DNA of 49,698 bases from a virus: positions 1 to 49,698 of IMG/VR virus record IMGVR_UViG_3300045988_135203; one strand, written 5' to 3'. The notes beneath the pieces were generated by a model that was given only the letters and a program-made list of their open reading frames with translations, had not been told where the DNA came from and did no database searches. This document shows positions 1 through 49,698 of this stretch, one piece after another. Positions within the stretch are counted from its first letter, which is position 1. Every line of letters begins with the position of its first letter. Both the position numbers and the translations under genes were made by a program.

Positions 1-33
1 TATTTTTCCTCTCTTTCTTAACTTTGTAAAATT

Positions 34-62
34 ATTATAACATTTTAAAAATAAAAAATCAA
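34..62 (-). promoter_or_regulatory. Class A promoter (TTGATT-N17-TATAAT) reading out of the window start
   Basis: Minus strand reads CTTTATTGATTTTTTATTTTTAAAATGTTATAATAATT. Confidence 0.55.
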
Positions 63-185
63 TAAAGTAATTATAACTCGGCGGAAAATATGTCCGTATC
101 CCATATATCAAGTTTATGTTCCATTTTACCTATAACCTATAACCTAAATTTACCTTTCACGCTATAACTACTTTATTGAATTGCG

Positions 186-258
186 TGCGCCAGGCGGGAC
201 TCGAACCCGCGGTATCTTGATTAAAAGTCAAGTGCATTAGCCGCTGTGCTACTGGCGC
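186..258 (-). tRNA. tRNA-Lys (anticodon UUU)
   Basis: Minus-strand cloverleaf: acceptor GCGCCAG/CUGGCGC, T-arm GCGGGTTCGAGTCCCGC, anticodon loop CUUUUAA. Confidence 0.8.
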
Positions 259-329
259 AAATTGCGGATGACGAAACCGCAAGAACCATATGTTGTCATC
301 ATTTGGTATAGCTTATGTTTTAAGCTAAG

Positions 330-402
330 GGTGACTGGAGGGAATTGAACCCCCATATTCTCATCCACAGTGAGAAGTCTTAGCCATTAGACCACAGCCA
401 CC
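330..402 (-). tRNA. tRNA-His (anticodon GUG) with genomically encoded G-1
   Basis: Acceptor GUGGCUG/CAGUCAC, extra 5' G opposite discriminator C (bacterial-type His), D-stem GUCU/AGAC, anticodon loop CUGUGGA, T-loop GGGGGTTCAATTCCCTC. Confidence 0.8.
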
Positions 403-609
403 GTAATAGATTTTGAGGAGTTGCACCTCACTTACTCTCGTAAGAAATAAGAACAATCTAATTTATTGTTTAAAATCTATAGCAGTTCAGTTTCTGCTCT
501 ATATATTCCGTATTGCTTTCCTTCCTTTTATTAATAGTAGTCTAACGAAAAACAGCGTGAATATACTTTTATCATACTCTAACCGGTATTGAATATGAAT
601 ACTGTTAAA

Positions 610-681
610 CGAGCCAACGGGGAATCGAACCCCGACCTCTGGAGAGACAGTCCAGCACACTAGCCATTATGCTACAAGCCC
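610..681 (-). tRNA. tRNA-Asp (anticodon GUC)
   Basis: Anticodon arm CTGGA-CTGTCTC-TCCAG, T-arm CGGGGTTCGATTCCCCG. The acceptor stem has one U-U mismatch and several G-U pairs. Confidence 0.7.
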
Positions 682-792
682 TTAACAAGACAGGTTTAAT
701 TTCGCACTTAAAATCCTCAATTTTACGCTGTATTAGAATTTAAAATTTTGCAGTTCCTGTCTTTAATTTATATATTTATTATATAATATTTT

Positions 793-1098
793 TTAAATAT
801 TATCAATTAAATCTTTTCGTCCTTCCGCAATGTATTCTTGCTCTTGATTTTCAAGTTCATTGATTTTAAGCAAATCAGAATGTTTCCAATTTCTTTTTGC
901 ATAATATCTACTTTTGCGGTTTTTACTTTTTATAGAACACATAGGACATGAGCAATGAATTTTTCCTTTAGAATAACATCCATCATGGTTATAATAATCC
1001 CAACCATATTCCTTTTGACATATTCTTTTCTTTCTGCGGATATGCTTTGCTCGCTGTTTACGATAATAAGCTCTATCTCTATTAGGCAAATACATCAC
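793..1098 (-). CDS. Small basic Cys/His-rich protein (putative zinc-binding)
   Basis: 101-aa ORF with CxC...CxxC cluster and a Lys/Arg-rich composition. Confidence 0.5.
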   Translation of the reverse strand: MMYLPNRDRAYYRKQRAKHIRRKKRICQKEYGWDYYNHDGCYSKGKIHCSCPMCSIKSKNRKSRYYAKRNWKHSDLLKINELENQEQEYIAEGRKDLIDNI

Positions 1099-1203
1099 TC
1101 CTATTCTGTTTATAATTGAGGGGCCTGCTTACCCCCTCATGCAGCAGTTAGTCCCTGCTTGCCGAAGCCAGTTATTTAAGGGAACTGTTAGATTGCACCC
1201 TGA

Positions 1204-1285
1204 TGGGGGAGGTAGGACTCGAACCTACGATGTTTCTTTGTCACGGTTTTACAGACCGCTACCCTCGCCACTAGGTTACTCCCCC
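1204..1285 (-). tRNA. tRNA-Tyr (anticodon GUA), type II with long variable arm
   Basis: Acceptor GGGGGAG/CUCCCCC, anticodon arm GCGGT-CTGTAAA-ACCGT, long variable arm, T-arm GTAGGTTCGAGTCCTAC. Confidence 0.75.
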
Positions 1286-1594
1286 ATAAACATATTAAGT
1301 TGGACAGCTATCCTTTAGAAGACGATGCTTCTGGAGCCTTAATAACACCCCAAGTAGTTTACCATCTCTACAAACTACCAAAGATTAGAACAATTTTCTC
1401 GTTTTGTTCATTAACGTCAGATTTTTCAGCTACGAGGTATCTGAAACATACCTTTCATTAAATTCATCCCAAGTGAAGATTTATGCCTTCAACTTAAAGA
1501 TATAGACTGTGTACTTTAGTCTGCCATTCACTTCACTCTCTGAATGGTCAACCCGTAATCGAGGCTTCGGGCGCTACCCGTGCATGTCGATTAA

Positions 1595-1665
1595 CACGCC
1601 CTCAAGGAATCGAACCCTGATTAACCGGGTTGGAGCCGGCTGTAATACCATTATACCAAAGGCGC
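1595..1665 (-). tRNA. tRNA-Trp (anticodon CCA)
   Basis: Anticodon arm GCCGG-CTCCAAC-CCGGT, T-arm CAGGGTTCGATTCCTTG, D-loop TATAATGGTAT. Confidence 0.7.
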
Positions 1666-1900
1666 AAACATGATAGACACCACACTCTCTATCACTCTCA
1701 TACTTAGCAATGAGTTTTCTGCAACGTGGAAGCTATACTCACTTTTTGTCAAGCTAAAGAAGTACAAGTAAAAAGCTACATTTACCTACATTCAGGTGTA
1801 GTTCCCTCTTCAACTACAAAGCCAAGTCATATAAAATGTATAGACTAAACATTCTATATCTAATAAATTTAAAGACGTCCTCAATATATTAGATATATAA

Positions 1901-1971
1901 TTGCGGAGACGGGATTTGAACCCGTGTCTCTAGGTTATGAGCCTAGCAAGGAGCCACTCCTCTACTCCGCA
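1901..1971 (-). tRNA. tRNA-Met (anticodon CAU; elongator Met or Ile2-lysidine type cannot be distinguished)
   Basis: Acceptor UGCGGAG/CUCCGCA, anticodon arm CTAGG-CTCATAA-CCTAG, T-arm CACGGGTTCAAATCCCGTC. Confidence 0.7.
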
Positions 1972-2065
1972 CTATTTTCAAGACACCTTTTGTCAACCGA
2001 AATTTTATTTTGAAGGTCTATTATATTGCTGAAAAGTGTCTTTTTTATTTATTTTGTATATATAT

Positions 2066-2094
2066 ATTATATATTATTTTTTATAAAAAATCAA
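2066..2094 (-). promoter_or_regulatory. Class A promoter upstream of the tRNA cluster
   Basis: Conserved module AAATTGATTTTTTATAAAAAATAATATATAATATATAC. Confidence 0.55.
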
Positions 2095-2242
2095 TTTAAA
2101 ATTTTTAACCAAGACATTTGTAAAGGTTTTGTTTTTACGGTTACTAAACTCTTTACTCTAAACCTACCGTCAATCATCAACCCAAATGATAATCTTTTTC
2201 TTGTTAGAAAATATTTGCTGTTTAAATGTCTTTTATATACTT

Positions 2243-2271
2243 ATTATATATTATTTTTTATAAAAAATCAA
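2243..2271 (-). promoter_or_regulatory. Class A promoter (tandem with 2066-2094)
   Basis: TTGATT-N17-TATAAT with conserved AT-rich spacer. Confidence 0.55.
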
Positions 2272-2273
2272 TG

Positions 2274-2621
2274 TTAAGAAAATGACCAGCCATTTTTCTT
2301 AATAATTCTCATCATATTATCCCTACCAACAGGATTCATAGAATGAATATGAAATGTAGCATCAATTTGCCATCCATCTACATGCTGCTTTTCTTCAAGC
2401 CATTCAAGAAACTTAATATAATCTCCCCCAAACATCCGCATTTCACCCGCATCATGGTCAAGACTTACATCTCCAAGATATAAACATCTTTTTCCAGAGT
2501 AAGAAAGCTCTGTCTCCGCTGTACAAGCAATAATCGCCGCATATACACTTCTAAGCCATGTATAATCAGAAGGTGCGGGTCTCACATCATCAATCCACAG
2601 ATTTGTCTTCATACTCTCCAT
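2274..2621 (-). CDS. Hypothetical protein
   Basis: 115-aa ORF. A class A promoter lies downstream of its stop and the gene is tightly packed with 2590-2865. Confidence 0.55.
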   Translation of the reverse strand: MESMKTNLWIDDVRPAPSDYTWLRSVYAAIIACTAETELSYSGKRCLYLGDVSLDHDAGEMRMFGGDYIKFLEWLEEKQHVDGWQIDATFHIHSMNPVGRDNMMRIIKKNGWSFS

Positions 2622-2865
2622 CCTCTTTCATAACTTCAATTATACCCTGATGTATAAGATAACGTTCCCATTTTTCTGGATGCTCATTACTTCCTACTAA
2701 AGTAGTAAGCATTTCTGGGGTGTATAATCCTAAATCTCCAGGAGGATTAATACTAAATATATTTGCCGCTTTCTTTACTGCAGCTCTGAGCATTCTTACT
2801 TTTTTCTCTAAGTGAAGAATTTGTGTATACAAAACTTCTTCTCTCGTCTTGGTTAAATCACTCAT
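2590..2865 (-). CDS. Hypothetical protein
   Basis: 91-aa ORF directly preceded by a class A promoter at 2898-2926. Confidence 0.6.
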   Translation of the reverse strand: MSDLTKTREEVLYTQILHLEKKVRMLRAAVKKAANIFSINPPGDLGLYTPEMLTTLVGSNEHPEKWERYLIHQGIIEVMKEDGEYEDKSVD

Positions 2866-2897
2866 TTTTATTTACCCTCTCTTAACTTTCTATAAAT

Positions 2898-2926
2898 ATT
2901 ATATTATAATTTTTATAAAAAATCAA
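2898..2926 (-). promoter_or_regulatory. Class A promoter for 2590-2865
   Basis: TTGATT-N17-TATAAT. Confidence 0.55.
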
Positions 2927-2939
2927 TTAAGAATAAAAG

Positions 2940-3488
2940 CTACTTTTCTTTCCATTGATGGCGTCTTTGGGATTTCCAGTTTCGCTCTCTAACACGATAC
3001 CAATCATCCCACCAACCATCAGGATAATCATTTCTACTACCACGGTTAAATTCCTTAAATTCAGGATTATCATACATTGCCGCAACCTGTCTAATTTTTC
3101 GTGGGCGTGTATGTGGACCACCTTTGTGTTTATGAATTCCTTCTACTGGTTCTCTGCGGAACTCACCACGATAAGTTTTGTTTTTCTTATACCTTTTCCA
3201 CCTCTGCTCAGAAGTTTCTAGTGGAAGATTTTTATACTTCTCTACCCAAAACAAATGTGCAGATTTGTAATAAATGTGCGGGTCAATCTGACGACCATAA
3301 CCATCATAATACTGGTCATTCATGCGGTCATTAACCAGAAAACCCCAAACATCTTTACGAAAACCTCTTGCTAAGTATCCAATAAATTCTCTTTCATTTT
3401 TAGCAATGCGCTGAATAGTTAAGTGCATATAGAATTTATTAAAACTATAACAATAAATTTCTTCTTTAGGCATTTCAATATTGTACAT
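2940..3488 (-). CDS. Hypothetical basic Trp/Tyr-rich protein
   Basis: 182-aa ORF with strong coding composition. Nested antisense ORFs were discarded. Confidence 0.6.
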   Translation of the reverse strand: MYNIEMPKEEIYCYSFNKFYMHLTIQRIAKNEREFIGYLARGFRKDVWGFLVNDRMNDQYYDGYGRQIDPHIYYKSAHLFWVEKYKNLPLETSEQRWKRYKKNKTYRGEFRREPVEGIHKHKGGPHTRPRKIRQVAAMYDNPEFKEFNRGSRNDYPDGWWDDWYRVRERNWKSQRRHQWKEK

Positions 3489-3541
3489 AGTAATCTCCTT
3501 TTTAAATTAAATTATTGGATAACTACCATATATCAAACTCC

Positions 3542-3745
3542 TTATGGACGAAGTATGCCTTCATCTGTCACTTCATATACATCCAAAATCTTCGTATAAT
3601 AACCTTGGAAATTTGGATATTTTTCTTTTACAAACTGAACTGCTTTATCCGCATCTGTAGTAAGTACAAAATTACACATAGCATACGTTTTCAGCATTTC
3701 ATCATCAAGGTCAAAAATAACTTTAAAAACTTTCATATTTATCAA
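3542..3745 (-). CDS. Hypothetical small protein
   Basis: 67-aa ORF with GAGG-type RBS context. Confidence 0.45.
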   Translation of the reverse strand: MINMKVFKVIFDLDDEMLKTYAMCNFVLTTDADKAVQFVKEKYPNFQGYYTKILDVYEVTDEGILRP

Positions 3746-3752
3746 CCTCCAA

Positions 3753-3874
3753 TGCCCAGAGAAGGACTTGAACCTTCACTCTAATAATAGAAACAGATTT
3801 ACGTCGCTAAATTGCAGTATAAGTATTTTACAAAACTTTTTAGCTTCTGCCGCGTCTACTTCCGCCATCTGGGC
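3753..3874 (-). tRNA. tRNA-like gene with ~45-nt insertion in the anticodon region (intron-containing, type II or pseudo-tRNA)
   Basis: Perfect acceptor GCCCAGA/TCTGGGC and T-arm GAAGGTTCAAGTCCTTC with a 3-bp D-stem. The anticodon stem GCAGA/TCTGT is separated by an AT-rich insert, and a canonical cloverleaf is only possible if this is spliced or ignored. Confidence 0.35.
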
Positions 3875-4134
3875 TTAATGATTATTCGATTGCCAATCAG
3901 GTTATCACCCTAGAAGTTTATGGACCTCCTCTTGGTGTATAAAGTCATACTCGCGGGCATTTTTAATTTCCTCTTATCTTTTTGTCCTTTATACGCTTCC
4001 AAAACCAAGCCAGGATTTACTTGCTTTACAGAAAACATTACTTTTCCAACCCTTGCAACAAAGTCACTAACGCTCTTTTAAACACTCGAATAAGCTTCAC
4101 CTATTATATTTATAGCTAGCATATCACTATAAAA

Positions 4135-4211
4135 TCCGGATTCTGGGATTCGAACCCAGGACAAACACCGCTTATAAGGCGGCCGCTCTAACCTGACTGA
4201 GCTAAACCCGG
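4135..4211 (-). tRNA. tRNA-Ile-like (anticodon UAU), 7-nt variable loop
   Basis: Typical TAGCTCAGTCAGGTTAGAGC D-arm, anticodon arm GCCGC-CTTATAA-GCGGT, T-arm CTGGGTTCGAATCCCAG. The acceptor starts with C. Confidence 0.6.
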
Positions 4212-4261
4212 TAATTCCCCAACCGACACTAACCAATGGTCTTATGTGGGGTAGTTGTATA

Positions 4262-4338
4262 TTTTTGCGGATTTCGCCGCAAAGGGGGTGAATCGCAGGG
4301 CGCCGCGGTACGAATCTCCGCACGTATTGACTTGGTTA
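4262..4338 (-). ncRNA. Truncated tRNA-Tyr-like element (pseudo-tRNA or small structured RNA)
   Basis: Shares its 5' end GGGGGAGTAACC(A/T)AG with the tRNA-Tyr at 1204-1285 and closes with CACCCCC. It is only ~62 nt of GC-rich sequence and lacks a canonical T-arm. Confidence 0.3.
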
Positions 4339-4406
4339 CTCCCCCGTCCTGCCTCTGGAGTCGGATTTATTTTAAAACGTTCTCATTCTCATAACGTTTG
4401 GTGTTG

Positions 4407-4811
4407 TTAATTCTCTTTAGCTGACTCAGAATCTTCATTTGAATCAGTAATTTCCTTAACACTTTCCACAATATAATTAATAATATCTTCACTTGTTTTA
4501 CCAACAGCAGAAATATTATCTGGCGTCACAACCTGAGCTGCCATCATCTTGTAACAAGTAGTTTCTGAAGGAACCGCACAATATAAAACTCCTGCGGCGA
4601 AGATAGTAATAATACTTCTTTTAAGATAACCATACCATCTTGCCCTTTCTTCTTCACTCTCAAAATCACCTTCAGTTTCTACAATAACGAGTATAAGAGC
4701 GAGAACACCAGCTAAAATTACTCCACCAATAATTAAAACCATCGCAAGACCTCCTACTTTGTCAGCTAAACTGACAAAGTAGAACCAAATTGGACTAATA
4801 ATAGGCTTCAT
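4407..4811 (-). CDS. Membrane protein (2 predicted TM helices)
   Basis: 134-aa ORF with two hydrophobic stretches. Its start ATG abuts the TAA of the shifted ORF upstream (TAAATG). Confidence 0.6.
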   Translation of the reverse strand: MKPIISPIWFYFVSLADKVGGLAMVLIIGGVILAGVLALILVIVETEGDFESEEERARWYGYLKRSIITIFAAGVLYCAVPSETTCYKMMAAQVVTPDNISAVGKTSEDIINYIVESVKEITDSNEDSESAKEN

Positions 4812-4814
4812 TTA

Positions 4815-5186
4815 AAGAATCTCCTCAATGTCAAAATAATCTTTGTTCAGGTCAACAAGTCCATGAAGAGTTGTAGGTCTACTTATTCCTGGAATCTCAA
4901 TTATATCTACATCAGCGCAGTAATAATTATGACCCCAATCCTCAAGTCCATTAACTCTTAAGCGTGCTCCTTTCTTAATTGTATAAGTCTCTCCTTTGCT
5001 AAACTCCTCGAACTCAAAATCCTTAACAGCATATAAAGTTACAAGATTATAGTCAGCAAGAGTTTTAATATACTTTCCAAATTCTACTCCTGGGTAGAGG
5101 CTTCTGGAGTCATATTTGCAACCACTGGATTCGGAACTGTAGCTGCCTGATTCATCATCCCCATCATCATCATCATTGGAAAAAAA
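4815..5186 (-). CDS. ATG-less ORF continuing 5084-5920 in the -1 frame (candidate frameshift extension)
   Basis: About 124 sense codons with protein-like composition and no ATG/GTG/TTG start exactly fill the gap between 5084 and 4811. The frame opens directly after an in-frame UGA at a U_UUU_UUU heptamer. Confidence 0.35.
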
Positions 5187-5920
5187 TCATTGCCTTCGCT
5201 GCCTCCCATAAGAGCCATCATCATAAGCGGATTACTCATATCCAGACCAAAAGCATTTGTACCTGTACTATTCATTCCGCCCATAAGCATCATCATTGGA
5301 AGCATATCTTTCATATTACCAGAATTCTCTCCCAGGAACATCAGCGGAAGCAGGTTTCCAAAAGGCTGGTCAGCAGAAGCATTTGCACCGGAAAAATCAA
5401 TCAGTGTAACAATTTTGGTCACAAAATCAAAGCCAAACATAGATTTTGTTGGAAGAATCTCTTTTTTCTCACCTGCGGCAACATCTACTACATGAATGCC
5501 ATTATCTACAGATGTTACAAATACTGCATTGCCATTTGTATGACGAATAACATCACCAACATGAACATCTTTAATTGCACATGGCATTGCATAAATCATG
5601 CCTCTTGCATCAAAGTCAATGAGGTCAACATTAACAATCTCATTCTTCTTCTTATCATAGGAAACGATATCTCCAGCCGCATTTTTAAGTGCAATACCCA
5701 GATGACTCAGATGATATTTGTTAACCGGTCCAAACTCAAGATTTCCAAACATTTTCTTCATTTCCATAGATTTTTTCTCCTTTTTCTCTTTTCTTTCTAT
5801 TCTCTTTTTAATTTTATTAAGTTCTAACTCATTTTTCTTTTCTCTATATAGCTCTTCGCTGATAGACCCATTACAGGTACAGCCATATAGATTATTTACA
5901 TAATGAGGCGGTAAACTCAT
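5084..5920 (-). CDS. Protein with Lys-rich coiled-coil N-terminus and Met/Gly-rich C-terminus (zero-frame product)
   Basis: 278-aa ORF. The C-terminus carries MMMLMGG/MMMALMGG/MMMMMGMM repeats. Confidence 0.6.
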   Translation of the reverse strand: MSLPPHYVNNLYGCTCNGSISEELYREKKNELELNKIKKRIERKEKKEKKSMEMKKMFGNLEFGPVNKYHLSHLGIALKNAAGDIVSYDKKKNEIVNVDLIDFDARGMIYAMPCAIKDVHVGDVIRHTNGNAVFVTSVDNGIHVVDVAAGEKKEILPTKSMFGFDFVTKIVTLIDFSGANASADQPFGNLLPLMFLGENSGNMKDMLPMMMLMGGMNSTGTNAFGLDMSNPLMMMALMGGSEGNDFFPMMMMMGMMNQAATVPNPVVANMTPEASTQE

Positions 5921-5931
5921 AATCCATCACC

Positions 5932-6288
5932 TTATAATCCTAATTCTTCAAGGATTGGTAAGATTTTATCTTCAAACTGCGGATACAGTTTATATAAAGT
6001 CTGTCTAGCGTTCAATGGTTTGTCTGGTTTTGTGTATCTTGCACATTCCCAATCAATTACCATCTGTACAAAATCGCTATGTGTTTTTGCTTTTACAGTA
6101 TGATGTTTAGCATGATTTCTGTGAAAGTTATGTACTTTCTTATAGTCAAAGAAAGGATACAAAAATACTTTATCCAGGTCATGAAAAAGACTTCTTACTG
6201 TATTGTAGCCAAGGAGTTCTTTTTCGATTTTTCTAAAAGCTTTTCTGTGAGCTAATGTGTATTTGATTCTTTCTTTGTTTTTAATCAT
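5932..6288 (-). CDS. Hypothetical protein
   Basis: 118-aa ORF preceded by a class A-like promoter at 6346-6374 and an AGGAGAGG RBS. Confidence 0.6.
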   Translation of the reverse strand: MIKNKERIKYTLAHRKAFRKIEKELLGYNTVRSLFHDLDKVFLYPFFDYKKVHNFHRNHAKHHTVKAKTHSDFVQMVIDWECARYTKPDKPLNARQTLYKLYPQFEDKILPILEELGL

Positions 6289-6345
6289 ACTCTCTTACCT
6301 CTCCTTTTCTATTTATTTTTTATTTCTTATCTTTATTACTTATTT

Positions 6346-6374
6346 ATTATATAATATTTTTTAAAAATTATCAA
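6346..6374 (-). promoter_or_regulatory. Class A-like promoter for 5932-6288
   Basis: TTGATA-N17-TATAAT. Confidence 0.5.
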
Positions 6375-6399
6375 ATATTATACATTTTTCTGGAAAACC

Positions 6400-6525
6400 T
6401 CACTTTTCAATCACCTCATAATCAATCTCCCCAAATCTTTCCCGCAGAAAGTTTAACTCATACATATCATTAGCTACACACAGATGTTTTACTTTAAAAT
6501 CGTCTACATAATGAACTAAGAACAT
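6400..6525 (-). CDS. Small hypothetical protein (41 aa), absent from the ORF track
   Basis: ATG with GGAGG RBS 7 nt upstream. A class A promoter at 6587-6615 lies directly upstream. Confidence 0.45.
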   Translation of the reverse strand: MFLVHYVDDFKVKHLCVANDMYELNFLRERFGEIDYEVIEK

Positions 6526-6586
6526 AAGCAATACCTCCATTGATTTGAATGATTTTTAAAAGTTTTTCCATTTCATTTACAAATAT

Positions 6587-6615
6587 ATTATAAAATATTT
6601 ATAAATAAAAATCAA
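6587..6615 (-). promoter_or_regulatory. Class A promoter for 6400-6525
   Basis: TTGATT-N17-TATAAT. Confidence 0.5.
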
Positions 6616-6659
6616 TTAAGATTTTCAAGACAGCAAATTTATTTTTTAACTGCGTACTA

Positions 6660-6730
6660 TCCTTTATACTAACCTCGGATATAACCGAGGTATTGGACTC
6701 GAACCAATATTTCAGGCTTGGAGGGCAAAT
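6660..6730 (-). other. tRNA T-arm-like motif followed by a hairpin (no full cloverleaf)
   Basis: TATTGGTTCGAGTCCAATA then CCTCGGTTATATCCGAGG. Possibly a tRNA remnant or a processing or termination signal. Confidence 0.25.
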
Positions 6731-6778
6731 AAAATTTTTTCTTTTTGCTGTTTCTGTCTTTCTTTATCTTATGTATAT

Positions 6779-6807
6779 ATTATATATTATTTTTAATAAA
6801 AAATCAA
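6779..6807 (-). promoter_or_regulatory. Class A promoter (transcribes through the T-arm-like element at 6660-6730)
   Basis: AAATTGATTTTTTATTAAAAATAATATATAATATATACATAAGATAAAG, a near-consensus copy. Confidence 0.55.
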
Positions 6808-6827
6808 TTTGATTTTATGAAGCTAGT

Positions 6828-7121
6828 TTACAGATTTAACCGCGCCATAAGGTCTTCCAGATTCTTCTTCTCCTGGTCTGTAAACTCTACTGACTGCGCT
6901 GACGTTGTAGTAGGAAACGCAGAATCAGAATCCGCAGACACTGCACCTGTCTCAATCTGAATTTTTGGGCAAGTTAAAGTAATGGCAATCTGTACACGAT
7001 CTCCGCCATCGTTAGCCCATACATAAATTTTTTTCTCATGCTCACCAATAAAATTATTTCCAAAAGACTCTCTAAGCTTTTCTGTTACTTCCTGTTTTGC
7101 TACTGTTCCTCTTGCTGCCAT
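6828..7121 (-). CDS. Hypothetical protein
   Basis: 97-aa ORF whose stop overlaps the start of 7121-8410. Confidence 0.55.
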   Translation of the reverse strand: MAARGTVAKQEVTEKLRESFGNNFIGEHEKKIYVWANDGGDRVQIAITLTCPKIQIETGAVSADSDSAFPTTTSAQSVEFTDQEKKNLEDLMARLNL

Positions 7122-8410
7122 TATTTATTCTCCTCTTCTATTTTTAAAATTTTATAATCTTTAAATTTTCTTCTTATTGCGGGTAAAAAATCTTCATAGC
7201 ATTCCCCACAAACGAATGAGCCATTATAATCAAGTTGATTTCCACAGATTACACAAGATACTCTTCCACCAATGCGGAATTTAGGTACGATTCTACCAGA
7301 TTCATCAAAAACACTATTTACTGCAGTTCGATAATGAGAATTCCCCCAATACCAATGTGAAATTTCTTTTACTTTATAAGCATATTGTGGAATATAGCAA
7401 CTAGACCTTAATAAATCATTAAAGTCAAGACTACCTGGAGCATCAATAATAATGTCATTTAAAGGCACAGCTTTACTATTGATTACCATATATTTATCAT
7501 ACAATTCTTCGTCGAAAGAAGCTAAAAAATTCTCCCCATCCATTTTTAAACCAATCCTTCCAGAAATGTATTGATTGGTGAAATCAGTATATTTGCAATT
7601 TAAAGAAGGTTCAATTAACTCTTTTTTAGCTAAATTAAGTCCAACATTAGAAGTAAAAGGATATTGTCTGCCTGCAAACATAATATCCCAAGTATCAGAT
7701 AAATGAATCCAAACTCGCCACTTCTTAGAATTCCATGGAACTTCAGTAGGAAAATCTGGTAAAATATAATCTTTTTTATCCGCCCGCAGATAGCACATAA
7801 TAGTATGCTTATCTACCATATAAGATAGATTACCCGCACGAAAATCACCATCTAAAGCATGACAAGAATGCCAGCTATGACAATTCTCACTGGCTGATAA
7901 ATAGTCTAATGGATGTACTGAAAGACATAATGTTCCTGTAATTTTATCTTCCTGAATGAGCATACTTGCGGCGTTCTGTAGATTTTCAAGCTTTTTAGAA
8001 TCTTTCTCAAAAAATTTAAAGGCTTTAATAATTTTCATGCCTTTTGGAATTTTTTCTCCATCATATTCAAAGTCTTCAACGACTTTGTTTTCATAAAAAC
8101 CATCTTTCTGTATATCAATGAATCTGGCAAGGTCTGAATTGTCATGGTTACAATCAACAGAAGTTAAAAAATCTTTTACTCTTCGTATTTTTTCTTCATC
8201 TGAAAGTTCAAAAGTAACTTTTTTAGGTAATTCAATGATAAATTTACCCCCAAAAGCTTCAATAAAATCTCTTTTTGCATTGAGCCATTCTTCAAAAAGG
8301 CTGTCAGTATTTACAAACCTCTCTCCTGGAACTTTAGGAATTTCCTGCGAATAATGAATTACAAGCTCAAATTGCTCCTGGATTTTCTTAATTTCATCAT
8401 TGAATACCAT
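7121..8410 (-). CDS. Large paralog 1 of a duplicated family (HPLDY...WNSKKWR core, C-terminal CxxC zinc ribbon)
   Basis: 429-aa ORF sharing S[VI]HPLDY-x7-N-x3-W-SC-x4-DG-x-[FY]R-G and WNSKKWR with 10956-12710. The C-terminus reads CVICGN...CGEC. Confidence 0.7.
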   Translation of the reverse strand: MVFNDEIKKIQEQFELVIHYSQEIPKVPGERFVNTDSLFEEWLNAKRDFIEAFGGKFIIELPKKVTFELSDEEKIRRVKDFLTSVDCNHDNSDLARFIDIQKDGFYENKVVEDFEYDGEKIPKGMKIIKAFKFFEKDSKKLENLQNAASMLIQEDKITGTLCLSVHPLDYLSASENCHSWHSCHALDGDFRAGNLSYMVDKHTIMCYLRADKKDYILPDFPTEVPWNSKKWRVWIHLSDTWDIMFAGRQYPFTSNVGLNLAKKELIEPSLNCKYTDFTNQYISGRIGLKMDGENFLASFDEELYDKYMVINSKAVPLNDIIIDAPGSLDFNDLLRSSCYIPQYAYKVKEISHWYWGNSHYRTAVNSVFDESGRIVPKFRIGGRVSCVICGNQLDYNGSFVCGECYEDFLPAIRRKFKDYKILKIEEENK

Positions 8411-9455
8411 TTTCTTTTAACTCCTCTTTTTCCTTTTTCTTTTTAGACCTCATTTTTGCATTATGAACTCTACACGCTGGACAAATTGTTGTTGGATTAT
8501 CTGCATCAATTTCAAACGCATTATTACATTGCGCGCACCAATCTACTTCAGTTGTACAACAATCTGGACAATAATATTTAGTTTTATTACCATCTTTGCT
8601 TAAAGCTGGAATAACTTCATAATCATGGAAATATTTATTACATTTATCGCATTTTAAAGTTGCATAATTATACTCAGCATCATCATCATCATACCAAGAT
8701 TTTTTTCTTCCTCTTTGAAAATAATAATTCCAAGAATTATTGGCATAACTATATTCAATATACTCAAAAAATGGTATATCTTTTACTTTTAGCATATTTT
8801 CAACTTTTTGTATAGTATTTAACATTGCCCCGACACGAAGAGTTTCACTAATGGTATGTTCATCTTCATAGCCAATAGATAAATTAACTCCTGCAATTCC
8901 CCAGGTTGGACAAATTACACTAATATCAGAAAAAGAACCAAAAGTTTCGACAAAGCCAAATTTTTCTATGTATTCTACAAAATCTCTATTATCACAATCA
9001 TAAAATACACAATCATTTGTACCTCTGCGGTCAAGCTGAATAATATATTTTAATTCTGATTCTGGAGATTTAATATCTTCAACTAATTGACTTGCTCCAA
9101 CAGCGCCAATTTCTTCATCTGTTGTAAAAATAATTGAAGGTCTATATCCATGTTTTAAAATTGTCAAAATAGCAAAAATACCTGCGCGGTCATCTGCCCC
9201 TAAACCATCTGGACTCCAGCAAACCCCTTTTCGTTCATCATAATATATATCTTCTGGGGGACTAGAAAACACTGTATCCATATGTGCAACTAAGGCTATT
9301 GGAATTTCACCTACCGCATAAAGATATTCTGATGCAACAATTACTTTTTTATATCTTTTCTTTAAATAACTATATAAAGCTCTACGCATTGAATTTTGTG
9401 TTAAAGAAGCTAAAGATTCAAAAAGTTTAAATTCATTTCGATTAAGTCTTTCCAT
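8397..9455 (-). CDS. M20/M28/M42-like Zn metallopeptidase domain fused to a C-terminal multi-CxxC zinc ribbon
   Basis: Motifs ALVAHMDTV (H-x-D), GADDRAG and TTDEEIGAVGA (Glu-Glu) in order, as in MH-clan aminopeptidases. The C-terminus reads CDKC...CPDCC...CAQC...CPAC. Confidence 0.65.
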   Translation of the reverse strand: MERLNRNEFKLFESLASLTQNSMRRALYSYLKKRYKKVIVASEYLYAVGEIPIALVAHMDTVFSSPPEDIYYDERKGVCWSPDGLGADDRAGIFAILTILKHGYRPSIIFTTDEEIGAVGASQLVEDIKSPESELKYIIQLDRRGTNDCVFYDCDNRDFVEYIEKFGFVETFGSFSDISVICPTWGIAGVNLSIGYEDEHTISETLRVGAMLNTIQKVENMLKVKDIPFFEYIEYSYANNSWNYYFQRGRKKSWYDDDDAEYNYATLKCDKCNKYFHDYEVIPALSKDGNKTKYYCPDCCTTEVDWCAQCNNAFEIDADNPTTICPACRVHNAKMRSKKKKEKEELKENGIQ

Positions 9456-9483
9456 TCACATTCCCCCTTTATTTTATATATAT

Positions 9484-9512
9484 ATTATATATTATTTATA
9501 ATAAAAAATCAA
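9484..9512 (-). promoter_or_regulatory. Class A promoter for 8397-9455
   Basis: TTGATT-N17-TATAAT. Confidence 0.55.
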
Positions 9513-10294
9513 TTATGGTCTATTTGCTCTTGAGCTTCCAAAAGAAAATCCTCATTAGCAAACATCATTGCTCTATAACATGCACGACAAGCTCCTCCAC
9601 TCATACAACGTTGTCCGCAACTAACTCTTTTTTTAATTACATCTTTTACAATTAAACGATTTAGTGCGGGATAGTCTAAATCTGTAACCAAAAGGTCTAA
9701 CCGCACATTCCATTCTTTTCTATTTTTATATATATCAAAAATAGCCTCTTCTTGATTGAGACCATCTGCATTAAATTCGTATGTAGTTATATATTTATCA
9801 TATATATCTAAGTCTTCTGGACGAATCCAAGAGCCACAAATGCCATTTTCTCTTTTTAAATCATCTTTTGCGGCGAGGTTAGGTGTTATGCGCAATGGAC
9901 ATTCGGTCAGCTCTGTTAATTGCGGTAATTGAAAAAATAGAGGCGCATCAATATTTAAGTAACATACTCCCATATGTACAAGCGCTTTTGCCTGATGAAA
10001 TGCAGTAACTGGTAAACCGCTATAAGAAGGAATACCATTATTTATACTATTTAATATTTCCCAGCTTTCAAAGGCTTCTGTAATTAATTTGTTTCTAGAT
10101 AAAGTATTATAATTTTTTAATTCTTCCCAATCTATAATTCTACTTCCTCTTGGCTGTAAAGAAAGAATTATAGTTTTATCAGGATATTGTTCAAATATTT
10201 CTGGTAATATTTTTCTATCTTTAAATGAGACTTTAATTTCATCTGCTTGGTCAAGAATGTTTTTTCTATGACCATATCTTAAACAAAACTTCAT
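9509..10294 (-). CDS. Hypothetical protein with C-terminal Cys cluster (CGQRCMSGGACRACY)
   Basis: 261-aa ORF preceded by a class A promoter at 9484-9512. Confidence 0.6.
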   Translation of the reverse strand: MKFCLRYGHRKNILDQADEIKVSFKDRKILPEIFEQYPDKTIILSLQPRGSRIIDWEELKNYNTLSRNKLITEAFESWEILNSINNGIPSYSGLPVTAFHQAKALVHMGVCYLNIDAPLFFQLPQLTELTECPLRITPNLAAKDDLKRENGICGSWIRPEDLDIYDKYITTYEFNADGLNQEEAIFDIYKNRKEWNVRLDLLVTDLDYPALNRLIVKDVIKKRVSCGQRCMSGGACRACYRAMMFANEDFLLEAQEQIDHN

Positions 10295-10367
10295 AAAAAT
10301 TCTCCTTTTTTATAATAATTATATCAAAATCAAGTTTTTTCGTCAAAAATTAGTATAAGGTCTTTTT

Positions 10368-10410
10368 GTTCCCGGGTTGCGATGCGCGCAGGCGTTGGCG
10401 CCCGGTTTTG
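10368..10410. terminator. GC-rich hairpin downstream of 10468-10902
   Basis: CCCGGGTTGCGATGCGCGCAGGCGTTGGCGCCCGG then TTTTGCTTTT on the plus strand. It is atypically GC-rich for this genome. Confidence 0.35.
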
Positions 10411-10467
10411 CTTTTCCTCTTTTGACTAAATAAAAAGAAAAGGGATAGATTTCTCTATCCCTTGGTC

Positions 10468-10902
10468 TTACTCTTCTACAGAATCAGTAGGCTCAACAGC
10501 CTGAGCTGCCTTATATCCTTTAACTACTCTGGATTTCTTACCTTCAGCCGCAGGTAACTCAATATCAGCTTTCTCTGCCTTACCAGCCTCAACCAGTTTA
10601 TTCAGACGGTATACACATTTACTTACAGTCACATCTTCCATATCAACTTTAGCTGCAATCTCAGCAATCGGCTCATAATCCTCTGTCAATACTGCTTCAA
10701 TAGCTTTTGTAAGCTCATCTCCTGCAGAACGTTTCTTAGCCGCCAGCTCTTTTGCCTTAATCTCTTTGTTATCAAGAATTGCAATCTGTCTTACACAAAA
10801 AGCTTCAAGAGTAGACTCATCCAGGTCCATTTTACCTGTTCTCGCAAGTGTAAGCAGCTCATTATAAATTTCCTTTTTTGTCCATTTTCTTTCTTCTTCC
10901 AT
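10468..10902 (-). CDS. Putative DNA-binding protein (helix-turn-helix-like segment), acidic C-terminus
   Basis: 144-aa ORF with the segment VSKCVYRLNKLVEAG, followed by a GC-rich hairpin at 10368-10410. Confidence 0.5.
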   Translation of the reverse strand: MEEERKWTKKEIYNELLTLARTGKMDLDESTLEAFCVRQIAILDNKEIKAKELAAKKRSAGDELTKAIEAVLTEDYEPIAEIAAKVDMEDVTVSKCVYRLNKLVEAGKAEKADIELPAAEGKKSRVVKGYKAAQAVEPTDSVEE

Positions 10903-10955
10903 TATTCTTTTCTCCTTTTTGTTTTTATTATATCATTATTTATTTATTTTGTCAA

Positions 10956-12710
10956 TTAAACATTTAATTCAAAAATTTTGCAAATCCTACCATCAGAATA
11001 CAAATCCATAATTACTTTTGAATCTGATTCATCAATTTTTTCTTTCTCTGCTGTCCAAAAAGTATTAGAATTTCTAATAATTGCAGCGATAGCTTTATCC
11101 GTAAGCTGATCTGTTGTAATATAGTCTAAATCATGCCAGAAAAATGATTCATACTTCTGATGTTTAATCTTACCATTAAAGAAACTACACTCTCCATCAC
11201 ATAAATCATCATAGTCATCATTATAAATTAATAAAGGACGTTTATAGAACTTATCTTCAGTTCCAGGTACTTTTACAAATACTTTAGATAAATTAGAAAT
11301 AAGGTGTAAATTTCCAGTTAAAATATCTTCATCTGTACCATATTCATAGCATGATTCACAAAGAATTTCACCATCTACTTCATAGAAATCTTCATCATAA
11401 ATTCTATCATCACATCTGTCACATCTGCGATATCCAGAACATTCAAGACAAATTGTATCTCCTTCAGAATCCCAAGTAAATTTTTCGCCAGCTGTTCCAC
11501 AAATCATACATTCTGATTTACCAGAATAACAAAATTTAATTTCTGTTTTAGGTCTACTTTCAATATATCTAGGAAAATAACCTAAATGTCCTGAGCAAAA
11601 ATCATTATACATCAAAGTTGTATATGGTTTAACAGAAATCTGATGTTCAACTACATACTCGCTACCTGCTGGATTATCATATGTATCAAAAGCATGGTAT
11701 TTTTCAGACCAATAATCCTCGTGTTCTGTACCCTCAACTTCTCTAATCATCTGATTAACCCAATACTCAGACCGCACTTTGTTATCAAGCTCTTTTAACC
11801 AATTTAAAACTTCTCCTGTAATATATTTATTGCGATATGGATAACTTTTAATTTCACAAATAATGTCATTATTTACAATAAAAAGTTCTCTCCACTTTTT
11901 ACTATTCCAATATTCAATTTTTCCATCAGAAAGCGGAATTGCCATTGGGTTATTTGCTGATTCAAGATAAGCAACCAATACCATTGGAGAGTTCATCATT
12001 TCAACAGTACCCTGGCGATAACATCCATCTTCTTTCCAACTCATACAAGAAGACCAATCACACTCATTATCACTCATGGTCATATAATCAAGAGGATGAA
12101 TGGAAAGAGTAAGTCTACCTTTCAGCTTCTTCTGGTTTAAAGCCTGAGAATGTTTAATTCTGAAATCCTCAAAATAAGGTAAATCATAAGCTGCCGCAAT
12201 TTTACCAATCATTTTGGTAATTTTACATCCAGTAGAAACTCTAATCGGCTTTTCTGGATTCTTAGGATTTGGAACGGCGAAAGAAGCATCACTCCACACA
12301 TTACTAACAAGATTACCAGTATCAAGCATGTAAGCTAACTGGTTACGTACTTTACTTAATCCAGATTCATATTTATAAGCAGAATCAGAATAAACAAAAC
12401 AATCAAACCAAGCATCATAAAAAGCATAAGAATGTCTACCTACTTCTTCAGAGGCACGAGAATCAAAGCAATTTTTGGATACTTTCGCATAGAGTTCATC
12501 AAAGTCGGCTTCAAACTCAATGTCTTTGGAAATCTGAAACTGATGACCAAGCATGGTATACAGATAGCTTTTATTTGCATTCCACTCTCTAAGAATATAA
12601 GAAAGGTCTGCCTTCAAAGGCATATACTGTCCATTGTTTGCAGCATTATCTTCGATATAACTCTTAATCATTGCTTTCTCTTTGTCAGATAATTTATCAA
12701 ATAACATCAT
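10956..12710 (-). CDS. Large paralog 2 of the duplicated family (HPLDY...WNSKKWR core, multiple C-terminal zinc ribbons)
   Basis: 584-aa ORF carrying the same core motifs as 7121-8410 plus CMICG...CLEC...CDRC...CESC. Confidence 0.7.
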   Translation of the reverse strand: MMLFDKLSDKEKAMIKSYIEDNAANNGQYMPLKADLSYILREWNANKSYLYTMLGHQFQISKDIEFEADFDELYAKVSKNCFDSRASEEVGRHSYAFYDAWFDCFVYSDSAYKYESGLSKVRNQLAYMLDTGNLVSNVWSDASFAVPNPKNPEKPIRVSTGCKITKMIGKIAAAYDLPYFEDFRIKHSQALNQKKLKGRLTLSIHPLDYMTMSDNECDWSSCMSWKEDGCYRQGTVEMMNSPMVLVAYLESANNPMAIPLSDGKIEYWNSKKWRELFIVNNDIICEIKSYPYRNKYITGEVLNWLKELDNKVRSEYWVNQMIREVEGTEHEDYWSEKYHAFDTYDNPAGSEYVVEHQISVKPYTTLMYNDFCSGHLGYFPRYIESRPKTEIKFCYSGKSECMICGTAGEKFTWDSEGDTICLECSGYRRCDRCDDRIYDEDFYEVDGEILCESCYEYGTDEDILTGNLHLISNLSKVFVKVPGTEDKFYKRPLLIYNDDYDDLCDGECSFFNGKIKHQKYESFFWHDLDYITTDQLTDKAIAAIIRNSNTFWTAEKEKIDESDSKVIMDLYSDGRICKIFELNV

Positions 12711-12754
12711 ATAATCAATTCCTCTCTTTTTCTTTTCTTTTTTATTATGTATAT

Positions 12755-12783
12755 ATTATATAATTTTTTTAATAAAAAATCAA
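12755..12783 (-). promoter_or_regulatory. Class A promoter for 10956-12710
   Basis: TTGATT-N17-TATAAT. Confidence 0.55.
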
Positions 12784-12789
12784 TGAAGA

Positions 12790-12978
12790 TTAATAGTCGC
12801 GTTTAATTCTGCCGTATCCGTAATATTCAAACATATCTTCCAAATTATCATCCATCGAATGATAATCTTCTTCTGGCTCTACAAAACCTCTTGGACAATC
12901 ATGAACATATTTAAACTCTGTATCACCCATCTGCGCTTTCTCCTGCTCCCTCTGTGCAAAAGTTTTAAGTTCTTCCAT
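12790..12978 (-). CDS. Small acidic hypothetical protein
   Basis: 62-aa ORF. Confidence 0.45.
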   Translation of the reverse strand: MEELKTFAQREQEKAQMGDTEFKYVHDCPRGFVEPEEDYHSMDDNLEDMFEYYGYGRIKRDY

Positions 12979-12991
12979 TATTTATCACCTC

Positions 12992-13192
12992 CTATTTTGA
13001 CATTAATTTAAAAAACTTAGCTTTATCCGCATAGTTGTAAATTAAGTTAAGCATAATAACAAATAACATAAACCAACTTGGTTTATCTCCTGCGGCAGCT
13101 AATCCAATAGAAGCCACCAATAAAATTGACCATATCCAGGCAAAAGTTTTATTATATTTATATTCTTTTGCCCATCTTTCTTTATCAGTCAT
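12992..13192 (-). CDS. Small membrane protein
   Basis: 66 aa with one long hydrophobic segment and a class A promoter at 13224-13252. Confidence 0.5.
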   Translation of the reverse strand: MTDKERWAKEYKYNKTFAWIWSILLVASIGLAAAGDKPSWFMLFVIMLNLIYNYADKAKFFKLMSK

Positions 13193-13223
13193 TTATTTTT
13201 CCTTTCCTTTATTTTGTAAATAT

Positions 13224-13252
13224 ATTATATAATTTTTTTAAATAAAAATCAA
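13224..13252 (-). promoter_or_regulatory. Class A promoter for 12992-13192
   Basis: TTGATT-N17-TATAAT. Confidence 0.55.
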
Positions 13253-13440
13253 TGGCTATCATTGTACCAGCTTTCTACAGTTTTTTTAATGTATTTAAGG
13301 TCATTCTCGCTAAGATCTTCTGGAACATCAATTTGAAAACTGTCAAGATTACCTAATGTTGCCTGCTTTTTAATTTCATTTATAATTTTATCAAGATAAC
13401 ATTGGTGTGCATAACTCATAAATTCTATGCTAGGAATCAT
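13249..13440 (-). CDS. Small hypothetical protein
   Basis: 63-aa ORF tightly packed with 13444-14244. Confidence 0.45.
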   Translation of the reverse strand: MIPSIEFMSYAHQCYLDKIINEIKKQATLGNLDSFQIDVPEDLSENDLKYIKKTVESWYNDSH

Positions 13441-13443
13441 AAT

Positions 13444-14244
13444 TTATTTCTCCTTTATAATATTGCATCTGGTTAAAATAGTCTGATTTACACCCTTATA
13501 AGTTTTATGTGCTTTTACAGTTCCTCTAAGATTATACTCTTCATTCTCTTCAAGGACAGTTTTCTGAGAACTAGTAATCCAAATATATACATTTCCGCAA
13601 ATATCTTCAAGAACATAAAGTGTTTGCATTCCAAAAGCTCCTTCAAGTTCTTTAATTTTTGTAACTTTTGCGGTAATTTCTATTCTTTCTCCTAAAATAC
13701 CCATGTACTGAGAGACAGATTCACCATAAATAAGTGAATCAACAACCTCTGAAATCTGAGTATCTGATAATAGTTTTCCAGTTTCTTCATTACCAATCTT
13801 AGACCATTCAAGTTTAAGAGGTATTAATTCTTCTGGAAAGTCTGATGGAAGTTCAATTTCAGAGCTTAAACCCCAACCCCAAAATTTAGTGTATTTACAA
13901 CCAATAGACTTTAAATAATCTTTATAATTATAAGTATTACCGGAAAAAATGGTAATATAGCCTTTTGTAAATCCAAAAAGTTCTTTCTGAGATTTCCAAT
14001 AGGGGTCATTGTCATGGTATGTTTCAGTGGCGGGACTCCAATAATATGAGTCTTTTGTTATAGTTTTTTGGGAAACCGCACTGCCTGGATACATCTTATT
14101 ATATTCTTTCTCAGTATACCATCTTACTTTACGCTCAGTACCAGTTTTTGGATTTCGTACTTTAATGTACATCTTTCCATTTTCTTTAAAAGGCTCAGTC
14201 AACATTTCCATATTCTGAAATGACTTTGCTACCATACTTATCAT
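13444..14244 (-). CDS. Hypothetical protein
   Basis: 266-aa ORF with a terminator-plus-promoter unit upstream at 14256-14320. Confidence 0.6.
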   Translation of the reverse strand: MISMVAKSFQNMEMLTEPFKENGKMYIKVRNPKTGTERKVRWYTEKEYNKMYPGSAVSQKTITKDSYYWSPATETYHDNDPYWKSQKELFGFTKGYITIFSGNTYNYKDYLKSIGCKYTKFWGWGLSSEIELPSDFPEELIPLKLEWSKIGNEETGKLLSDTQISEVVDSLIYGESVSQYMGILGERIEITAKVTKIKELEGAFGMQTLYVLEDICGNVYIWITSSQKTVLEENEEYNLRGTVKAHKTYKGVNQTILTRCNIIKEK

Positions 14245-14261
14245 CTTCCTTTCTTAACTTT

Positions 14262-14292
14262 CTATAATTATTATATTATATTTTTTATAAAA
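14262..14292 (-). promoter_or_regulatory. Degenerate class A promoter for 13444-14244 (no clear -35)
   Basis: TTTTTTATAAAAAATATAATATAATAATTATAG follows the terminator hairpin. Confidence 0.35.
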
Positions 14293-14320
14293 AATAAAGG
14301 GTGGACTTTTGTCCACCCTT
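14285..14320 (-). terminator. Intrinsic terminator after 14319-14600
   Basis: AAGGGTGGACAAAAGTCCACCCTT hairpin followed by a U-run on the minus RNA. Confidence 0.6.
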
Positions 14321-14600
14321 AATCATTTTTATCTTTACTTAAATCTATAGATTTAAAAAAGCCTCCAATCCAACCTAGCGCACCTGCAATAATTGGTAAG
14401 TTTTCCGGTACGAAAGTTTTAGTGTTAAAAAGAGTATTTAAACTATTACATAGAATATTTCCAAAAGTAATTTTACAGAGCCAGCCTCCAAAATAACTAA
14501 TGAAAAAAGAAATCATTGGAGCAAAAATAATTAAAGCAATAACTCCAACAAAAGCCGCAATTATTCCTAATCCTTCAAAAAAATCACTATCATTCTTCAT
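14319..14600 (-). CDS. Small membrane protein (2 TM helices)
   Basis: 93 aa with hydrophobic segments, followed by an intrinsic terminator. Confidence 0.55.
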   Translation of the reverse strand: MKNDSDFFEGLGIIAAFVGVIALIIFAPMISFFISYFGGWLCKITFGNILCNSLNTLFNTKTFVPENLPIIAGALGWIGGFFKSIDLSKDKND

Positions 14601-14601
14601 A

Positions 14602-14874
14602 TTATTTACTCTCCTTAAATATTACTTTTCCTTCAATAATACCAAAATTAGAATCTTCCTGAAACGTAAATGTTTCTGGTTTTTCATCTTCTCGCATAGG
14701 TCTTGTGAGATACCAAACATCACTATCTTTCCAAGTAGCTTCAATTACTTTCTGCCCTTTTGGAACATCAATAGATATAGTTCCACCCATTTTTTTAGCT
14801 ACTGATTTGCACCCTGTTAAGCTGAACCCCATTACTACTAAAAGCATAATCCCCGCAATTATTTTTTTCTTCAC
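14602..14874 (-). CDS. Lipoprotein (signal peptide plus lipobox LTGC)
   Basis: N-terminus MKKKIIAGIMLLVVMGFSLTGCKS, with a class A promoter at 14909-14937. Confidence 0.6.
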   Translation of the reverse strand: MKKKIIAGIMLLVVMGFSLTGCKSVAKKMGGTISIDVPKGQKVIEATWKDSDVWYLTRPMREDEKPETFTFQEDSNFGIIEGKVIFKESK

Positions 14875-14908
14875 TTTTCTTTTTTTCCTTTCTTTTTATT
14901 ATGTAAAT

Positions 14909-14937
14909 ATTATAGAATATTTTTTTTAAAAAATCAA
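14909..14937 (-). promoter_or_regulatory. Class A promoter for 14602-14874
   Basis: TTGATT-N17-TATAAT. Confidence 0.5.
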
Positions 14938-15017
14938 AAATTTTCTAAAAACAAGGACAAAAAAGTTTAAACTGGATTTTTAAAAAATTTTTTCATACAA
15001 TGTATTTAGAAATTAAA

Positions 15018-15221
15018 TCAACCCACAATCATTCCCTTAATGCTTAAATTTAAAGCAGCAATAATTACTATAATCACCACAATAAATAAAATTGTTATAC
15101 AAATTTTTTCATCTTTATTTCTACTTTTAAATATTACTTTAATGTAAATAGGAATAGTTATATGAAGCATAAAAATAGAAAATAAAAAATAAAAAATAGA
15201 AAAAATATAAATCATGTGCAT
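15018..15221 (-). CDS. Small membrane protein
   Basis: 67 aa, strongly hydrophobic. Confidence 0.45.
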   Translation of the reverse strand: MHMIYIFSIFYFLFSIFMLHITIPIYIKVIFKSRNKDEKICITILFIVVIIVIIAALNLSIKGMIVG

Positions 15222-15421
15222 AAAAAGTAATAAAATAAATAACTGCCGCCAACTAGAAATGCTATAATAACAGCGATTGTCATAGCAATTCCAAGACTAA
15301 TAAATCCCATGGCTACAACACTTCCAAATGAAATATGCTTTCGTTCAGTCCACGCGAAATAAATTCCAAAAGCAAACCAGATAATAAGCCAAATACCAAT
15401 AAATATAATAAAGTAAATCAT
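15212..15421 (-). CDS. Small membrane protein (2 TM helices)
   Basis: 69 aa, hydrophobic. Confidence 0.5.
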   Translation of the reverse strand: MIYFIIFIGIWLIIWFAFGIYFAWTERKHISFGSVVAMGFISLGIAMTIAVIIAFLVGGSYLFYYFLCT

Positions 15422-15439
15422 ATTATTCTCCTTTCTTGT

Positions 15440-15799
15440 TTAAAGATATGACGTATTAGAATATTTGTTGATTGCAGTTTTAGTTTCCTCAAATAAAGTT
15501 GAAGTTACACTTTCATTTGGTGGAAAGTTATAAAAAGTTTTACCAGCGGTTTTACGTGCCATATAGCCGTCAAGCGCAGACATAGCTTTTTCTTCTGTAC
15601 TGTATCGAGCCATTTCAAAATGATGGCTATTTTTACCATATTTTTCTTTAAAAACATCTTCAGTAGTTGGATATAGCCAAATCAAGTAATAATAACTAAT
15701 TCCTGTTTTAGCATTTACAATTTGTTCTTTACTAATACGAACAACTTCATCGGTTGTATTAATAATTGTTTTTCTACTCTGGCTTCTAAAAGTCATCAT
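15440..15799 (-). CDS. Hypothetical protein (start trimmed to the internal Met with GGAG RBS)
   Basis: The ORF-track entry 15440-15844 overlaps the upstream gene. ATGATG at 15799 has a GGAG RBS. Confidence 0.5.
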   Translation of the reverse strand: MMTFRSQSRKTIINTTDEVVRISKEQIVNAKTGISYYYLIWLYPTTEDVFKEKYGKNSHHFEMARYSTEEKAMSALDGYMARKTAGKTFYNFPPNESVTSTLFEETKTAINKYSNTSYL

Positions 15800-16271
15800 T
15801 TTTTCTTGGCTCCTTTTTGATTGGCAAGTCTTTGAGGTCTTCAATAAACCAATATTTATCTGGTCTTATAAAATCAAATTTAACTTTAAAAGACCGTAAA
15901 GTTGTACCAGCATATCCCCATCTTTCTTTATCTCCTTCTTTTCGCCAAACAGGAGCAGATACGGAGATAAAAAGTCCATCTACGGGATCTCTGCCCATAT
16001 ATTTATAGGATGAACGTAACATATCGAGAAAGCAATACTCCTGGTAAGTAAGAAAAGGCTGTGGTTTTTCATATTCTTCAATAAGCCATTTTTGAAACTT
16101 TTCCGTACATCTTCTATAAGAAACCGGGTCTGTAGGATTAAGTTTACAATTTTCACAGTCAAGACTACTACACACTCTTGGTTCATTGGTAGCTTTATCG
16201 ACGCCGTAGTTAAGATATTCTACGGCATCGTCTGCAAGTTTCTTAGCAAAATAGACTCTATTTGTAGGCAT
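15786..16271 (-). CDS. Hypothetical Cys-containing protein
   Basis: 161-aa ORF. Confidence 0.55.
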   Translation of the reverse strand: MPTNRVYFAKKLADDAVEYLNYGVDKATNEPRVCSSLDCENCKLNPTDPVSYRRCTEKFQKWLIEEYEKPQPFLTYQEYCFLDMLRSSYKYMGRDPVDGLFISVSAPVWRKEGDKERWGYAGTTLRSFKVKFDFIRPDKYWFIEDLKDLPIKKEPRKNDDF

Positions 16272-16272
16272 A

Positions 16273-16563
16273 TTATTTTACTTCCTCTACGTAATAAGTA
16301 ATCCAGCTTTCTACTTCTTCCTGATAAATTTCTTCTACGTCTTCTTCAGTATATCCTTCTTCAAGACCATAATCTTCCGGGTTTTCCCAAATATCACCAT
16401 AAGATACAATACCATGATAACCTTCATAAGACTGATAATCCTCAAGTGCGCATTCATATGCGTAATTTTCTGCGGCAGCTCGATTTTCAAACTCCTCTGC
16501 TTCAGCTACAAGTCGTGCACCGCCAAAACCGCCACCTAAGCCTGCATAAATATTATATTTCAT
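16273..16563 (-). CDS. Acidic Tyr/Glu-rich hypothetical protein (start trimmed to MKYNIYAG)
   Basis: GGAGG RBS 8 nt before the ATG at 16563. The longer track ORF overlaps its neighbour. Confidence 0.5.
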   Translation of the reverse strand: MKYNIYAGLGGGFGGARLVAEAEEFENRAAAENYAYECALEDYQSYEGYHGIVSYGDIWENPEDYGLEEGYTEEDVEEIYQEEVESWITYYVEEVK

Positions 16564-16897
16564 AATTAATTTCCTCCGTTGAGTTTGATTTATCTTTATC
16601 AAATTTAGCCTTATGCATATTCCAAATTGTTTCAGGCTGAATATTACCATGTTTTACCATATCAAATAAAAAACTTGTCATATTTGCGGCAGTGGTCGCA
16701 TCTGACTTTGCTTTAACTTTATTTTCTGGAATAAATTGAGTTGCATAATAGCATGTGTTTGCAATATCTCTAACTTCATCATAACTTAATTGTACAGTTA
16801 AATAAGAACTATTTTTATCTTCGCAATTTAATTTTTTAATAATCATATTATTATTATCACTACTCCTTTTCACAATTAATAGTTGTGTGAGCTGCAA
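16553..16897 (-). CDS. Hypothetical protein
   Basis: 114-aa ORF. Confidence 0.5.
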   Translation of the reverse strand: MQLTQLLIVKRSSDNNNMIIKKLNCEDKNSSYLTVQLSYDEVRDIANTCYYATQFIPENKVKAKSDATTAANMTSFLFDMVKHGNIQPETIWNMHKAKFDKDKSNSTEEINYEI

Positions 16898-17315
16898 TTA
16901 ATTCATCAATAACATAACATTCATTTTCTTTAATATTATTGAAATTAACATTTAAAGCAGAAATTCCAAAAATGATGTTATCATCAGTTCCAAGAGGTAA
17001 CTTAGCAAGATATAAGTAACTATCTTTGCGATAAATGTATTTGTATCCCTGAGTATAATTTTTTAAAAAATCGTGTTCAAGTTTAGTGATAAGTGGAACA
17101 TATGGGGCTGAAGCCCATTCCAAAGCACGATATTTACAATTAAAAAGCATTTGATGCGGATTTGTACGAACGCAATCAAATAAACAATTATCGCATTCGA
17201 TTGCTTCGCAAGGTGTTAATGTCCTATCTTTTTTATCAATGGCAAAACCGCTGCTACTAAAGTTAGTTATTTTAAGAATTTCATCTTTGTAATGCTCAAA
17301 ATTAGTTTTCATCAT
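16860..17315 (-). CDS. Cys-rich hypothetical protein
   Basis: 151 aa with CEAIECDNCLFDC...C motifs. Confidence 0.55.
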   Translation of the reverse strand: MMKTNFEHYKDEILKITNFSSSGFAIDKKDRTLTPCEAIECDNCLFDCVRTNPHQMLFNCKYRALEWASAPYVPLITKLEHDFLKNYTQGYKYIYRKDSYLYLAKLPLGTDDNIIFGISALNVNFNNIKENECYVIDELIAAHTTINCEKE

Positions 17316-17884
17316 GCATCAAAGTCTTTTCCGAAATGTTTTGCCAAAAGGAAAAGGCTAAATCTTGGGATACAAGCATAGTTTTTAAAAGTAGGACGGT
17401 CGATTTCACGTAATACAAAATCAAGGTCAAACCAGCTAACTGCCGCAATTTCCTCTTCCTGAATTTTAAAGTTGTTTATTTTTGTATCTTCTGGAACTTC
17501 ATAAAGATAAACATATGCAAGTTCTTTATCAATAAATTTTTTACCATGAAATACTTCAGTATAATCAATATTCATTGTTGAAAGAAATTTAAGCTTATCT
17601 TTATCAGTTTTGATACCGAGCTCTTCTGAAAGTTCTCTTAATGCTCCCTGCTCTGTTGTTTCACCTGCTGGAACATGACCTGCGCATGAAGTATCCCATT
17701 GTCCCGGGTAAGAATCTTTATTGAATGCGCGCAGCTGTAAGAGAATTTGCGGTTTTCCATTTTTGTATCTTATAACCCATACATGGGAAGTATGATGGCG
17801 GTATCCTTTAGCATGACATACATCTCTTGGTGCGGTTTTACCTGTTAAACGTCCAAATTCATCAATAATATCGAAATATTCCAT
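17312..17884 (-). CDS. NUDIX hydrolase
   Basis: Canonical Nudix box GHVPAGETTEQGALRELSEELGI (G-x5-E-x7-REUxEExGU). The start is trimmed to MEYFDII, which has a GGAGGA RBS. Confidence 0.85.
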   Translation of the reverse strand: MEYFDIIDEFGRLTGKTAPRDVCHAKGYRHHTSHVWVIRYKNGKPQILLQLRAFNKDSYPGQWDTSCAGHVPAGETTEQGALRELSEELGIKTDKDKLKFLSTMNIDYTEVFHGKKFIDKELAYVYLYEVPEDTKINNFKIQEEEIAAVSWFDLDFVLREIDRPTFKNYACIPRFSLFLLAKHFGKDFDA

Positions 17885-17888
17885 ATAA

Positions 17889-18128
17889 TTAATCCTCCGG
17901 CATAAAATAAGTTTTTGTATCTCGTTTGTAAGCATCCATAACCGCACAAAAGACTTGTTTCGCTCTTTCAAGAGTTTTATAACTTCCTAATTTGCGGCTA
18001 TTATACATCATATATTCTCCAACGGGGAAAGCTAAAATCTTACTTTCCCCATCGCCCCCGTTAATTACACTTATTGTAATCTGTTCTATTGGAACTGATG
18101 TTGTTTTTTTCTGATTTATTATAAGCAT
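17889..18128 (-). CDS. Hypothetical protein
   Basis: 79-aa ORF whose 3' end contains the RBS of the NUDIX gene. Confidence 0.5.
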   Translation of the reverse strand: MLIINQKKTTSVPIEQITISVINGGDGESKILAFPVGEYMMYNSRKLGSYKTLERAKQVFCAVMDAYKRDTKTYFMPED

Positions 18129-18133
18129 TTACT

Positions 18134-18598
18134 TCACTCCTGTTCTTTATAATTCATACAAGTTTGAGATATTTCTCTTAAACAGCCATTTGTTTCACTC
18201 CAACAGCAGCATCCTTTTTTACAAGTTTTTTCGATAAGCTCGGGATTTTTTACTACCGTCACGGAAATCATCGGACCTTGTTGAATTTGTTTTGATACCT
18301 GTTTCGGAAGTGTATCGTCCATAAGAAAAGCACAAGAAGTTTCTCCGTCACCAAATATTTTACACATATAACAAGTTCCATATAATGAGAAACAATGAGG
18401 GCAAACGCAAGCATTCTTATATGGGTCATAAATTACATTTTCTTTTGGAATAATTCTTCCGCATTTCCAGCAGACTTCAAGATTAGTAGTGAAATTTGAG
18501 CAAGATTCTTGTGCGGGATTGTGGATTGGTAATTTTGTTCTAATACATATACTATTATTTGCCAGCGCGCATTTACTACAGGTTTTATCTTCTCTCAA
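18134..18598 (-). CDS. Cys-rich zinc-finger-like protein
   Basis: 154 aa with more than 20 Cys, including CSKC, CWKCG, CVCPHC and CYMC. Confidence 0.55.
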   Translation of the reverse strand: MREDKTCSKCALANNSICIRTKLPIHNPAQESCSNFTTNLEVCWKCGRIIPKENVIYDPYKNACVCPHCFSLYGTCYMCKIFGDGETSCAFLMDDTLPKQVSKQIQQGPMISVTVVKNPELIEKTCKKGCCCWSETNGCLREISQTCMNYKEQE

Positions 18599-18809
18599 TT
18601 TTATTCATCTCCTCTTCTGTAATAACAACAACAGAACTTTCTTCAAAAAGATAAATACGGTCAATAGAAATAAGAGTTTCTTTGTATTCATCTTCAATAA
18701 TTTCTGCGGCATCTGTAAAGGAATCTGCAAAGCTAATACCGCATTCCTGTTTTTCTTTTTCAGAGATTTCATCATAATATGTAACTTTGTAGGTAAATGG
18801 ATATTTCAT
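18585..18809 (-). CDS. Small acidic hypothetical protein
   Basis: 74 aa with a class A promoter at 18847-18875. Confidence 0.5.
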   Translation of the reverse strand: MKYPFTYKVTYYDEISEKEKQECGISFADSFTDAAEIIEDEYKETLISIDRIYLFEESSVVVITEEEMNKIERR

Positions 18810-18846
18810 CTATTTTTTATTCTCCTTTCCTTTACTTTCTAAATAT

Positions 18847-18875
18847 ATTATATTATAATTTTATTAAGAAATCAA
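18847..18875 (-). promoter_or_regulatory. Class A promoter for 18585-18809
   Basis: TTGATT-N17-TATAAT. Confidence 0.5.
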
Positions 18876-18927
18876 TAAAGAACTTAATATTTAGTTGTAA
18901 TTTTTATAGAAAGGATTTTAAAGAAAA

Positions 18928-19134
18928 ATGGGAATGCTCCTAATAGATGAAAATAATATTACTGATAATGCTTTAATGTATATTGGATTTGATTTAGGTA
19001 TTGGAACGGATGATTGTATGTGCTTTAAAGTAGACCCAGATACTGGCGCGCAATGGCAAGCATTAGACCAAGTTAAATATGCAGAAAAGGTTAGAGAAAC
19101 AATTCGTGTAGATTATGAAGAGGAAGAGGATTAA
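18928..19134 (+). CDS. Small acidic hypothetical protein (plus-strand island)
   Basis: 68-aa ORF whose TAA overlaps the start of the next gene (TAATATG). Confidence 0.5.
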   Translation: MGMLLIDENNITDNALMYIGFDLGIGTDDCMCFKVDPDTGAQWQALDQVKYAEKVRETIRVDYEEEED

Positions 19135-19135
19135 T

Positions 19136-19582
19136 ATGACTGGAAGAATAGGTTCATGGAAAGGCATGGATGTTATTAAAGTTGGAAAGTATGAGTATGA
19201 TACCAGTAGTGAAATAAACCCTAAGAAATATATTTATGCGGTTTATAATTTAATTGGTGATGGAAATACTTATTTAATTAAGGATGATACTGTATTCGCG
19301 CAGTTACTTAATGAAGATGGCGATATTGATATGGTTGAAGAGAAGAAATATTATAGACCTGGAGAATTTAGTGTTCTAAAAAAGTATAAGAGAAAATTTA
19401 AAGATGCAGAGGGTGAATTTACTTTTAGTAAAGAAACTGTTTGTTTTAATGAGGATATACTTCCAAAAGGGAAAAGTAAAAATGCGGGAAAGCGCGCTGC
19501 CATTAAAACGGTAGATGATTGGATAGGATTTGGTATGAATGCTACTGTAGAAGAAATACTTAAAGGAAAGGGAAAAAGCTAA
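19136..19582 (+). CDS. Hypothetical protein (plus-strand island)
   Basis: Start MTGRIGSWKG with a GAGGAAGAGGA RBS, followed by the bidirectional terminator at 19593-19630. Confidence 0.55.
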   Translation: MTGRIGSWKGMDVIKVGKYEYDTSSEINPKKYIYAVYNLIGDGNTYLIKDDTVFAQLLNEDGDIDMVEEKKYYRPGEFSVLKKYKRKFKDAEGEFTFSKETVCFNEDILPKGKSKNAGKRAAIKTVDDWIGFGMNATVEEILKGKGKS

Positions 19583-19592
19583 CGCTTTTTCC

Positions 19593-19630
19593 TAAAAAAA
19601 TAAAAGGCTTAAAAGCCTTTTATTTTTTTA
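19593..19630. terminator. Bidirectional intrinsic terminator between convergent genes
   Basis: AAAAAAATAAAAGGCTTAAAAGCCTTTTATTTTTTTATT, a hairpin flanked by an A-run and a T-run. Confidence 0.7.
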
Positions 19631-20194
19631 TTAAAGTCCAATTTCCCGCAAAAACTTAGAAATATTGTCCTCTTTTTTAACGTTATCATATTTTTTAAGA
19701 TTCTCATACTCACAAGTAGGTTTAATTTTAAGTAAACCAGCTTTTGCTAATTCATCTAACAGTTCATCAAGGTTTTCTGCTTCTGGAATTAAGAATGGTT
19801 TGGTTAATGCTGGCTCAGTTTTTGCATTATCAATACATTTTATTGCCTCAAAAATTCCAGCCGGCAAAGTATCAATGATTTCTTTTGTAAAAGCTTTAAG
19901 GTCATTAGCTGCTTCATTTGCCATTTCATCAGTAAAAATAAAATCATTTGGAATAAGGTCTGGGTAAGAAACTGTAATAAAGTCAAATACAGCTTTTACC
20001 ACTTTAATCGCAGATTTGTTAATATTTTCTTCTCGTACTTTAGCCGCATCTTCTTTAGCTTTCTTCTCCATTGCTGCCTCAATAGAAGCATTAAGCTGTT
20101 TCTCGAACATGTTTGCCGCATCTGCTGTTGTCATTTCACCATTAAGAATTGCTGCTGTAATGTCACTGATTGTTAATACGTTTTTGTTTTCCAT
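19631..20194 (-). CDS. Acidic hypothetical protein
   Basis: 187 aa, convergent with 19136-19582, with a class A promoter at 20238-20266. Confidence 0.6.
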   Translation of the reverse strand: MENKNVLTISDITAAILNGEMTTADAANMFEKQLNASIEAAMEKKAKEDAAKVREENINKSAIKVVKAVFDFITVSYPDLIPNDFIFTDEMANEAANDLKAFTKEIIDTLPAGIFEAIKCIDNAKTEPALTKPFLIPEAENLDELLDELAKAGLLKIKPTCEYENLKKYDNVKKEDNISKFLREIGL

Positions 20195-20237
20195 AAATTT
20201 TTACCTCTTTTTTCTATTTATTATTTATTTTATATAT

Positions 20238-20266
20238 ATTATATATTTTTTTTATTTAAAAATCAA
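20238..20266 (-). promoter_or_regulatory. Class A promoter for 19631-20194
   Basis: TTGATT-N17-TATAAT. Confidence 0.5.
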
Positions 20267-20279
20267 GGAAGATTTTAAG

Positions 20280-20678
20280 CTAGCCTTTATGCGGCGTATA
20301 GGCATCAATCGCGCATAGGTCAAATGGATGAAATTGTTCATAAATGCGTATTTCCGCAAATGATGGTTCATCTTTAAAGGTTAATGCCGCTTTGATTATT
20401 TGTACTTTGCCATTGCAAAAATATGCTTTCCACACATCTCCCTGTTCTTCTCCTACTCCATAAAGTAAGAAATATGTATTTGGAAATGCAAGAGAAAGTA
20501 TTCTCATGTCATCTTTATAATCGTACCATTTGCGCGGTTCTTCAAATTCTTCTTCAAAAGATTCAGCATTTGGAGAAAATTCTTGGGGGTTAATTTCTGC
20601 AAGAACTTTGAGATAATCATGTTGAGAATAATTACGGTCTGTTAATGCTGTAAGTTTAAAGCGAGTTTCATATCCCAT
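20280..20678 (-). CDS. Hypothetical protein
   Basis: 132 aa with a class A promoter at 20765-20793. Confidence 0.6.
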   Translation of the reverse strand: MGYETRFKLTALTDRNYSQHDYLKVLAEINPQEFSPNAESFEEEFEEPRKWYDYKDDMRILSLAFPNTYFLLYGVGEEQGDVWKAYFCNGKVQIIKAALTFKDEPSFAEIRIYEQFHPFDLCAIDAYTPHKG

Positions 20679-20764
20679 TTAATATACCGAAGGTATAGGC
20701 GATAGCCATTTCCTTTTCCTTTTCTTTATTATGATGAAAACTTCGTTTTCATCTTTATGTATAT

Positions 20765-20793
20765 ATAATATAATATTTTTTATAAAAAATCAA
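20765..20793 (-). promoter_or_regulatory. Class A promoter for 20280-20678
   Basis: TTGATT-N17-TATTAT. Confidence 0.5.
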
Positions 20794-20825
20794 TGGGGTA
20801 AGATGAATGGCAATAAAGAGAATGG

Positions 20826-20997
20826 TAAATGGCGATTTGGCCTTGAAATTTTTAAATAGAATCATAATAAATGGTGAATTGCCCTTGAAATTTTTAAGTT
20901 AAATTGTCCTAAATTACGATTTGGCTTTTAATTTTTTAAATAGAATCATAGTAAATGGCAAAATGCCCTTGAAATTTTTAAGTTAAATTGTCCTAAA
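20826..20997. repeat. Tandem direct repeats (about 2 x 86 bp, each of two ~43-bp sub-repeats)
   Basis: AAATGG(C/T)GA(A/T)TTG(G/C)CCTTGAAATTTTTAA(A/G)T(A/T)(G/A)AAT... recurs four times, alternating with TAGAATCATA(A/G)TAAATGG and GTTAAATTGTCCTAAAT. Confidence 0.65.
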
Positions 20998-21039
20998 TCT
21001 TAAATAAATCATTTAAGATAGTGATTTGCCCTGCGCGGC

Positions 21040-21165
21040 CCTCGGCCAAGCACTCCCAAATTAAGTTCTTCCTCTCCATAAACCGAAATAAAAATATTAA
21101 TATGGGCGAAGCCAAGCACTCACATTTCTAATTCTTCCTTTCTGAAAACCGAAATAAAAATATTC
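21040..21165. repeat. Two ~57-bp direct repeats
   Basis: G(C/A)(C/A)AAGCCAAGCACTC(C/A)CA... T(T/A)CTTCCT(C/T)TC(C/T)... AACCGAAATAAAAATATT occurs twice. Confidence 0.6.
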
Positions 21166-21481
21166 TATTACTAGGGGACCCATTTCAAATATTCAAATGA
21201 AAAATTCAAAACCTCAAGGAACAAAGCAAAAATTGAACTGAAACAAAAATCTCTCAACTGCTGCTTAAGAACAAGCTTTAATAGGAAGTGATTAAATTTC
21301 ATCTACCCTATATATTTGTAATAAAATTAATCATTTTTCCTTAGACTCGTGGTGTCATAAAAACAAGAATCAGCAAAGTGGTTAAGAAAATTTCGTCTCA
21401 TATATAATGGGTGAGTGCAAAAAGTTAACCACTTTGTTAAAATCTCTTATAGAAGTCTAAAGGCTGGCCTTTAGGTAAACC

Positions 21482-21535
21482 ATGGACACTTTTTGTGTAT
21501 ACTATATATACATAGTATACACAAAAAGTGTCCAT
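21482..21535. repeat. Perfect 24-bp inverted repeat with 6-nt spacer
   Basis: ATGGACACTTTTTGTGTATACTAT atatac ATAGTATACACAAAAAGTGTCCAT, about 55 bp upstream of the plus-strand promoter of 21668-22354. Confidence 0.8.
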
Positions 21536-21588
21536 CCTTTGCAGAGGGTCCAGAGGATTATTGCTTACTTCAACTTTGGACAAAAGGA

Positions 21589-21617
21589 TTGAACTAGTTT
21601 AAAATAAATTATATAAT
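21589..21617 (+). promoter_or_regulatory. Plus-strand sigma70-type promoter for 21668-22354
   Basis: TTGAAC-N17-TATAAT just downstream of the 24-bp palindrome. Confidence 0.5.
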
Positions 21618-21667
21618 ATATAGAGGATAAAACCTCAATAAAATTTTTTAGAAAGGAAAAATACAAA

Positions 21668-22354
21668 ATGAATCAAGTGAATTTAAGTAGAACTGCATTA
21701 AATAAAAAATGCGGTTTAACGTCAAAACAATGGACTCGTTATCACGATAGTATTATTACTTATTTAAGTGAATACTTTAAAGTATTTGAAGAACACAAAA
21801 CAGAAGGAAATCTTTATTATTATGTAATTGGCTATGATAACGAATGGCCAGAAATCCCAAAATTTAGTATTAGAAATTTTAACAAACAACAGCGTGAACA
21901 AGATTATGAAGAATTTGTTAAAGGTAATTTACCAAATGAATTTGCACCAGAAAGTAAAGCTAGAATGTCAAGAGTTGCCATTAGAGAATTTGGTAATAGA
22001 AAATATAGACATTGTAGTAGTCAAGCAGTTGCAGAGCGTTATGTTGGTCCAGCTATGGAAAAGTTTGGAGAAAAAAGCGGTGTTAAAGTTTGGGTAAATC
22101 ATAAAACTTATACTAAATTAGATAAAGAACAACATGAGTTTTTAAAAGAATGTTTTGAAAGATTTGATTTACCAGAAGCTAAAAGAGCTAAGATATTAGA
22201 CCAAATTTGTTCAGCTATTCAATGTGGTGAAACAAATGTTCAAAGTCTTATTCCACTTAATACTTATCAACAAGTATTAGATGCTTTTAAACAGCGCTAT
22301 GATTTTATTCCAATAGTAGTAGATGAATGGAGAGCTAAAGAAGCAGCATGGTAA
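21668..22354 (+). CDS. Putative DNA-binding regulator or replication-initiator-like protein (N-terminal HTH-like segment); lone plus-strand gene
   Basis: 228 aa with the N-terminal segment LSRTALNKKCGLTSKQWTRY, its own plus-strand promoter TTGAAC-N17-TATAAT at 21589-21617, and flanking related repeats. Confidence 0.6.
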   Translation: MNQVNLSRTALNKKCGLTSKQWTRYHDSIITYLSEYFKVFEEHKTEGNLYYYVIGYDNEWPEIPKFSIRNFNKQQREQDYEEFVKGNLPNEFAPESKARMSRVAIREFGNRKYRHCSSQAVAERYVGPAMEKFGEKSGVKVWVNHKTYTKLDKEQHEFLKECFERFDLPEAKRAKILDQICSAIQCGETNVQSLIPLNTYQQVLDAFKQRYDFIPIVVDEWRAKEAAW

Positions 22355-22461
22355 TGTAGGGGAGAGATTTATTCTCTCCCTTTTATTTTTGCGGCGACGC
22401 AGGTTCATCACTCTTATAGCTGGAATTAAAGTAGAATAGGGGCAGTAAAATCTTATATAAA

Positions 22462-22506
22462 TTATATATAGTATTCACAGGAAGTGTACCTATTCGTCAG
22501 AGGGTC
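22462..22506. repeat. Direct-repeat copy of the right arm of the 21482-21535 palindrome plus CAGAGGGTC
   Basis: AGTATTCACAGGAAGTGTACCTATTCGTCAGAGGGTCTCGATT resembles 21514-21556 AGTATACACAAAAAGTGTCCATCCTTTGCAGAGGGTCCAGAGGATT. Confidence 0.6.
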
Positions 22507-22599
22507 TCGATTAAATCTACGGAGCGGCAGCAGGTGCGCGAATAAAATTATCTTTTTTTAATATTATAACATAATATAAATAATTAATCAATAATTCTC

Positions 22600-22888
22600 A
22601 TTACCCTCGCCCGCATTAAAGAACGAGTCTCCGTTTTGGCTTAAAGAAACCGCAGGTTTCTTTAGCCTAATGAGGAGACAAATTTGGGGCGCGCCCTTTT
22701 TAAAGGGCGCAAGGGCTTCTTCCCGCAATTCACTTTACTCATGGATAAGAGCCATATGCTAGGTAATGCGGCCGGGTGCGCGGTTTCGGGAAAATTAGGC
22801 GCCATATGAAAACCGCTAGAAGTAGAAAAAAATCGCCATATGGGGTTCGCGAGCGGGAATTCGGGCCTTGCCTGTCGTCGGCGGCCCG
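22600..22888 (-). ncRNA. Candidate ~290-nt GC-rich structured noncoding RNA
   Basis: A GC-rich island in an AT-rich genome driven by a consensus promoter. Nested helices include GUCUCC...GGAGAC enclosing GGCUAAAGAAACC-UGC-GGUUUCUUUAAGCC, GGGCGCGCCC/AAGGGCGC, and CAUAUG repeated three times. Only Arg-rich ORFs without an RBS are present. Confidence 0.4.
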
Positions 22889-22890
22889 CC

Positions 22891-22920
22891 ATTATATCAC
22901 ACTTATCATTCTTTTGTCAA
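22891..22920 (-). promoter_or_regulatory. Minus-strand promoter of cassette 1 driving the GC-rich ncRNA candidate
   Basis: TTGACA-N17-TGATATAAT. Confidence 0.55.
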
Positions 22921-23048
22921 GCCCTTTTCTGCATTTAATTTCGATTCAGCAATTTGCACAAATCTAACCTTCAAAATTCGTCAAATTGCACAAACCGCAA
23001 AAATGCACAAAAAAGAGAGCAAATCCGCTCTCAATTTTGTTTATTATT

Positions 23049-23348
23049 TTAAAAAATGTAAGTTGCGTATAAAATACAATCAGCTACTGGTTCTGTCTGA
23101 TTATTTACCGTAGTGGCAAATGCAACAGCCACCGCGTAAATATCACATCCAGGAGAATCGAACACATGGTCACATTCAACCTCAAAATCAAATTTTTCAT
23201 TATCTTCTGGAATATATTCTTTTCCAACTTCTGAGATAACATCTTCAAATGACTCATCGTTTTCATTTATCTCTTTCCAACAGTCATCTCCCTCACTCCA
23301 AAATCCTCTTTTAATTAACATCTTTTCCAGATAATCTGCAAAACTCAT
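23049..23348 (-). CDS. Acidic hypothetical protein
   Basis: 99 aa with promoter TTGACT-N17-TATACT at 23380-23408. Confidence 0.55.
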   Translation of the reverse strand: MSFADYLEKMLIKRGFWSEGDDCWKEINENDESFEDVISEVGKEYIPEDNEKFDFEVECDHVFDSPGCDIYAVAVAFATTVNNQTEPVADCILYATYIF

Positions 23349-23379
23349 TTTTTATACCTCTCTTTCATTTGTTGAATTA

Positions 23380-23408
23380 AGTATACCATGTTTTAATTAA
23401 AAAGTCAA
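23380..23408 (-). promoter_or_regulatory. Class B promoter for 23049-23348
   Basis: TTGACT-N17-TATACT overlapping the terminator hairpin at 23413-23439. Confidence 0.5.
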
Positions 23409-23409
23409 G

Positions 23410-23440
23410 CGTTTTGGGGAAAATTTTCCCCAAAACTTAC
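23410..23440 (-). terminator. Terminator hairpin after 23440-23838 overlapping the next promoter
   Basis: GTTTTGGGGAAAATTTTCCCCAAAAC, a 10-bp stem, then a U-rich stretch on the minus strand. Confidence 0.5.
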
Positions 23441-23838
23441 TATTTTTTGGCTTTTCGCTTCTGGACAAGCGTTAATTCATAGTCATTTGAACCAATTTGA
23501 AAGAAAATCTGCCTTTCTGTATTGGTAATTTGTACATTTTCCGCACAAATTTCAGAATTTTCATTCAAAAACCGCTCAATTTCAGTAATAATCTTCTGTT
23601 TTACAGGGTTTTCTTTCTTCTTTTTGGCGGTATCGAACTTGTAAACAGTTCGTTTTTTTGTACCCGTACCCGCATATTTTTTAGCAACTTTTTTCTGCTC
23701 GGCGGATAACTCAAACAACTTTTCGCCCTTGTCAACCGCTTTATCATCCATGACCAACTGAATTGCTTCTGCTTCTGGAATGTCAAGGACTTTCATGTGA
23801 TGTTTTACAAGTTCCATGTCTTTTTGTGTAAGTTTCAT
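23440..23838 (-). CDS. Lys-rich protein, paralog family 2 (with 28807-29181)
   Basis: Shares MELxDI..EEA.Q...DD...DKGEKLF.L..EQ.K..KK ... KKTVYKFDT.K.KK.EN..KQ.IIT ... ENV..TN.ER with 28807-29181. Confidence 0.65.
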   Translation of the reverse strand: MKLTQKDMELVKHHMKVLDIPEAEAIQLVMDDKAVDKGEKLFELSAEQKKVAKKYAGTGTKKRTVYKFDTAKKKKENPVKQKIITEIERFLNENSEICAENVQITNTERQIFFQIGSNDYELTLVQKRKAKK

Positions 23839-23868
23839 AAATTATCAACTCCTTTATTTGATATATTT

Positions 23869-23897
23869 ATTATACTACCTTTTGGCTATTTTGTCAA
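23869..23897 (-). promoter_or_regulatory. Class B promoter for 23440-23838
   Basis: TTGACA-N17-TATAAT. Confidence 0.6.
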
Positions 23898-23927
23898 GGG
23901 TTCGGGGGAAAATCCCCCGAACTTTCT
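23898..23927 (-). terminator. Terminator hairpin after 23928-24302 overlapping the next promoter
   Basis: GTTCGGGGGATTTTCCCCCGAAC, a 10-bp stem. Confidence 0.45.
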
Positions 23928-24302
23928 TCATTCCTCAACAAGTGTAAAATAAGCTCTACGTTTTTCAACAACTCTATCAACTTTACCCTCTTTATAAAGG
24001 GCGGTAACAAGAGAAGTAACACGCTGATTAGTAAGTTCCGCAAGGTCTGGAACGGTTTTCATCATTTCAGATACAGTCTGTTTGTCAACTGTTTTGAGAT
24101 GAGCAAGGATTTTGACCTTGAGTTCCTCATTTTCTACCTGAGTGGCGGTAGGTTTTTTATTTGCGGAAGATTTTTTGTTTACCTGTGCAAGCATTTTCTG
24201 AAGCTTTTCAACAACCTCATCATACTGGTTATCTTCTTTCAGAACCTCGATTGCAGTTTCCAGTGCCATAGCGTTTGTCATTTTTTTGTTTGTCATAATC
24301 AT
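23928..24302 (-). CDS. Winged-helix-like protein, paralog family 1 (with 25693-26061 and 29228-29608)
   Basis: Shares N-terminal MTNAMALE.A.EVLKE and C-terminal ELTNQRVTSLVTALYKEGKVDRVVEKRRAYF (ArsR/MarR-like wing). Confidence 0.65.
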   Translation of the reverse strand: MIMTNKKMTNAMALETAIEVLKEDNQYDEVVEKLQKMLAQVNKKSSANKKPTATQVENEELKVKILAHLKTVDKQTVSEMMKTVPDLAELTNQRVTSLVTALYKEGKVDRVVEKRRAYFTLVEE

Positions 24303-24328
24303 TACCTCTTTCTTTATTTTATGTATTT

Positions 24329-24357
24329 ATTATATCACTTCTATATTCAGTTGTCAA
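24329..24357 (-). promoter_or_regulatory. Class B promoter for 23928-24302
   Basis: TTGACA-N17-TATAAT. Confidence 0.6.
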
Positions 24358-24461
24358 GACTTTTTTAAAACTTTTTTATTTTGGTGGGCTTCTCATTTTT
24401 ATTATCTCCCTTCCTTTATCTTTATACTTATTATAACACCCTTGTGGCTTTTTGTCAAGTG

Positions 24462-25070
24462 TTAATTTACATATTCTGCAAAAAATTTGTCTGCTTCTGT
24501 CATGTCAAAATGTTCGCTAATAAAGCGGTCATTCTTAAAAAAGCTGTTCGGGTATTTTTTGATATACTTTGCTCGAAACATAGACTCTACACCCTCAGCC
24601 GGCAGATTACCGCAGTCATAAACCCTATTAATAACGCAATAGGTTGCTCCCATGCCTTTATAAGTTTTTGAATTTAGTTCTTCTCTGATTCTCTGGAATA
24701 CGCTTCTTGTGGTTGTGCCGACTTTACTGCATACAAGTTCCATCTGTTCATTGAAAAATGCAATTAAATAACATTTTTCTAAACCTTTAGAATCATCCCA
24801 TGTCTTACAATCTTCTGAAATTGCAATACCCTCTTTTTTAATTTTTGCGGTAACGACTTTCCGCACATCTGTAATTTTATTAATTACTTTTTCTACTGGA
24901 TTGAGAACGTATGTTTTTACCCATTCTTTACTACTGGAATAAATCTTTTCACATACTTCAAACCAACGTTTTTTCCAACAAGGTGAAGTTGCTTTCCATC
25001 TTTCGTATGCACCCTCAAAATCATTGTTTTCCAGATACCAGTCCATTTTTTTATTTGCCATTTTTATCAA
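24462..25070 (-). CDS. Hypothetical protein
   Basis: 202 aa with a class B promoter at 25095-25123. Confidence 0.6.
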   Translation of the reverse strand: MIKMANKKMDWYLENNDFEGAYERWKATSPCWKKRWFEVCEKIYSSSKEWVKTYVLNPVEKVINKITDVRKVVTAKIKKEGIAISEDCKTWDDSKGLEKCYLIAFFNEQMELVCSKVGTTTRSVFQRIREELNSKTYKGMGATYCVINRVYDCGNLPAEGVESMFRAKYIKKYPNSFFKNDRFISEHFDMTEADKFFAEYVN

Positions 25071-25094
25071 TCCTCTCTGTTTTTCTATGTCTTT

Positions 25095-25123
25095 ATTATA
25101 GCACCTATTGGTTAGCTTGTCAA
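25095..25123 (-). promoter_or_regulatory. Class B promoter for 24462-25070
   Basis: TTGACA-N17-TGCTATAAT (extended -10). Confidence 0.6.
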
Positions 25124-25284
25124 GCGTTTTCTATAACTTTTTCAATCATTTTAAAGCGGTTAAAAATTACCTTACCACCACGAAATGTCAGACAAATCAT
25201 AGCAGTACCCTCAATTTGTGTAACATCATACACAAGTTTCTGACTTTTCAGTAATCCTACTAAAATTTCATAATCTGTTCTCAT
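25120..25284 (-). CDS. Small hypothetical protein (start trimmed; the 5' part of the track ORF is cassette 2 read antisense)
   Basis: ATG at 25284 with a GAGAGG RBS. The upstream 78 codons of the track ORF overlap a conserved noncoding cassette. Confidence 0.45.
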   Translation of the reverse strand: MRTDYEILVGLLKSQKLVYDVTQIEGTAMICLTFRGGKVIFNRFKMIEKVIENA

Positions 25285-25442
25285 TTCGTTTACCTCTCTT
25301 TCATTTGATACATTAAGTATACCATGAGCGGAGTAGAAATGCAAGTAGTAATATTGCACAAAGATGCGGCGAATTTTTTGTGCAATGTGCTGACTGGAGA
25401 ATTTTGGGAAATTTTGCGGTAAAAATTTGTGCAATTTTACTA

Positions 25443-25471
25443 TTGACAAATTTTGTGTCGTGTGGTATAAT
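25443..25471 (+). promoter_or_regulatory. Plus-strand (antisense-oriented) promoter of cassette 2
   Basis: TTGACA-N17-TGGTATAAT. Confidence 0.6.
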
Positions 25472-25477
25472 GATGAA

Positions 25478-25592
25478 TTCGGCCTAGCACAGTCGTGCGC
25501 CGGCCGCTCAAAAGTCAAGATGTAATTTTACACAAAAATAATTTTCGTCAAATTGCACAAAAAAGAAAGAGTCTGAATATTCAGACTCTTTC
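25478..25592 (+). ncRNA. Candidate ~115-nt antisense/small RNA of cassette 2
   Basis: Bounded by a consensus promoter and an intrinsic terminator, with a conserved 5' GC hairpin. Confidence 0.4.
25565..25592 (+). terminator. Intrinsic terminator of the cassette 2 RNA
   Basis: AAAGAGTCTGAATATTCAGACTCTTT. Confidence 0.5.
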
Positions 25593-25639
25593 ACAAGAAA
25601 GGAGGAAAACAAAATGATTAGTCAAAACCTTTCGGTTTA

Positions 25640-25690
25640 GAAGAGGGGTGAGAGGGAATCGAACCCTCTCGAACAACCGTTCCCCCTGTG
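25640..25690 (-). ncRNA. tRNA T-arm/acceptor-like minihelix immediately after stop of 25693-26061
   Basis: GAGAGGGTTCGATTCCCTCTC (7-bp stem with a canonical GGTTCGATTCC T-loop) flanked by GGGGG...CCCC. There are no D or anticodon arms. Confidence 0.3.
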
Positions 25691-25692
25691 GC

Positions 25693-26061
25693 TTACTCTA
25701 CAAAGAAGTAAGCCTTTCTTTTCTCAACCTCTCTCTGGATTTTTAAATCTTTAACAAGAGCGGTCAGCAGAGAAGTGATTCTCTGGTTTGTGAGTTCCGC
25801 AAGCTCTGGAACCTCTTTAGCAAGCTCTGTTGCTGTGAATCTCTTTTCGGATTCTGTAAGGAAGTTTACAATGATTTCTTTCAGCTTTTCATTTTCTTCC
25901 TGAGTAGCTGTTTTCTTTGTAGAAGATTTCTTCTTTTCAAAACCCTCTTTGATTTTTTCAAGCTTCTCAACCAGTTCAACAGAACCGTTGTTTTCTTTTA
26001 CAACCTTGATTGCCATTTCCATTGCTACTACGTTTGTAAGTTTGTTTGTCATACTTATCAC
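25693..26061 (-). CDS. Winged-helix-like protein, paralog family 1
   Basis: 122 aa carrying ELTNQRITSLLTALVKDLKIQREVEKRKAYF, with a class B promoter at 26091-26119. Confidence 0.65.
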   Translation of the reverse strand: MISMTNKLTNVVAMEMAIKVVKENNGSVELVEKLEKIKEGFEKKKSSTKKTATQEENEKLKEIIVNFLTESEKRFTATELAKEVPELAELTNQRITSLLTALVKDLKIQREVEKRKAYFFVE

Positions 26062-26090
26062 CTTTTCCTTTTCTTTTATTTTATGTATTT

Positions 26091-26119
26091 ATTATACCAT
26101 TTCTTTATTTAGTTGTCAA
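26091..26119 (-). promoter_or_regulatory. Class B promoter for 25693-26061
   Basis: TTGACA-N17-TATAAT. Confidence 0.6.
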
Positions 26120-26145
26120 GTCTTTTTTTATTTTTTCTTAAGGGC

Positions 26146-26313
26146 TTACTCGATGTAAGCCCCAGCGACATTCTTAATAGTGCCGTCCTGTCCAAAGAAG
26201 ATTACGTTATCCGCAACCACTCTTACACCTTTGCATCTCATCTCATGGCGAAAACCATAATCCTCTTTAAATCTTTTAATAAACTCTCTTTTTGTCATTT
26301 TTGTGTTTGTCAT
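26146..26313 (-). CDS. Small hypothetical protein (55 aa), absent from the ORF track
   Basis: ATG with a GAGAGG RBS and a class B promoter at 26345-26373. Confidence 0.45.
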   Translation of the reverse strand: MTNTKMTKREFIKRFKEDYGFRHEMRCKGVRVVADNVIFFGQDGTIKNVAGAYIE

Positions 26314-26344
26314 AACTTATTACCTCTCTTTTTCTTTTTTCTTT

Positions 26345-26373
26345 ATTATAGCACCAACTGCTAGGTTTGTCAA
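26345..26373 (-). promoter_or_regulatory. Class B promoter for 26146-26313
   Basis: TTGACA-N17-TGCTATAAT. Confidence 0.55.
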
Positions 26374-26451
26374 GTATTTTTTTAAATTTTTTTGAAGGCT
26401 TTACGCTTAACACTTGACTAAAAGCATTTACCTTTACTTCTTTATGTCTTT

Positions 26452-26480
26452 ATTATAACACCAGAAGTTTAATTTGTCAA
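26452..26480 (-). promoter_or_regulatory. Class B promoter (tandem, ~110 bp upstream of 26345-26373)
   Basis: TTGACA-N17-TATAAT. Confidence 0.5.
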
Positions 26481-26495
26481 GAGGTTTTTCAAATT

Positions 26496-26750
26496 TTATT
26501 TTGAAAGATTAACCTCAGCATCAACAGGTTCTACTCTCTGTACTCTATTAAAAGCTCGAATCTGCCCAGTAGCAAGATTAACTGCCATTACATTGTCTTT
26601 GTAGCTGTCAAGGAAAATACCACTATTTCTATCAACAACCATGTACAATCCCACTTCATCAACACCACTTCTTTTACTAAAGAATGTGCTTCCCACTGTC
26701 AACTTGTAAACATAAATTCCTGTCGCTTTCCTATCATAATTAACTTTCAT
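26496..26750 (-). CDS. Hypothetical protein
   Basis: 84 aa with a promoter at 26784-26812. Confidence 0.55.
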   Translation of the reverse strand: MKVNYDRKATGIYVYKLTVGSTFFSKRSGVDEVGLYMVVDRNSGIFLDSYKDNVMAVNLATGQIRAFNRVQRVEPVDAEVNLSK

Positions 26751-26783
26751 TTTTTATCATTTCCTTTCCTTTATTATGTATAT

Positions 26784-26812
26784 ATAATATCATATTTTTT
26801 ATTGTTTGTCAA
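26784..26812 (-). promoter_or_regulatory. Class B-like promoter for 26496-26750
   Basis: TTGACA-N17-TATTAT. Confidence 0.5.
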
Positions 26813-26828
26813 TAGTTTTTTAAAATTT

Positions 26829-27311
26829 TTACAGATTTTTGGTTTCGCTCACAAAATACTTTGCATGATAAACATTTAATAAATCTTTAACTGCCTTGCT
26901 TTGATTTTGATTTGCACAATAGCAATTAATTAAAACATATTTGTCAATATCAATATAATTGCAAGGTACGTGACAATCTTTAAGTTTTTTAACAAGCTCT
27001 TCCCAGCCAACAGCTTTTAAAACAGTTGCTTCTACTTTCCACAGTTTGTCTTTTCTTGCTTTCTCTTCACCCCATTTTACAAGCCAAACACCAATTAAAT
27101 TAGCAAGAAAAGTTACAACAACTTTTTGCCATAATGGAAAATCTGCGACTGTATAAATAAGAACCACATTATAATAACCATAATATCCCGCAGAAATAAG
27201 GCTTGCGACTGTTTTTCCTGATTTAATTGTTACAATAGATTTAATAGTTGAAAAGATAACGTTTACAACTGTCAATAATGAAAATAAAATTAATACATTC
27301 ATTGATTTCAC
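26829..27311 (-). CDS. Membrane protein (multiple N-terminal TM helices) with Cys-rich C-terminal domain
   Basis: 160 aa with a class B promoter at 27331-27359. Confidence 0.6.
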   Translation of the reverse strand: MKSMNVLILFSLLTVVNVIFSTIKSIVTIKSGKTVASLISAGYYGYYNVVLIYTVADFPLWQKVVVTFLANLIGVWLVKWGEEKARKDKLWKVEATVLKAVGWEELVKKLKDCHVPCNYIDIDKYVLINCYCANQNQSKAVKDLLNVYHAKYFVSETKNL

Positions 27312-27330
27312 TCACTTTCTTTTTTCTTTT

Positions 27331-27359
27331 ATTATACACCTACTTATGGATTTTGTCAA
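27331..27359 (-). promoter_or_regulatory. Class B promoter for 26829-27311
   Basis: TTGACA-N17-TATAAT. Confidence 0.6.
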
Positions 27360-27367
27360 GGACTATT

Positions 27368-27658
27368 TTATAAAATAGTCCTTGTTGTAATTTTTAATAA
27401 TTCACCTGTATCTTTATCATAATAAATAGTTGCTTCTGTACCAATAGGACAAACATAATTATCAATAGAATAAATTATATCACCCTGTTTATTTTCAAAT
27501 TCCATAGTAGTAGAATCACTGTCCTCGTGGTAAATTTTCTTTGTTGCAGTAACTTCTGTATATCTTACATTGCTAGTGTAATTTTCTGTGCTGATAATTA
27601 CTATTATGATAATAACCGCCAAACCAATTCCGGCTAATACATCACGCCATACTTTCAT
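27368..27658 (-). CDS. Membrane-anchored small protein
   Basis: 96 aa with an N-terminal TM/signal segment. Confidence 0.55.
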   Translation of the reverse strand: MKVWRDVLAGIGLAVIIIIVIISTENYTSNVRYTEVTATKKIYHEDSDSTTMEFENKQGDIIYSIDNYVCPIGTEATIYYDKDTGELLKITTRTIL

Positions 27659-27660
27659 AA

Positions 27661-27789
27661 CTATATTTCCTCACTTTCTTTAAAAATTTCTTCAATCAGC
27701 TTTTTAGTTTCTTCTACACCAACGTATAAAGCTGACTTTTCGATTGCATCAAATAAAAGTGTTTTTGCTTCCATTTCTTTTTCTGTCAT
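27661..27789 (-). CDS. Small hypothetical protein (42 aa), absent from the ORF track
   Basis: ATG after a GAGAGG RBS, with a class B promoter at 27821-27849. Confidence 0.4.
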   Translation of the reverse strand: MTEKEMEAKTLLFDAIEKSALYVGVEETKKLIEEIFKESEEI

Positions 27790-27820
27790 GCTTTTTATCT
27801 CCTCTCTTAACTATGCACTT

Positions 27821-27849
27821 ATTATATCATAGGGGCTGAGGTTTGTCAA
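27821..27849 (-). promoter_or_regulatory. Class B promoter with the -35 inside a GGGG...CCCC hairpin
   Basis: GGGGGTTGACAAACCTCAGCCCC hairpin immediately after the stop of 27866-28204, then TATAAT. Confidence 0.55.
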
Positions 27850-27865
27850 CCCCCATTTTTAATTT

Positions 27866-28204
27866 TTAATGATTAAACCGCAAATAAATTTTAGTCCAGC
27901 TGAAGCCGAAACGCTCTTCTAACTGTTTTTCTTCTTCTGAATTCGTTTCCATGATTGAAATTTTCATAATTGTATCCCAGTCAATAGTTGTAAACCATGT
28001 TCCTTCTTTCATGCCTTTACTAAAGCGGAAATTGTCAAGAATGTAATCCATTACTTTCTGTTTTTTAATTGTTTTCATACATTCTTCCAGAGAAATAACC
28101 TGACTGCTAAAAACTGGTTTAGTTTCAAAACCTGTTACTTTCCATCCGCTAATTTTACTTTCAATATTTAACATAATTATCAACCTCTCTTTCATTTGAT
28201 ACAT
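27866..28204 (-). CDS. Hypothetical protein
   Basis: 112 aa with a class B promoter at 28207-28235. Confidence 0.55.
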   Translation of the reverse strand: MYQMKERLIIMLNIESKISGWKVTGFETKPVFSSQVISLEECMKTIKKQKVMDYILDNFRFSKGMKEGTWFTTIDWDTIMKISIMETNSEEEKQLEERFGFSWTKIYLRFNH

Positions 28205-28206
28205 TT

Positions 28207-28235
28207 ATTATATCACAGGGGATTGAACTTGTCAA
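28207..28235 (-). promoter_or_regulatory. Class B promoter for 27866-28204, hairpin-embedded -35
   Basis: TTGACA-N17-TGTGATATAAT. Confidence 0.55.
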
Positions 28236-28244
28236 CCCCTAATT

Positions 28245-28478
28245 TTATAAAATTCCTTCAATCTCACAACATTTGCGACAAGCATTAATGCAATCATTCC
28301 ATAAGCCATCAGTGCTTGCGTACTCTGTTAAAATTTCATCATCCCATCCATCCTCAAGACCGCAAGCAAGCCAAACATCAATTACTACATCTTCACTGAT
28401 ATTTTCTCTGATAAATGTATCCATCTGCCTGAGTAAGTTCTTTCTAATTCTAACCATTTCATTTCTTGATACTTTCAT
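28245..28478 (-). CDS. Small Cys-containing hypothetical protein
   Basis: 77 aa with a promoter at 28511-28539. Confidence 0.5.
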   Translation of the reverse strand: MKVSRNEMVRIRKNLLRQMDTFIRENISEDVVIDVWLACGLEDGWDDEILTEYASTDGLWNDCINACRKCCEIEGIL

Positions 28479-28510
28479 TTGCTTGTTCCCCTTTCCTTAT
28501 CTTTAAATAT

Positions 28511-28539
28511 AGTATACTATAGGTGTGCGGTTTTGTCAA
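28511..28539 (-). promoter_or_regulatory. Class B promoter for 28245-28478
   Basis: TTGACA-N17-TATACT. Confidence 0.5.
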
Positions 28540-28637
28540 TATACAAAATAACCAAAAGTATAAAGCAATTTTTGTGCGGTTTGCCGATTGGTAGAATTTT
28601 GGGATTTTCTAGGCGTTATTTTTGTGCAAAATGTCTA

Positions 28638-28667
28638 TTGACAAATAGTTGCTTCGTGTGTTATAAT
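28638..28667 (+). promoter_or_regulatory. Plus-strand promoter of cassette 3
   Basis: TTGACA-N18-TATAAT. Confidence 0.55.
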
Positions 28668-28673
28668 TGAAGT

Positions 28674-28795
28674 TCGGGCCTAAGCGCACGCTGCCGGCCC
28701 GCCGATTTGTCAAGATGTAATTTTGCACAAAGATTCAGCTAAAACTTTGTGAAAACCGCACAAAAAACGCCGAATTAAAAATTCAGCGTTTTGCA
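28674..28795 (+). ncRNA. Candidate ~120-nt small RNA of cassette 3
   Basis: Promoter-to-terminator unit with a conserved GC hairpin. Confidence 0.4.
28762..28795 (+). terminator. Intrinsic terminator of the cassette 3 RNA
   Basis: AAAAAACGCCGAATTAAAAATTCAGCGTTTT. Confidence 0.5.
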
Positions 28796-28806
28796 CAAAA
28801 ATTAAA

Positions 28807-29181
28807 TTATTTTCTTGGCATACTTAGTACAATTTTATACTTGGTGCCATTCAGTTCAAAAAAGAACTCACGTTCATTGTTAGTCACATCTAAATTTTCT
28901 GCTCCCAGTTTTTCGACCGATTCTGTCAAAGCTGTGATGATAGCTTGCTTTCCTTTATTTTCTGGTTTTTTTCTTTTGGAAGTATCAAACTTGTAAACAG
29001 TTGTTTTTTTCTTGCGGTCTGCCTGTCGTGCTTTTTTAGATGCTTTTTCCTGTTCTGGTGTCAATGTAAAAAGTTTTTCCCCCTTGTCTATTCTTCTGTC
29101 ATCTTCTAACATTTGCGTTGCTTCTTCTCTGCTAATGTCTAGCAGTTCCATGTTACGCTCTATAATTTCGTTGTCTGTCAT
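28807..29181 (-). CDS. Lys-rich protein, paralog family 2
   Basis: 124 aa, paralog of 23440-23838, directly downstream of the wHTH paralog 29228-29608. Confidence 0.65.
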   Translation of the reverse strand: MTDNEIIERNMELLDISREEATQMLEDDRRIDKGEKLFTLTPEQEKASKKARQADRKKKTTVYKFDTSKRKKPENKGKQAIITALTESVEKLGAENLDVTNNEREFFFELNGTKYKIVLSMPRK

Positions 29182-29227
29182 TTTTAAGCCCTTTCTTTAA
29201 GTGATAGGGGGCTTTCGCCCCCTTTAA

Positions 29228-29608
29228 TTATTTTGCAAAAAAGTATGCTTTGCGTTTTTCAACCATTCTGTCAACTTTGCCTTCACTGCAAAGGGAAGTT
29301 ACAAGAGAAGTTACACGCTGATTTGAAAGTTCTTTCAATTCTTCAACTTCTTTCATCAGCTCAGAAACAGTAAGTCCATTGCCCGTATCCACAAGGTATT
29401 CAACAATTTTTTCTTTTAAGTGTTCGTTTTCAAGCTGAGTTGCTGTTGGCTTACGATTTGCGGAAGATTTTTTGTTTACCTGTACAAGCATTTTGTCAAG
29501 TTTCTCGATAACCTCTGTATACTTCTCTACATCAGTTTCTTTCAGAACCTCAAGTGCGATTTCCAGTGCCATAGCGTTTGTCATTTTTTTGTTTGTCATA
29601 CTTATCAA
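29228..29608 (-). CDS. Winged-helix-like protein, paralog family 1
   Basis: 126 aa carrying MTNAMALEIALEVLKE ... ELSNQRVTSLVTSLCSEGKVDRMVEKRKAYF. Confidence 0.65.
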   Translation of the reverse strand: MISMTNKKMTNAMALEIALEVLKETDVEKYTEVIEKLDKMLVQVNKKSSANRKPTATQLENEHLKEKIVEYLVDTGNGLTVSELMKEVEELKELSNQRVTSLVTSLCSEGKVDRMVEKRKAYFFAK

Positions 29609-29662
29609 TTCCTTTCTTAATAAGAGATTTATTATTTGTTTTCTATGTCTTTATTATACCAC

Positions 29663-29690
29663 CTGTAGTCTTGTTTGTCAAGACCTTTTT
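29663..29690 (-). promoter_or_regulatory. Class B promoter for 29228-29608
   Basis: TTGACA-N16-TATAAT. Confidence 0.55.
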
Positions 29691-29799
29691 TATTTTTCTT
29701 TTGGGGGACTTCTCATTGTTTTTCACTTCCTTTCTTTATCTTGTAATAATAATACCATATTTTTTACATTTTGTCAATAGTTTTTTTAAATTTTTTTCT

Positions 29800-30522
29800 T
29801 TATTTTTCCCAGAGTCCAGTTCTCATTTTTTTGTGCTGTCTATAACAATAATGACAGATTTCTTTTTCAATCAGAACGTCCTCAAGTCCAGTGTGTTTTT
29901 CTACAAAAGTATTATCTTTTGTAATAAATCTGTAAAGAATTTCGGCTGTCACTCTTAACTGTCCTCTAGTTGTGAGATAGTTATTTTCTTCACAAAATCT
30001 TCTGTATGATGGCATTTTACACACTACATCACGAGCCATTTTCATAGTATCACAGATTTCCAAACCATAAGGAAAGAAATATCTATACTTTGATTTAGTC
30101 AGCCAACGCTGAGTAGTGTTTAATGTGCCATAGTCAAAACGCATATTGTGAGCGAAAACTTTTGTTACGTTGTAACGTTCACAGCACTCTACAAGTTGTT
30201 TTCTGATATTGTAGAAAGATGTTAAAATTCTTTTACCGCTTTTAATATCTTCCCAATACATCGGAATTTTATTTGCATAGTACGCAGATTTCATAAGCTG
30301 TTTTTCATCAAGAAAAATGTCAGCATTTACGAATGACCATGTTTCAAAAACTTCACCAGTACGCTTGTTAATGACAGCAAAACCGCAATCATAAACCCAC
30401 ATATTTGTTGGAAGTACCTGTTCTAATGTTTTGTCTACTGGACAAGTTTCTGTATCAATTACAATGGAGTAATCCATTCTTCTGTCAATCTTATTAGTGT
30501 TTGGTCTGTTGATAAATTCCAT
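29800..30522 (-). CDS. DEDDh-type 3'-5' exonuclease (DnaQ/RNase T-like)
   Basis: Exo I SIVIDTETCP (DxE), Exo II FAHNMRFDYGTL and Exo III HTGLEDVLIEKEI (H-x4-D) in canonical order. Confidence 0.75.
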   Translation of the reverse strand: MEFINRPNTNKIDRRMDYSIVIDTETCPVDKTLEQVLPTNMWVYDCGFAVINKRTGEVFETWSFVNADIFLDEKQLMKSAYYANKIPMYWEDIKSGKRILTSFYNIRKQLVECCERYNVTKVFAHNMRFDYGTLNTTQRWLTKSKYRYFFPYGLEICDTMKMARDVVCKMPSYRRFCEENNYLTTRGQLRVTAEILYRFITKDNTFVEKHTGLEDVLIEKEICHYCYRQHKKMRTGLWEK

Positions 30523-30555
30523 TTTTGTTTACCTCTCTCTCATCTCTATGTCTTT

Positions 30556-30584
30556 ATTATATCACCAGTGAAGAGGTTTGTCAA
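30556..30584 (-). promoter_or_regulatory. Class B promoter for 29800-30522
   Basis: TTGACA-N17-TGATATAAT. Confidence 0.6.
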
Positions 30585-30756
30585 GAACTTTTTTAACTTT
30601 TTTGTAAGTTTTTTTATTTGCTTTCTTGTCTCTCTCTTCCTTACAAGTATTATAATACCACAAGCCACTAAAGATTGCAAGGATTATTTTTAAAAAAAAT
30701 TGCACAAAATAGATGGTTAATTTTTGTATAAAATGACCAATAGAAAAAGTGTACAA
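30562..30756 (-). CDS. Doubtful small ORF overlapping operator repeats and a promoter
   Basis: 64 aa, hydrophobic N-terminus. It reads through TTGTGCAA repeats and the class B promoter of the next gene. Confidence 0.2.
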   Translation of the reverse strand: MYTFSIGHFIQKLTIYFVQFFLKIILAIFSGLWYYNTCKEERDKKANKKTYKKVKKVLDKPLHW

Positions 30757-30866
30757 AGATTAAGGTGCGGTTTGTCATTTTTTTGGTAATCCTGCACAAA
30801 GATATTTTTCATCACATCGCACAATTTCGGGAATTTTTTTGTTATTATTTTTGTCTATTTTGCCTA

Positions 30867-30895
30867 TTGACAAAAGTTGCTCCCTGTGGTATAAT
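30867..30895 (+). promoter_or_regulatory. Plus-strand promoter of cassette 4
   Basis: TTGACA-N17-TGGTATAAT. Confidence 0.6.
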
Positions 30896-30943
30896 GGAAT
30901 TTCGGGCCTTGGCGTAAGTGAAGCGCTCGCCTGCGGCCCGCCA

Positions 30944-30972
30944 ATTTTATCACCTTTTGGAAAGTTTGTCAA
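30944..30972 (-). promoter_or_regulatory. Minus-strand promoter of cassette 4, face-to-face with 30867-30895
   Basis: TTGACA-N17-TAAAAT about 50 bp from the plus promoter, so the transcripts overlap across the GC hairpin. Confidence 0.5.
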
Positions 30973-30987
30973 GTAATAAAATTGCAC

Positions 30988-31018
30988 AAAAAAGAGGGCT
31001 TAAAGCCCTCTTTATTTT
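30988..31018. terminator. Bidirectional intrinsic terminator in cassette 4
   Basis: AAAAAAGAGGGCTTAAAGCCCTCTTTATTTT. Confidence 0.65.
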
Positions 31019-31206
31019 ACATCTACCATTTTAATTTTGTGAGGCTTGTTTTTTGCCTCCGCATAACTTGTGGTTTCTTTTACAACTTTTTTACTTTCCA
31101 TAATCTGATAAACAACTTTTCTCATTTTTAATACCTCTCTTTTCTTCTTTTCTATGATTTAATTATACTATAGGGCTTGGCTTTTGTCAAGCCCCTTTTT
31201 CATTTT

Positions 31207-31464
31207 TTAATTTTTTTCAATGGTTCTAAAGTCCATGTTTAATGCAAGCAAGACCTCTTCTGGAGTAAGGCTGTGACCCTCACAAATAACGTTTAAATTT
31301 GTTCTGTCAATCAGTCGAATCCAATCTTCTGACCTTTCAACGATGATACAAGGTTCATCAGATAAACAAGGACAATAACATTTACAATCAGCTCTTCCTT
31401 CACCATGCTGTCCTGCATAGCATCCCTCGAGTTCCGCACATTTATAACATTTACTTTCTACCAT
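31207..31464 (-). CDS. Small Cys-rich protein
   Basis: 85 aa with CYKC...CKCYCPC. Confidence 0.5.
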   Translation of the reverse strand: MVESKCYKCAELEGCYAGQHGEGRADCKCYCPCLSDEPCIIVERSEDWIRLIDRTNLNVICEGHSLTPEEVLLALNMDFRTIEKN

Positions 31465-31496
31465 CTTTTATTTCCTCTCTTTCTTTTGATACATTT

Positions 31497-31525
31497 ATTA
31501 TAACACCTTTTGGTTTACTTGTCAA
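31497..31525 (-). promoter_or_regulatory. Class B promoter for 31207-31464
   Basis: TTGACA-N17-TATAAT. Confidence 0.6.
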
Positions 31526-31541
31526 TACTTTTGTTTAAAAA

Positions 31542-31736
31542 TTAAAAATTATTTGAATCCTTTTTAATTTTTGTATCTGCTGTACTATTATTCAAATAGT
31601 TAAACATTGATAAAATTTCCTTTAACTCCTCAATAGAAACAAGGTTATTATTATTAATAATAACAACCCCGTTGGAATCTCCAACACGCAACTCTGCATT
31701 TGCATTTTCCAATTTCATTGTAACTGTTTTCATCAT
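31542..31736 (-). CDS. Small hypothetical protein
   Basis: 64 aa with a class B promoter at 31771-31799. Confidence 0.45.
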   Translation of the reverse strand: MMKTVTMKLENANAELRVGDSNGVVIINNNNLVSIEELKEILSMFNYLNNSTADTKIKKDSNNF

Positions 31737-31770
31737 GCTTTATTCCTCTCTTTCTTTATCTTATACACTT

Positions 31771-31799
31771 ATTATAACAGAAGCTCAAATCTTTGTCAA
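31771..31799 (-). promoter_or_regulatory. Class B promoter for 31542-31736
   Basis: TTGACA-N17-TATAAT. Confidence 0.6.
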
Positions 31800-31816
31800 T
31801 ACCTTTTTTGGAACTC

Positions 31817-32296
31817 TCAGAAAAATTTTCTGAGAGTTCCAATAATGTCGTTTACATCAAAACTGTTTTCGCCCCACTCTTCTCTGTTGCGTTCTTCATC
31901 ATCAAAGAGCCATCCGTCACAATCAACAACTGTACTTTTTGGTGTGCCATAATTTACAATTTTGACTTCATCCCACTCGACACTCGGCAGATGTTTTTCG
32001 AGCCATGCAAGTTTTACACTTGTTACCGCTGTGTTATAAGCTGTCGAACCGCTTTTGCTTAACCAACTCACAATACCGATTCTATAACCGTTTCCCTGTA
32101 ATTTATGTAACATTCTTGCAAATACTGAGAAGTTGAAAAGCGGTCTTGCGATTGCATAAGGCGTGGTATCCTCATTTTCCAGATAGTCTAACCAGTTTTC
32201 TACACCATAGAAGTTAGCTAAAGTACCATCCATATCAAAGTAAATAGTTCCTTTTGTCTCCATCATTTCTTTAATTGTGTTCATCATAATCATCAA
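31817..32296 (-). CDS. HAD-superfamily 5'(3')-deoxyribonucleotidase-like hydrolase, paralog 1
   Basis: HAD motif I FDMDGTLA (DxDGT) and motif IV LFDDE. About 45 percent identical to 36422-36889. Confidence 0.7.
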   Translation of the reverse strand: MMIMMNTIKEMMETKGTIYFDMDGTLANFYGVENWLDYLENEDTTPYAIARPLFNFSVFARMLHKLQGNGYRIGIVSWLSKSGSTAYNTAVTSVKLAWLEKHLPSVEWDEVKIVNYGTPKSTVVDCDGWLFDDEERNREEWGENSFDVNDIIGTLRKFF

Positions 32297-32324
32297 TTCC
32301 TTTCTTTTCCTTTTCTTTAATTAT

Positions 32325-32353
32325 ATTATATACTATCTTTTATAATTTGTCAA
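32325..32353 (-). promoter_or_regulatory. Class B promoter for 31817-32296
   Basis: TTGACA-N17-TATAAT. Confidence 0.55.
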
Positions 32354-32374
32354 CAATTTTTTTTAAATTTTTTC

Positions 32375-32806
32375 TCAGATTTTTGTAATCCCTCTATCTC
32401 TTAAATATTCACAAAAACTGTCGGCATCCAGTAAATCCGCAAGTTCTTTAATTGTAAGATTTTCTTTCTTGTATACACAACGAAATTCAATAGGTTTAAA
32501 GTTTTTTTCTGTAATTCTGTCTCCGCCTGTATAAAAATCATCAACGTTACTAAGTACAACCATTGGTTTTCTAAACAGTGTTTTTTCAAGTCTACCGTTC
32601 ATAAAAAAACCATCTTTTACTAAACTAACAAGCTGAGGAAAATCTCTGATTAAACCTGTCCAGTTTTCAGCATCTTTTGGCTCAATGTATCTTGCGTGTC
32701 GCCAGACGCTAGTATCAACAAATTCTTTCTGTCCCTCAAGTCTGTATTCAAATCTGTAATTATAAACCTCTTTCATTTTTATTTTCCTCTCTTTCATTTG
32801 ATACAT
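32375..32806 (-). CDS. Hypothetical protein
   Basis: 143 aa with a class B promoter at 32809-32837. Confidence 0.55.
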   Translation of the reverse strand: MYQMKERKIKMKEVYNYRFEYRLEGQKEFVDTSVWRHARYIEPKDAENWTGLIRDFPQLVSLVKDGFFMNGRLEKTLFRKPMVVLSNVDDFYTGGDRITEKNFKPIEFRCVYKKENLTIKELADLLDADSFCEYLRDRGITKI

Positions 32807-32808
32807 TT

Positions 32809-32837
32809 ATTATAATCCTCTTTGCTTTATTTGTCAA
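32809..32837 (-). promoter_or_regulatory. Class B promoter for 32375-32806
   Basis: TTGACA-N17-TATAAT. Confidence 0.6.
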
Positions 32838-33087
32838 GTAATATTTTATAAATTTTTTCAACTAATTCTTTCTGCATTTCATACATTTTATCTTCGTTAT
32901 CTTCTTCTAAATAAAGACGAATAATTTCGTATGTGTCATCCATGTATCTGATTTCTACCCAACCTTCATAATAAACAGTAATAACACCTTTAGAAGTCTT
33001 TCTGTTTTTTCTAGTATCTTTAATCTCAACTTTCTTAATGTTCTGTAATCCATAAATTGTATTTTCAACTTTAATATATTTTTCCAT
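32827..33087 (-). CDS. Hypothetical protein
   Basis: 86 aa. Confidence 0.5.
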   Translation of the reverse strand: MEKYIKVENTIYGLQNIKKVEIKDTRKNRKTSKGVITVYYEGWVEIRYMDDTYEIIRLYLEEDNEDKMYEMQKELVEKIYKILLDK

Positions 33088-33116
33088 CTCTTTTTCCTCT
33101 CTCTCTTAACTTGATT

Positions 33117-33145
33117 ATAGTATATCACATGAGATTGAATTTGTC
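33117..33145 (-). promoter_or_regulatory. Class B promoter for 32827-33087
   Basis: TTGACA-N17-TGATATACT. Confidence 0.5.
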
Positions 33146-33154
33146 AACACATTT

Positions 33155-33379
33155 TTAAATTTCTTTTTTTGCTTCTTCTGTTGTTAATCCATAACCTTTC
33201 CAAGGGTCGTACTTTCCAAACAGAATTGTTTCATCAACAGTATCACACATTTTATTATTGACATTGTAATCATAATAAAACCATTTTTTACAATCCCATT
33301 TTAACGGACAGTGGTAGCAAGTTGTTGTAGTTGCAACAGTGTCTATATTAATTGCCATTAACGCTTTTATCTTAATCAT
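33155..33379 (-). CDS. Small Cys-containing hypothetical protein (start trimmed to MIKIKAL)
   Basis: The N-terminal 65 codons of the track ORF are cassette 5 read antisense, with the same MQFYYLT artefact as 30775-30987. Confidence 0.45.
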   Translation of the reverse strand: MIKIKALMAINIDTVATTTTCYHCPLKWDCKKWFYYDYNVNNKMCDTVDETILFGKYDPWKGYGLTTEEAKKEI

Positions 33380-33529
33380 TTTATTTACCCCTCTTCCTTT
33401 ATCTTGATTATAGTATAGCATGGTTACGGGAAAATGTCTATAGGCAAATTGCACAAAGATTTCGCTGTAAAATAGTTGAATTTCTCTGTTTTGCACAAAA
33501 ACCGGCCGCAGCGCTTGTCGCCGGCCGGC

Positions 33530-33558
33530 CATTTTATCACACTTCTTCATTTCTGTCA
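33530..33558 (-). promoter_or_regulatory. Minus-strand promoter of cassette 5
   Basis: TTGACA-N17-TGATAAAAT. Its leader contains the GC hairpin and TTGTGCAA repeats and runs into 33155-33379. Confidence 0.5.
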
Positions 33559-33573
33559 AGTAGTAAAATTGCA

Positions 33574-33608
33574 CAAAAAAAGAGCTGAAATTTCAGCTCT
33601 TTTTTTTT
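33574..33608. terminator. Bidirectional intrinsic terminator in cassette 5
   Basis: AAAAAAAGAGCTGAAATTTCAGCTCTTTTTTTTT. Confidence 0.65.
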
Positions 33609-33792
33609 ACTGTTCCTTTGTTACACTTTTAACAAGTGCCCGCAATTCCGCAACCCCAAAGCAGTCCATGTATTCGCCCATTGCCTTTTTTAATTCTGAG
33701 GTTCTTTTGGCTCTGAGCTGTCCTATCATCCATTCATATTCTTCTTTGTTTAATGTGTAAGGACAACAACCATTTTCTTTTAATTCATACAT
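33607..33792 (-). CDS. Small Cys-containing hypothetical protein
   Basis: 61 aa with a class B promoter at 33827-33855. Confidence 0.5.
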   Translation of the reverse strand: MYELKENGCCPYTLNKEEYEWMIGQLRAKRTSELKKAMGEYMDCFGVAELRALVKSVTKEQ

Positions 33793-33826
33793 TTTTTATT
33801 CCTCTCTTTCTTTATCTTATGTACTT

Positions 33827-33855
33827 ATTATACCAGAGGTTTGGGCTTTTGTCAA
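33827..33855 (-). promoter_or_regulatory. Class B promoter for 33607-33792
   Basis: TTGACA-N17-TATAAT. Confidence 0.6.
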
Positions 33856-34103
33856 GCCCTTTCCTCACTTTTATTCATGTTTGTTACAAACTCTGTACTA
33901 AATTTATCATAGACTTCTGGACTTACTTTGTCTGCGATAAATTCCATTACTGTACAAATACCATACATGAAACTATTGTTTCCATGCTTTGCATCATAGC
34001 AACCTTTGAATAACTTCGGTCCTTTTGATACCATGTCATCATAAACCAGATGATAAGCGGCTTTTAAAGTTTTTTCATATTCCTGTTCTGTCATAATTAT
34101 CAA
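33852..34103 (-). CDS. Hypothetical protein
   Basis: 83 aa with a promoter at 34133-34161. Confidence 0.5.
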   Translation of the reverse strand: MIIMTEQEYEKTLKAAYHLVYDDMVSKGPKLFKGCYDAKHGNNSFMYGICTVMEFIADKVSPEVYDKFSTEFVTNMNKSEERA

Positions 34104-34132
34104 TTCCTTTCTTTATCTCTTTTGTTGATTAT

Positions 34133-34161
34133 AGTATACCATAGGTTTAGAAGTTTGTCAA
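34133..34161 (-). promoter_or_regulatory. Class B promoter for 33852-34103
   Basis: TTGACA-N17-TATACT. Confidence 0.5.
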
Positions 34162-34192
34162 GACTTTTTATTTTTTTCTTTGATTTATTTTC

Positions 34193-34315
34193 TATGATAT
34201 AATTAAGTTGTCAAGAGGTTTTTTAAGGTATTTTTTGTGACGAGTGCCGATTTTACTTCACACAATTATGCGTCGTGGAGAGGTTGGTTGCTGTATCTCC
34301 TCTTGACACCTTAAT
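34193..34315. repeat. ~28-bp inverted repeat separated by ~60 bp, downstream of a class B promoter
   Basis: CCTCTTGACA(A/C)CTTAATTATATCATAG is present in both orientations at 34193-34224 and 34285-34312. Confidence 0.55.
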
Positions 34316-34342
34316 TATATCATAGGGGGTTGAGTTTGTCAA
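34314..34342 (-). promoter_or_regulatory. Class B promoter firing into the inverted-repeat region 34193-34315
   Basis: TTGACA-N17-TATAAT with hairpin-embedded -35. No ORF lies between it and the next promoter. Confidence 0.5.
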
Positions 34343-34358
34343 CCCCATTTTTTATTTT

Positions 34359-34706
34359 TTATCTTTCTTTCAGACTATGCATTACGATTGTATGACCGCA
34401 TTTATCACAAGTGTAATAGTATTCATCATCACCACTTCTATGATGTACTGTACTTGTAAACTTGTAAGGCTCATTACATTCTGTACAATATCCGTTGTTC
34501 CATGCTTCATCATCACCTTTACTCTGTAATGTAAATAATCCACCTATACCACATCCAATAGCAACCGCAAGTATAATTCCAATTATCCATTTTACTATTG
34601 GTTTATTGTTTTCAGCAATAGTATTTACAATACACATTGCCATGAAACCACCAACTATTAAACTCATAAATATTGATACTGAAATAAATTCTGCCATGTA
34701 ACTCAT
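34359..34706 (-). CDS. Membrane protein with C-terminal zinc ribbon
   Basis: 115 aa with two TM helices followed by CTEC...CDKCGH. Confidence 0.55.
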   Translation of the reverse strand: MSYMAEFISVSIFMSLIVGGFMAMCIVNTIAENNKPIVKWIIGIILAVAIGCGIGGLFTLQSKGDDEAWNNGYCTECNEPYKFTSTVHHRSGDDEYYYTCDKCGHTIVMHSLKER

Positions 34707-34737
34707 TTTATTTACCTCTCTTTCTTTAACTGTCTTT

Positions 34738-34766
34738 ATTATAGCACAAGGGGTTTAGTTTGTCAA
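34738..34766 (-). promoter_or_regulatory. Class B promoter for 34359-34706
   Basis: TTGACA-N17-TGCTATAAT. Confidence 0.6.
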
Positions 34767-34770
34767 CCCT

Positions 34771-35067
34771 TTATTTAAAAAATTCTTTCGCTGTTTCTCT
34801 ATATCTTTTTGGAACACCTGTGATAAATTTTTCTTTATCTTCTTCTGATAATGTTCTTCTTAATTGTTTTGGTGTTACTGAAAAAGGATTTAGATGATAT
34901 TTAATCATTAGTGGAAATACTTTAATAAATGTAAGTGTTTTAATCATGGTTATAATCTTGCCAAGGATTTCAATAGGCATCCAGAACCATTCCCACTCAT
35001 TGTAATAACTTAAATAACTCAGTGTGTACATTGCGATAATAATTGTTACTACTAATAATGTTTTCAT
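34771..35067 (-). CDS. Small membrane protein
   Basis: 98 aa with an N-terminal TM. Confidence 0.5.
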   Translation of the reverse strand: MKTLLVVTIIIAMYTLSYLSYYNEWEWFWMPIEILGKIITMIKTLTFIKVFPLMIKYHLNPFSVTPKQLRRTLSEEDKEKFITGVPKRYRETAKEFFK

Positions 35068-35098
35068 TTTATTTACCTCTCTCTCTTAACTTGATTAT

Positions 35099-35127
35099 AG
35101 TATATCACAAGGGGTTGAATTTGTCAA
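35099..35127 (-). promoter_or_regulatory. Class B promoter for 34771-35067, -35 in a perfect 8-bp hairpin
   Basis: GGGGTTGACAAATTCAACCCC then TGTGATATACT. Confidence 0.55.
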
Positions 35128-35147
35128 CCCCTTTTTGAATTTTTTTT
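35111..35147. terminator. Hairpin plus T-run containing the -35 of a class B promoter
   Basis: GGGGTTGAATTTGTCAACCCC followed by TTTTTGAATTTTTTTT on the plus strand, with an A-rich stretch before it. Confidence 0.5.
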
Positions 35148-35292
35148 AAATTAATTGTAACAGATAACTTCCATCATTCTGTGCAAGTATTCTGACAATT
35201 TCCTCTCGATTCTGCGAGAGAATTTCCCCTGTTGAGCAATCCACAAGTGCGGTTTCATAACCTTTTTCAATGTAAAGTCCTAAAATCATCAT
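35146..35292 (-). CDS. Small hypothetical protein (48 aa), absent from the ORF track
   Basis: ORF filling the gap between neighbours, with a GAGG RBS. Confidence 0.35.
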   Translation of the reverse strand: MMILGLYIEKGYETALVDCSTGEILSQNREEIVRILAQNDGSYLLQLI

Positions 35293-35308
35293 AAAAAACA
35301 CCTCTTTC

Positions 35309-35464
35309 TTAAATAAGTTTTAATAAGTTACCGTTTTTATCAAAACAAAAGCCTACAGTTTCATCTGATACAAGTTCAAAATAGTCTGAGTCATCTACTG
35401 GAATCCATATTCCAGCCTTTCTAAAGATTTCTAATAATTTTTCTTTATCAGTTTTTTTGACCAT
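35309..35464 (-). CDS. Small hypothetical protein (51 aa), absent from the ORF track
   Basis: ATG after GAGAGG, with a class B promoter at 35491-35519. Confidence 0.4.
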   Translation of the reverse strand: MVKKTDKEKLLEIFRKAGIWIPVDDSDYFELVSDETVGFCFDKNGNLLKLI

Positions 35465-35490
35465 CTCTTTTACCTCTCTTTCTAATACCT

Positions 35491-35519
35491 ATTATACCAG
35501 TCCTTGACTCATTTGTCAA
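35491..35519 (-). promoter_or_regulatory. Class B promoter for 35309-35464
   Basis: TTGACA-N17-TATAAT. Confidence 0.55.
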
Positions 35520-35793
35520 GGACTATTTTTTTAATTTCATCATCATAGATGTTATTATCAGTGTGCATTGTATCCATGATAAGCTTTACATTATCACCAG
35601 TTTCAAGGTTTGTACCATCCTCAAAATAATAATCCCAGTCATTTCCAGTAGAATCTGTGAAAGTTACAAGGTTGTCATTCTGTACTTTTACAACCTCTGC
35701 GGTTCTGGTGTATGTACTTTCATAAGTTCCTACACCACCAATTACTGCGATACCTAACATAACTGCTAATACTGTTTTAATCATCCTCATCAT
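35509..35793 (-). CDS. Secreted or membrane-anchored small protein (signal peptide)
   Basis: Hydrophobic N-terminus MIKTVLAVMLGIAVIGGVGT. Confidence 0.55.
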   Translation of the reverse strand: MMRMIKTVLAVMLGIAVIGGVGTYESTYTRTAEVVKVQNDNLVTFTDSTGNDWDYYFEDGTNLETGDNVKLIMDTMHTDNNIYDDEIKKIVLDK

Positions 35794-35808
35794 TTCCTCT
35801 CTTTCATT

Positions 35809-35837
35809 TGATACATTAAGTATAACATCAAGCTATT
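35809..35837 (-). promoter_or_regulatory. Class B promoter for 35509-35793
   Basis: TTGACA-N17-TATACT. Confidence 0.5.
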
Positions 35838-35905
35838 TATTTGTCAATATACAAAATAACCAATTTCGGGATGCAAATTATTTAATATTTTGTACAATTT
35901 TCCTA

Positions 35906-35935
35906 TTGACAAACTGCGGCGACCTGTGGTATAAT
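35906..35935 (+). promoter_or_regulatory. Plus-strand promoter of cassette 6, followed after about 10 nt by a terminator
   Basis: TTGACA-N18-TGGTATAAT. Confidence 0.55.
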
Positions 35936-35949
35936 TAGTCAGGGCAGCA

Positions 35950-35978
35950 GGCGACCATAGCGGTCGCCCCTTTCTTTT
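35950..35978 (+). terminator. Terminator of the cassette 6 mini-transcript
   Basis: GGCGACCATAGCGGTCGCC then CCTTTCTTTT. Confidence 0.5.
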
Positions 35979-36123
35979 AGTATTCTACGATTGTATACAT
36001 CAACCGCATTAACTGTTCATTAGTAAACTCTCCTGACTCACAATCCTCACAGAACATAACTGTTAATGGACTCTCAAAGCCTAACTGTTTAATTACGTTA
36101 TCCATCATTTCTTTTACTGTCAT
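35977..36123 (-). CDS. Small hypothetical protein (48 aa), absent from the ORF track
   Basis: ATG after a GGAGG RBS, with a class B promoter at 36156-36184. Confidence 0.4.
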   Translation of the reverse strand: MTVKEMMDNVIKQLGFESPLTVMFCEDCESGEFTNEQLMRLMYTIVEY

Positions 36124-36155
36124 CTTTAATGACCTCCTTCTCTTAACTTGATTAT

Positions 36156-36184
36156 AGTATACTACAATCAGATTGATTTGTCAA
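36156..36184 (-). promoter_or_regulatory. Class B promoter for 35977-36123
   Basis: TTGACA-N17-TATACT. Confidence 0.5.
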
Positions 36185-36190
36185 TAGGAA

Positions 36191-36215
36191 AATAAGAATA
36201 TTTTAAAAATATTCT
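36191..36215. repeat. 23-bp perfect palindrome
   Basis: AAGAATATTTTAAAAATATTCTT in the ~250-bp noncoding stretch that also holds CTTTACTACT twice and the hairpin GAGAGAGAACGTTTGTTCTCTCTC. Confidence 0.5.
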
Positions 36216-36421
36216 TTGCTTTCTCACATTAATCCTTTACTACTAGATTGCTGTACTGTTGCGTTACTTTAATGCTTTACTACTTTAGTGTAATGAAGTC
36301 TCGCTACTCATTGCCTTTGTTATTCTATTAACACTCCTGTTAATTTTTTAACAATCTGCGTCCCACGAACCGCAGAACATAGATAGAGAGAGAACGTTTG
36401 TTCTCTCTCCTCTTTATCCTT

Positions 36422-36889
36422 TTACACATGATACTGCATCAACTCTTTAAGCACATCCATCATAACTATAGCGTCAACACTTGCACCTTGCCACTCTTCT
36501 CTATTCCTTGCCTCATCATCGAATAGTATTCCACCGCAAGGCACTGCCGCACGTTTGTTCTGTCCATACTCTGTTACAATAATCTCATTCCAATTAACAC
36601 TAGGAAGATGCTTCTTTAGCCATGTTCTCTTGGCTTCTTCTATTGCTTGCACATAATCAAGTGTTGCGTTCTTACTTGCCCATGAGATAACACCTAACTT
36701 ATAACCTCTCCTCTGTAGTGCATTGACGCGCCTTGCAAATAGACTCATGGTAACAAGCGGTCTTGCTATCTCATAAGGCACTGTGCTACCATGTACCAGA
36801 TAGTCAAGCCATCCTTCTACACTGTAAAGGTCTGCAATAGTTCCATCTAAGTCGAACCATAACCATTTATTATCTAACATACTAATCAC
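36422..36889 (-). CDS. HAD-superfamily 5'(3')-deoxyribonucleotidase-like hydrolase, paralog 2
   Basis: FDLDGTIA and LFDDEARNREEW, collinear with 31817-32296. Confidence 0.7.
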   Translation of the reverse strand: MISMLDNKWLWFDLDGTIADLYSVEGWLDYLVHGSTVPYEIARPLVTMSLFARRVNALQRRGYKLGVISWASKNATLDYVQAIEEAKRTWLKKHLPSVNWNEIIVTEYGQNKRAAVPCGGILFDDEARNREEWQGASVDAIVMMDVLKELMQYHV

Positions 36890-36921
36890 TCTTTCTTTCT
36901 TTTATCTTTATCTTTATATTT

Positions 36922-36950
36922 ATTATAACACCTTTGTGCTTGCTTGTCAA
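36922..36950 (-). promoter_or_regulatory. Class B promoter for 36422-36889
   Basis: TTGACA-N17-TGTTATAAT. Confidence 0.6.
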
Positions 36951-37022
36951 GACCTTTCTTTGTGTCTTTCTCTCTGCCTTGTCTTGCCTCTTGGCTCAAG
37001 GGTTAGCCTAGGCTAACCCGCT

Positions 37023-37142
37023 CTATACCAGATAAGTATCAATAATAGAGCCACCTACTCTCTTGGCAGTTAGTTCAGCCAAACTCTTGCTACTTGTTAA
37101 CAAAACGAATTTTCCCTCTTTATCAATAACCTCATACTTCAT
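37023..37142 (-). CDS. Small hypothetical protein (39 aa), absent from the ORF track
   Basis: ATG after GAGAGG, with a class B promoter at 37178-37206. Confidence 0.35.
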   Translation of the reverse strand: MKYEVIDKEGKFVLLTSSKSLAELTAKRVGGSIIDTYLV

Positions 37143-37177
37143 GTCTTTGTTCCTCTCTTTCTCTCTTTCTTTATACA

Positions 37178-37206
37178 TAGTATAGCACATAGGTAGTCAC
37201 TTGTCA
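37178..37206 (-). promoter_or_regulatory. Class B promoter for 37023-37142
   Basis: TTGACA-N17-TATACT. Confidence 0.5.
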
Positions 37207-37306
37207 AGAGGTTTTAATAAATTTTCTTTGTTAATTTCTTAACAAACGAACTACTAGGAATCGCAGTTTTCGTCATTAACTTACACTCCATGAGAACATC
37301 AAGTCT

Positions 37307-37335
37307 ATTATACCACAGATGCGCGGCGATGTCAA
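37307..37335 (-). promoter_or_regulatory. Class B promoter with a ~130-nt leader
   Basis: TTGACA-N17-TGGTATAAT. Confidence 0.55.
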
Positions 37336-37510
37336 TAGGTAATATTGCACAAAGATTAATTATTATTTTTGTGCAACATGCTGTTGTGCAATGTGACGAA
37401 TTTTGGGAAATGAACTAAAATATTTTTGTGCAAGTTTTTGCTTGACAAATTGTTGTGTCTCGTGTTATAATTGAAATTAGGGCCTGCGCCTGCGTCTACG
37501 GCCCGAGGAT
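37320..37510. promoter_or_regulatory. Regulatory cassette 7
   Basis: TTGCACAAA, TTTGTGCAA twice, TTGTGCAA and GAATTTTGGGAAATG, then promoter at 37443-37471 and hairpin AGGGCCTGCGCCTGCGTCTACGGCCCG. Confidence 0.45.
37443..37471 (+). promoter_or_regulatory. Plus-strand promoter of cassette 7 pointing towards the homing-endonuclease region
   Basis: TTGACA-N17-TATAAT followed by the AGGGCC...GGCCCG hairpin. Confidence 0.55.
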
Positions 37511-37674
37511 TTAACGAGAGCGTCATTACTTTTTATGTATTTTTCTCAGATAAACCTGAAATGAAAGTGAACTTATGTTTCGTTTACCCCGGGGCATATT
37601 TCAGGAAGAAAAATTTTTGATTTTTGAAAATCGTTTTGCTCTGGACAAAATTCTTCTAAAAGGGATTTTAAAAT

Positions 37675-38400
37675 TCAGATTACGGATTTTAATTTATTAA
37701 GAATATATTCATCATTTATTTTATCATAATCATAATAAGGTATTCTTATTAATAAAATATTATTTTCTTTACAATATATATCTTTTCTTTCATCTCTTAT
37801 TTGTTGAATTTTAAATTTATTTTCACCACCAAAATATTCAACTGGTCTATAATGTTGCTCACCATCATACTCAATTAATGCTATAATATTATTTTCTTTC
37901 ATAATTATAAAGTCAAATATCATAACATTATTATTTTTATCTTTTATTCTATATTGTTCTTTAAAAGATAAATTCTTGTCCGTTAAAATATTTTTAATTT
38001 TTAATTCTCCACTACTTCTTTTAGCACATCCACAAGAAATAGTTCGAGCATGACTTTGTCCCTTAAGGTGTTCAAGTCTTACTTCAAAAGGTTTTGAACC
38101 GCAATCACATTGTACTTTTACATAAGTTTTATTATTTTTACATGGAGCATTTCCAATTATTGTTAATAAACCATATTTATCTCCAATTTCATATTTACGT
38201 CTATCTTTATCTTTACAATTATTACAACTTTTAGGATTTTTGTCTAAATCGCCTTTTCTTACACTAGAAATTTTTCCACAATTAAGACATTCACAAATCC
38301 AAAAAGTTTCATGTGATTTTGATTTAGGATTTTTATCTCTTTCAATTACTTTCCAACAGCCATGTATTTGTCCTGAATAATCTTTTAATTTTCTTCCCAT
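37675..38400 (-). CDS. Free-standing PD-(D/E)XK (Vsr/DUF559-like) homing-endonuclease-like protein with N-terminal zinc fingers
   Basis: The C-terminal FDFIIMKENNIIALIEYDGEQHY...IRIPY matches RxDF...IEvDGxxH nuclease cores and is homologous to 45384-45740. The N-terminus is multi-Cys. It sits in an extremely AT-rich, gene-poor segment. Confidence 0.6.
   Translation of the reverse strand: MGRKLKDYSGQIHGCWKVIERDKNPKSKSHETFWICECLNCGKISSVRKGDLDKNPKSCNNCKDKDRRKYEIGDKYGLLTIIGNAPCKNNKTYVKVQCDCGSKPFEVRLEHLKGQSHARTISCGCAKRSSGELKIKNILTDKNLSFKEQYRIKDKNNNVMIFDFIIMKENNIIALIEYDGEQHYRPVEYFGGENKFKIQQIRDERKDIYCKENNILLIRIPYYDYDKINDEYILNKLKSVI
37675..38400 (-). mobile_element. Putative free-standing homing endonuclease locus
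   Basis: The surrounding region 37540-38550 is gene-poor, differs in composition from neighbouring early genes and lacks the class B promoter pattern. Confidence 0.4.
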
Positions 38401-38551
38401 ACTAAAATTCCTTTATAGGAAAAGGAGAAACGCATTTGCATCTCTCCTTTTCTTTCTACTTTTTGTATATAATTAAAATATTTTCTTCGTTCCCGTTATC
38501 AGTAATTTCTTAATAAAATTAATACAGCAAGCGGAATAATGATTCCAATAA

Positions 38552-38773
38552 TCATTCTTTATTCTCCTTTATTTCAAACCCCAATAATGATTTAAACATT
38601 TTTCTTTGTAACCAATTAAATTTTTTATTACAAGGCAAAATAAAAAACTCTTTTCCATCATCATCTACCAATACAATTTTATATGGGGCAGGTTTAGGTT
38701 GCAATAAATTACAGTTGTACGGCGAACTCAGTATCTCCTGCGGATTTACCTTTACTTCTTTTTGCATCTTCAA
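38552..38773 (-). CDS. Small hypothetical protein
   Basis: 73-aa ORF. Confidence 0.45.
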   Translation of the reverse strand: MKMQKEVKVNPQEILSSPYNCNLLQPKPAPYKIVLVDDDGKEFFILPCNKKFNWLQRKMFKSLLGFEIKENKE

Positions 38774-38853
38774 TCTCTTTCTTCATCTGATAATCAAGTT
38801 TTGCCATGCGACTTCTCATAATCTGAAACTCTGTTCTTTTTGCTTTTTTACTT

Positions 38854-39105
38854 TTATTTTTCCCCATTCTTTCTATTCTCCTTAATCTTTTTTAATTCAA
38901 TTTCAACTGATTCTAAAAGTCTAATTGCGGATTCATCATCCAAAAAATCACTAACATTTATTGTATTTGGAATTGCAATAACATGTTTATCAGAAAACAC
39001 TTCTGAAACATGTTTAAATACTCCATAGACTTCATCAATACTATTTTCGCCAAGAGTATAAGTAATAATTACATAATCTCTTTTTTCCTCTGTTTTAATT
39101 TTCAT
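38854..39105 (-). CDS. Hypothetical protein
   Basis: 83-aa ORF whose stop overlaps the start of the next gene. Confidence 0.5.
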   Translation of the reverse strand: MKIKTEEKRDYVIITYTLGENSIDEVYGVFKHVSEVFSDKHVIAIPNTINVSDFLDDESAIRLLESVEIELKKIKENRKNGEK

Positions 39106-39401
39106 CTTATAATTACCGTTCCATGCTTTCCTTCTTTTCTCAACCTCTCCAAAACTGGATGGCAGGAATTTTTTTCATTCATAAATACAATAGCAAAATC
39201 AAGTTCTTTAATATAATCATTAAATGCGCCAAAAAAATATTTTTTGCCGGAACCATTATTTTCTGCCCATTTATCTCCCAAAGAATTGGGAGAACACACT
39301 ATATTAAATAAATATGTCCCCTTTATTTCAATAAGCTCATTTAATCTTTTGTCCAAAAGGTCATAATCATCAAGTGTGCCTCCAATTATTCCTACATTCA
39401 T
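39102..39401 (-). CDS. SLOG/DUF2493-like Rossmann-fold protein (YpsA/DprA-like)
   Basis: VGIIGGT ... LGDKWAENNG ... ELDFAIVFMNE ... GTVII pattern typical of DUF2493 SLOG domains. Confidence 0.5.
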   Translation of the reverse strand: MNVGIIGGTLDDYDLLDKRLNELIEIKGTYLFNIVCSPNSLGDKWAENNGSGKKYFFGAFNDYIKELDFAIVFMNEKNSCHPVLERLRKEGKHGTVIIR

Positions 39402-40267
39402 GCGATTGGCTCAATAAAAATTAACTTATCAATATAATCTCTATCCGCACCTTTGAAAATAGGAATTTTATAATCTATTTTCCATTTGCGGCGAACAATT
39501 ATTCTTTCACCAATTTGTTCTCCAAAATAAACATTTGGCTCTTTAATTGTTTCTTTAATTGTTTCTTTTTCTTCTATTTTGATACATGCGGTACCGCGTT
39601 TACATGGAATTGTAAAGTCATTCCAATTAATTCCACATTGAGTCATTAGCATATCTTGAATATCATTACAAGTTTTATCTTTAAGTTTGGCATGTGAAAA
39701 ACAAGCTTGTCCCACCATTTGAATACTATTCCGCGTTGCATCCAATTGCCGCCAATAAATAAGATTAGTTACTTCTTCTTTTGGAATATTAAAACATCTT
39801 GCGTCAAACATTGCTCCTTTTTCTGCGGCATTTACATATCTTTCAATAAGCCTTTTATTTCCCTCTATAAGAGGGTCATGAGTCGAATTATATTTAATTA
39901 TATTCTCAGAAAAATATTTATTAAAAGCCATTGTTGCCATAGAAGCTGATACGGAAGCCATTTTCTGAACCTCATAATTAAACCAAGCCTCTGAGGTTAA
40001 CTTTTGGTAATCAGTTAAAATTAAAGTAATTTCATCTGATTGAGTATATCCAAAAATACAACCCTGAATATTTTCACAAAGATACTTCATTGTCCTTTGC
40101 ATCGTATCCATTAATACAGGATCAAATGGTTTCTGAAAGCCTCGTGTAAAAGTATGAAAAGCTTTTCCATCAAGCCTAATAGCTACTGGCATGCGGCGAA
40201 GTAATTGTGTTTTTGCGGGATTTTCATAAAAATCTTTCATTCTTGCGGCAAGTTCACTATTATCCAT
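39398..40267 (-). CDS. Thg1-like protein (tRNA-His guanylyltransferase family 3'-5' nucleotidyltransferase)
   Basis: VAIRLDGKAFHTFT, YTQSDEITLIL and IYWRQLDATRNSI match the Thg1/TLP core motifs (RLDG-x-FH-x-F, YGQSDE, WRQ-D). Confidence 0.75.
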   Translation of the reverse strand: MDNSELAARMKDFYENPAKTQLLRRMPVAIRLDGKAFHTFTRGFQKPFDPVLMDTMQRTMKYLCENIQGCIFGYTQSDEITLILTDYQKLTSEAWFNYEVQKMASVSASMATMAFNKYFSENIIKYNSTHDPLIEGNKRLIERYVNAAEKGAMFDARCFNIPKEEVTNLIYWRQLDATRNSIQMVGQACFSHAKLKDKTCNDIQDMLMTQCGINWNDFTIPCKRGTACIKIEEKETIKETIKEPNVYFGEQIGERIIVRRKWKIDYKIPIFKGADRDYIDKLIFIEPIA

Positions 40268-40301
40268 TTTTCTTCCTTTTCTTTATTTATTTTATATATA
40301 T

Positions 40302-40330
40302 ATTATAATTTAATTTTTAAATTTTGTCCA
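40302..40330 (-). promoter_or_regulatory. Promoter for the Thg1-like gene
   Basis: TGGACA-N17-TATAAT in a class A-like AT-rich context. Confidence 0.45.
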
Positions 40331-40632
40331 TTCTGATCTTTTACTGTGACCTCTGTATGGTCTTCACTAATATTTGTTTCTTTTAAAAACCAATGCCATA
40401 CATAAGGTTCTTCAACTGTGGTTCCAATATATTGAGTATTTTGTAACACTTTTTCGGGAATCGGTTGTCCTGTTCCAATAGGATTTACAAAAAAACTTCT
40501 AATAGGAGCTGCAGTATCAGTTAAAGCCCAAAGATAAGTGCGGCCATTTATTTCTTTTACATTAAGAAATTTAACAAGTGGTAAATTAAGCACTCCAATA
40601 TCATTTAAACAATATTTAAGAATTCTTTTCAT
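40303..40632 (-). CDS. Hypothetical protein
   Basis: 109-aa ORF. Confidence 0.5.
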   Translation of the reverse strand: MKRILKYCLNDIGVLNLPLVKFLNVKEINGRTYLWALTDTAAPIRSFFVNPIGTGQPIPEKVLQNTQYIGTTVEEPYVWHWFLKETNISEDHTEVTVKDQNGQNLKIKL

Positions 40633-40882
40633 TAAGTTTATCCTCTAATTTTTCTGGAATCTCTGCGCCAATCTCTTCAAGAATTGATTTTGCGGCTAAG
40701 AATTTTGGATCTACTCCATCGGCAATAGATAAAGCAATATACATTTTACCATCTAAATCAAATGTAAAAAATTCAAGTTCTTCATTATCTCGCATAAACA
40801 TTCTATCTCTTAATCCTTTTGGAAGAGTAATTCTTCCTAATGAGTCTAATCTTCTTCTTGCGTTTTCTGGTCTTAATATCAT
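40616..40882 (-). CDS. AbrB/MazE/SpoVT-type swapped-hairpin DNA-binding regulator
   Basis: N-terminal LGRITLPKGLRDRM matches the AbrB-family looped-hinge motif, with an acidic tail. Confidence 0.6.
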   Translation of the reverse strand: MILRPENARRRLDSLGRITLPKGLRDRMFMRDNEELEFFTFDLDGKMYIALSIADGVDPKFLAAKSILEEIGAEIPEKLEDKLNEKNS

Positions 40883-40894
40883 TATTTTATCTCC

Positions 40895-41128
40895 TTAATT
40901 AAATTTAATATTATCATCATCGCTACCATCCCAATTACTACCCATTAAAATATCTAATATCCATGTAGCAATATTAGAGATGAAAAATGCGGGTGCCGTT
41001 ATTAAAAATATTATGAGTACAATTAACATTTCTACCCAGCCTATTTGATACAGCGAATCCGCAGATTGTATAGCCAAAGATAAAAACATAAGCAACCATA
41101 AAATATAAATAACTATTACTAAAGTCAT
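40895..41128 (-). CDS. Small membrane protein (2 TM helices)
   Basis: 77 aa, hydrophobic, with a promoter at 41167-41195. Confidence 0.5.
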   Translation of the reverse strand: MTLVIVIYILWLLMFLSLAIQSADSLYQIGWVEMLIVLIIFLITAPAFFISNIATWILDILMGSNWDGSDDDNIKFN

Positions 41129-41166
41129 ATTTGTATCCTCTTTATTTTTACCTTTAATTTACTAAT

Positions 41167-41195
41167 ATAATATCAAAAAATTTTAATGTTGTCAA
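41167..41195 (-). promoter_or_regulatory. Leftward promoter of the divergent pair at the early/late junction
   Basis: TTGACA-N17-TATTAT. Confidence 0.5.
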
Positions 41196-41200
41196 AGAAT

Positions 41201-41229
41201 TTGACTTTGTCCAAGATTTGCGATATAAT
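41201..41229 (+). promoter_or_regulatory. Rightward promoter for the structural/packaging module
   Basis: TTGACT-N17-TATAAT, then a GGAGG RBS and the ATG at 41253. Confidence 0.55.
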
Positions 41230-41252
41230 GTTTTTAATACTGGAGGTAAACT

Positions 41253-42311
41253 ATGATTAAATTAGACTATACTATACAAACTCCAGAAGAAAGAAACGAA
41301 TTAGTGAAAAAAATTTTGGAAGAAACTCCTGATCCTAGTGAGAGATATTTAGAAATTTTGGCTGACTACCTCGTTCTTTGTATGGAGAAACAAGAGAAGA
41401 AGCAGAAACAAATTTTAACAGAAAATCGAATGACAACTGTTAATAAGAGAGAAACTTCTTATGAAGGTCTTGTTTCCCAATTAGAAAATGGCGAAGATGG
41501 TATCTATAACCTAATAAATGAAAGTAAAACAACAATATTTCAACCAAAAGTGACAATAACAAAGAAAGATTTAGAAGAAATACCTTATTTGAGACAATTA
41601 CGTGATGCTATCAATAGTTGGGAAATAAAACTTAAAAAAGCGCAGGGGCGCGATGCGTATATAATTAAAAAAGCATTGATCGAAATGCGTAAAGACCAAT
41701 ATGTAATAAAAAATGCTTACCGCAAACCTATTATCTTTAATAAAATTAGTCGTTCTAATTTTGCATCTAGATTGGTTGAAGATTTTACATTAGATGAAAA
41801 TAATTATATTGTTCCTAGTGGGGTTTCTTTATGTGACCCCGCGGTTTGTTCATTAATTCTTTGTAATTATTCACAGCTTAAAGAAGAAAGTTGGGGAAAA
41901 TTTGAAGGTGATTTATGGTACCTTATGGAATCATTTGATAAAGTATCTACAGCCGCTTTAGAAGAGTATCCACTATATGAAGAAATAGTAAAATGTAAAA
42001 TAGATGGATTGCAGAATATAGAAATACAAAAAATACTAAAACAAAAATACGATACTACTCATAGCTTAGAATATATTTCTAGCTTATGGAGAAAAAAGAT
42101 TCCAAATCTTATTGCCTCGAAAGCAGAAGATGTAGAATTAAGTTGGTATTTTTTAAATACCGAAAAAGGCAAATATAAAAGATGTAGTCGATGCGGGAAA
42201 ATTAAACTTGCTCATAATAAATATTTTAGTAAAAATAAAACTAGCAAAGATGGCTGGTATTCTATTTGTAAAGAATGTAGAAATAAAAAAAATAAGGACA
42301 AAAAGAAATAA
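41253..42311 (+). CDS. Hypothetical protein with C-terminal zinc ribbon (first gene of the plus-strand late module)
   Basis: 352 aa with CSRCGK...CKEC, a GGAGG RBS, and a plus promoter TTGACT-N17-TATAAT at 41201-41229. Confidence 0.6.
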   Translation: MIKLDYTIQTPEERNELVKKILEETPDPSERYLEILADYLVLCMEKQEKKQKQILTENRMTTVNKRETSYEGLVSQLENGEDGIYNLINESKTTIFQPKVTITKKDLEEIPYLRQLRDAINSWEIKLKKAQGRDAYIIKKALIEMRKDQYVIKNAYRKPIIFNKISRSNFASRLVEDFTLDENNYIVPSGVSLCDPAVCSLILCNYSQLKEESWGKFEGDLWYLMESFDKVSTAALEEYPLYEEIVKCKIDGLQNIEIQKILKQKYDTTHSLEYISSLWRKKIPNLIASKAEDVELSWYFLNTEKGKYKRCSRCGKIKLAHNKYFSKNKTSKDGWYSICKECRNKKNKDKKK

Positions 42312-42356
42312 TAAAATTCAGACTTTCTTTATCCTTTTATAAAGGAGGTATAATTT

Positions 42357-43565
42357 ATGGCAACAAATACTGATACATTTTTCTGTGATAAATGCCAACG
42401 TACCATGAGAGGAACTGAGTTTTATGGTTCTAATAATTTAGAAAAATATCCAGAAGGTAAGTTGCATCAATGTAAGAAATGTCTTACAATGCATGTAGAT
42501 AATTGGGATTCTAGTACTTATATGTGGATATTAGAAGAGTGCGATGTGCCTTATATTCCAGAGGAATGGAACAAATTATTACAAAAATATGCAAGTGAAG
42601 GTAAAACAATTACTGGAACGACAATTATTGGTCGCTATCTTGCAAAGATGAAATTAAAACAATTTAGAGACTATCGTTTTAAAGATACAGAATTTCTTCA
42701 GCAAATGGCTGACCATAAGATGGAAGAAACTATGAAGCGGCAAGGATATGAGGCTGCGGAAATTGCTAAAGTTATTGAGCAAAGTCATATTTCAGCACCA
42801 GAAAGGCCAACTCCTCCGCCACTCACTATTCCAGATAGCAATAATGCAGGTAACATGCCTTTAGGCGCAGAAGATTATTTTGCAGAACAAAATTCTGATT
42901 ATGATATTGATATTGCGGCAGACCTTACAGATGATGATAAACGTTATTTATTACTTAAATGGGGTAAATCTTATACGCCAGAAGAATGGGTTAAACTTGA
43001 GCAACTTTATAATGAAATGATGCAATCTTATGATATTCAGTCTGCGGGTCATATTGATAACTTAAAACTTTTGTGTAAAACTTCATTAAAGTCTAATCAG
43101 CTTTTGGATATAGGTGATGTAGATGGCGCGCAAAAAATGCTTCGTATGTATGATTCATTAATGAAATCAGGTAAATTTACTGCGGCACAAAATAAAGCCG
43201 AAACTGGTGAATATGTAGATTCTATTTCAGAACTTGTAGCTATTTGTGAAAAAGAAGGATTTATACCTAGATATTATATTGACCAACCAGGAGATAGAGT
43301 AGATGAAACTATTGCAGATTTAAAAGGTTATACTCGCTCACTTGTTGTTGATGAAATGAATCTTGGTAATTTAATTGAAAGTGCTGTTAAGACTATGGCT
43401 CGTGAGGAAGCTAAAGAAGAAGATGAAGACATTGAAGATGAAATTATGAGCCTTGAAGATGTAGACCAATTAAAAGATGAAGATTTTGAAGAATTTAATG
43501 AGTTTGAAGAAGATGAAGAAAAAGCCTCAGAAGAAGCGATGAAAGAATACCTTGAGGAGGGCTAA
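42357..43565 (+). CDS. Zinc-ribbon protein with acidic C-terminus; possible small terminase subunit
   Basis: 402 aa with N-terminal CDKC...CKKC. Its stop overlaps the TerL start. Confidence 0.4.
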   Translation: MATNTDTFFCDKCQRTMRGTEFYGSNNLEKYPEGKLHQCKKCLTMHVDNWDSSTYMWILEECDVPYIPEEWNKLLQKYASEGKTITGTTIIGRYLAKMKLKQFRDYRFKDTEFLQQMADHKMEETMKRQGYEAAEIAKVIEQSHISAPERPTPPPLTIPDSNNAGNMPLGAEDYFAEQNSDYDIDIAADLTDDDKRYLLLKWGKSYTPEEWVKLEQLYNEMMQSYDIQSAGHIDNLKLLCKTSLKSNQLLDIGDVDGAQKMLRMYDSLMKSGKFTAAQNKAETGEYVDSISELVAICEKEGFIPRYYIDQPGDRVDETIADLKGYTRSLVVDEMNLGNLIESAVKTMAREEAKEEDEDIEDEIMSLEDVDQLKDEDFEEFNEFEEDEEKASEEAMKEYLEEG

Positions 43566-43567
43566 TT

Positions 43568-45298
43568 ATGGCATTACAAGATTTATTAGCTCTCTCTCAA
43601 TCCAGAGATAAAATTGGTTTATCTGAGGAACGTGTCAATGCTATTATTCCAGTAGCAAGGCAATATATAAGTTTCTGGAGAGAATATCCAGATATTTTTA
43701 TTGATTTTTTATTGAAAGATCGCAATCCACAAAATTTTAAATTCTTCTTTTATCAAAGAGTATTCTTGCGGATTTGTATGCGACATCAATATGTGTATGC
43801 AGTTTTCCCACGTGCATATTCAAAATCTTTTCTATCTATGATGGTATTAATGTGTCGTTGTGTATTATATCCTGGATGTAAATTATTCGTTACTTCTGGT
43901 GGTAAAGAGCAGGCTGCAGCAATTGTAAAAGAAAAAGTTCAAGAAATTTGTACATTGATACCCGCATTTAAAAATGAAATTGATTGGAATCGTGGTGTAA
44001 CTCTTGAAGGTAAAGATTATTGTAAATATGTGTTTAAAAATGGTTCATATTTTGATAATATTGCAGCTAGAGAAAGTTCGCGTGGTAAACGTCGTCATGG
44101 TGGACTTATAGAAGAGTGTGTAGGTGTTGATGGACAAATTCTTTCAGAAGTTATCATTCCAACGATGAATATTTCTCGAATGTGTATGGATGGTTCTACC
44201 CATCCTGAAGAGCAACTTAATAAAAGTCAAGTTTATATTACAACCGCAGGATATAAGAATACATATCCTTATGACAAACTAATTCAGTTACTGGTATGGC
44301 AAATAGTTAAACCAGAAAAATCAATGATAATGGGTGGTACATATCGTATTCCTGTATTAGTTAAATTGCTTGATAAGAATTTTATTAAAGACCTAAAAAT
44401 GGATGGTACTTTTAATGAAAGTTCTTTTGCTCGTGAATATGAATCTGTTTGGTCTGGTACCATTGAAGATGCTTTCTTTAGTTCTGAAGCATTCGACCGT
44501 AATAGAATTCTTAAACAACCAGAAAAAGAAGCCTCTGGCCGTTCAAGCAAAAATGCTTATTATATATTATCTATGGATGTTGGTCGTAAAGGTTGTGATT
44601 CTGTAGTATGCGTAATTAAAGTAACTCCACGTTCTCAAGACGTGTCTATGAAACAATTAGTTAATATTTATACATTTCATGATGACCATTTTGAAGACCA
44701 AGCTATTAAAGTAAAACGTTTATTTTATAGATATAAAGCCCGCAGATTAGTTATTGATGCTAATGGTATTGGTATTGGACTTATGGATTATTTGGTTAAA
44801 TCTCAAATCGATCCAGATACTAATGAATTTTTTGCGGATTTTGGGGTTTATAATGATGAAGAAAAATTTTATAAGAAGTTTCAAACTGTTGACTGTGAGC
44901 AAGATGCGATATATATGATAAAAGCTAATGCACCTATAAATACAGAAGCGCATGCTAATATGCAATCACAGCTTTCTTCTGGTAAAATTAAATTTCTTGA
45001 AGATGAACGTATAGCAAAAACTAAATTGCTTGGTACTAAAATGGGTCAGACAATGACTCCAGAAAAACGTGCAGAATACTTAAGACCTTTTACATTAACT
45101 TCTATTCTTAAAGAAGAACTTATGAACCTTCGTGAAGAAAATGAAGGAGTTAATATTATCCTTAAACAAGCCAACAGGTCAATTAAAAAAGATAAATTTT
45201 CCGCACTTGAATATGGCTTATATTATATAAAAACAGAAGAAGATTCAAAAAAGAAGAAAAAACGTTTTGTTGCAAGTGAATGGAAATTCTTTAATTAA
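43568..45298 (+). CDS. terL: Terminase large subunit
   Basis: 576 aa. The N-terminal region is ATPase-like (VFPRAYSKSF Walker A-like, GGLIEE) and the C-terminal region is an RNase-H-like nuclease (LSMDVGRKGCDSVVCV, VIDANGIGIGL). It sits immediately upstream of a portal-sized gene. Confidence 0.75.
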   Translation: MALQDLLALSQSRDKIGLSEERVNAIIPVARQYISFWREYPDIFIDFLLKDRNPQNFKFFFYQRVFLRICMRHQYVYAVFPRAYSKSFLSMMVLMCRCVLYPGCKLFVTSGGKEQAAAIVKEKVQEICTLIPAFKNEIDWNRGVTLEGKDYCKYVFKNGSYFDNIAARESSRGKRRHGGLIEECVGVDGQILSEVIIPTMNISRMCMDGSTHPEEQLNKSQVYITTAGYKNTYPYDKLIQLLVWQIVKPEKSMIMGGTYRIPVLVKLLDKNFIKDLKMDGTFNESSFAREYESVWSGTIEDAFFSSEAFDRNRILKQPEKEASGRSSKNAYYILSMDVGRKGCDSVVCVIKVTPRSQDVSMKQLVNIYTFHDDHFEDQAIKVKRLFYRYKARRLVIDANGIGIGLMDYLVKSQIDPDTNEFFADFGVYNDEEKFYKKFQTVDCEQDAIYMIKANAPINTEAHANMQSQLSSGKIKFLEDERIAKTKLLGTKMGQTMTPEKRAEYLRPFTLTSILKEELMNLREENEGVNIILKQANRSIKKDKFSALEYGLYYIKTEEDSKKKKKRFVASEWKFFN

Positions 45299-45326
45299 GA
45301 CAAAAATGTTGGGTAAAATATGTTTA

Positions 45327-45369
45327 TTGCTACTATTAATTTTTCAATAATAGTAGCAATAAAAAGCGA
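45327..45369. repeat. 15-bp inverted repeat between TerL and the homing-endonuclease-like ORF
   Basis: TTATTGCTACTATTA atttttcaa TAATAGTAGCAATAA. Confidence 0.55.
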
Positions 45370-45383
45370 AAGGAGGATAATAG

Positions 45384-45740
45384 ATGCGCGCTTCTAGAGG
45401 AGAAATAAAGATAGAAGAAATATTACAAAATGCAGAATTAAATTTTAAAGAAGAATATATATTCCCAGACCTTAAAAGCTCTAGTGGTAGACCATTACGT
45501 TTTGATTTTGTTGTATTTGATGATGATGGTAAAATTGATTTTCTTATTGAATATCAAGGTAAACAACATTATGAAGCAAGTTCAAAATTTGGTGGAAAAA
45601 GAGGATTATATCAGCAGCAATTTAATGATAATAAAAAACGTAGATTTTGCGCTTTACATGGACTTACTTTAATAGAAATTCCTTATACAGAAGAACATCT
45701 TATATCCTACGATTATATAATGGAAAAAGCTGGATATTAA
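45384..45740 (+). CDS. PD-(D/E)XK (Vsr/DUF559-like) homing-endonuclease-like protein between TerL and portal
   Basis: LRFDFVVFDDDGKIDFLIEYQGKQHY...IEIPY, homologous to the nuclease domain of 37675-38400, with a GGAGG RBS. Confidence 0.6.
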   Translation: MRASRGEIKIEEILQNAELNFKEEYIFPDLKSSSGRPLRFDFVVFDDDGKIDFLIEYQGKQHYEASSKFGGKRGLYQQQFNDNKKRRFCALHGLTLIEIPYTEEHLISYDYIMEKAGY

Positions 45741-45748
45741 GGAGGTAA

Positions 45749-47386
45749 TTGGTCTTGATAGATAGACAAAGACAAGAACAGATTCGCTCCAAAGGCTTTA
45801 GTATAGTAGATACAAGACGTGGAAATGAAGCACCAATAGAGTATGGAAGAATTAAAGTTGGAACTAAGACATTAGATGATGCTACTTTAAATTTAGGTTC
45901 TCTTAAAAAAATTAATCCTACATATGCGGATAAGCGCTGGATTTTAAGAGCTTTAGCAGAAAATAATGTTCCAGTTCTTCGTGAAATTTCTAATTACTTT
46001 TATAGAACTAGTGGCATATATTCTCGAGTATGCAATTATATTGCTACTCTATATAGATATGATTGGTATATTGTACCAGAAGTTTTAGATGATAAGATTA
46101 AAGAAGAAAAAATTTTAAAAGAATTTAATTATCTTTTAGATTATCTTGATAATACTCATATTAAAAAAATGTGCGCGGATATAGCTTTAGCAGTCGTCAA
46201 AGATGGTGCATACTATGGCTATTTGGTAGATGGAACAGATGGTTTGATGCTTCAACAGTTACCTATTAACTATTGTCGTTCTAGATATAATGTTGGCATG
46301 AATCCTGCTGTTGAATTTAATATGAAATTTTTTGATGACCATTTTAGAGATATTAATTATCGTATGAGAGTTCTTAAAATGTTTCCAAAAGAATTTCAAA
46401 AAGGTTATTTACTTTATAAACAAGGTAAATTACCAGTAGATAATATGATGGATCCTTTTGGAACCTGGTACTTACTTGACCCAGAATCAACTGTTAAATT
46501 TAATTTTAATAATAATGATATTCCAATGTTTGTAAATGCTATTCCAAATTTACTTGATTTGGATGCAGCACAGGATTTGGACCGCCGCAAGCAAATGCAA
46601 CAATTATTAAAAATTGTTATTCAAAAACTTCCACTAGATAAAAATGGGGATTTAATTTTTGATGTTGATGAAGCTAGGGATATACATAATAATGCGGTTG
46701 AAATGCTTTGTCGCGCTATTGGTGTAGATGTATTAACTACATTTGCAGATGTTAGTGTAGAAGATATGTCAGATAGTAATACTACCACTACTAAAGATGA
46801 TTTGGAAAAAGTAGAAAGAACATTATTTAATTCTCTTGGTATTTCTCAGAATATTTTTAATACTGATGGTAATTTATCTCTAGAGAAATCTATTTTAAAT
46901 GATGAGGCAACTACTAGAAATATTCTTTTACAATTTCATATATTCTTTGATAGGATTACTCGTGCTAAATGTAGTAATAAAAGAAAATTTGTGTTTAAAT
47001 TTTTTATGCTAGAAACTACTCAATATAATTATCAAACTTTATCTAAAATGTATAAAGAACAGGTACAAATTGGTTATTCTAAAATGTTGCCACAGATTGC
47101 ACTTGGACATTCTCAAAGTTCTATTATCCATACAGCTCATTTTGAAAATGAAGTATTGCATTTGAGTTCTATTATGATTCCACCATTAATGAGTTCTACA
47201 TTAAATGGAGAAGATATTTTGGGCACAAATAAACAAGATAATACAAATAAAAATCAAAATAATACGACAAATAATTCTGGAAAAAATATTAATCAAAAAC
47301 AGTCTAGTGGTGAAGCCGGTAGACCAGAAAAAGATGATAGTCAAAAAAGTGAAAAAACAATTCAGAATCGTGAATCAATGAGCTAG
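45749..47386 (+). CDS. Putative portal protein
   Basis: 545 aa, the gene size and position after TerL typical of portals. The start is uncertain (TTG at 45749 or 45755 after GGAGG). The assignment rests on position only. Confidence 0.45.
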   Translation: MVLIDRQRQEQIRSKGFSIVDTRRGNEAPIEYGRIKVGTKTLDDATLNLGSLKKINPTYADKRWILRALAENNVPVLREISNYFYRTSGIYSRVCNYIATLYRYDWYIVPEVLDDKIKEEKILKEFNYLLDYLDNTHIKKMCADIALAVVKDGAYYGYLVDGTDGLMLQQLPINYCRSRYNVGMNPAVEFNMKFFDDHFRDINYRMRVLKMFPKEFQKGYLLYKQGKLPVDNMMDPFGTWYLLDPESTVKFNFNNNDIPMFVNAIPNLLDLDAAQDLDRRKQMQQLLKIVIQKLPLDKNGDLIFDVDEARDIHNNAVEMLCRAIGVDVLTTFADVSVEDMSDSNTTTTKDDLEKVERTLFNSLGISQNIFNTDGNLSLEKSILNDEATTRNILLQFHIFFDRITRAKCSNKRKFVFKFFMLETTQYNYQTLSKMYKEQVQIGYSKMLPQIALGHSQSSIIHTAHFENEVLHLSSIMIPPLMSSTLNGEDILGTNKQDNTNKNQNNTTNNSGKNINQKQSSGEAGRPEKDDSQKSEKTIQNRESMS

Positions 47387-47396
47387 GGGGATAATA

Positions 47397-48947
47397 ATGC
47401 ATACAAGTGTTCAATTAGAAACACCATGCGAAATTATTAATGTTGTTCCACTTAATCCTCTAATCTCTAAATGCCAGATTAAAGTTTGCTATGTTGGAGA
47501 TGACCCAAACCGCAATAAATCTGTTATTACAAAAGAAGTAGCTAAACAGATGGCTAATTCTTTACCAGGAAGTCCAATTGTAGGTTTTTACAATGAGGCT
47601 TCTGGAGATTTTGAGGAACACAATAGAAGCATTGATATTTCTAATGGGAAAATTGTTGTACGTGATACAACTAGACCTTATGGATTCGTCGACTTGAATG
47701 CTAGAGTTTGGTTTCAAAAATATCTTGATGATGGTAAATATGAAAGAGAATATTTAGTAACTGAAGGATATTTATGGACTGGACAATACCCTGAATGTCA
47801 ACGAATTATTGATAATGGCAATAATCAGTCTATGGAATTAGACAATAATAGTTTAGATGGAACTTGGACAAATTTTAATAATGGAAAACCTAAACTTTTT
47901 ATTATTAATGAGGCAATAGTATCTAAACTATGCATTTTAGGTGAAAATTGTGAACCATGCTTTGAAGGTTCTAATATAACACCTACTCATTTTTCTTTTG
48001 ATAATGGATTTAAACATAAAATTTATTCCATGATGCAAGAATTAAAAGAATTAAAAACTATTATAAATAATAATAAAGGAGGAACACAAGTGTTTACTAA
48101 ATATTCAGTAACAGTTGGCGATAATCTGTGGAATCAACTTTATAGTAATATTGATAATGAGAATTATTCTTTATCCAATGTATTACTTGAAGGTAACCAG
48201 TTATTTGCTGTTCTTCAAAGTCGTTCTGATGATTCTAAATATTCTCGTATGAACTTTAGTTTAAATGAGGGTAAAGTAGAAAATATGTCTGAAGTCGAAG
48301 AGATGGCAGGATTTGTTCCATTAGCTGAAACTCAATTTGCACAAGCTGATGTTGAAGCATTTGAAGCTTCTTTTAAGAAGAAAAAAGAAGAAGACGAGGA
48401 CAAAAATAAACAAACAAAAGACCCTAATTCTGATAAAAATACAGAAGGAAATACTTCAAAATCTGGTAATAATAAAGATGGTGAAGGTGATGGGGATAAT
48501 AAATCAAATCCAGATGATGATGAAGATGAGAAAAAGAAAAAGAAAGGTAAATATAATCTTGAAGAAATTCCAGAATATGTTGAACTTTCTAATAAATATT
48601 CCGCACTTCAAACTGATTATGATTCTCTAAAAACTGAAGTTGAAAGTTTAAGAGCATTTAAACTTTCAAATGAAAGAACTCAGAAGCAAGAGATGATTGA
48701 TAAATTTTATATGTTATCAGATGAGGATAAAAAAGATGTTACAGATAACATTGACAAATATTCTCTTGATGATATTGAAGCTAAACTTTCTGTAATTTGT
48801 GTTCGTAATAAAGTTAACTTTAACTTAGATGATGAACATGAAGATACTCCACCAACTACATTTAATTTTAATGGTGAAGAATTTGATGATGTGTCAACTC
48901 CAGCTTGGGTAAAAGCAGCAATGGAAGTTGAGAAAGAAATGAAATAA
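47397..48947 (+). CDS. Head-morphogenesis protein (possible scaffold or protease-scaffold fusion)
   Basis: 516 aa with a globular N-terminal half and a highly charged, coiled-coil-like C-terminal half (KKKEEDEDKNKQ..., ESLRAFKLSNERTQKQEMIDKF). Confidence 0.35.
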   Translation: MHTSVQLETPCEIINVVPLNPLISKCQIKVCYVGDDPNRNKSVITKEVAKQMANSLPGSPIVGFYNEASGDFEEHNRSIDISNGKIVVRDTTRPYGFVDLNARVWFQKYLDDGKYEREYLVTEGYLWTGQYPECQRIIDNGNNQSMELDNNSLDGTWTNFNNGKPKLFIINEAIVSKLCILGENCEPCFEGSNITPTHFSFDNGFKHKIYSMMQELKELKTIINNNKGGTQVFTKYSVTVGDNLWNQLYSNIDNENYSLSNVLLEGNQLFAVLQSRSDDSKYSRMNFSLNEGKVENMSEVEEMAGFVPLAETQFAQADVEAFEASFKKKKEEDEDKNKQTKDPNSDKNTEGNTSKSGNNKDGEGDGDNKSNPDDDEDEKKKKKGKYNLEEIPEYVELSNKYSALQTDYDSLKTEVESLRAFKLSNERTQKQEMIDKFYMLSDEDKKDVTDNIDKYSLDDIEAKLSVICVRNKVNFNLDDEHEDTPPTTFNFNGEEFDDVSTPAWVKAAMEVEKEMK

Positions 48948-48967
48948 ATTTTTAAGGAGGATATATA

Positions 48968-49698
48968 ATGCTTAGTGATTTCTTAAAGAAAAATATTAAG
49001 AGCCAGGCATCATATGTTGAGTATGGTTATGGACAAGTAGAACCAAATCACCTGTCTGCTCAAAGAACCGCACAGATTTATGCTCAACTACCTGCTGATA
49101 GTAAAATTGATGTTCTTGAGCAAGGTCAGTTTGTTAAATATGATTATGCTTCAGGATTAGTTAATTTCACTGGAAAAGGTGAATGGATGCTTGTATACAA
49201 TGAAACAAAATTATATAGAGAATATCAAATTGATTGCGAATTTGCAATGAGAAAAGACGACTATCAGGCACGTATTTATAGCCCATTTGGATATGGAGTA
49301 GATAAAGCTGGTAATCCAACAGTCAATGGAGATGAAGCTTTTGATAGACAATCTCGTTATTACAATGGTGTAGATTCTGATGGAAATACTTCTACAACTA
49401 TTAATGAAAAGAAATTTAATTATGATGATGTTACAGCAGGTCCAGATATGTATGAACTTCATTACAATGAAGATCCATTCCACATTGTAGGACCTTATAA
49501 AGAAAAGAAAATGCCAGAAGGCACTACAATGGTACCACGTGTGTTTAAAACTAACGTAGGTGACATTTATACTACTAACACTGTTAATGAAACTACACTT
49601 GCGGTTGGAGATGTTCTGACACCTCAGGCTAAGGATGGTATCCTTGCAAAAACTGGTGCTGAAGATGCAGATATGCAATGGCAAGTAGTTAAAGTTTA
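48968..49698 (+). CDS. Structural protein, 5' partial (possibly major capsid or head protein), continues beyond the window
   Basis: AAGGAGG RBS 6 nt before the ATG at 48968, open to the end of the window, with balanced composition. Confidence 0.45.
   Translation, partial: MLSDFLKKNIKSQASYVEYGYGQVEPNHLSAQRTAQIYAQLPADSKIDVLEQGQFVKYDYASGLVNFTGKGEWMLVYNETKLYREYQIDCEFAMRKDDYQARIYSPFGYGVDKAGNPTVNGDEAFDRQSRYYNGVDSDGNTSTTINEKKFNYDDVTAGPDMYELHYNEDPFHIVGPYKEKKMPEGTTMVPRVFKTNVGDIYTTNTVNETTLAVGDVLTPQAKDGILAKTGAEDADMQWQVVKV

Follow-up and report, generated by a model that had tools for sequence, protein, structure and literature searches.

Repeated antisense promoter-hairpin cassettes in the early-gene region of a large gut-Clostridia phage

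Countertranscript systems with convergent promoters include IS10 (pIN/pOUT and RNA-OUT), lambda OOP, P22 sar, and RNAIII of pIP501 (with CopR). In the type I toxin-antitoxin systems of SPbeta and skin (bsrG/SR4, yonT/SR6, and txpA/RatA), the antisense RNA acts via RNase III. T4-type phages are said to carry PeSL (promoter-early stem-loop) cassettes, reportedly described by Arbiol et al. in 2010, and strong bacterial promoters reportedly have an UP element, which is associated with Ross, Estrem, and Gourse. The SPBRE/MrpR operator of SPbeta is also repeated and promoter-associated (PMC10516654). The long terminal repeat of Kayvirus has intergenic small RNAs, some of them on the minus strand, including the 46-nt snc002 (PMC9241854).

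We analyzed a 49,698-nt stretch of viral DNA (IMG/VR record IMGVR_UViG_3300045988_135203; the window), which is from a large gut-Clostridia phage. The genes of its early-gene block (22.5–41 kb) are on the minus strand. In this block, the first-pass annotation had described seven cassettes with a single architecture. The promoter and hairpin parts are indeed shared, but the cassettes are not uniform: an antisense (type A) promoter is present in five of them and a facing sense (type B) promoter in three. The units are regularly spaced and come after operons of 1–4 genes.

Table. Features of the seven cassettes and the neighboring element. Positions are those of the window; each type A promoter begins with its -35 hexamer.
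Cassette	Feature	Position	Strand	Remarks
1	Conserved non-coding element	22400..22860	-	Distinct from the cassette family
1	Hairpin	22862..22888	+	27 nt; type A polarity; plus-strand promoter absent
1	Type B promoter	22891..22920	-	TTGACA-N18-TATAAT; reads through hairpin into GC-rich element
1	Motif copies	22954-22962, 22986-22994		
1	Terminator	23015-23032		
2	GAATTTTGGGAAAT	25399-25412		
2	Upstream element TTTGTGCAA	25426-25434		
2	Type A (antisense) promoter	25443..25471	+	TTGACA-N17-TGgTATAAT
2	Hairpin	25480..25506	+	27 nt; begins 8 nt past -10
2	TTGCACAAA	25553-25561		Overlaps terminator T-run
2	Terminator of upstream sense gene	25565..25592	-	U-tract on minus strand only
3	Upstream element	28621-28629		
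3	Type A promoter	28638..28667	+	N18
3	Hairpin	28675..28701	+	27 nt
3	Remnant facing -35 (TGTCAA)	28708-28713		Abuts hairpin; -10 absent
3	Sense terminator	28766-28790		
4	Type A promoter	30867..30895	+	
4	Hairpin	30903..30940	+	38 nt; outer stem CGGGCC/GGCCCG, as in others
4	Facing type B sense promoter	30944..30972	-	TTGACA-N17-TAAAAT; -10 just 3 nt off hairpin
4	Type B upstream element	30982-30990		
4	Terminator	30991-31013		
5	Hairpin	33502..33528	+	27 nt; type A polarity; plus-strand promoter absent
5	Type B sense promoter	33531..33559	-	-10 is TAAAAT
5	Type B upstream element	33569-33577		
5	Terminator	33575-33606		
6	Promoter and terminator	35906..35975	+	Perfect promoter (35906-35935), then intrinsic terminator at once
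6	Terminator stem	35950-35968		Followed by T-run
7	Extra motif copies	37345, 37368, 37384		
7	GAATTTTGGGAAAT	37398-37411		
7	Upstream element	37425-37433		
7	Type A promoter	37442..37471	+	N18
7	Hairpin	37479..37505	+	27 nt; model match weak

Perfect copies of TTGACA-N17-TATAAT number 26, versus 0.03 expected by chance. Five plus-strand promoters are 12/12 matches to sigma-A with the extended -10 TG; these lie in cassettes 2, 3, 4, 6, and 7. The plus-strand promoter that had been ascribed to most cassettes is missing from cassettes 1 and 5, while the minus-strand promoters proposed for cassettes 1, 4, and 5 were all confirmed (at 22920, 30972, and 33559). No promoters other than these five and these three enter GC hairpins. 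Their predicted leaders (dG of -11 to -20) have no RBS; the leaders of ~38 gene promoters are without structure and do have one. A conserved AUUUUAU that had been noted behind the hairpin is really the TAAAAT -10 element that belongs to the opposing minus-strand promoter. The antisense promoters and the face-to-face pairs agree with the sequence, and their layout is kept in distantly related phages; the published phage Phass-1, for example, carries the same architecture at 130714, 132917, and 134921.

The block contains six strand-polar GC hairpins, five of which are exactly 27 nt. A conserved hairpin had been proposed for every cassette; this holds for six, but cassette 6 has a plain terminator instead. 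The predicted RNA of cassette 6 is ~35–40 nt, and its upstream element is a variant, TTTGTACAA. We built a covariance model for the hairpin using only other phages. When run on the window, this outside model found five of the hairpins again (E <= 0.0055), each time on the plus strand. Across 1.19 Mb of related contigs, it found 177 copies, with several to ~11 copies per genome. The stems covary: 88.7% of cells are paired, versus 63.7% in shuffles, and both sides have changed at all 10 pairs. For instance, close relatives show a compensatory A-U to G-C change in the hairpin of cassette 2. Where cassette 7 has a basal A.G, relatives have C-G. Stem positions 1, 6, and 7 are near-invariant C-G and G-C pairs. 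The preference for a size of 27 nt, which is the mode of the family, had not been noticed before.

The hairpins have a direction. None of 52 loci has matches on both strands, the coding strand is opposite to the hairpin strand in 14 of 15 loci, and the flanks are polar (AAAUU...CC-A-tract). As a test that is independent of the hairpin model, we took 149 unique TTGTGCAA-type promoters from viral contigs: in 63 of them, a GC stem of 7 bp or more starts no further than 15 nt from the -10, versus 5.0 in shuffled sequences, and the offset from -10 to stem peaks at 7–8 nt. The gap is 7–8 nt for type A promoters and 2–4 nt for type B promoters, and this asymmetry is conserved. Promoter-to-stem spacing, size, polarity, and covariation are maintained across very divergent phages, with terminases 44% identical. 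We also observed that the polar hairpin is often found without a promoter: 53 of 140 elements (38%) have no strong promoter on either flank. Therefore, the hairpin must have a role that is independent of any countertranscript.

The median distance from the hairpin to the stop codon of the convergent gene beyond it is 42 nt, and the median distance from the -35 upstream to the start of the divergent gene is 137 nt. Another feature that had been overlooked is that the hairpin lies mostly next to the terminator that ends the upstream sense operon. A sense-direction terminator directly adjoins 34 of 55 elements with only promoter A and 25 of 53 elements without a promoter. These terminators favor the sense RNA, with at least 5 U in 37/40 cases versus 9/40 for the countertranscript. 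In the window, most cassettes had been thought to end in a terminator; cassettes 1–6 do have one, but cassette 7 has no clear terminator. The convergent genes are varied and non-hydrophobic, with a TM-like share of 8% that equals the control flank's.

The first-pass annotation had interpreted TTGTGCAA as an operator or a site of repressor titration. The motif is certainly clustered: TTGCACAAA occurs 17 times, versus 1.13 expected, and every copy lies within 22954-37433. However, cassette 6 has no exact copies, although every cassette had been said to have some. On both strands, TTTGTGCAA lies 8–9 nt upstream of -35 hexamers. The combination of motif and promoter serves ordinary protein-coding genes of other phages, and in Clostridia genomes the same arrangement lies ahead of rplU (L21), acpP (ACP), nrdR, purA, and ylxM. 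We regard TTTGTGCAA as a host-type upstream promoter element, and not as a phage operator, because the same arrangement precedes these housekeeping genes. Like the UP element, it is A/T-rich, occupies the region from about -40 to -60 at a constant distance from the -35, and is found with the strongest promoters of phages and of housekeeping genes; also, AAAATTTGTGCAAAATT agrees with much of the UP consensus. It differs in its conserved GTGC core and in its distribution, which appears to be specific to Clostridia (Oscillospirales and Lachnospirales). Some other arrangements recur. GAATTTTGGGAAAT lies exactly 81 nt ahead of the hairpin in cassettes 2, 3, 4, and 7; allowing 3 mismatches, it is not enriched (15 found versus 20 expected). 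Cassettes 2 and 7 have the inverted pair TTGCACAAA-N14-TTTGTGCAA, and the composite TTGTGCAA-NN-TGACGAA has 3 exact copies versus 0.13 expected.

Cassette 1 had been described as one unit. Its hairpin and type B promoter do belong to the family, but most of it (22400-22860) is a different conserved element. This contains three CATATGGC repeats (at 22751, 22801, and 22835) along with ATTTTTTTCTA and AATTTTCCCGAAA motifs; an AT-rich promoter (22563-22591) and AAAAAAAGA come next, in that order. A single copy of the element occurs in each of 16 related phage genomes, and it may serve as a replication origin or a structured RNA. Its CATATG repeats are absent from the other cassettes.

Like IS10, OOP, sar, and RNAIII, the cassettes combine a strong, presumably constitutive promoter that faces a sense unit with a short predicted stem-loop RNA and an overlap of tens of nucleotides. 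The IS10 starts are ~36 bp apart, and the face-to-face promoters of cassette 4 are similar. Unlike those systems, the units in the window are multi-copy and lie at the 3' ends of operons, not at an RBS or leader; their predicted RNAs would overlap a terminator or 3' UTR; the hairpin has a fixed size and a hypervariable sequence; and more than a third lack a promoter. The type I toxin-antitoxin systems also have a convergent antisense RNA over the 3' end of a small gene, in a Bacillus prophage, but the convergent genes described here are of diverse, non-hydrophobic kinds and the overlap is far shorter. As with PeSL cassettes, there is a repeated intergenic host-type early promoter with a stem-loop, among small early ORFs, in a plastic region with mosaicism. 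However, PeSL promoters are directed at genes and their stem-loop is the preceding terminator, while the promoter in the window is antisense and the hairpin is separate. A closer analogue of PeSL in the window is the compact overlap of terminator and -35 at ordinary gene junctions, such as 31173-31194. SPBRE is likewise short and repeated, occurring at some ten early promoters of a large siphophage related to SPbeta (PMC10516654), but it overlaps the core promoter (TAGACAAA...TATGTATATAAT) and its sequence is unrelated to TTGTGCAA, which is upstream of the -35 and common to host promoters. Searching SPbeta with the R1 hairpin model gave no matches. Kayvirus also has small intergenic RNAs in the early host-takeover region of a Firmicute phage (PMC9241854), and the terminal repeat of SAP23 has face-to-face perfect promoters. 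However, its leaders are A/T-rich instead of GC hairpins, and we found no homology in sequence or structure between the Kayvirus small RNAs and the window's hairpin, and no R1 match.

We tentatively propose that the cassettes punctuate the immediate-early region at the ends of operons, where they would insulate early transcription units or tune them down. From how they are built, oriented, conserved, and placed in the genome, and from their covariation, we infer how transcription, pausing, interference, and RNA effects might act together. Read along the minus strand, an early operon would be followed by its intrinsic terminator, the U-tract, and the GC hairpin of ~27 nt, always in the same polarity. 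Roughly half of the copies then have a predicted host sigma-A promoter of maximal strength that is aimed back at the operon (upstream TTTGTGCAA, TTGACA, 17–18 nt spacer, TGnTATAAT, and GG discriminator), and the following operon's own promoter would be back-to-back with it. TTTGTGCAA would maximize the recruitment of polymerase. Transcription from the head-on promoter would start at the base of the hairpin, giving a short countertranscript with a 5' hairpin cap that enters the A-tract and the upstream operon's terminator, which is expected to be weak in that direction. The GC block, the bound or paused head-on polymerase, and the stable antisense RNA could jointly halt read-through between early units, and collision, or antisense pairing with the 3' end of the convergent early mRNA, may down-tune or clear that mRNA. 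Where there is a type B promoter, the pair would be too close for independent occupancy, and the countertranscript would cover the first 20–40 nt of the sense RNA. An interference or antisense role, which had been suggested before, is compatible with this architecture. Cassette 6 counts against our proposal: it sits within an operon and lacks a sense terminator. So do the hairpins that lack a promoter, and the size preference and near-invariant pairs of the stem. Also, it is not obvious what would be gained by blocking read-through into a following operon that already has a perfect promoter of its own.

We also considered that the RNAs might act in trans, with an abundant, stable RNA whose 27-nt CG-clamped hairpin titrates or modifies a bound protein (a host or phage ribonuclease, an RNA-sensing defense protein, or a polymerase-associated factor), so that the antisense placement is incidental. 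This would fit the maximal-strength promoters, a hairpin that is predicted to begin at +1 or +2, the several copies per genome, and the size mode and three near-invariant pairs amid otherwise free covariation. The size preference and invariant pairs do suggest recognition by a factor, beyond the needs of a generic clamp or 5' stabilizer. It would also fit the exchange of hairpins between phages with 95% identical proteins, as expected in an arms race. However, a trans-acting RNA needs neither strict polarity nor placement at operon ends, and many elements lack the promoter. Furthermore, the hairpin family showed neither a conserved loop nor a conserved single-stranded motif, and Rfam, including CRISPR-repeat families, gave no matches at E <= 1. 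We think that this is unlikely. The acting molecule might instead be DNA, if the GC palindromes are sites for transcription-activated replication or priming, for gyrase, or for a structure-specific protein. The stems are almost wholly Watson-Crick (G.U and A.C each occur 3 times), and with no excess of G.U, the acting strand of the stem cannot be told; also, promoters are on one side, both sides, or neither, and, in cassette 1, a hairpin with a type B promoter stands at the head of the origin-like element. This seems improbable given the polar flanks, a distance from -10 to stem that suits an RNA 5' end, and the confinement of the CATATG repeats to cassette 1. Hairpins with 8-bp stems and loops of ~11 nt also extrude poorly from duplex DNA.

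In the manner of PeSL elements, the modules might persist without a regulatory role of their own, as homology for shuffling small early genes or by selfish spread. Orthologous cassettes in the 95%-identical phages are mosaic, with promoters kept, hairpins exchanged, and many indels at the borders; near-identical promoter-leader segments of 60–70 bp are numerous, both within one genome and across genomes; and the promoter-less copies appear to be decayed. However, features that are upheld across very divergent phages imply purifying selection on function, rather than mere tracts of homology, and we saw no target-site duplications or terminal repeats when we inspected orthologous cassettes. We consider this explanation rather less likely than a trans-acting RNA. 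Another idea, from the first-pass annotation, is that the TTGTGCAA repeats bind a phage repressor, perhaps a wHTH protein, with the cassettes as switches or titration sites. The extra motif copies, such as the inverted pair and the TGACGAA composite, have no evident tie to a -35; the wHTH family is multi-copy and present in 28 of 37 loci that bear units; and a repeated operator at promoters is known from SPbeta-like phages (PMC10516654). This seems inconsistent with the fixed 8–9 nt offset, with the composite promoter at ordinary phage and host genes, and with the lack of motif clustering or hairpins in SPbeta. Nor are wHTH genes enriched beside cassettes (~8% of early genes versus ~8.6% of cassette neighbors). 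We doubt that the repeats are operators.

On sequence grounds, the antisense promoter-hairpin family of the early region is real, and it is common in related uncultured phages. The most probable role of the cassettes would be the insulation or antisense control of early operons.

The early operons of this phage and its relatives carry at their 3' ends a polar hairpin of preferred size whose structure is conserved. In about half of the cases, a promoter of maximal host-type strength lies such that an RNA made from it would be expected to begin at the stem's base and head back into the terminator of the upstream operon.

The window has a G+C content of ~32%. Its late genes, including a sigma-like protein, the terminase large subunit, and the portal, are on the plus strand from 41.2 kb, and from 41 kb down to 22.5 kb the minus strand is tightly packed with small genes. 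(This early block includes a Thg1-like tRNA-His guanylyltransferase at 39398-40267 on the minus strand, PHROG 4717, E = 4e-85, in a phage that also has seven tRNA genes.) The terminase is 61% identical to that of an uncultured human-gut phage, 44–51% identical to those of Phass-1, Enterococcus phages EF1, H1, and VRE9_4, and Geobacillus E3, and more distantly related to SPbeta-type YonF. The hosts of Phass-1 are predicted to be Clostridia (PMC10607447). In 50,697 phage records, megablast and blastn picked up only a shared 28-nt piece in Phass-1, and no cassette-like units in cultured phages. Because of its terminase relatives and the lack of any phage record that matches at the DNA level, we judge from the sequence that this is an uncultured large siphophage of gut Firmicutes.

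Perfect promoters (TTGACA-N17-TATAAT) occur 26 times in the window (0.03 expected), and on the minus strand each small gene or operon has its own perfect or near-perfect promoter, about 40 in all. We folded the first 50 nt 3' of each strong promoter. Leaders from gene promoters were unstructured and purine-rich, with a ribosome binding site (RBS) at a distance of about 20 nt. The five plus-strand promoters, and on the minus strand those at 22920, 30972, and 33559 (in cassettes 1, 4, and 5, as the first-pass annotation had it), lead into GC hairpins of −11 to −20 kcal/mol, without an RBS. We will call a plus-strand (antisense) promoter that leads into a GC hairpin of about 27 nt type A, and a facing minus-strand (sense) promoter type B.

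The first-pass annotation had also proposed that seven cassettes share one architecture, but they are not uniform. The perfect plus-strand promoter attributed to most cassettes is present in five (2, 3, 4, 6, and 7) and absent from 1 and 5. The GC hairpin was located six times, but cassette 6 is a promoter followed directly by an ordinary terminator. Cassette 7 has no clear terminator; it adjoins an HNH-type endonuclease gene, which may be the reason. And the AUUUUAU that was thought to trail the hairpin is actually the −10 of the facing minus-strand promoter.

Coordinates of cassette features and of a separate element near cassette 1
Feature	Position	Strand	Remarks
12/12 promoters with extended −10 (predicted)	−35 at 25443, 28638, 30867, 35906, 37442	plus	
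GC hairpins	22862-22888, 25480-25506, 28675-28701, 30903-30940, 33502-33528, 37479-37505		five exactly 27 nt
HNH or homing-endonuclease-like gene	37675-38400	minus	PHROG 559, E = 3e-36; directly past cassette 7
Conserved non-coding element	22400-22860	minus	downstream of cassette 1 promoter; no Rfam match
Homologues of 22400-22860	loci L016-L018, L025, L043, L052, L066, L081, L090, L093, L107, L108, L110, L121, L136		

Several other arrangements were seen nearby. In four cassettes, GAATTTYGGGAAWT (25399-25412, 28594-28607, 30822-30835, and 37398-37411) lies exactly 81 nt ahead of the hairpin start; in other phages, promoter-less hairpins are preceded at ~60–75 nt by the related RGGGAWW, often beside a sense-strand TTGACA. 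At ordinary gene junctions (31173-31194, 35109-35133, 35499-35524, 34326-34346, and 29668-29684), the next promoter's −35 TTGACA lies within the terminator stem-loop of the upstream gene, and such compact overlaps recall the promoter/stem-loop (PeSL) cassettes of T4-type phages. At 34170-34342 (minus strand), the leader behind a perfect promoter, GGTGTCAAGAGG...CCTCTTGACAAC, has as its 3' arm the −35 of a second promoter, so that firing of the first promoter could either sequester the second or expose it; this arrangement is kept in Phass-1 (L001, ~2650-2763). At 25640-25700 (minus strand), directly 3' of the ORF 25693-26061, is a tRNA-like minihelix, GGGGGAACGGTTGTTC-GAGAGGGTTCGATTCCCTCTC-ACCCCTC, with a perfect T-arm and an acceptor-like stem, which was not called by ARAGORN or Rfam.

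Related loci were gathered by a conserved 25-mer, by a neighboring 240-amino-acid protein, and by the promoter pattern. Anchoring on promoters gave 81 unique type A units, with the consensus AAATTTTGTGCAA-N8-TTGACA-AA..TGn-TATAAT-GGAAATT-[GC stem]-CC-AAAAAA, and 50 type B units, whose facing −10 is just 2–4 nt from the stem. Among the matches listed from viral contigs are 149 unique promoters with the motif discussed below; 82 of these lead to a hairpin, and the remainder mostly drive ordinary RBS-bearing genes. At 63 of the 149, a GC-rich stem of 7 bp or more starts no further than 15 nt from the −10, with a peak offset of 7–8 nt, as compared to 5.0 stems (maximum 8) in dinucleotide shuffles; hairpins were not a criterion for selecting these promoters.

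Hairpin length has a sharp peak at 27 nt. In 31 hairpins of this length from 17 other phages, which were selected for the outer seven pairs but not for pair identity, 88.7% of cells are paired, versus 63.7% in shuffles and at most 45% if the partner is slid. All 10 pairs have changes on both sides, and pairs 1, 6, and 7 are almost invariant (C-G, C-G, and G-C). A covariance model from this alignment, which includes no sequence from the window or its close relatives, has five matches in the window (E ≤ 0.0055), all on the plus strand and including cassettes 1 and 5; cassette 7 is a weak match. In 1.19 Mb of loci the model has 177 matches, and it has none in SPbeta or a Kayvirus repeat. So the conserved hairpin of the first-pass annotation is borne out, both by the model and by covariation in the stem. 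None of 52 loci has matches on both strands, and the hairpin's polarity is opposite to the coding strand in 14 of 15 loci. As a predicted RNA, it has the folding energy (−11 to −20), the covariation, and the recovery by an independent model that we would expect of an antisense RNA stem-loop.

In three phages whose neighboring proteins are 95–96% identical, the type A promoters are kept and the borders are rich in indels. The hairpin of cassette 2 has a compensated change (A-U to G-C), and those of cassettes 3 and 4 were swapped wholesale. The hairpins and the GC-rich element do not belong to a known Rfam family: Rfam 15 (including CRISPR direct repeats) gave only tRNAs at the gathering threshold, and at E ≤ 1 it gave nothing relevant in 22300-38000. 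Nor did a literature search on convergent promoters in phage early regions turn up a description of the hairpins.

Among 140 unique elements anchored on the hairpin, 74 have a type A promoter (gap of 7–8 nt), 32 have type B (gap of 2–4 nt), 19 have both, and 53 have neither. Past the hairpin, the convergent gene's stop codon follows at a median of 42 nt, and the next gene starts a median of 137 nt upstream of the type A −35. An adjacent terminator with an A-tract ahead (a U-tract in the sense RNA) accompanies 34 of 55 elements with type A only and 25 of 53 without a promoter. In the sense direction these terminators look strong, with 5 or more U in 8 nt for 37 of 40; in that of the countertranscript they look weak (9 of 40), and the predicted antisense RNA heads into the convergent gene's terminator. 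Two related contigs (L015 and L038) have the layout of the window, with a head-on promoter-hairpin after each operon of 1–4 small genes, every ~1–3 kb. Phass-1 (OQ749652) has three units (130714, 132917, and 134921) in its right-end early region; across the 50 kb examined there, the plus strand has no other strong promoter.

The 8-9-mer motif that was first taken for an operator is concentrated in the cassette region: as TTGCACAAA, it has 17 copies in the window (1.13 expected), all between 22954 and 37433. As TTTGTGCAA, it precedes a −35 hexamer at a distance of 8–9 nt in seven cases, which fall on both strands (0 expected). This fixed distance implies that TTTGTGCAA is the upstream element, at about −44 to −52, of one promoter class, whose members include the antisense promoters, the facing sense ones, and, at 25339 and 37335, two that serve ordinary genes. 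Scanning viral contigs with TTGTGCAA-N8/9-TTGACA-N17/18-TATAAT found at least 118 stretches, and those listed are mostly on contigs of 80–400 kb. The same pattern has at least 120 stretches in 185,579 species genomes, and among the matches listed, nearly all are from gut or rumen Clostridia (Oscillospiraceae, Ruminococcaceae, Acutalibacteraceae, Lachnospiraceae, and Christensenellales). In these genomes (L144-L263, for instance L160, L231, L225, L176, and L202), the motif promoter is upstream of the genes for ribosomal protein L21, acyl carrier protein, NrdR, adenylosuccinate synthetase (PurA), and YlxM, and also of tRNA and leader RNAs.

Because host housekeeping promoters have the same composite, TTTGTGCAA is, as judged from its placement, a host-type upstream promoter element and no phage operator. 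Like an UP element, it has a fixed site upstream of the −35 in strong promoters of both host and phage. By comparison with the UP consensus, it resembles an UP element with a conserved GTGC core. TTGTGCAA looks like a lineage-specific upstream promoter element of gut and rumen Clostridia, and it suggests Oscillospirales or Lachnospirales hosts for the window phage. We did not find an earlier description of it as a clostridial upstream element, and a full-text literature search for the motif gave only primers and unrelated matches. A Spo0A box is not indicated either: TGACGAA by itself is not enriched (8 vs. 4.5). GAATTTTGGGAAAT may resemble a CodY box.

Three paralogous winged-helix (wHTH) genes (23928-24302, 25693-26061, and 29228-29608) had been suggested to encode the operator-binding proteins. 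They belong to a multi-paralog family of early proteins of ~115–137 amino acids, with a C-terminal winged-helix-like region (KPTAxQxENE...LSNQRVSALLRQL...EKRKAYF). The family has no match in PHROG or PDB, and its winged-helix matches in Pfam are below threshold. The genes flanking the cassettes are diverse (114 clusters among ~150 proteins), and the largest cluster (13) is the wHTH family. But this is no enrichment, given how common the family is overall: it has 51 copies in 368 kb, spread over 28 of 37 loci, and is a hallmark of the phage clade.

Cassette 1 is partly another element rather than the same unit as the others. Its type B promoter (22920) is predicted to transcribe through the hairpin into a GC-rich non-coding stretch. 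In this stretch are three CATATGGC repeats (CATATG(G/C)), ATTTTTTTCTA, and AATTTTCCCGAAA; beyond them come, in this order, an AT-rich promoter with an extended −10 and AAAAAAAGA/AAAAAAAGAnTTTTTT. The ordered motifs occur once each in 16 related phages, with variable spacing. On the minus strand, the predicted fold is somewhat better than those of shuffles (z = −2.96). The stretch is a candidate replication origin or new structured RNA; short conserved motifs fit protein-binding DNA, such as an origin, better than a structured RNA.

In proposed function, the nearest analogues of the cassettes are the countertranscript systems in which promoters converge, namely IS10 RNA-OUT, lambda OOP, P22 sar, and pIP501 RNAIII. 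We tentatively propose, at somewhat less than even chances, that the cassette is an operon-end module that insulates adjacent early transcription units and perhaps tunes down the convergent mRNA. Its means would be a GC block downstream of the U-tract, a polymerase bound or paused head-on, and a stable countertranscript; in Firmicutes, a stem a few nt from the 5' end is required for protection from 5'-dependent decay. Where there is a type B promoter as well, the two promoters would be too near each other to act independently, as in IS10 (pIN/pOUT) and phage 186. Against the insulating module, 38% of the hairpins have no promoter. Also, a fixed size with invariant pairs would suggest that a specific factor binds the hairpin. 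Third, the stems are almost wholly Watson-Crick, with G·U no more frequent than A·C (3 vs. 3), so there is no strand signal by which to assign the acting strand or to choose between RNA and DNA. Among the rival readings, a trans-acting or decoy RNA is fairly improbable, and a role for the hairpin at the DNA level seems to us quite unlikely.

The nearest architectural analogue is the PeSL cassette, and as in the window, it has a repeated early promoter and stem-loop around small ORFs, with mosaic borders. However, PeSL promoters are co-oriented with the genes, while the type A promoter and the hairpin are antisense (14 of 15 loci), and we consider PeSL-like recombination modules to be unlikely. 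We give the original operator model little credence: the motif is neither specific to phages nor placed to occlude promoters, and wHTH genes are not enriched beside the cassettes. SPBRE, the operator of the MrpR repressor of SPbeta (PMC10516654), is unlike TTTGTGCAA in sequence and overlaps the core promoter, and SPbeta lacks the hairpins, so homology to SPBRE and MrpR is rejected. Type I toxin-antitoxin systems are not indicated, as there is no excess of hydrophobic toxins (TM-like proteins for 6 of 79 convergent genes vs. 6 of 72 divergent genes). Nor are antitermination leaders (lambda nut/boxB or a Q-type short leader RNA): there is no conserved loop, and the early block has no downstream plus-strand ORFs. 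(The loop motif TGGGTCG/CGACCCA was found 4 and 3 times in the two orientations, vs. 5.9 and 5.2 in shuffles.) The terminal repeat of Kayvirus reportedly encodes small RNAs of unknown role (PMC9241854), with no homology to the cassettes. In the terminal repeat of one Kayvirus, Staphylococcus phage SAP23 (L143), face-to-face perfect sigma-A promoters lie at ~2496-2802 and 5434-5564, with conserved GAAGTGAAGAC/GGACGTGGAG leaders; the layout is cassette-like and the sequence is unrelated.

A broader possibility, to which we give a modest chance at best, is an undescribed and widespread phage element, with ~180 copies in ~1.2 Mb of contigs from uncultured large phages of Clostridia. Here the polar, CG-clamped 27-nt hairpin and its head-on promoter would be read as RNA by a host or phage factor. 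As a timer, the element would clear or insulate immediate-early transcripts across the genome; as a decoy, the hairpin would disarm a host ribonuclease or an RNA-sensing defense.

The covariance model is a simple marker for this phage clade and its early regions, and TTGTGCAA, as a lineage-typical element, aids promoter annotation in these poorly studied bacteria and host assignment for their uncultured phages. If our proposal is correct, dense arrays of very strong promoters would have a compact design principle, with a candidate part for synthetic biology in Firmicutes. And the large phages of the dominant gut and rumen Clostridia (Oscillospiraceae, Ruminococcaceae, and Lachnospiraceae) would order their immediate-early program with a reusable head-on promoter-hairpin that serves as insulator or countertranscript.

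Follow-up and report, generated by a model that had tools for sequence, protein, structure and literature searches.

The window, that is, the whole 49,698-nt stretch of viral DNA that was analysed, contains a GC island at 22618-22890 on the minus strand, in which the GC content is about 50% as opposed to about 32% in the phage. The sequence-only reading of this DNA had described the segment as GC-rich in an AT-rich genome, and this is confirmed by a count in 200-nt windows, which gives a GC content of 0.495 at 22600-22799 and 0.525 at 22700-22899 compared to 0.22-0.44 elsewhere in the window. The tRNA genes of the same phage have a GC content of 0.50-0.58, close to that of the island. The phages that carry this element are large, Firmicute-type phages of the human gut. 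The features of the locus are listed in Table 1.

Table 1. Features of the RNA locus and of its flanks, in the direction of transcription
Feature	Positions in the window	Strand	Remarks
Intrinsic terminator of the upstream 99-aa early gene (23049-23348)	23015..23032	(-)	Stem GAGAGCGGATTTGCTCTC, then TTTTTTGTGC
Three TTTGTGCAW boxes upstream of the RNA promoter	22954..23011	(-)	Presumed regulator sites
Promoter, sigma-A/sigma-70-type	22891..22920	(-)	TTGACA 22920-22915; 18-nt spacer with TG (extended -10); TATAAT 22896-22891
5'-terminal GC hairpin GGGCC-GCC-GACGACA-GGC-AA-GGCCC	22863..22887	(-)	RNA positions 4-28
Variable C-rich linker	22848..22862	(-)	RNA 29-43; mean pairwise identity 0.847
Most conserved block AACCCCAUAUGGCGAUUUUUUUCUACUUCUAGCGG	22813..22847	(-)	RNA 44-78; carries the first CAUAUGGC repeat
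Candidate hairpin GCGG-u-UUUC / GAAACCGC	22780..22816	(-)	RNA 75-83 with 104-111
Hypervariable patch	22762..22772	(-)	RNA 119-129; three allele types: GCCGCAUUACC, GCCCCACRCCC, GGACUGCUGCC
Candidate hairpin GCAUAUGG-loop-CCAUGAGU	22737..22759	(-)	RNA 132-154; carries the third CAUAUGGC repeat
Hairpin GCGCCCUU-UAAA-AAGGGCGC	22691..22710	(-)	RNA 181-200; stem invariant
Terminator-type two-tier hairpin GUCUCC..GGCUAAAGAAACC-UGC-GGUUUCUUUAAGCC..GGAGAC with weak U-rich tail UCGUUCUUU	22618..22679	(-)	Presumed 3' end
Fast-evolving spacer AAUGCGGGCGAGGGUAAUGAG after the terminator	22597..22617	(-)	At least 7 variants, no matching change elsewhere; absent in variant B
Neighbouring unit, not part of the RNA	22503..22591	(-)	Second, AT-rich promoter TTGATT-17-TATAAT, 22563-22591

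The promoter is located directly upstream of the RNA and scores 12/12 against the consensus extended -10 promoter. Its earlier assignment as a minus-strand consensus promoter at 22891-22920 is correct, except for the proposed 'N17-TGATATAAT' spacing: 15 nt precede TGATATAAT. In the 19 distinct upstream sequences compared, TATAAT and TGTG never vary, TTGACA is altered in one, and about 8 positions of the spacer are variable. Because 29 perfect promoters, including this one, are found between 22 and 41.5 kb, the promoter of the RNA alone is not distinctive in this genome. The TTTGTGCAW motif occurs 18 times in the window (2.5 copies are expected), and all copies cluster at promoters followed by the hairpin cassette described below. 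The terminator of the 99-aa gene marks the upstream edge of the conserved module, and the homologs have a terminator at the equivalent position.

The locus is noncoding. It contains only short, Arg/Pro-rich ORFs, the longest of which comprises 76 codons (22662-22892, minus strand), while a 63-aa ORF is found on the plus strand. The absence of ribosome-binding sites from the Arg-rich ORFs, already remarked upon in the sequence-only reading, was verified for all of them. A coding homolog with a conserved frame, which would have spoken for a gene, was looked for and not found: a search of 5.8 billion proteins gave no homolog of the 76-aa ORF, the gap of 600-700 nt is left without a gene call on 13 public contigs, and 1-nt and 2-nt indels among the homologs disrupt every reading frame. 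It is extremely improbable that the locus encodes one or more small proteins, be it by the 76-aa or 63-aa ORF or by the 7-codon AUGGCGAUUUUUUUCUACUUCUAG. Such ORFs do exist, and the sole substitution in the 7-codon ORF (UUC to UUU, in L014) is synonymous, but a Shine-Dalgarno sequence is missing upstream of each, the 76-aa ORF begins within the -10 box, its frame and the other long one are broken by the indels, and protein homologs and gene calls are both lacking.

Homologs of the locus were found at 28 loci with 21 distinct sequences, all of them on human-gut phage contigs and at the identical genomic position. The 21 sequences belong to one phage clade. The element is present in every relative examined, even where the neighbouring 99-aa protein is only 61-65% identical. 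The homolog search included a 20-mer scan of metagenomes, from which ten further contigs (L008, L009, L011-13, L015, L016, L018, L022 and L025) were set aside as chance matches; they have 23 nt in common with the 5' hairpin, in the same sense, inside an AAA-ATPase-like coding gene. L006, L007 and L028-L054, from scans of the collections, are chance matches as well. Blastn searches against 50,697 GenBank phages and 72,556 plasmids (PLSDB) returned no match or only AT-rich noise, and a literature search for the RNA sequence itself found no paper.

The RNA resembles none of the families in Rfam. When the whole window was searched with the 4227 models of Rfam 15, among them 6S, tmRNA, SRP, RNase P, pRNA, GOLLD, ROOL, HEARO, riboswitches, ribozymes, RsaE and LhrC, only 7 tRNAs exceeded the gathering thresholds. 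Nothing meaningful was found on the RNA at E <= 10 in the region 22350-23060, and nothing at the RNA locus at E <= 0.5 in the region 20.6-41.2 kb. This comparison, which had been proposed as a check of novelty, left the RNA without a family at the gathering thresholds and at E <= 10 alike. A GC-rich phage noncoding RNA of this length would be suitable for a ribozyme or a retron-like msr-msd, both of which had been suggested, but such an identity is highly improbable and its retron part is largely refuted. No ribozyme, intron or retron-type family is matched, ribozymes not even at E <= 10. A reverse transcriptase domain is absent from the 30 window proteins and one locus protein that were scanned against Pfam, and the gene downstream, which varies from phage to phage, is convergent. 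Each end of the RNA, 5' and 3', forms a hairpin of its own, and the two are predicted to make only a 3-bp contact (1-3 with 176-178), with no long pairing of the a1/a2 type. A template/variable repeat pair of a diversity-generating kind (DGR) was also considered and rejected, as the similarity extends over only 8-15 nt and a reverse transcriptase is lacking.

The helix GUCUCC..GGAGAC enclosing GGCUAAAGAAACC-UGC-GGUUUCUUUAAGCC, pointed out earlier, was recovered as a hairpin at 22627-22679 with a folding energy of -24.9 kcal/mol (z = -6.4), followed by the U-rich tail at 22618-22626. This form, variant A, has a poor U-tract, and the window's own hairpin was not called a terminator by the scanner. 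Five phages carry variant B, which has a different sequence and the same architecture, with a clean U5 tail in four of them; it is called terminator-like by the scanner and four of its pairs have compensatory changes. The 3' end of variant A is most likely formed at the hairpin and its tail, at a somewhat uncertain position, to give an RNA of about 265-270 nt. This is more likely than the length of about 290 nt given before, which takes in the fast-evolving spacer past the terminator (22597-22617); the spacer is probably outside the functional RNA. The neighbouring unit further on has a conserved transcript start, UUCGCGCACCUGCUGCCGCUCC..AAUCGAGACC (22503-22542), and is shifted by about 1.2 kb or diverged in the variant-B phages.

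The next gene downstream is convergent in every arrangement, a 228-aa gene in the window and genes of 268-291 aa in others. Given that the genes downstream are convergent and vary from phage to phage, the RNA is a stand-alone unit and not a leader; a cis-regulatory leader or riboswitch is ruled out by the lack of a same-strand downstream gene. The proteins next to the RNA locus are ORFans with no informative match in Pfam, PHROG or PDB. A single-sequence AlphaFold model of one of them, the basic 132-aa protein, has a pLDDT of 39 and is unusable.

Transcription is predicted to start at about G5/G6, which would place the GC hairpin at the extreme 5' end of the RNA. That the transcript opens with a cassette hairpin had been anticipated, and the sequence is present exactly at 22856-22890, with no second copy when up to 3 mismatches are allowed. 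Behind other early promoters, near 25.5, 28.7, 30.9, 33.5 and 37.5 kb, stand looser paralogs, GGCGGGCC..GGCCCGAA; altogether, paralogous hairpins with a different inner sequence are placed directly after six other early promoters on either strand. The hairpin has a folding energy of -17.2 kcal/mol. Its pair 7:25 is changed from C-G to U-A in one sequence (L061), a compensatory change, and a C in the loop is replaced by U in five sequences. Stem-loops that stabilise the 5' end are known on early transcripts of Firmicutes and their phages (ermC, aprE, SP82 early RNA). The hairpin described here is likewise rich in GC, lies a few nucleotides from the transcription start and is repeated on several early transcripts. 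The likeness covers RNA positions 4-28 and not the body, and a stabilising effect of the phage hairpin is putative.

The body of the RNA, about 180 nt, is pyrimidine-rich. It has 8-11 C-runs and only 3-4 G-runs, so that most C-runs cannot pair within the molecule. The body in the window has 8 C-runs, compared to 4.2 +/- 1.5 in shuffled sequences, and 28 of 2000 shuffles reach 8. The linker drifts but always keeps a C-run (UUCCCGC, UUCCCAC, UUCGCCCCC, UUCUCCCCC, AUCCCGC or CUUCCCGC). One UCCC motif, at about position 33, is present in 20 of the 21 sequences, and another, at position 100, in all 21. Two long-range pairings of the C-runs, UUCCCGC (33-39) with GCGGGAA (165-171) and CGCCCGC (36-42) with the post-terminator GCGGGCG, were rejected for want of covariation. 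The octamer CAUAUGGC, with its internal palindrome CAUAUG, is present in three direct copies (22835-42, 22801-08 and 22751-58) within 92 nt and is absent elsewhere in the window. These copies had been taken for paired repeats of the type 'CAUAUGGCG/CGCCAUAUG'; they are not inverted repeats.

Conservation is unevenly distributed along the body. The block at 44-78, near-invariant in the 21 sequences, has a mean pairwise identity of 0.990, compared to 0.82 at the third codon positions of the neighbouring gene, and is predicted to be mostly single-stranded. The hairpin of 75-83 with 104-111 is plausible. Its 20-nt loop would contain the second CAUAUGGC repeat and a UCCC motif, and its variation is found in the bulge (position 79), in the loop and in one C-G to U-G change; L061 breaks four pairs. 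The hypervariable patch is enclosed in alignment columns 113-132, where the mean pairwise identity of 0.745 is below that of synonymous sites. In the candidate hairpin at 132-154, the loop reads CUCUUAU, CCUCUCU, CCUCUAU or CCCUUAU and the pairs change from U-G to U-A in two sequences, from G-U to G-C in four and from G-C to A-C in two. The GCGCCCUU/AAGGGCGC helix of the sequence-only reading was found again as the hairpin at 22691-22710, the loop of which is UAAA, UGAA or shortened to CC.

Folding of the whole molecule is unremarkable (z = -1.9 sense, -1.6 antisense), and the terminal hairpins alone stand out. Double changes are found in 5 of the 56 predicted pairs, and every one of these belongs to the 5' hairpin or the terminator; with a mean column identity of 91%, the sequences are very much alike for such a test. 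The middle helices have wobble-compatible single changes, some broken pairs and no compensatory changes. The description of the RNA as structured consequently applies to the two terminal hairpins, whereas the fold of the middle 180 nt, with its ordinary z-score, stays a computed one that compensatory changes do not support.

The RNA is under purifying selection, because its blocks are 93-99% identical between phages compared to 82% at the third codon positions of the adjacent 132-aa gene. Taken as a whole, the RNA is 89-99% identical, much like the neighbouring 132-aa and 228-aa genes, so that it is the block-wise comparison with synonymous sites that makes the case for selection. The same overall figures could be read as those of a functionless transcribed passenger, a piece of foreign GC-rich DNA lying behind an early-promoter cassette and conserved only through close kinship. 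The atypical GC content and the origin of all 21 sequences from a single clade fit such a passenger, which is nevertheless decidedly unlikely. The blocks are constrained (0.93-0.99 versus 0.82), while the linker, the patch and the post-terminator spacer drift freely; the element persists in all relatives examined, including those with a divergent 99-aa protein; and no source of the GC-rich DNA was found in phage, plasmid, genome and metagenome collections.

It is also unlikely, though a shade less so, that the locus functions as DNA or at the level of transcription, the RNA being irrelevant. It could be a promoter-terminator buffer at the junction of the leftward early genes with the rightward genes, an array of protein sites (CATATGGCG three times, CGCGCACC), or part of a replication origin or genome end. 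The locus does sit exactly where transcription converges, and it adjoins 1 kb of noncoding DNA that contains 42-bp repeats and a 64-nt palindrome. In variant A it is followed by an AT-rich stretch of 55 bp, its palindromic motifs read alike on either strand, the sense strand folds with no better z-score than the antisense strand, and the flanking genes are swapped among phages, as at a recombination hot spot. However, the conserved sequence of about 180 nt is non-repetitive and far exceeds the needs of an operator. One-sided changes in the helices are C/U and A/G, which keep G-U pairs on the sense strand only, and the terminator has been exchanged for a structurally equivalent one. The AT-rich stretch and the second promoter do not adjoin the locus in the variant-B phages. 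Across the genome, CATATG shows neither avoidance nor enrichment, and a restriction-site decoy was discarded on account of the lack of avoidance. An R-loop primer was dropped as well, since the RNA strand is rich in C and poorly suited to this function.

The GC-rich stretch has its own promoter and terminator, is conserved and cannot encode a protein, and for these reasons the element of about 265 nt is, with good probability, a discrete functional noncoding RNA gene. The novel minus-strand noncoding RNA unit proposed in the sequence-only reading is thereby upheld: no Rfam match and no conserved frame were found, promoter and terminator are conserved, and selection is purifying. Most likely it represents a new RNA family from a clade of large human-gut phages. 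Of the functions that had been offered, riboregulator and protein-sequestering RNA are live options.

The best explanation overall, to be held tentatively, is a free-standing RNA gene of about 265 nt that acts as a C-rich pairing RNA or sponge. Transcription by the sigma-A RNA polymerase of the host would set in at the perfect extended -10 promoter upon DNA entry, the RNA being the last unit of an early, host-takeover-like region. The 5' GC hairpin, common to other early transcripts, may protect the RNA against 5'-end-dependent decay in Firmicutes, and the long terminator hairpin would end it. The pyrimidine-rich body of about 180 nt between the two hairpins would display the C-runs, most of them unpaired, the two conserved UCCC motifs, the three CAUAUGGC repeats and the near-invariant, single-stranded 35-nt block. 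Being abundant, stable and multivalent, the RNA would then act in trans by pairing with G-rich stretches, typically Shine-Dalgarno regions, in host RNAs and possibly in phage RNAs. The promoter and terminator signals with their conservation, the noncoding nature, the purifying selection, the terminal hairpins and the C-run asymmetry are seen in the sequences themselves, whereas expression, exact ends, stability and the whole of the trans-acting mechanism are inferred; the specific C-rich base-pairing mechanism is, taken by itself, rather doubtful.

C-rich small RNAs of Firmicutes, such as RsaE/RoxS and LhrC, pair with G-rich Shine-Dalgarno regions. They have their own sigma-A promoter, end in a terminator hairpin and carry several C-rich or UCCC motifs in loops or linkers, an arrangement to which the phage RNA would correspond with its two conserved UCCC motifs, one of them in the predicted 20-nt loop, and its large excess of C-runs over G-runs; the exposure of these motifs is that of a predicted structure. 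The resemblance appears to be one of architecture and composition. Unlike these RNAs, which measure 90-115 nt, the RNA described here is phage-encoded and has about 265 nt, a length that counts against the pairing mechanism, and it matches neither RsaE nor LhrC in sequence or structure even at E <= 10. A search of the 50-kb window for targets by exact 11-mers, RNAduplex and reverse complements of the conserved blocks with <=3 mismatches revealed no extended complementarity, and the single-stranded segments pair with 58 phage translation-initiation regions no better than composition-matched shuffles do. The only strong duplex matches are to plus-strand transcripts of the paralogous cassettes, whose complementarity to the 5' hairpin simply follows from homology.

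Highly transcribed, promoter-driven putative noncoding RNAs without ribosome-binding sites have been reported in large Firmicute phages, namely the Listeria P100-like phage CKA15 (PMC12282133) and kayviruses (PMC10383478); the long noncoding RNAs of the kayviruses are reported to be GOLLD/ROOL-like and tRNA-adjacent (PMC10383478). The present RNA has in common with them a promoter that is early or strong, the lack of a ribosome-binding site, the putative noncoding nature and the origin from a big AT-rich Firmicute phage. It has no sequence similarity to any GenBank phage by blastn. Canonical terminators and UCCC motifs, both of which are present here, are reported to be missing from the CKA15 loci (PMC12282133), and the phage RNA, unlike those of kayviruses, is neither GOLLD/ROOL-like nor tRNA-adjacent.

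Instead of RNA, the target might be a protein. An early RNA that titrates or redirects a host protein by means of the CAUAUGGC copies, the C-runs and the invariant 35-nt block would be a decoy or sponge, in the manner of 6S RNA, CsrB/RsmZ or RNA anti-CRISPRs, and an RNA-binding regulator, a ribonuclease, RNA polymerase or a defence protein could be its partner. This is possible, with the chances clearly against it. The confinement of three CAUAUGGC copies to 92 nt of a 50-kb window and the near-invariance of the 35-nt block fit a specific macromolecular contact; the length of the RNA and its early-region position fit host takeover; and no RNA target was found in the window. On the other hand, there is no Rfam similarity to 6S, CsrB/Rsm, Y RNA or other protein-binding RNAs even at E <= 10, and no conserved gene for a partner protein travels along with the RNA, its neighbours being the ORFans mentioned above. 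The phage RNA is like 6S and other protein-sequestering RNAs in being a noncoding RNA, presumably abundant and stable, that could help the phage to redirect host machinery. It is unlike 6S in that a rod-like fold, a long irregular duplex with a central bubble, is missing; the ends do not pair and fold separately. None of its hairpins convincingly resembles the CRISPR repeats known to us (Cas12a, type I-C/III-A). With phi29 pRNA it has in common that it is a phage noncoding RNA, within the range of 170-270 nt, with a strong early promoter near one end of the early region, but the Rfam pRNA model is not matched, the phage analysed here packages by a large-terminase system related to those of Enterococcus and Geobacillus phages, and there is no sign of a role in packaging.

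The distribution of variable positions permits one more reading, which is improbable. The RNA might be a new early effector in which an invariant scaffold (the 5' hairpin and the blocks 44-112 and 133-181) presents the short, recombining, hypervariable patch 119-129 as a specificity element. The patch, with three allele types and changing faster than synonymous sites, would make the RNA a programmable decoy or guide directed at a host factor that varies, for example in RNA-based counter-defence.

To our knowledge, very few phage regulatory RNAs have a known function, and almost none of them come from uncultured large phages of the human gut. The locus described here is a well-delimited candidate of about 265 nt: it has a perfect early promoter and a terminator, it occurs in 21 natural variants, and its constrained and free positions are mapped. 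The shared cassette of promoter, TTTGTGCAA-box and GC hairpin suggests that a set of short early transcripts, both sense and antisense, is co-regulated; as far as we know, this set has been described by nobody so far. If the RNA has no phenotype, it would be merely another conserved intergenic RNA. Should it act on host translation, RNA decay or defence, the takeover of the host by Firmicute phages would gain an RNA layer.

RNA1, the putative noncoding RNA gene whose position 1 is window position 22890, is GC-rich in an AT-rich genome, as the sequence-only reading had noticed: the 270 nt after its promoter have 50-52% G+C, against 22-44% in the rest of the window. The seven tRNA genes of the phage are similar to it in composition (50-58% G+C). 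The proposed minus-strand consensus promoter is a 12/12 match with an extended -10 box, and only its spacer had been miscounted, by a few bases. It is not special within the phage genome; 29 perfect consensus promoters are found in the 22-41.5 kb region. Neither TATAAT nor the preceding TGTG differs among 19 distinct upstream sequences, in which TTGACA is altered once and the spacer varies at eight positions. The 35-nt cassette hairpin GGCGGGCCGCCGACGACAGGCAAGGCCCGAAUUCC at the 5' end folds (-17.2 kcal/mol), as does the nested two-tier hairpin GUCUCC..GGCUAAAGAAACC-UGC-GGUUUCUUUAAGCC..GGAGAC (-24.9 kcal/mol, z = -6.4), and the GCGCCCUU/AAGGGCGC pairing forms an additional hairpin. The CAUAUGGC elements, earlier taken for inverted repeats, are three direct copies, and the length of about 290 nt has to be reduced to 265-270 nt, the 3' end being probably at about 22618-22626. 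The sequence beyond it is a fast-drifting spacer.

The element is noncoding, and a peptide gene is the least likely of the explanations considered. Only short, Arg/Pro-rich ORFs occur in the segment, none with a Shine-Dalgarno sequence; the longest, 76 aa in length, has its start codon within the -10 box and no homologs among 5.8 billion proteins. On every contig the public annotation has no gene in the 600-700-nt gap that holds RNA1. The variants differ by a 2-nt indel (GGGAAGAAG vs GGGAAAG) and a 1-nt indel (CGCG-CACC vs CGCGCCACC); a frame-shifted stretch lies at RNA 32-45.

Exact-word scans baited with the 5' hairpin found RNA1 on three IMG/VR contigs, nine human-gut metagenome contigs and one MAG contig. 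To counter the bias of this bait, contigs were also gathered by way of proteins homologous to the 99-aa product encoded upstream (61-91% identity, 47 clusters). RNA1 is present in 13/13 of the loci so gathered that reach beyond the gene, including those in which the protein is only 61-65% identical. The total is 28 loci, all syntenic with the window, with 21 distinct sequences (alignment A3). No similar sequence was found in GenBank phages, PLSDB plasmids or the literature. Ten gut bacterial contigs (L008, L009, L011-L013, L015, L016, L018, L022, L025) share 23 identical nt (CGACGACAGGCAAGGCCCGAATT) with the 5' hairpin region, in the same sense within an AAA-ATPase-like coding gene (e.g. L009 1054-1080); this match, though longer than the 20-mer bait, is probably due to chance.

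The 3' hairpin occurs in two forms, variant A (that of the window, 16 sequences) and variant B (five sequences). Variant B, GCCUC..CAAAC..GGGAACC-GCA-GGUUCCC..GUUUG..GAGGC, followed by U5 in 4/5, aligns with variant A without gaps, keeps the two-tier architecture and is scored terminator-like on the RNA strand by a terminator scanner. In the phages that carry it a convergent gene ends exactly at the 3' hairpin, so that RNA1 cannot be the leader of any gene. Since variant B is combined with each of the three hypervariable-patch alleles (RNA 119-129), and flanking genes on both sides are exchanged among the phages, the RNA1 locus recombines as a module.

RNAalifold predicts 56 pairs, with 99% of the cells paired on A3. 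Both partners change in only five of them: one in the 5' hairpin (7:25, C-G to U-A, in the locus L061) and four in the terminator, supplied by variant B. In the predicted middle helices the changes are only C/U or A/G with the G-U wobble kept, and a few pairs are broken, among the closely similar sequences of A3 (91% mean column identity); L061 breaks four pairs of helix 75-83/104-111. The folding energy of the whole molecule is ordinary, the sense strand (z = -1.9) being no better than the antisense (z = -1.6). Because of this, and because double changes occur only there, the two terminal hairpins are counted as established; the predicted hairpins at RNA 132-154 and 181-200 are likely. In L061 (1159-1431) a copy of the segment ahead of the first CAUAUGGCG repeat (GCGAACCCC) stands in place of the one ahead of the second, which looks like conversion between repeats. 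In the same locus half of the upstream terminator is deleted and the 99-aa gene is truncated; the locus may be degenerating, or it may have been misassembled.

The overall identity of RNA1 to the window sequence (89-99%) is about that of two neighbouring genes, and the argument for selection rests on the block-wise pattern. Mean pairwise identities among 16 phages (see table), compared with third codon positions of the adjacent 132-aa gene, show that most of RNA1 changes at a much lower rate than synonymous sites. The linker and the patch are free, or possibly diversifying.

Features of the RNA1 locus and of the early region, with block-wise mean pairwise identities
Feature	Position	Strand	Remarks
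RNA1	22618-22890	-	
RNA1 promoter	TTGACA 22920-22915; TATAAT 22896-22891	-	18-nt spacer with TG; 12/12 match
5' cassette hairpin	22856-22890	-	
Additional hairpin	22691-22710	-	
Nested 3' hairpin	22627-22679	-	
Middle helices (RNAalifold)	RNA 75-83/104-111, 116-119/167-170, 124-126/159-161, 133-140/148-155, 182-189/194-201		
5' block	RNA 1-28		0.988
Linker	RNA 29-43		0.847
Block	RNA 44-78		0.990
Block	RNA 79-112		0.942
Patch	RNA 113-132		0.745
Block	RNA 133-181		0.928
132-aa gene	third codon positions		0.82
132-aa gene	codon positions 1+2		0.965
TTGACA-N17/18-TGnTATAAT promoters + GC hairpin (n=5)	25443-25515, 28638-28705, 30867-30942, 35906-35968, 37442-37500	+	antisense to early genes
Promoter + hairpin + U5	33505-33559	-	resembles promoter-proximal terminator
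TTTGTGCAW clusters	22954-23011, 25354-25561, 28621-28799, 30700-30990, 33449-33577, 37345-37433		
Second transcription unit	22355-22591	-	adjoins RNA1; promoter TTGATT-17-TATAAT

The body of RNA1 is pyrimidine-rich. Its C-runs (at least three C) number 8-11 and its G-runs 3-4, so that most C-runs must be unpaired; the eight of the window compare with 4.2 +/- 1.5 in shuffles, at least eight being reached in 28/2000. UCCC is found at about position 33 in 20/21 sequences and at position 100 in 21/21, the C-run of the linker is always kept despite sequence drift, and structure prediction leaves the most conserved stretch, AACCCCAUAUGGCGAUUUUUUUCUACUUCUAGCGG, largely single-stranded. Exposed C-rich motifs are a hallmark of the Firmicute pairing sRNAs RsaE/RoxS and LhrC, which RNA1 resembles in its excess of C-runs and its conserved UCCC. 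LhrC and its UCCC motifs are treated in PMC12282133. We infer that RNA1 is best read as a stable, abundant, early, trans-acting pairing RNA, whose exposed C-rich and U-rich segments would bind by base pairing to sites rich in G or in purines, probably on RNAs of the host. No extended complementarity to RNA1 was found in the 50-kb window, and its predicted binding to initiation regions of the phage itself is no stronger than that of shuffled segments. A protein-sequestering RNA or decoy, to which the three copies of CAUAUGGC and the invariant block point, is nearly as likely as a pairing RNA. A purely DNA-level role, a neutral passenger and a ribozyme or retron follow, each less likely than the one before.

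Near 25.5, 28.7, 30.9, 33.5 and 37.5 kb the 5' hairpin has less exact paralogs (GGCGGGCC..variable..GGCCCGAA), and a related one lies at 35.95 kb. Each starts within a few nucleotides of the point where a perfect promoter is predicted to initiate transcription; at 30.9 kb the hairpin is flanked by promoters converging from both sides. TTTGTGCAW boxes number 18 in the window, on both strands, against 2.5 expected, and are clustered only at the hairpin-cassette promoters, three of them upstream of RNA1. The paralogous hairpins and promoters together with the clustered boxes assign the RNA1 promoter and 5' hairpin to a regulatory module that is present in several copies; the 240 nt 3' of the hairpin occur at the RNA1 locus only. 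Taken together, the cassettes point to short early transcripts of both sense and antisense orientation, or to a device for attenuation. The box is probably the operator of a regulator, for which paralogous proteins of about 124 aa (23928-24302, 25693-26061, 29228-29608) are candidates; their C-terminal part may be winged-helix-like, on a weak Pfam hint only.

The source phage is large and AT-rich, with related contigs of up to 150-180 kb. Its large terminase shows 49-61% protein identity to the counterparts in an uncultured human-gut phage, 134-142-kb Enterococcus phages and Geobacillus virus E3. A distant terminase relative, L070 (OQ749652.1, Phage Phass-1; 44% aa identity), is placed by NCBI in the 'Caudoviricetes code 15 clade', in which the TAG stop codon is recoded; the window genes read well under the standard code, without a suppressor tRNA. 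The window also encodes seven tRNAs (Lys, His, Asp, Tyr, Trp, Met and Ile-UAU; 185-4211, minus strand), a NUDIX hydrolase (17312-17971) and a Thg1-like 3'-5' nucleotidyl transferase (39398-40267, minus strand; Pfam Thg1, E = 1.5e-30). At 25640-25700 (minus strand), directly 3' of the stop of a 122-aa gene, GAGAGGGUUCGAUUCCCUCUCACCCC resembles a tRNA T-arm and acceptor 3' strand; no tRNA is called there by ARAGORN or Rfam.

From 23 to 40.6 kb small minus-strand genes, each preceded by a consensus TTGACA/TATAAT promoter, have the layout of a host-takeover early region, of which RNA1 is the final unit. It is followed by a convergent gene of 228 aa, a repeat-bearing noncoding stretch of 1 kb and then genes under a second, AT-rich promoter class. 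The noncoding stretch (20700-21660) contains four 42-bp tandem-like repeats (20826-20993) and a near-perfect 64-nt palindrome (21477-21540), and could be an origin or other DNA-level site. The second transcription unit, directly 3' of RNA1, has an AT-rich promoter and a conserved start UUCGCGCACCUGCUGCCGCUCC..AAUCGAGACC followed by a 200-nt noncoding stretch (folding z = -2.4). Its CGCGCACC..CUGCUGCC is similar to RNA1 108-130 of the gamma allele, and in the locus L020 its 9-mer CTGCTGCCG is inverted to CGGCAGCAG.

The proposal of a novel noncoding RNA holds in that no Rfam family matches, and RNA1 belongs to no RNA family described so far. Putative stand-alone noncoding RNA genes have lately been noticed in large Firmicute phages, such as Listeria phage CKA15 (PMC12282133) and the kayviruses (PMC10383478); these are of the same kind as RNA1 but have no sequence in common with it. 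RNA1 represents a new family within a kind of RNA already known, of interest in being well delimited, with its constrained and free positions clearly mapped, and in being a member of a promoter/box/hairpin cassette system.

Follow-up and report, generated by a model that had tools for sequence, protein, structure and literature searches.

A duplicated winged-helix/Lys-rich gene pair and its neighbouring promoter cassettes in a large gut phage and its relatives

The stretch of viral DNA analysed here (the window; 49,698 nucleotides of IMG/VR record IMGVR_UViG_3300045988_135203) carries two copies of a two-gene operon, modules A and C, each encoding a small winged-helix (WH) protein and a Lys-rich partner, together with a third, solo WH gene (B), and the WH-partner pair is conserved as a unit across a large group of 100–400 kb phages. 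Across 47 distinct related phage loci, a WH gene lay directly upstream of 70 of the 76 Lys-rich genes. Our preferred reading, to which we give a probability of about 35%, is that the two proteins act early as a DNA-binding pair and that the cassette downstream gates their expression in cis. Neither family is annotated, although both are very frequent in gut and rumen viromes; knowing what the pair does would allow thousands of phage genes to be annotated and would also explain how the early programme is organised in this large group of uncultured phages. The source is itself a large gut phage.

The three WH paralogs of ~120 aa that the initial annotation placed at 23928-24302, 25693-26061 and 29228-29608 were confirmed from open reading frames and alignment, as were two paralogs of the second family at 23440-23838 and 28807-29181, and the minus strand encodes all five. 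Paralogy was borne out by pairwise alignment (54–71% identity among the three WH copies and ~47–50% between the Lys-rich proteins), and all five genes were under purifying selection (dN/dS 0–0.29; WH C, 0.16–0.27; Lys-rich C, 0–0.14). Judged from the sequence, the WH proteins probably start at ATG (MTNK...), since the resulting lengths match those of 123-aa relatives, giving 122 aa for A (23928..24296), 119 aa for the partnerless B (25693..26052) and 123 aa for C (29228..29599); the earlier end of WH C, 29608, is an upstream TTG. All three assignments draw on reading frame and alignment, with dN/dS added for A and C, and relatives and an AF2 model for C. The wider WH family contains 2561 clusters at 50% identity, mostly full-length proteins of ~120 aa, and the recognition helix is among its most conserved parts; the helices of the three window copies are nearly identical (NQRVTSLVTAL, NQRITSLLTAL and NQRVTSLVTSL). 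The WH proteins are nearly neutral, with a net charge of 0 to +2.

The predicted winged helix-turn-helix fold held for the C-terminal half of the protein, by both the AF2 model and Foldseek. The model of WH C (pLDDT 93.8) has a helical hairpin at its N-terminus (residues 8-46), joined by a short basic linker to a winged helix at its C-terminus in the order H1-S1-H2-H3-wing (helices 53-72, 78-84 and 93-106; wing 109-122), with nothing past the wing. The best Foldseek matches were the Hop2 WH, MecI/BlaI, MarR/ArsR-type repressors and Z-alpha, with a probability of ~1.0 to MecI, BlaI, AdcR, ArsR and the Hop2 WH, these being generic WH matches at E ~0.02. Sub-threshold Pfam and PDB sequence matches fell in the same WH families, the window proteins scoring below the curated Pfam gathering values for Penicillinase_R (14.6–18.7 vs 22.6 bits) and Mnd1 (23.0 vs 23.5); weak matches also included the protein-binding WH domains of Rpc34, MCM WHD, APC2 and Vps25, and one relative weakly matched WH_Rok. 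The MarR/ArsR/BlaI architecture, with dimerisation helices after or flanking the WH, was not seen in the AF2 model, where the hairpin is N-terminal. The Z-alpha signature comprises an Asn and a Tyr in helix 3 and a Pro-Pro-x-Trp wing; on inspection it was absent, helix 3 (S-N-Q-R-V-T-S-L) having no Tyr four residues after the Asn and the wing (EKRKAYF) no PPxW.

The Lys-rich partners, A (23440..23838; 132 aa; reading frame, alignment and dN/dS) and C (28807..29181; 124 aa; the same evidence and an AF2 model), owe their label to a basic central linker with a net charge of ~+10 over approximately residues 46-75. This linker joins an acidic three-helix N-domain to a small C-domain of one helix and three strands (AF2 model of Lys-rich C, pLDDT 83.6), and the partner has no known fold. 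Among relatives, 23 of 90 gave a sub-threshold match to the Lsr2 dimerisation model (PF11774) over the β-hairpin F.L.G..YEI.L, the best reaching 26.2 vs 29.6 bits at profile positions 20-38 and the matches covering 20–33 residues; the two window proteins gave no match to this model. Nor did Pfam detect the C-terminal Lsr2 DNA-binding domain, and the Lsr2-like hairpin itself sits at the C-terminus of the partner. The partner family as a whole gave 3369 matches.

The WH plus Lys-rich pairing proposed earlier occurs in two modules, A and C, in the order WH then Lys-rich only as read on the minus strand. The duplicated unit exceeds the two genes, aligning over ~1.05 kb in the order promoter, mini-ORF MRSPPK(EK), promoter, WH, hairpin, Lys-rich. 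In module C the minus-strand mini-ORF MRSPPKEK (29690..29716), kept in relatives L001 and L005, has its own promoter (29749-29777) and RBS, and the WH C promoter (29653-29681) lies directly downstream of it; in module A the corresponding minus-strand MRSPPK (24376..24396; promoter 24430-24458), kept in L003-L005, is directly followed by the WH A promoter (24329-24357). Every WH gene has its own consensus TTGACA-N17-TATAAT promoter, free of boxes. Between WH C and Lys-rich C lies a GC hairpin (29206..29223), terminator-like on the plus strand only, with a counterpart in module A at ~23900-23922. Of the two Lys-rich genes only A has its own promoter, at 23869-23897; C, which begins 46 nt past the stop codon of WH C, has none. 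Around the modules lie many small early genes, every one with a strong promoter.

The initial annotation also had each WH locus followed by one of three cassettes. The cassettes are real, and the window holds at least six; module C is followed by one directly, B only after a ~70-nt tRNA-like fragment and A only after another gene, of 99 aa. Because some of the at least six are unattached and that of A is separated by a gene, the modules do not own cassettes one-to-one. The cassette after module C (28480..28800, minus) comprises a terminator with TTTTGTGC, boxes, a -35 element, a GC hairpin (28675-28702) and the facing plus-strand promoter at 28638-28667. That after WH B (25290..25690, minus) comprises the tRNA-like fragment (25620-25690, for which ARAGORN made no call), a terminator, boxes and a GC hairpin (25479-25507), with a facing plus-strand promoter at 25443-25471. 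Both facing promoters score 12/12, and a plus-strand terminator stands between Lys-rich C and WH C. The cassette beyond module A (22580..23045, minus) has a terminator, boxes, a promoter (22891-22920), a GC hairpin (22862-22889) and then a GC-rich, conserved non-coding stretch, and is kept with L002 and L006. Three further minus-strand cassettes have no module attached: one at approximately 30560..31010, upstream of a 240-aa gene and with a facing plus-strand promoter at 30867-30895, a short one with boxes at approximately 33440..33600, and another with boxes at approximately 37330..37520.

All six share one box, TTGTGCAA, which occurs 20 times in the window against 3.25 expected (0 of 100 shuffles reached 20). 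In some ten promoters, lying on one strand or the other, it stands at a constant distance of 8-9 nt upstream of the -35 element, and boxes are paired 24-25 bp apart. GC hairpins of differing sequence hold the same cassette position in the window, L002, L006, L009 and phage phAss-1, with modest z-scores in the cassettes (-1.1 to -5.5). Neither the cassettes nor the GC-rich stretch matched an Rfam family, and a literature search for TTGTGCAA returned primer sequences only. A Spo0A box was considered and rejected, as the window sequence is unlike the 0A box; the L002 variant, TTGTCGAA, resembles the 0A box.

Synteny of modules with cassettes in relatives, the absence of which the initial annotation had named among its refuting observations, was found down to 32% protein identity (L009). 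The layout paired, solo, paired is common to L001 and L003-L008, where the middle solo copy is conserved; in L009, likewise with three WH genes, the solo copy comes first. A TTGTGCA box lay within 200 nt downstream of 33/61 module ends vs 68/486 other gene ends (odds ratio 7.2, Fisher p 1.7e-11, 47 distinct loci, with related loci treated as independent), and GC islands were over-represented after module ends whether or not a locus had the box. The box itself differs between some lineages, being TTGTCGAA in L002, ATGCATGC in L009 and AAATACAAT in L011, and L002 and L009 carry a facing, -35-like TTGTCAA without a good -10 (by eye). In phAss-1 the same cassettes occur with no clear member of the WH family.

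Within genomes, WH copies showed a median identity of 70% and partner copies of 41%. Slower evolution of WH was rejected as the cause of their greater similarity, since between orthologues WH changes faster than the partner. Comparison of these sequences indicates that WH copies are homogenised within genomes by concerted evolution and that the partners are old, diverged subtypes, a clean evolutionary signal that calls for explanation. A recognition helix tracking its box seemed plausible with six lineages and was rejected with 47 loci, in which no helix-box covariation was found: helix SNQRVSALLRQM accompanies 13 boxes in L028 and 1–4 boxes in L062, L064 and L076, and the same box is found with helix STSKVSAVVRIL in L050 and NTSKMSSLCNSL in L045. 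The suggestion of diversified regulators with cognate sites is not supported, given near-identical helices, one box in six cassettes, homogenised WH copies, the absence of covariation, and phAss-1 cassettes without a clear WH protein.

In the reading that we prefer, WH dimers, possibly of mixed paralogs joined through the N-terminal hairpin, would bind DNA by the family-conserved third helix and the wing, and each WH would recruit the adjacent partner, whose basic linker would add non-specific DNA affinity. The two partner subtypes would yield two functionally distinct complexes, made straight after infection. The downstream cassette would work mainly in cis on its module, the terminator ending the module transcript and, in the cassettes at 28480..28800 and 25290..25690, a perfect, box-bearing promoter on the opposite strand firing back into the module, which may give antisense or collision control; the box is probably read by another factor, of host or phage. 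Against this, near-neutral charge is unusual in a general DNA coater, the cassette at 22580..23045 lacks a facing promoter and has a gene between it and module A, the facing TTGTCAA of L002 and L009 is without a good -10 by eye, the enrichment statistics count related loci as independent, and WH homogenisation could also reflect co-evolution with a DNA site specific to each genome. A bolder version, which we regard as doubtful, has the operon and its following cassette together constitute a self-contained regulatory unit, repeated in the genome and of a type not described before; gene conversion would keep the WH copies of a genome identical, and WH would act on the facing promoters, separated by a hairpin and flanked by boxes, which in turn would fire back into the operon. 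If true, one autoregulatory switch would recur at several points along the early region, each copy using one of two old partner subtypes.

A corrected form of the first idea, to which we would give about the same low credence as that version, is that the WH proteins are sequence-specific readers of TTGTGCAA, redundantly repressing or activating the box promoters of all cassettes. The nearest folds (BlaI/MecI and MarR-type repressors), the fixed placement of the box before the -35, the paired spacing, the module-cassette synteny, and a box and WH that are homogeneous per genome and differ between some lineages (L002, L009 and L011) all suit it; however, one helix accompanies many TTGTGCA boxes in L028 and few in L062, L064 and L076, very different helices share the box in L050 and L045, phAss-1 has cassettes without a clear WH protein, and the helix is highly conserved throughout the 2561 clusters. 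Conservation of the helix and of the wing fits a target of conserved shape, and WH might read structure and not sequence, namely the GC-rich hairpin, a cruciform or other unusual DNA or RNA between the facing promoters, whose shape and not sequence is conserved across lineages. The sequence-divergent hairpins in the same position from the window to phAss-1, the GC islands behind modules with or without boxes and the appearance of Z-alpha among the structural matches point that way, but the Z-alpha residues are absent, the Foldseek matches are generic and the hairpin z-scores modest, and we consider this the least probable of the alternatives.

A slightly better prospect than structure reading, though still improbable and behind box reading, is that WH and partner are host-takeover factors that bind proteins, for example RNA polymerase or a host tandem-WH relative, the cassettes then being transcription punctuation. 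The setting among strongly promoted small early genes, the near-neutral charge, the weak matches to Rpc34, MCM WHD, APC2 and Vps25 and the bacterial chromosomal homologues agree with this, whereas the basic character of the linkers and of the conserved wing KRKAYF points to contact with nucleic acid, and the seven-fold enrichment of cassettes after modules would go unexplained.

With BlaI/MecI and MarR/ArsR-type repressors the WH proteins share the fold of the C-terminal 70 residues, a weak sequence likeness (Penicillinase_R, MarR_2) and a small, probably dimeric form, but the helical hairpin precedes the WH, the opposite domain order, no window protein reaches the Pfam threshold, there is no ligand or sensor domain, and the recognition helix is constant over thousands of clusters where theirs varies with the operator. 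In Bacillus phage phi29, the small regulator p4 and the abundant basic architectural protein p6 act on oppositely oriented promoters. The likeness, of two small early proteins (a probable DNA binder and a basic protein) beside facing promoters and repeated boxes, is one of arrangement, with no relation in sequence or fold found; each genome here carries two to three copies of the unit, and there are at least six cassettes. Lsr2/Rok-type nucleoid-associated silencers and their phage-encoded relatives share the series of oligomerisation element, basic linker and DNA-binding element; the partner, however, lacks the C-terminal DNA-binding domain of Lsr2 and differs in domain order. Coliphages 186 and P2 use face-to-face promoters as switches through transcriptional interference, and the cassettes alone resemble these in having two strong promoters facing each other a few tens of bases apart. 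By contrast, the present pair recurs several times along an early region that appears to be lytic; a GC hairpin forms the overlap, each of the two promoters has the same box upstream, and the plus-strand transcript is non-coding.

Searches of the window proteins against Pfam, PHROGs, NCBIfam and PADLOC gave nothing above threshold; in PADLOC, WH C weakly matched the CRISPR-associated Csa3/Cas8g models (E 1e-3 to 8e-3), and WH B and both Lys-rich proteins matched none. No result spoke to the superinfection control or anti-defence suggested in the initial annotation. Neither megablast with 22400-31200 nor tblastn with WH C matched a cultured or deposited phage, and the Lys-rich protein matched only phAss-1, whose annotation lists everything as hypothetical. 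The host range is probably within Clostridia, because of one Lachnospiraceae MAG and the host prediction for phAss-1 (PMC10607447). Long bacterial proteins also contain tandem copies of the WH domain; two of them pass the Penicillinase_R threshold at 30 bits and one has a HIRAN domain. Homologues are encoded on bacterial chromosomes, and the HIRAN region of the bacterial protein P0256 matches PDC-M03B in PADLOC.

Three winged-helix (WH) paralogs of ~120 aa (A, 23928-24296; B, 25693-26052; C, 29228-29599) and two Lys-rich paralogs of ~125-130 aa (A, 23440-23838; C, 28807-29181), all on the minus strand, were confirmed at the positions reported in the initial annotation, the WH start being assigned to the ATG (MTNK...) and not to an upstream TTG or GTG because the relatives are 123 aa long. 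This observation is sound and reaches well beyond the genome of the window. In coding-strand order, the Lys-rich partner gene lies directly downstream of the WH gene in both modules (A and C), and the middle copy, WH B, is solo. All five genes are under purifying selection relative to their orthologues in three related loci (L001, L003 and L004), with dN/dS values of 0.09-0.29 for WH and 0-0.14 for the partner. Related loci were gathered via either protein and scanned with HMMs, and among 47 non-identical loci a WH gene was directly upstream of 70 of the 76 partner genes, while a partner followed 70 of the 104 WH genes; WH and partner form a unit. The fetched stretches carried 1-5 WH copies per genome, usually two or three. 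The paired-solo-paired layout is preserved in L001 and L003-L008, and in L009 (32% identity), which likewise carries three WH genes, the solo copy comes first.

Modules A and C share a DNA-level alignment of ~1.05 kb that takes in, in order, an upstream promoter, a mini-ORF, the WH gene with its promoter, a GC hairpin and the partner gene, for which module A has gained a promoter of its own (23869-23897). The mini-ORFs (24376-24396 and 29690-29716, minus strand) encode MRSPPK and MRSPPKEK (6-8 codons), each with its own consensus promoter and a strong RBS. They immediately precede the WH A and WH C promoters, are absent before WH B and are kept in the close relatives L001 and L003-L005, and because of the Pro-Pro their product is a candidate stalling or leader peptide. 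In L001, an HNH/NUMOD4 homing-endonuclease-like gene (9302-9826) is inserted between a 239-aa gene and WH C, where the window has the mini-ORF region only.

The window, part of a low-GC (~32%) tailed-phage genome, encodes a tRNA cluster (seven genes, 185-4211) and a phage sigma factor as well as terminase and portal; metagenomic Caudoviricetes contigs of ~180 kb are close relatives. All genes between ~40.3 and 22.6 kb lie on the minus strand, with ~42 near-consensus TTGACA-N16-18-TATAAT promoters, approximately one per small gene, and this stretch is an early-gene array. A tRNA-His guanylyltransferase-like gene lies at 39398-40267 (minus strand; phrog_4717, E 4e-85), and the sigma factor gene (41253-42311, plus strand; phrog_5767) opens the plus-strand late block. 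Some -35 hexamers are located within GC hairpins (e.g. GGGGTTGACAAGTTCAATCCCC; 28215-28236, 27829-27850, 29668-29684 and 31173-31194), so that a gene's terminator-like hairpin overlaps the next gene's promoter.

Both families are very common, although uncharacterised: when 1.84 billion representatives were searched with a profile, 2561 clusters of WH relatives were returned at E<=1e-3 (828 at E<=1e-10), the bulk of them full-length proteins of 115-130 aa, and the partner family has 3369 relatives. The partner family lacks a curated model, as does the WH family, which had sub-threshold matches only in Pfam, PHROGs and NCBIfam, to winged-helix families including Penicillinase_R, Mnd1, TBPIP and MarR_2. 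AlphaFold, given 94 diverse members, modelled WH with confidence (pLDDT 93.8): residues 8-46 form a helical hairpin, which a short basic linker joins to a canonical winged helix (H53-72, H78-84, H93-106, wing 109-122). Its best Foldseek matches were the Hop2 winged helix, MecI/BlaI, MarR/ArsR-type repressors, Z-alpha domains and plasmid centromere binders, with E values of ~0.004-0.05 throughout; the ArsR/MarR-like winged helix initially proposed is therefore confirmed as a fold, but its assignment to a single family is not. Two to four tandem copies of the WH domain also end long bacterial coiled-coil proteins of 338-1394 aa (P0148, encoded at L013 6001-7536, and P0131, P0169, P0196, P0256 and P0258); these make up a cellular family, so far uncharacterised, to which the phage WH proteins are related. 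P0148 is chromosomal and adjoins metK and ftsH, P0256 has a HIRAN domain, and two of the tandem proteins exceed the Penicillinase_R threshold. In the partner model (pLDDT 83.6), three N-terminal helices are followed by a basic linker of low confidence and then by a helix and three strands; the charge is concentrated in the linker, and the N-domain is acidic.

Six cassettes share a common plan, in which the terminator T-run extends into GTGCAA, TTGTGCAA boxes occur in either orientation, a GC-rich hairpin of variable sequence is present and a promoter is carried (just its -35 element in cassettes 28k, 28480-28800, and 25k, 25290-25690). Boxes recur at a spacing of 24-25 bp. In six promoters on the minus strand and four on the plus strand the -35 is preceded, at 8-9 nt, by a box (in one plus-strand case a TTGTACAA variant), and the WH genes' own promoters have none. 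Perfect 12/12 plus-strand promoters face back from three cassettes (25443-25471, 28638-28667 and 30867-30895), and further plus-strand promoters lie near 35904 and 37440, all of them perfect or near-perfect and in a region otherwise minus-strand. All but 30867-30895, where the upstream box is degenerate, are preceded at 8 nt by a TTGTGCAA-type box, and they oppose minus-strand promoters across a GC hairpin. No ORF lies downstream of these promoters, so they would make antisense RNAs: the transcript from cassette 28k would be antisense to Lys-rich C, the next plus-strand terminator-like site being the hairpin at 29206-29223 between Lys-rich C and WH C, and that from cassette 25k would run into WH B.

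Modules are positionally linked to cassettes in related loci, a linkage whose absence, along with an absence of DNA binding, had been named beforehand as counting against the initial proposal. In box-rich loci, a box was found <=200 nt downstream of 33/61 module ends versus 68/486 ends of other genes (an odds ratio of 7.2 with p 1.7e-11), and GC islands follow the same trend as the box, in loci with and without it; the loci being related, these p-values overstate independence. In distant relatives the plan is the same and the box differs (TTGTCGAA in L002, ATGCATGC in L009 and AAATACAAT in L011); 10 kb of L009 contain 19-30 occurrences of the palindromic word ATGCATGC/TGCATGCA, concentrated in the cassettes and directly behind each of the three WH modules. 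In L002, a Lachnospiraceae-MAG relative, the box TTGTCGAA / TTCGACA (2880-3080 and 4790-4960) is 9 nt upstream of the -35 and resembles the Spo0A '0A box', TGTCGAA, a likeness suggestive of a host factor as the possible reader of the box in this lineage.

We favour, at a probability of about 0.35, an early DNA-binding pair whose expression would be gated in cis by the cassette. That the WH proteins read the box redundantly is doubtful, and comparative evidence speaks against their reading it. The three recognition helices in the window are nearly identical, and one box is common to all cassettes. Helix SNQRVSALLRQM accompanies 13 boxes in L028 and 1-4 in L062, L064 and L076, and the box co-occurs with helix STSKVSAVVRIL in L050 and NTSKMSSLCNSL in L045. 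In the deposited phage phAss-1 the cassette sequence is nearly identical and a partner-like gene is present, and its sole WH-family candidates are a weak HMM match (E 0.006, hhalign probability 16%) and a 91-aa protein matching in the WH region only (hhalign probability 63%).

Recognition of the hairpin or another structure by the WH proteins would be a still more remote explanation. Action of WH and partner via protein binding only appears improbable, though somewhat less so than recognition of structure.

The partner copies are two old subtypes common to different phage lineages, with 57-59% identity to the L006 positional orthologue versus 50% to the paralog within the window. WH A and C are 71% identical, each only 55-58% identical to its L006 positional orthologue, and the WH copies within L006, within L009 and within L002 show the same pattern. 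In each of the 26 distinct genomes that have two pairs, WH copies were more alike than partner copies (median identity 70% versus 41%). Slower WH evolution was ruled out as the cause, as orthologues show WH changing faster than the partner, and synonymous divergence is 0.9 for WH A versus C and saturated for the partner copies; the WH copies have therefore been homogenised or re-duplicated within genomes. Homogenisation is the opposite of diversification and, together with the near-identical helices and the single box, leaves the initial proposal of diversified regulators with private sites unsupported.

A tRNA-like fragment (25620-25690, minus strand; T-arm GAGAGGGTTCGATTCCCTCTC and a short acceptor stem), not called by ARAGORN, lies between the WH B stop and the cassette, and at this position phAss-1 (OQ749652 ~129238-129332; L021 43239-43333) likewise carries a tRNA-like element, of ~95 nt, which matches the tmRNA model at the model's tRNA-like ends only (22.5 bits, below the gathering score). 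A GC-rich stretch of ~280 nt (22580-22860, minus strand), following the promoter and hairpin of cassette 23k (22580-23045), had no match in Rfam and is a candidate structured RNA, with conserved blocks (CCCCATATGGCGATTTTTT ... ATTTTCCCGAAACC) common to the distant relatives L002 (6480-6620) and L006 (~7300-7560).

Follow-up and report, generated by a model that had tools for sequence, protein, structure and literature searches.

About a quarter of the strong early promoters of a gut phage carry the -35 element within a hairpin whose pairing is under selection

Introduction

Promoters combined with stem-loops are best known from the PeSL cassettes of the T4-like phages RB49/phi1, PST/T4 and nt-1/KVP40 (Arbiol et al. 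2010, PMC2839356; Comeau et al. 2014, PMC4122927). When assayed with a lacZ reporter, the stem-loop of an RB49/phi1 PeSL lowered expression to roughly the same extent as rrnB T1 (PMC2839356). In phi1, stem-loops are most commonly positioned between the -35 and -10 elements or overlapping -10 (PMC2839356; PMC4122927), and the PeSL subclasses also include stem-loops that overlap -35 (PMC2839356). PeSL modules recombine to yield mini-circles, and a role in recombination has been speculated for their GGGG...CCCC sequences (PMC2839356; PMC4122927). Bacterial RNA polymerase, for its part, has been found to undergo recycling termination with facilitated re-initiation (Kang et al. 2020; Harden et al. 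2020; reviewed in PMC11347151), a mechanism demonstrated in vitro with E. coli RNA polymerase and canonical terminators.

Here we describe an array of early-type promoters in a viral sequence of 49,698 nucleotides (IMGVR_UViG_3300045988_135203), referred to below as the window. PeSLs, including the subclass that overlaps -35, are the closest known system to the hairpin promoters of this array.

Results

About 35 near-consensus TTGACA-17-TATAAT promoters form an array on the minus strand at 22891..37335, a 14.5-kb region of small early-type genes. Each promoter is preceded by an A-tract and followed by the SD and ATG of a small ORF, which in most cases cannot be annotated; only one of the ten ORFs scanned in the array attained a Pfam gathering score. 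Perfect matches to the promoter consensus (12 of 12) occur at 29 sites in 20 kb, every one upstream of an SD and ATG, and TTGACAAA was seen 39 times against 5.6 ± 2.5 expected. Adenine accounts for 60-92% at positions -10 to -5 and -20 to -15 in hairpin and plain promoters alike. The gene content of the array varies among relatives of 85-95% identity. Its promoter modules are duplicated and mosaic, and the same 5'UTR sub-families are joined to upstream halves with and without a hairpin. The array also contains a promoter-less intergenic hairpin at 29206-29223, which lacks a U-tract and on the sense strand is closed by a GAAA tetraloop. The nearest relatives of the portal are from an uncultured gut phage (55%), phAss-1 (39%) and Enterococcus Herelleviridae (29%), and the Gram-positive host probably belongs to the Clostridia.

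Nine of the approximately 35 array promoters, about a quarter, have the -35 element within a hairpin (Table 1). A sequence-only reading of the window had listed seven such sites. Its coordinates correspond to -35 to -10 promoter spans on the minus strand with consensus scores of 11-12 of 12, and TTGA(C) lies within a stem-loop at all seven (-7.5 to -17.1 kcal/mol; z -1.9 to -4.9 against dinucleotide shuffles). We found two more, and all nine score 11-12 of 12, with TG preceding the -10 element in most. The SD and ATG follow 54-84 nt past the start of -35 in the modules. The measured stems are 6-11 bp long rather than the 4-8 bp that had been proposed, and the hairpins do lie near the upstream stop codon, but at -15 to +12 nt from the stem instead of 0-10 nt after the stop.

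Table 1. Hairpin promoters and related elements of the array. Energies are in kcal/mol, z-scores are against dinucleotide shuffles, and plus-strand terminator-like sequences are from the consensus scan.
Feature	Span	Strand	-35	-10	Hairpin (5' arm / 3' arm)	Energy	z	Remarks
Hairpin promoter	27821..27856	-	27844-27849	27821-27826	27829-27856 (AUGGGGGUUGA / UCAGCCCCUAU, one U.G pair)	-17.1	-4.87	Stem 9 nt past stop codon of ORF 27866-28204
Hairpin promoter	28207..28241	-	28230-28235	28207-28212	28216-28241 (GGGGUUGA / UCAA-U-CCCC, one bulge)	-11.4	-2.35	Upstream stop codon 3 nt from stem
Hairpin promoter, absent from the sequence-only reading	29653..29685	-	29676-29681	29653-29658	29667-29685 (GGUCUUG / CAAGACU)	-7.7	-2.38	Plus-strand terminator-like at 29668-29684
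Hairpin promoter	31162..31195	-	31185-31190	31162-31167	31172-31195 (GGGGCUUG / CAAGCCCU)	-13.7	-3.64	Upstream stop codon 11 nt from stem; plus-strand terminator-like at 31173-31194
Hairpin promoter	33827..33866	-	33850-33855	33827-33832	33836-33866 (core GGGCUU / AAGCCC, outer GAGG / CCUC)	-15.8	-3.41	Stop TGA of upstream ORF inside -35 hexamer (33855)
Hairpin promoter	34314..34346	-	34337-34342	34314-34319	34326-34346 (GGGGUUGA / UCAACCCC)	-12.8	-3.69	Plus-strand terminator-like at 34326-34346
Hairpin promoter, weakest	34738..34774	-	34761-34766	34738-34743	34746-34774 (GGGUU / AACCC + A:U extension)	-7.5	-1.86	Orthologue in L001 far stronger (-15.1)
Hairpin promoter	35099..35138	-	35122-35127	35099-35104 (TATACT)	Core 35109-35133 (AAGGGGUUGA / UCAACCCCUU)	-17.0	-4.30	Plus-strand terminator-like at 35109; orthologues with compensated pairs, AGGG/CCCT in L001 and GGGC/GCCC in L002
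Hairpin promoter, absent from the sequence-only reading	35491..35525	-	35514-35519	35491-35496	35498-35525 (UAGUCCUUGAC / GUCAAGGACUG)	-16.9	-6.63	Whole -35 TTGAC in stem; plus-strand terminator-like at 35499; hairpin kept in L001-L003, loop alone altered
Degenerate relative	33119..33152	-			(UGUGUUGA / UCAAUCUC)	-2.9		Promoter and 5'UTR module as at 35127; G/C clamp lost
Different register	27355..27384	-			12 bp (CAAGGACUAUUUUAUAAAAUAGUCCUUG)			3' arm gives TTG of -35; promoter at 27359

At the nine sites, the bases just upstream of -35 together with TTGA pair with the spacer. The window holds at least four unrelated stem sequences (GGGGTTGA/TCAACCCC, GGGCTTG/CAAGCCC, GTCTTG/CAAGAC and AGTCCTTGAC/GTCAAGGACT), and its relatives L001-L008 add many others. 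When flanks and spacers were swapped among promoters of the window, the mean energy changed from -4.7 kcal/mol for own partners to -2.5 kcal/mol for swapped ones, and none of 5000 permutations reached the observed value. Eight hairpins of -7 kcal/mol or lower were found in the window compared to 1.1 ± 1.0 in 200 shuffles (maximum 4), and the pooled family contained 37 compared to 5.4 ± 2.5. Compensated pairs are visible at orthologous sites; a formal count there gave 94.7% pairing and a covariation score of 0.134 (versus 0.078), a score reached in 1 of 500 shuffles. Across a non-redundant set of 91 viral promoters, the flanks outside the searched motif co-vary as well (p<0.0005 and p=0.007). 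The register is fixed, with a single 5-nt bin holding the centres of 33 of about 79 local hairpins. These promoters therefore have the -35 element built into a hairpin whose pairing is selected.

The same architecture is widespread among other phage groups. The core motif is present in at least 120 viral contigs versus 5 for a composition-matched control, an excess of at least 24-fold, and 110 of the 145 motif matches (76%) have a -10 element at 16-18 nt. Perfect Watson-Crick stems in promoter context number 110, versus 4 and 1 for single-wobble variants. Many of the viral matches share near-identical sequence. In the terminal repeat of Bacillus phage P59, the -35 element (TTGACT) lies within a hairpin, mostly GGGGTTGACT...AGTCAACCCC, in 17 of the 18 promoters listed. 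Enterococcus phage EF24C has one -35 hairpin promoter, the Kayvirus 515A1 terminal repeat has only one case, which is A/T-rich, and none was found in SPO1. Terminal-repeat regions of SPO1-like Herelleviridae, the "host-takeover" regions, resemble the present array in their dense sets of strong sigma-A promoters that each drive one or a few small genes; a promoter hairpin is not described in the literature that we searched on these early promoter arrays.

Hairpin promoters differ from plain promoters in what precedes them. A co-directional ORF ends within 80 nt upstream of 201 of 227 hairpin promoters versus 398 of 599 plain promoters (OR 3.9, p=3e-11), and the median distance from its stop codon to -35 is 12 nt for hairpin promoters. 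Because of this excess, the hairpin appears tied to the upstream gene and not to the promoter alone. About 60% of the promoters in the pooled family have no hairpin nearby, so any insulation by hairpins is not general.

The sequence-only reading had proposed that each unit can terminate both upstream sense transcription and antisense transcription. The criterion for a sense terminator was a G/C-rich hairpin with a U-rich tract (at least 5 T in 8) starting 0-2 nt after it. On the gene-sense (minus) strand, 0 of 9 sites match the intrinsic-terminator consensus in the scan. The sense tail of the hairpins is the end of the spacer plus the -10 element (e.g. UUGUGAUAU), with 2-4 T in 8-9 nt, and T is not enriched after the stem (2.58 in 8 nt for hairpin promoters, 2.65 for plain ones). 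Sense-strand termination would thus be argued from analogy with PeSLs, because the hairpins have neither a sense consensus match nor a T surplus after the stem. Canonical sense terminators (hairpin plus TTTTTTGTGC) are present elsewhere in the array, which shows that this phage is able to make a proper terminator where one is required.

On the plus (antisense) strand, hairpin and T-run fit the intrinsic-terminator consensus at the five sites marked in Table 1. The T-runs that had been noted are present, but they are the reverse complement of the A-tract and occupy the same position in plain promoters. They are therefore no independent evidence for a terminator design, and, as they derive from the A-tract upstream of all array promoters, the terminator is canonical in the antisense direction alone. 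The proposed arrest of antisense transcripts from the plus-strand promoters of the cassettes would be a back-up at most, since each of these promoters has its own hairpin close downstream. Other features are divided between the strands: G.T outnumbers A.C by 15 to 4, which favours the sense strand, fold energies are equal (20 vs 24, p=0.71), A-tract purity favours the antisense strand, and the single-wobble variants are too few to favour either. Hairpins occur at nearly every promoter of the P59 terminal repeat although its genes almost all point the same way, which speaks against antisense control as the main driver.

Discussion

The hairpin promoters share several features with PeSLs. Both systems have an AT-rich tract, a near-consensus sigma-70-type promoter (TTGACA-N17-TATAAT) and a stable stem-loop, commonly built from a G-run and a C-run, that lies inside the promoter or borders on it (-7.5 to -17.1 kcal/mol at the window sites). 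Both have the upstream stop codon at the 5' end and a small ORFan, with its SD and start codon, at the 3' end, and both occur in many copies in a plastic early region of small genes. In both, close relatives differ by indels and replacements whose breakpoints lie in the modules, although here these breakpoints are not hairpin-specific and the modules coincide with intergenic space. There are also differences. PeSLs have been described in T4-like myoviruses only, an unrelated lineage to that of this phage, whose relatives are phAss-1-like and Herelleviridae-like. One register dominates here, in which -35 contributes to the 5' arm and the loop and the spacer supplies the 3' arm, and only about 20-25% of promoters carry the hairpin. 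The resemblance is architectural and probably convergent rather than a sign of homology. Bidirectional intrinsic terminators also combine an A-tract with a G/C-clamped stem-loop that is read as hairpin and U-tract in the antisense direction; they differ in that the sense U-tract is replaced here by the spacer end and -10 hexamer, which are A/U-rich and have no T-run.

On balance, we favour the view that these modules are PeSL-type composite promoter/stem-loops in an early ORFan-rich region and that they insulate neighbouring cassettes. Each module consists of an A-rich, UP-element-like tract, the -35 TTGACA, a 17-nt spacer with TG, the -10 element, a leader of about 30 nt, SD and ATG. In roughly a quarter of them, the 3-8 nt before -35 plus TTGA(C) are matched by a complement in the spacer's first half, so that a transcript crossing the module would fold a G/C-clamped hairpin a few nucleotides past the upstream stop codon. 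Insulation between early gene cassettes seems the likeliest role: the hairpin may attenuate or terminate read-through from upstream promoters, cap the 3' end of the upstream mRNA, or both, and the next transcript would start from the same DNA. Because the promoter A-tract abuts the hairpin, the hairpin would also be a canonical intrinsic terminator for antisense transcription. A hairpin can be accommodated without displacing the A-tract or -10 only if it is embedded in -35 and the spacer, which would account for the single register. We infer that the hairpin acts in RNA and that it terminates transcription, and likewise the strand on which it acts.

The hairpin could instead serve chiefly to stabilise RNA 3' ends or to block processing, rather than to terminate transcription, which we consider unlikely. 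Read-through RNA would be cut in the A/U-rich -10 element and leader, and the hairpin would shield the upstream mRNA from 3'-exonucleases. Such a role would suit a sense strand that lacks a U-tract and contains G.U pairs, hairpins that follow the stop of a co-directional gene at a short distance, and the promoter-less hairpin with a GAAA tetraloop. The lowered downstream expression in the PeSL reporter assay is a better fit to termination, however, and apart from compaction, stabilisation leaves unexplained why the hairpin overlaps a promoter rather than occupying any 3'UTR position.

We find it harder to accept that the hairpin is a DNA-level inverted repeat that serves recombination, a DNA-binding protein or strand exchange and marks cassette boundaries for shuffling. 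Promoter modules make up 23% of the sequence and hold 18 of the 34 distinct breakpoints that separate the window from L001-L003 (p=1e-4), but such enrichment is expected from any cassette exchange because the modules are approximately the intergenic space, and hairpin modules are hit no more than plain ones (4 of 9 vs 10 of 26, p=1.0). The predominance of perfect Watson-Crick stems over wobble variants, the equal fold energies of both strands and the joining of hairpin and plain upstream halves to the same 5'UTR sub-families are all consistent with a DNA element. Stem sequences that vary freely nevertheless argue against a sequence-specific binding protein, and no recombinase was identified nearby.

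Very unlikely, in our judgement, is a promoter-intrinsic device in which G/C clamps or a cruciform at -35 tune strength, supercoiling response or regulator binding (e.g. early shut-off). It would account for the fixed register relative to -35, for the hairpin class as a defined promoter subset and for a G/C content of the spacer and of -36 to -39 far from that of plain promoters. Yet co-variation preserves pairing and not sequence, stems of 6-11 bp with 4-9-nt loops form cruciforms poorly, and such a device has no need of a closely preceding co-directional ORF. Finally, a functionless promoter variant that duplication and recombination had carried around the same phage and into others would fit the duplicated, mosaic modules and the near-identical viral matches, but it is highly improbable given the complementarity kept across many independent stem sequences, the compensatory changes at orthologous sites, the co-varying flanks of the 91 non-redundant promoters and the excess over the control hairpin.

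A more speculative reading, to which we give little credence, is that a terminator inside a promoter is an RNA polymerase hand-over device or, alternatively, a structured boundary for cassette exchange like an integron attC site. In the hand-over case, polymerase coming from the upstream gene may lie over the next -10 element when its RNA is released at the hairpin, stay on the DNA, rebind sigma and re-initiate in place. Recycling termination, as described in the work cited above, offers a parallel, in that a hairpin terminator adjoining a promoter, or here inside it, has the geometry in which a DNA-retained polymerase could re-initiate. If hand-over does occur, each early cassette would obtain a discrete transcript without loss of polymerase, and the hairpin promoters would be a phage strategy for retaining scarce host RNA polymerase on injected DNA.

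The early-gene array and its promoters

The window comes from a phage genome, with a portal protein and a large terminase encoded on the plus strand. The portal protein shares 55% identity with its counterpart in an uncultured human-gut phage, 39% with that of phAss-1 and 29% with those of Enterococcus Herelleviridae. The phAss-1 host was predicted by its authors to belong to the Clostridia, and their paper makes no mention of promoters or terminators. No match to cultured phages was obtained when the 27.5-35.5 kb region was searched by megablast. The plus-strand structural block is headed by a sigma-like protein, which may direct late transcription. Rfam models matched only tRNAs in the window, and no suppressor tRNA was found there; phAss-1, a distant relative, recodes TAG.

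Coordinates of features in the window (minus is the gene-sense strand of the early array)
Feature	Position	Strand	Remarks
tRNA cluster	185-4211	minus	seven genes: Lys, His, Asp, Tyr, Trp, Met, Ile
Repeat cassettes	22800-23040, 25400-25640, 28595-28835, 30825-31065, 33400-33640, 35865-36105, 37400-37640		seven-copy family
Canonical gene-sense terminators	~23015-23032, 25565-25592, 30991-31013, 33575-33606	minus	hairpin followed by TTTTTTGTGC
G/C hairpin without promoter	29206-29223		intergenic, between co-directional genes
NT5C-like 5'-nucleotidase ORFs (two paralogues)	31817-32296, 36422-36889	minus	one below, one above Pfam gathering score; inside early array
Thg1-like tRNA-His guanylyltransferase	39398-40267	minus	
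Sigma-like protein	41253-42311	plus	phage sigma-factor family match; HNH/endonuclease VII-like C-terminus
Large terminase	43568-45298	plus	
Portal	45749-47386	plus	

Between ~22.9 and 37.3 kb, every gene lies on the minus strand and is small and mostly unannotatable. The same strand carries ~35 near-perfect TTGACA-17-TATAAT sites, each with an A-rich tract on its 5' side and a Shine-Dalgarno (SD) sequence and ATG 54-84 nt on its 3' side. The sequence TTGACAAA occurs 39 times in the window, compared to 5.6 ± 2.5 expected copies. Judged by their sequence, these sites have every hallmark of early promoters for host sigma-A/sigma-70.

The sequence-only reading had listed seven promoters whose -35 hexamer is embedded in a hairpin. 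These spans are indeed the -35 to -10 regions of array promoters, and folding confirmed a hairpin that embeds the -35 hexamer in each. At these sites, the first half of the spacer can pair with TTGA(C) and the 3-8 nt that precede the -35 element, and the predicted structures have energies of -7.5 to -17.1 kcal/mol (z = -1.9 to -4.9 relative to dinucleotide shuffles). We found two further members, with -35 elements at 29681 and 35519, the latter having an 11-bp stem (z = -6.6), which brings the class to nine of the ~35 array promoters. Promoters of this class are referred to as hairpin promoters and the others as plain promoters. When flanks and spacers were shuffled for the 29 window promoters that remained once duplicates common to relatives were removed, 8 hairpins were observed versus 1.1 ± 1.0; for the pooled family, the corresponding values were 37 versus 5.4 ± 2.5. 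Moreover, the observed mean energy was not reached in any of 5000 permutations that paired flanks with the spacers of other promoters. The stems differ in sequence (GGGGTTGA/TCAACCCC, GGGCTTG/CAAGCCC, GGGCTT/AAGCCC, GTCTTG/CAAGAC and AGTCCTTGAC/GTCAAGGACT); relative to the stem, the preceding gene has its stop codon at -15 to +12 nt. At 33855, the -35 hexamer itself supplies the TGA stop codon (T-TGA-CA) of the ORF at 33852-34103, and the 5' arm of that hairpin is therefore coding sequence.

The leaders 3' of the -10 element fall into a few near-identical sub-families, such as that containing TATACTATAATCAAGTTAAGAGAGAGAGG (promoters 33147, 35127 and 36184); promoters 28235, 31525, 32837 and 35847 are examples from further groups. 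Because hairpin and plain promoters have leader sub-families in common, the module's upstream half reassorts with its downstream half.

Covariation and register of the hairpins

Nine related viral contigs, retrieved with a 240-aa array protein, encode homologues with 51-96% identity. Hairpins are present in 36 of the 182 non-redundant sense-strand promoters of the window and these relatives, with many more stem variants. Stem changes at orthologous sites are compensated. At site 35127, the GGGG/CCCC stem of the window is replaced by AGGG/CCCT in two relatives (L001 and L003) and by GGGC/GCCC in a third (L002), and at site 27849 the pair GGGGGTTGA/TCAGCCCC becomes GGGGCTTG/CAAGCCCC in L002. In a single-register subset, 94.7% of cells are paired, 3 of 10 pairs have changed on both sides, and the covariation score was equalled in one of 500 shuffles; pairing fell to 58-64% when the partner was shifted by one column. 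On this covariation evidence, we rejected chance or pure duplication as the origin of the hairpins.

The register of the hairpin relative to the promoter is stereotyped. Among ~79 local hairpins found between -80 and +60 of the promoters, the centres of 33 fall in a single 5-nt bin at the 3' boundary of the -35 element, and the remainder are scattered upstream. A simple rationale for this fixed register is that a stem can be accommodated only in the few bases before the -35 element and in the spacer if the A-tract and extended -10 are to stay undisturbed. We also considered whether the inverted repeat provides a second -35 element for a plus-strand promoter, but this was ruled out because no -10 element follows the TTGAAT on the plus strand at 35.1 kb.

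Possible terminator function and strand of action

According to the sequence-only reading, each unit can terminate sense transcription from the upstream gene and stop antisense transcripts, all while re-initiating transcription, and T-runs on the plus strand were cited in support. The T-runs are real, but they are not independent evidence of a terminator because they are the reverse complement of the A-tract, which also precedes plain promoters. Both classes have the A-tract (positions -10 to -5 and -20 to -15), for which an UP-element-like promoter feature is the best reading. On the antisense strand, hairpin and T-run do match the intrinsic-terminator consensus at 29668, 31173, 34326, 35109 and 35499. 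On the gene-sense strand, the tail consists of the spacer end and the -10 element (e.g. UUGUGAUAU), which is A/U-rich with no U-tract, and we found no T enrichment after the stem in hairpin versus plain promoters. The mechanism proposed in that reading is partly supported: the promoter-in-hairpin arrangement and, by sequence, a canonical terminator in the antisense direction were borne out, whereas any termination on the sense strand would be non-canonical.

Tests of the strand of action conflict. Stem wobbles favor the sense strand (15 G.T versus 4 A.C), though this count comes from related sequences in which one arm is constrained by the -35 element, and the U.G-containing arm TCAGCCCC, which recurs in the window and in phage EF24C, was also counted for sense. 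Hairpin promoters have a somewhat purer A-run beside the stem, which was counted for antisense. Fold energies did not differ between sense and antisense (20 versus 24, p = 0.71) and favor neither strand. Two scans of viral contigs for single-transition variants were underpowered, with only 4 and 1 matches in promoter context and many loci that are double-strand palindromes fitting both patterns.

Upstream genes, compared across 826 non-redundant consensus promoters, gave a discriminating result. A co-directional ORF ends within 80 nt on the 5' side of 201 of 227 hairpin promoters, compared to 398 of 599 plain promoters (odds ratio 3.9, p = 3e-11), although the plain set may hold some false promoters inside genes. 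The distance from stop codon to -35 element at hairpin promoters is tight, with a median of 12 nt (interquartile range 5-17). Despite the caveat on the plain set, this association ties the hairpin to the junction with the gene before it and not solely to the promoter, and it argues for insulation between cassettes (by a terminator, attenuator or 3'-end cap) more than for a promoter-intrinsic device. It is improbable that the hairpin serves in coupled termination and re-initiation (RNAP recycling) or as a structured boundary for cassette exchange.

Canonical gene-sense terminators with TTTTTTGTGC are found at the borders of the repeat cassettes and split the early region into blocks; this phage thus makes use of proper U-tract terminators within the array. 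The promoter-less hairpin reads GAAA, a GNRA tetraloop, in its loop on the gene-sense strand, and its T-rich tail is confined to the antisense strand. Each repeat cassette contains a plus-strand promoter with a 12/12 match to consensus (TTGACA at 25443, 28638, 30867, 35906 and 37442), which runs straight into a ~45-nt GC-rich hairpin (GAAATTCGGGCC...GGCCCGCC). Three copies have an added convergent minus-strand promoter with the -10 sequence TAAAAT (22920, 30972 and 33559), and TTGTGCAA/TTGCACAA motifs lie on the cassette flanks. The cassettes have no Rfam match; a short sense/antisense RNA pair and a regulatory site are both possibilities.

Distribution among phages

A scan of the viral contig collection for the core motif GGGGTTGACA-N3-9-TCAACCCC gave at least 120 stretches that contain it, compared to 5 for a composition-matched control hairpin (GGGGTTCAGA...TGAACCCC). 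A -10 hexamer is present at 16-18 nt in 110 of the 145 core-motif matches listed, where a few percent would be expected. The contigs with matches range from ~20 to 195 kb, and their leaders and genes are unrelated. In 91 non-redundant copies, positions beside the searched motif co-vary and lengthen the stem (p < 0.0005 and p = 0.007). Eight contigs (L018, L029, L047, L054, L055, L073, L101 and L102) form a separate group that is not AT-rich and has GGCACAA(A/C)GGGGTTGACACAGCATCAACCCCATCCTATACT in common; they have the -35-in-hairpin design without the A-tract and presumably come from a different host group.

In the 13.3-kb terminal repeat of Bacillus phage P59 (Herelleviridae; MT151604.1, 1-13303), which grows on Cytobacillus oceanisediminis, hairpins contain the -35 sequence TTGACT in 17 of the 18 promoters listed; these are mostly GGGGTTGACT...AGTCAACCCC, with energies of -7 to -18.5 kcal/mol. 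Hairpins that embed the -35 element occur in 1 of 16 promoters of Enterococcus phage EF24C (at ~104,027 in NC_009904) and in 1 of 6 promoters of the Kayvirus 515A1 terminal repeat, where the hairpin is A/T-rich. SPO1 has no such promoters and was ruled out as an experimentally mapped analogue. We found no description of -35-embedding hairpins in the literature on Herelleviridae and Bastille-like phages, and our literature search found no paper on such an arrangement outside T4-like phages.

Relation to PeSL cassettes

The closest known system is the promoter-early stem-loop (PeSL) cassette of T4-like phages. PeSLs combine a near-consensus sigma-70 promoter with an AT-rich tract and a stem-loop, often GGGG...CCCC, and include the SD and ATG that start a small ORFan; they are numerous in hyperplastic regions (PMC2839356, PMC4122927). 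They fall into five positional subclasses, including one that overlaps the -35 element, and a stem-loop lowered lacZ expression to an extent similar to rrnB T1 (PMC2839356). Recombination between PeSLs generates indels and mini-circles (PMC2839356, PMC4122927). All of the PeSL architectural features tested were found in the window, but this phage is not T4-like; the likeness is thus architectural and probably convergent. Hairpin promoters are PeSL-type composite promoter/stem-loops in a new phage lineage, and are widespread.

Comparison of the window with three relatives (85-95% identity) placed 18 of 34 distinct breakpoints in promoter modules, which make up 23% of the sequence (p = 1e-4) and are essentially the intergenic space. 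There was no breakpoint excess at hairpin modules (4 of 9, versus 10 of 26 plain modules), indicating that shuffling tracks the conserved promoter/leader module and not the hairpin.

Together, these results extend a PeSL-like cassette, previously known from T4-like phages of Gram-negative hosts alone, to unrelated phages of Gram-positive hosts, where it takes one stereotyped form that embeds the -35 element and recurs in hundreds of viral contigs from uncultured phages. This makes the promoter/stem-loop cassette a design solution of general use where early genes are densely packed. Its simple signature of A-tract, GGGG, TTGACA, complementary spacer and -10 element can be used to locate early/host-takeover regions and cassette boundaries in metagenomic phages, and could supply compact insulator/promoter parts for synthetic biology. 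P59, the best cultured system, and EF24C provide a natural test bed for termination of sigma-A RNAP at hairpins that lack a U-tract, and for its possible coupling with re-initiation.
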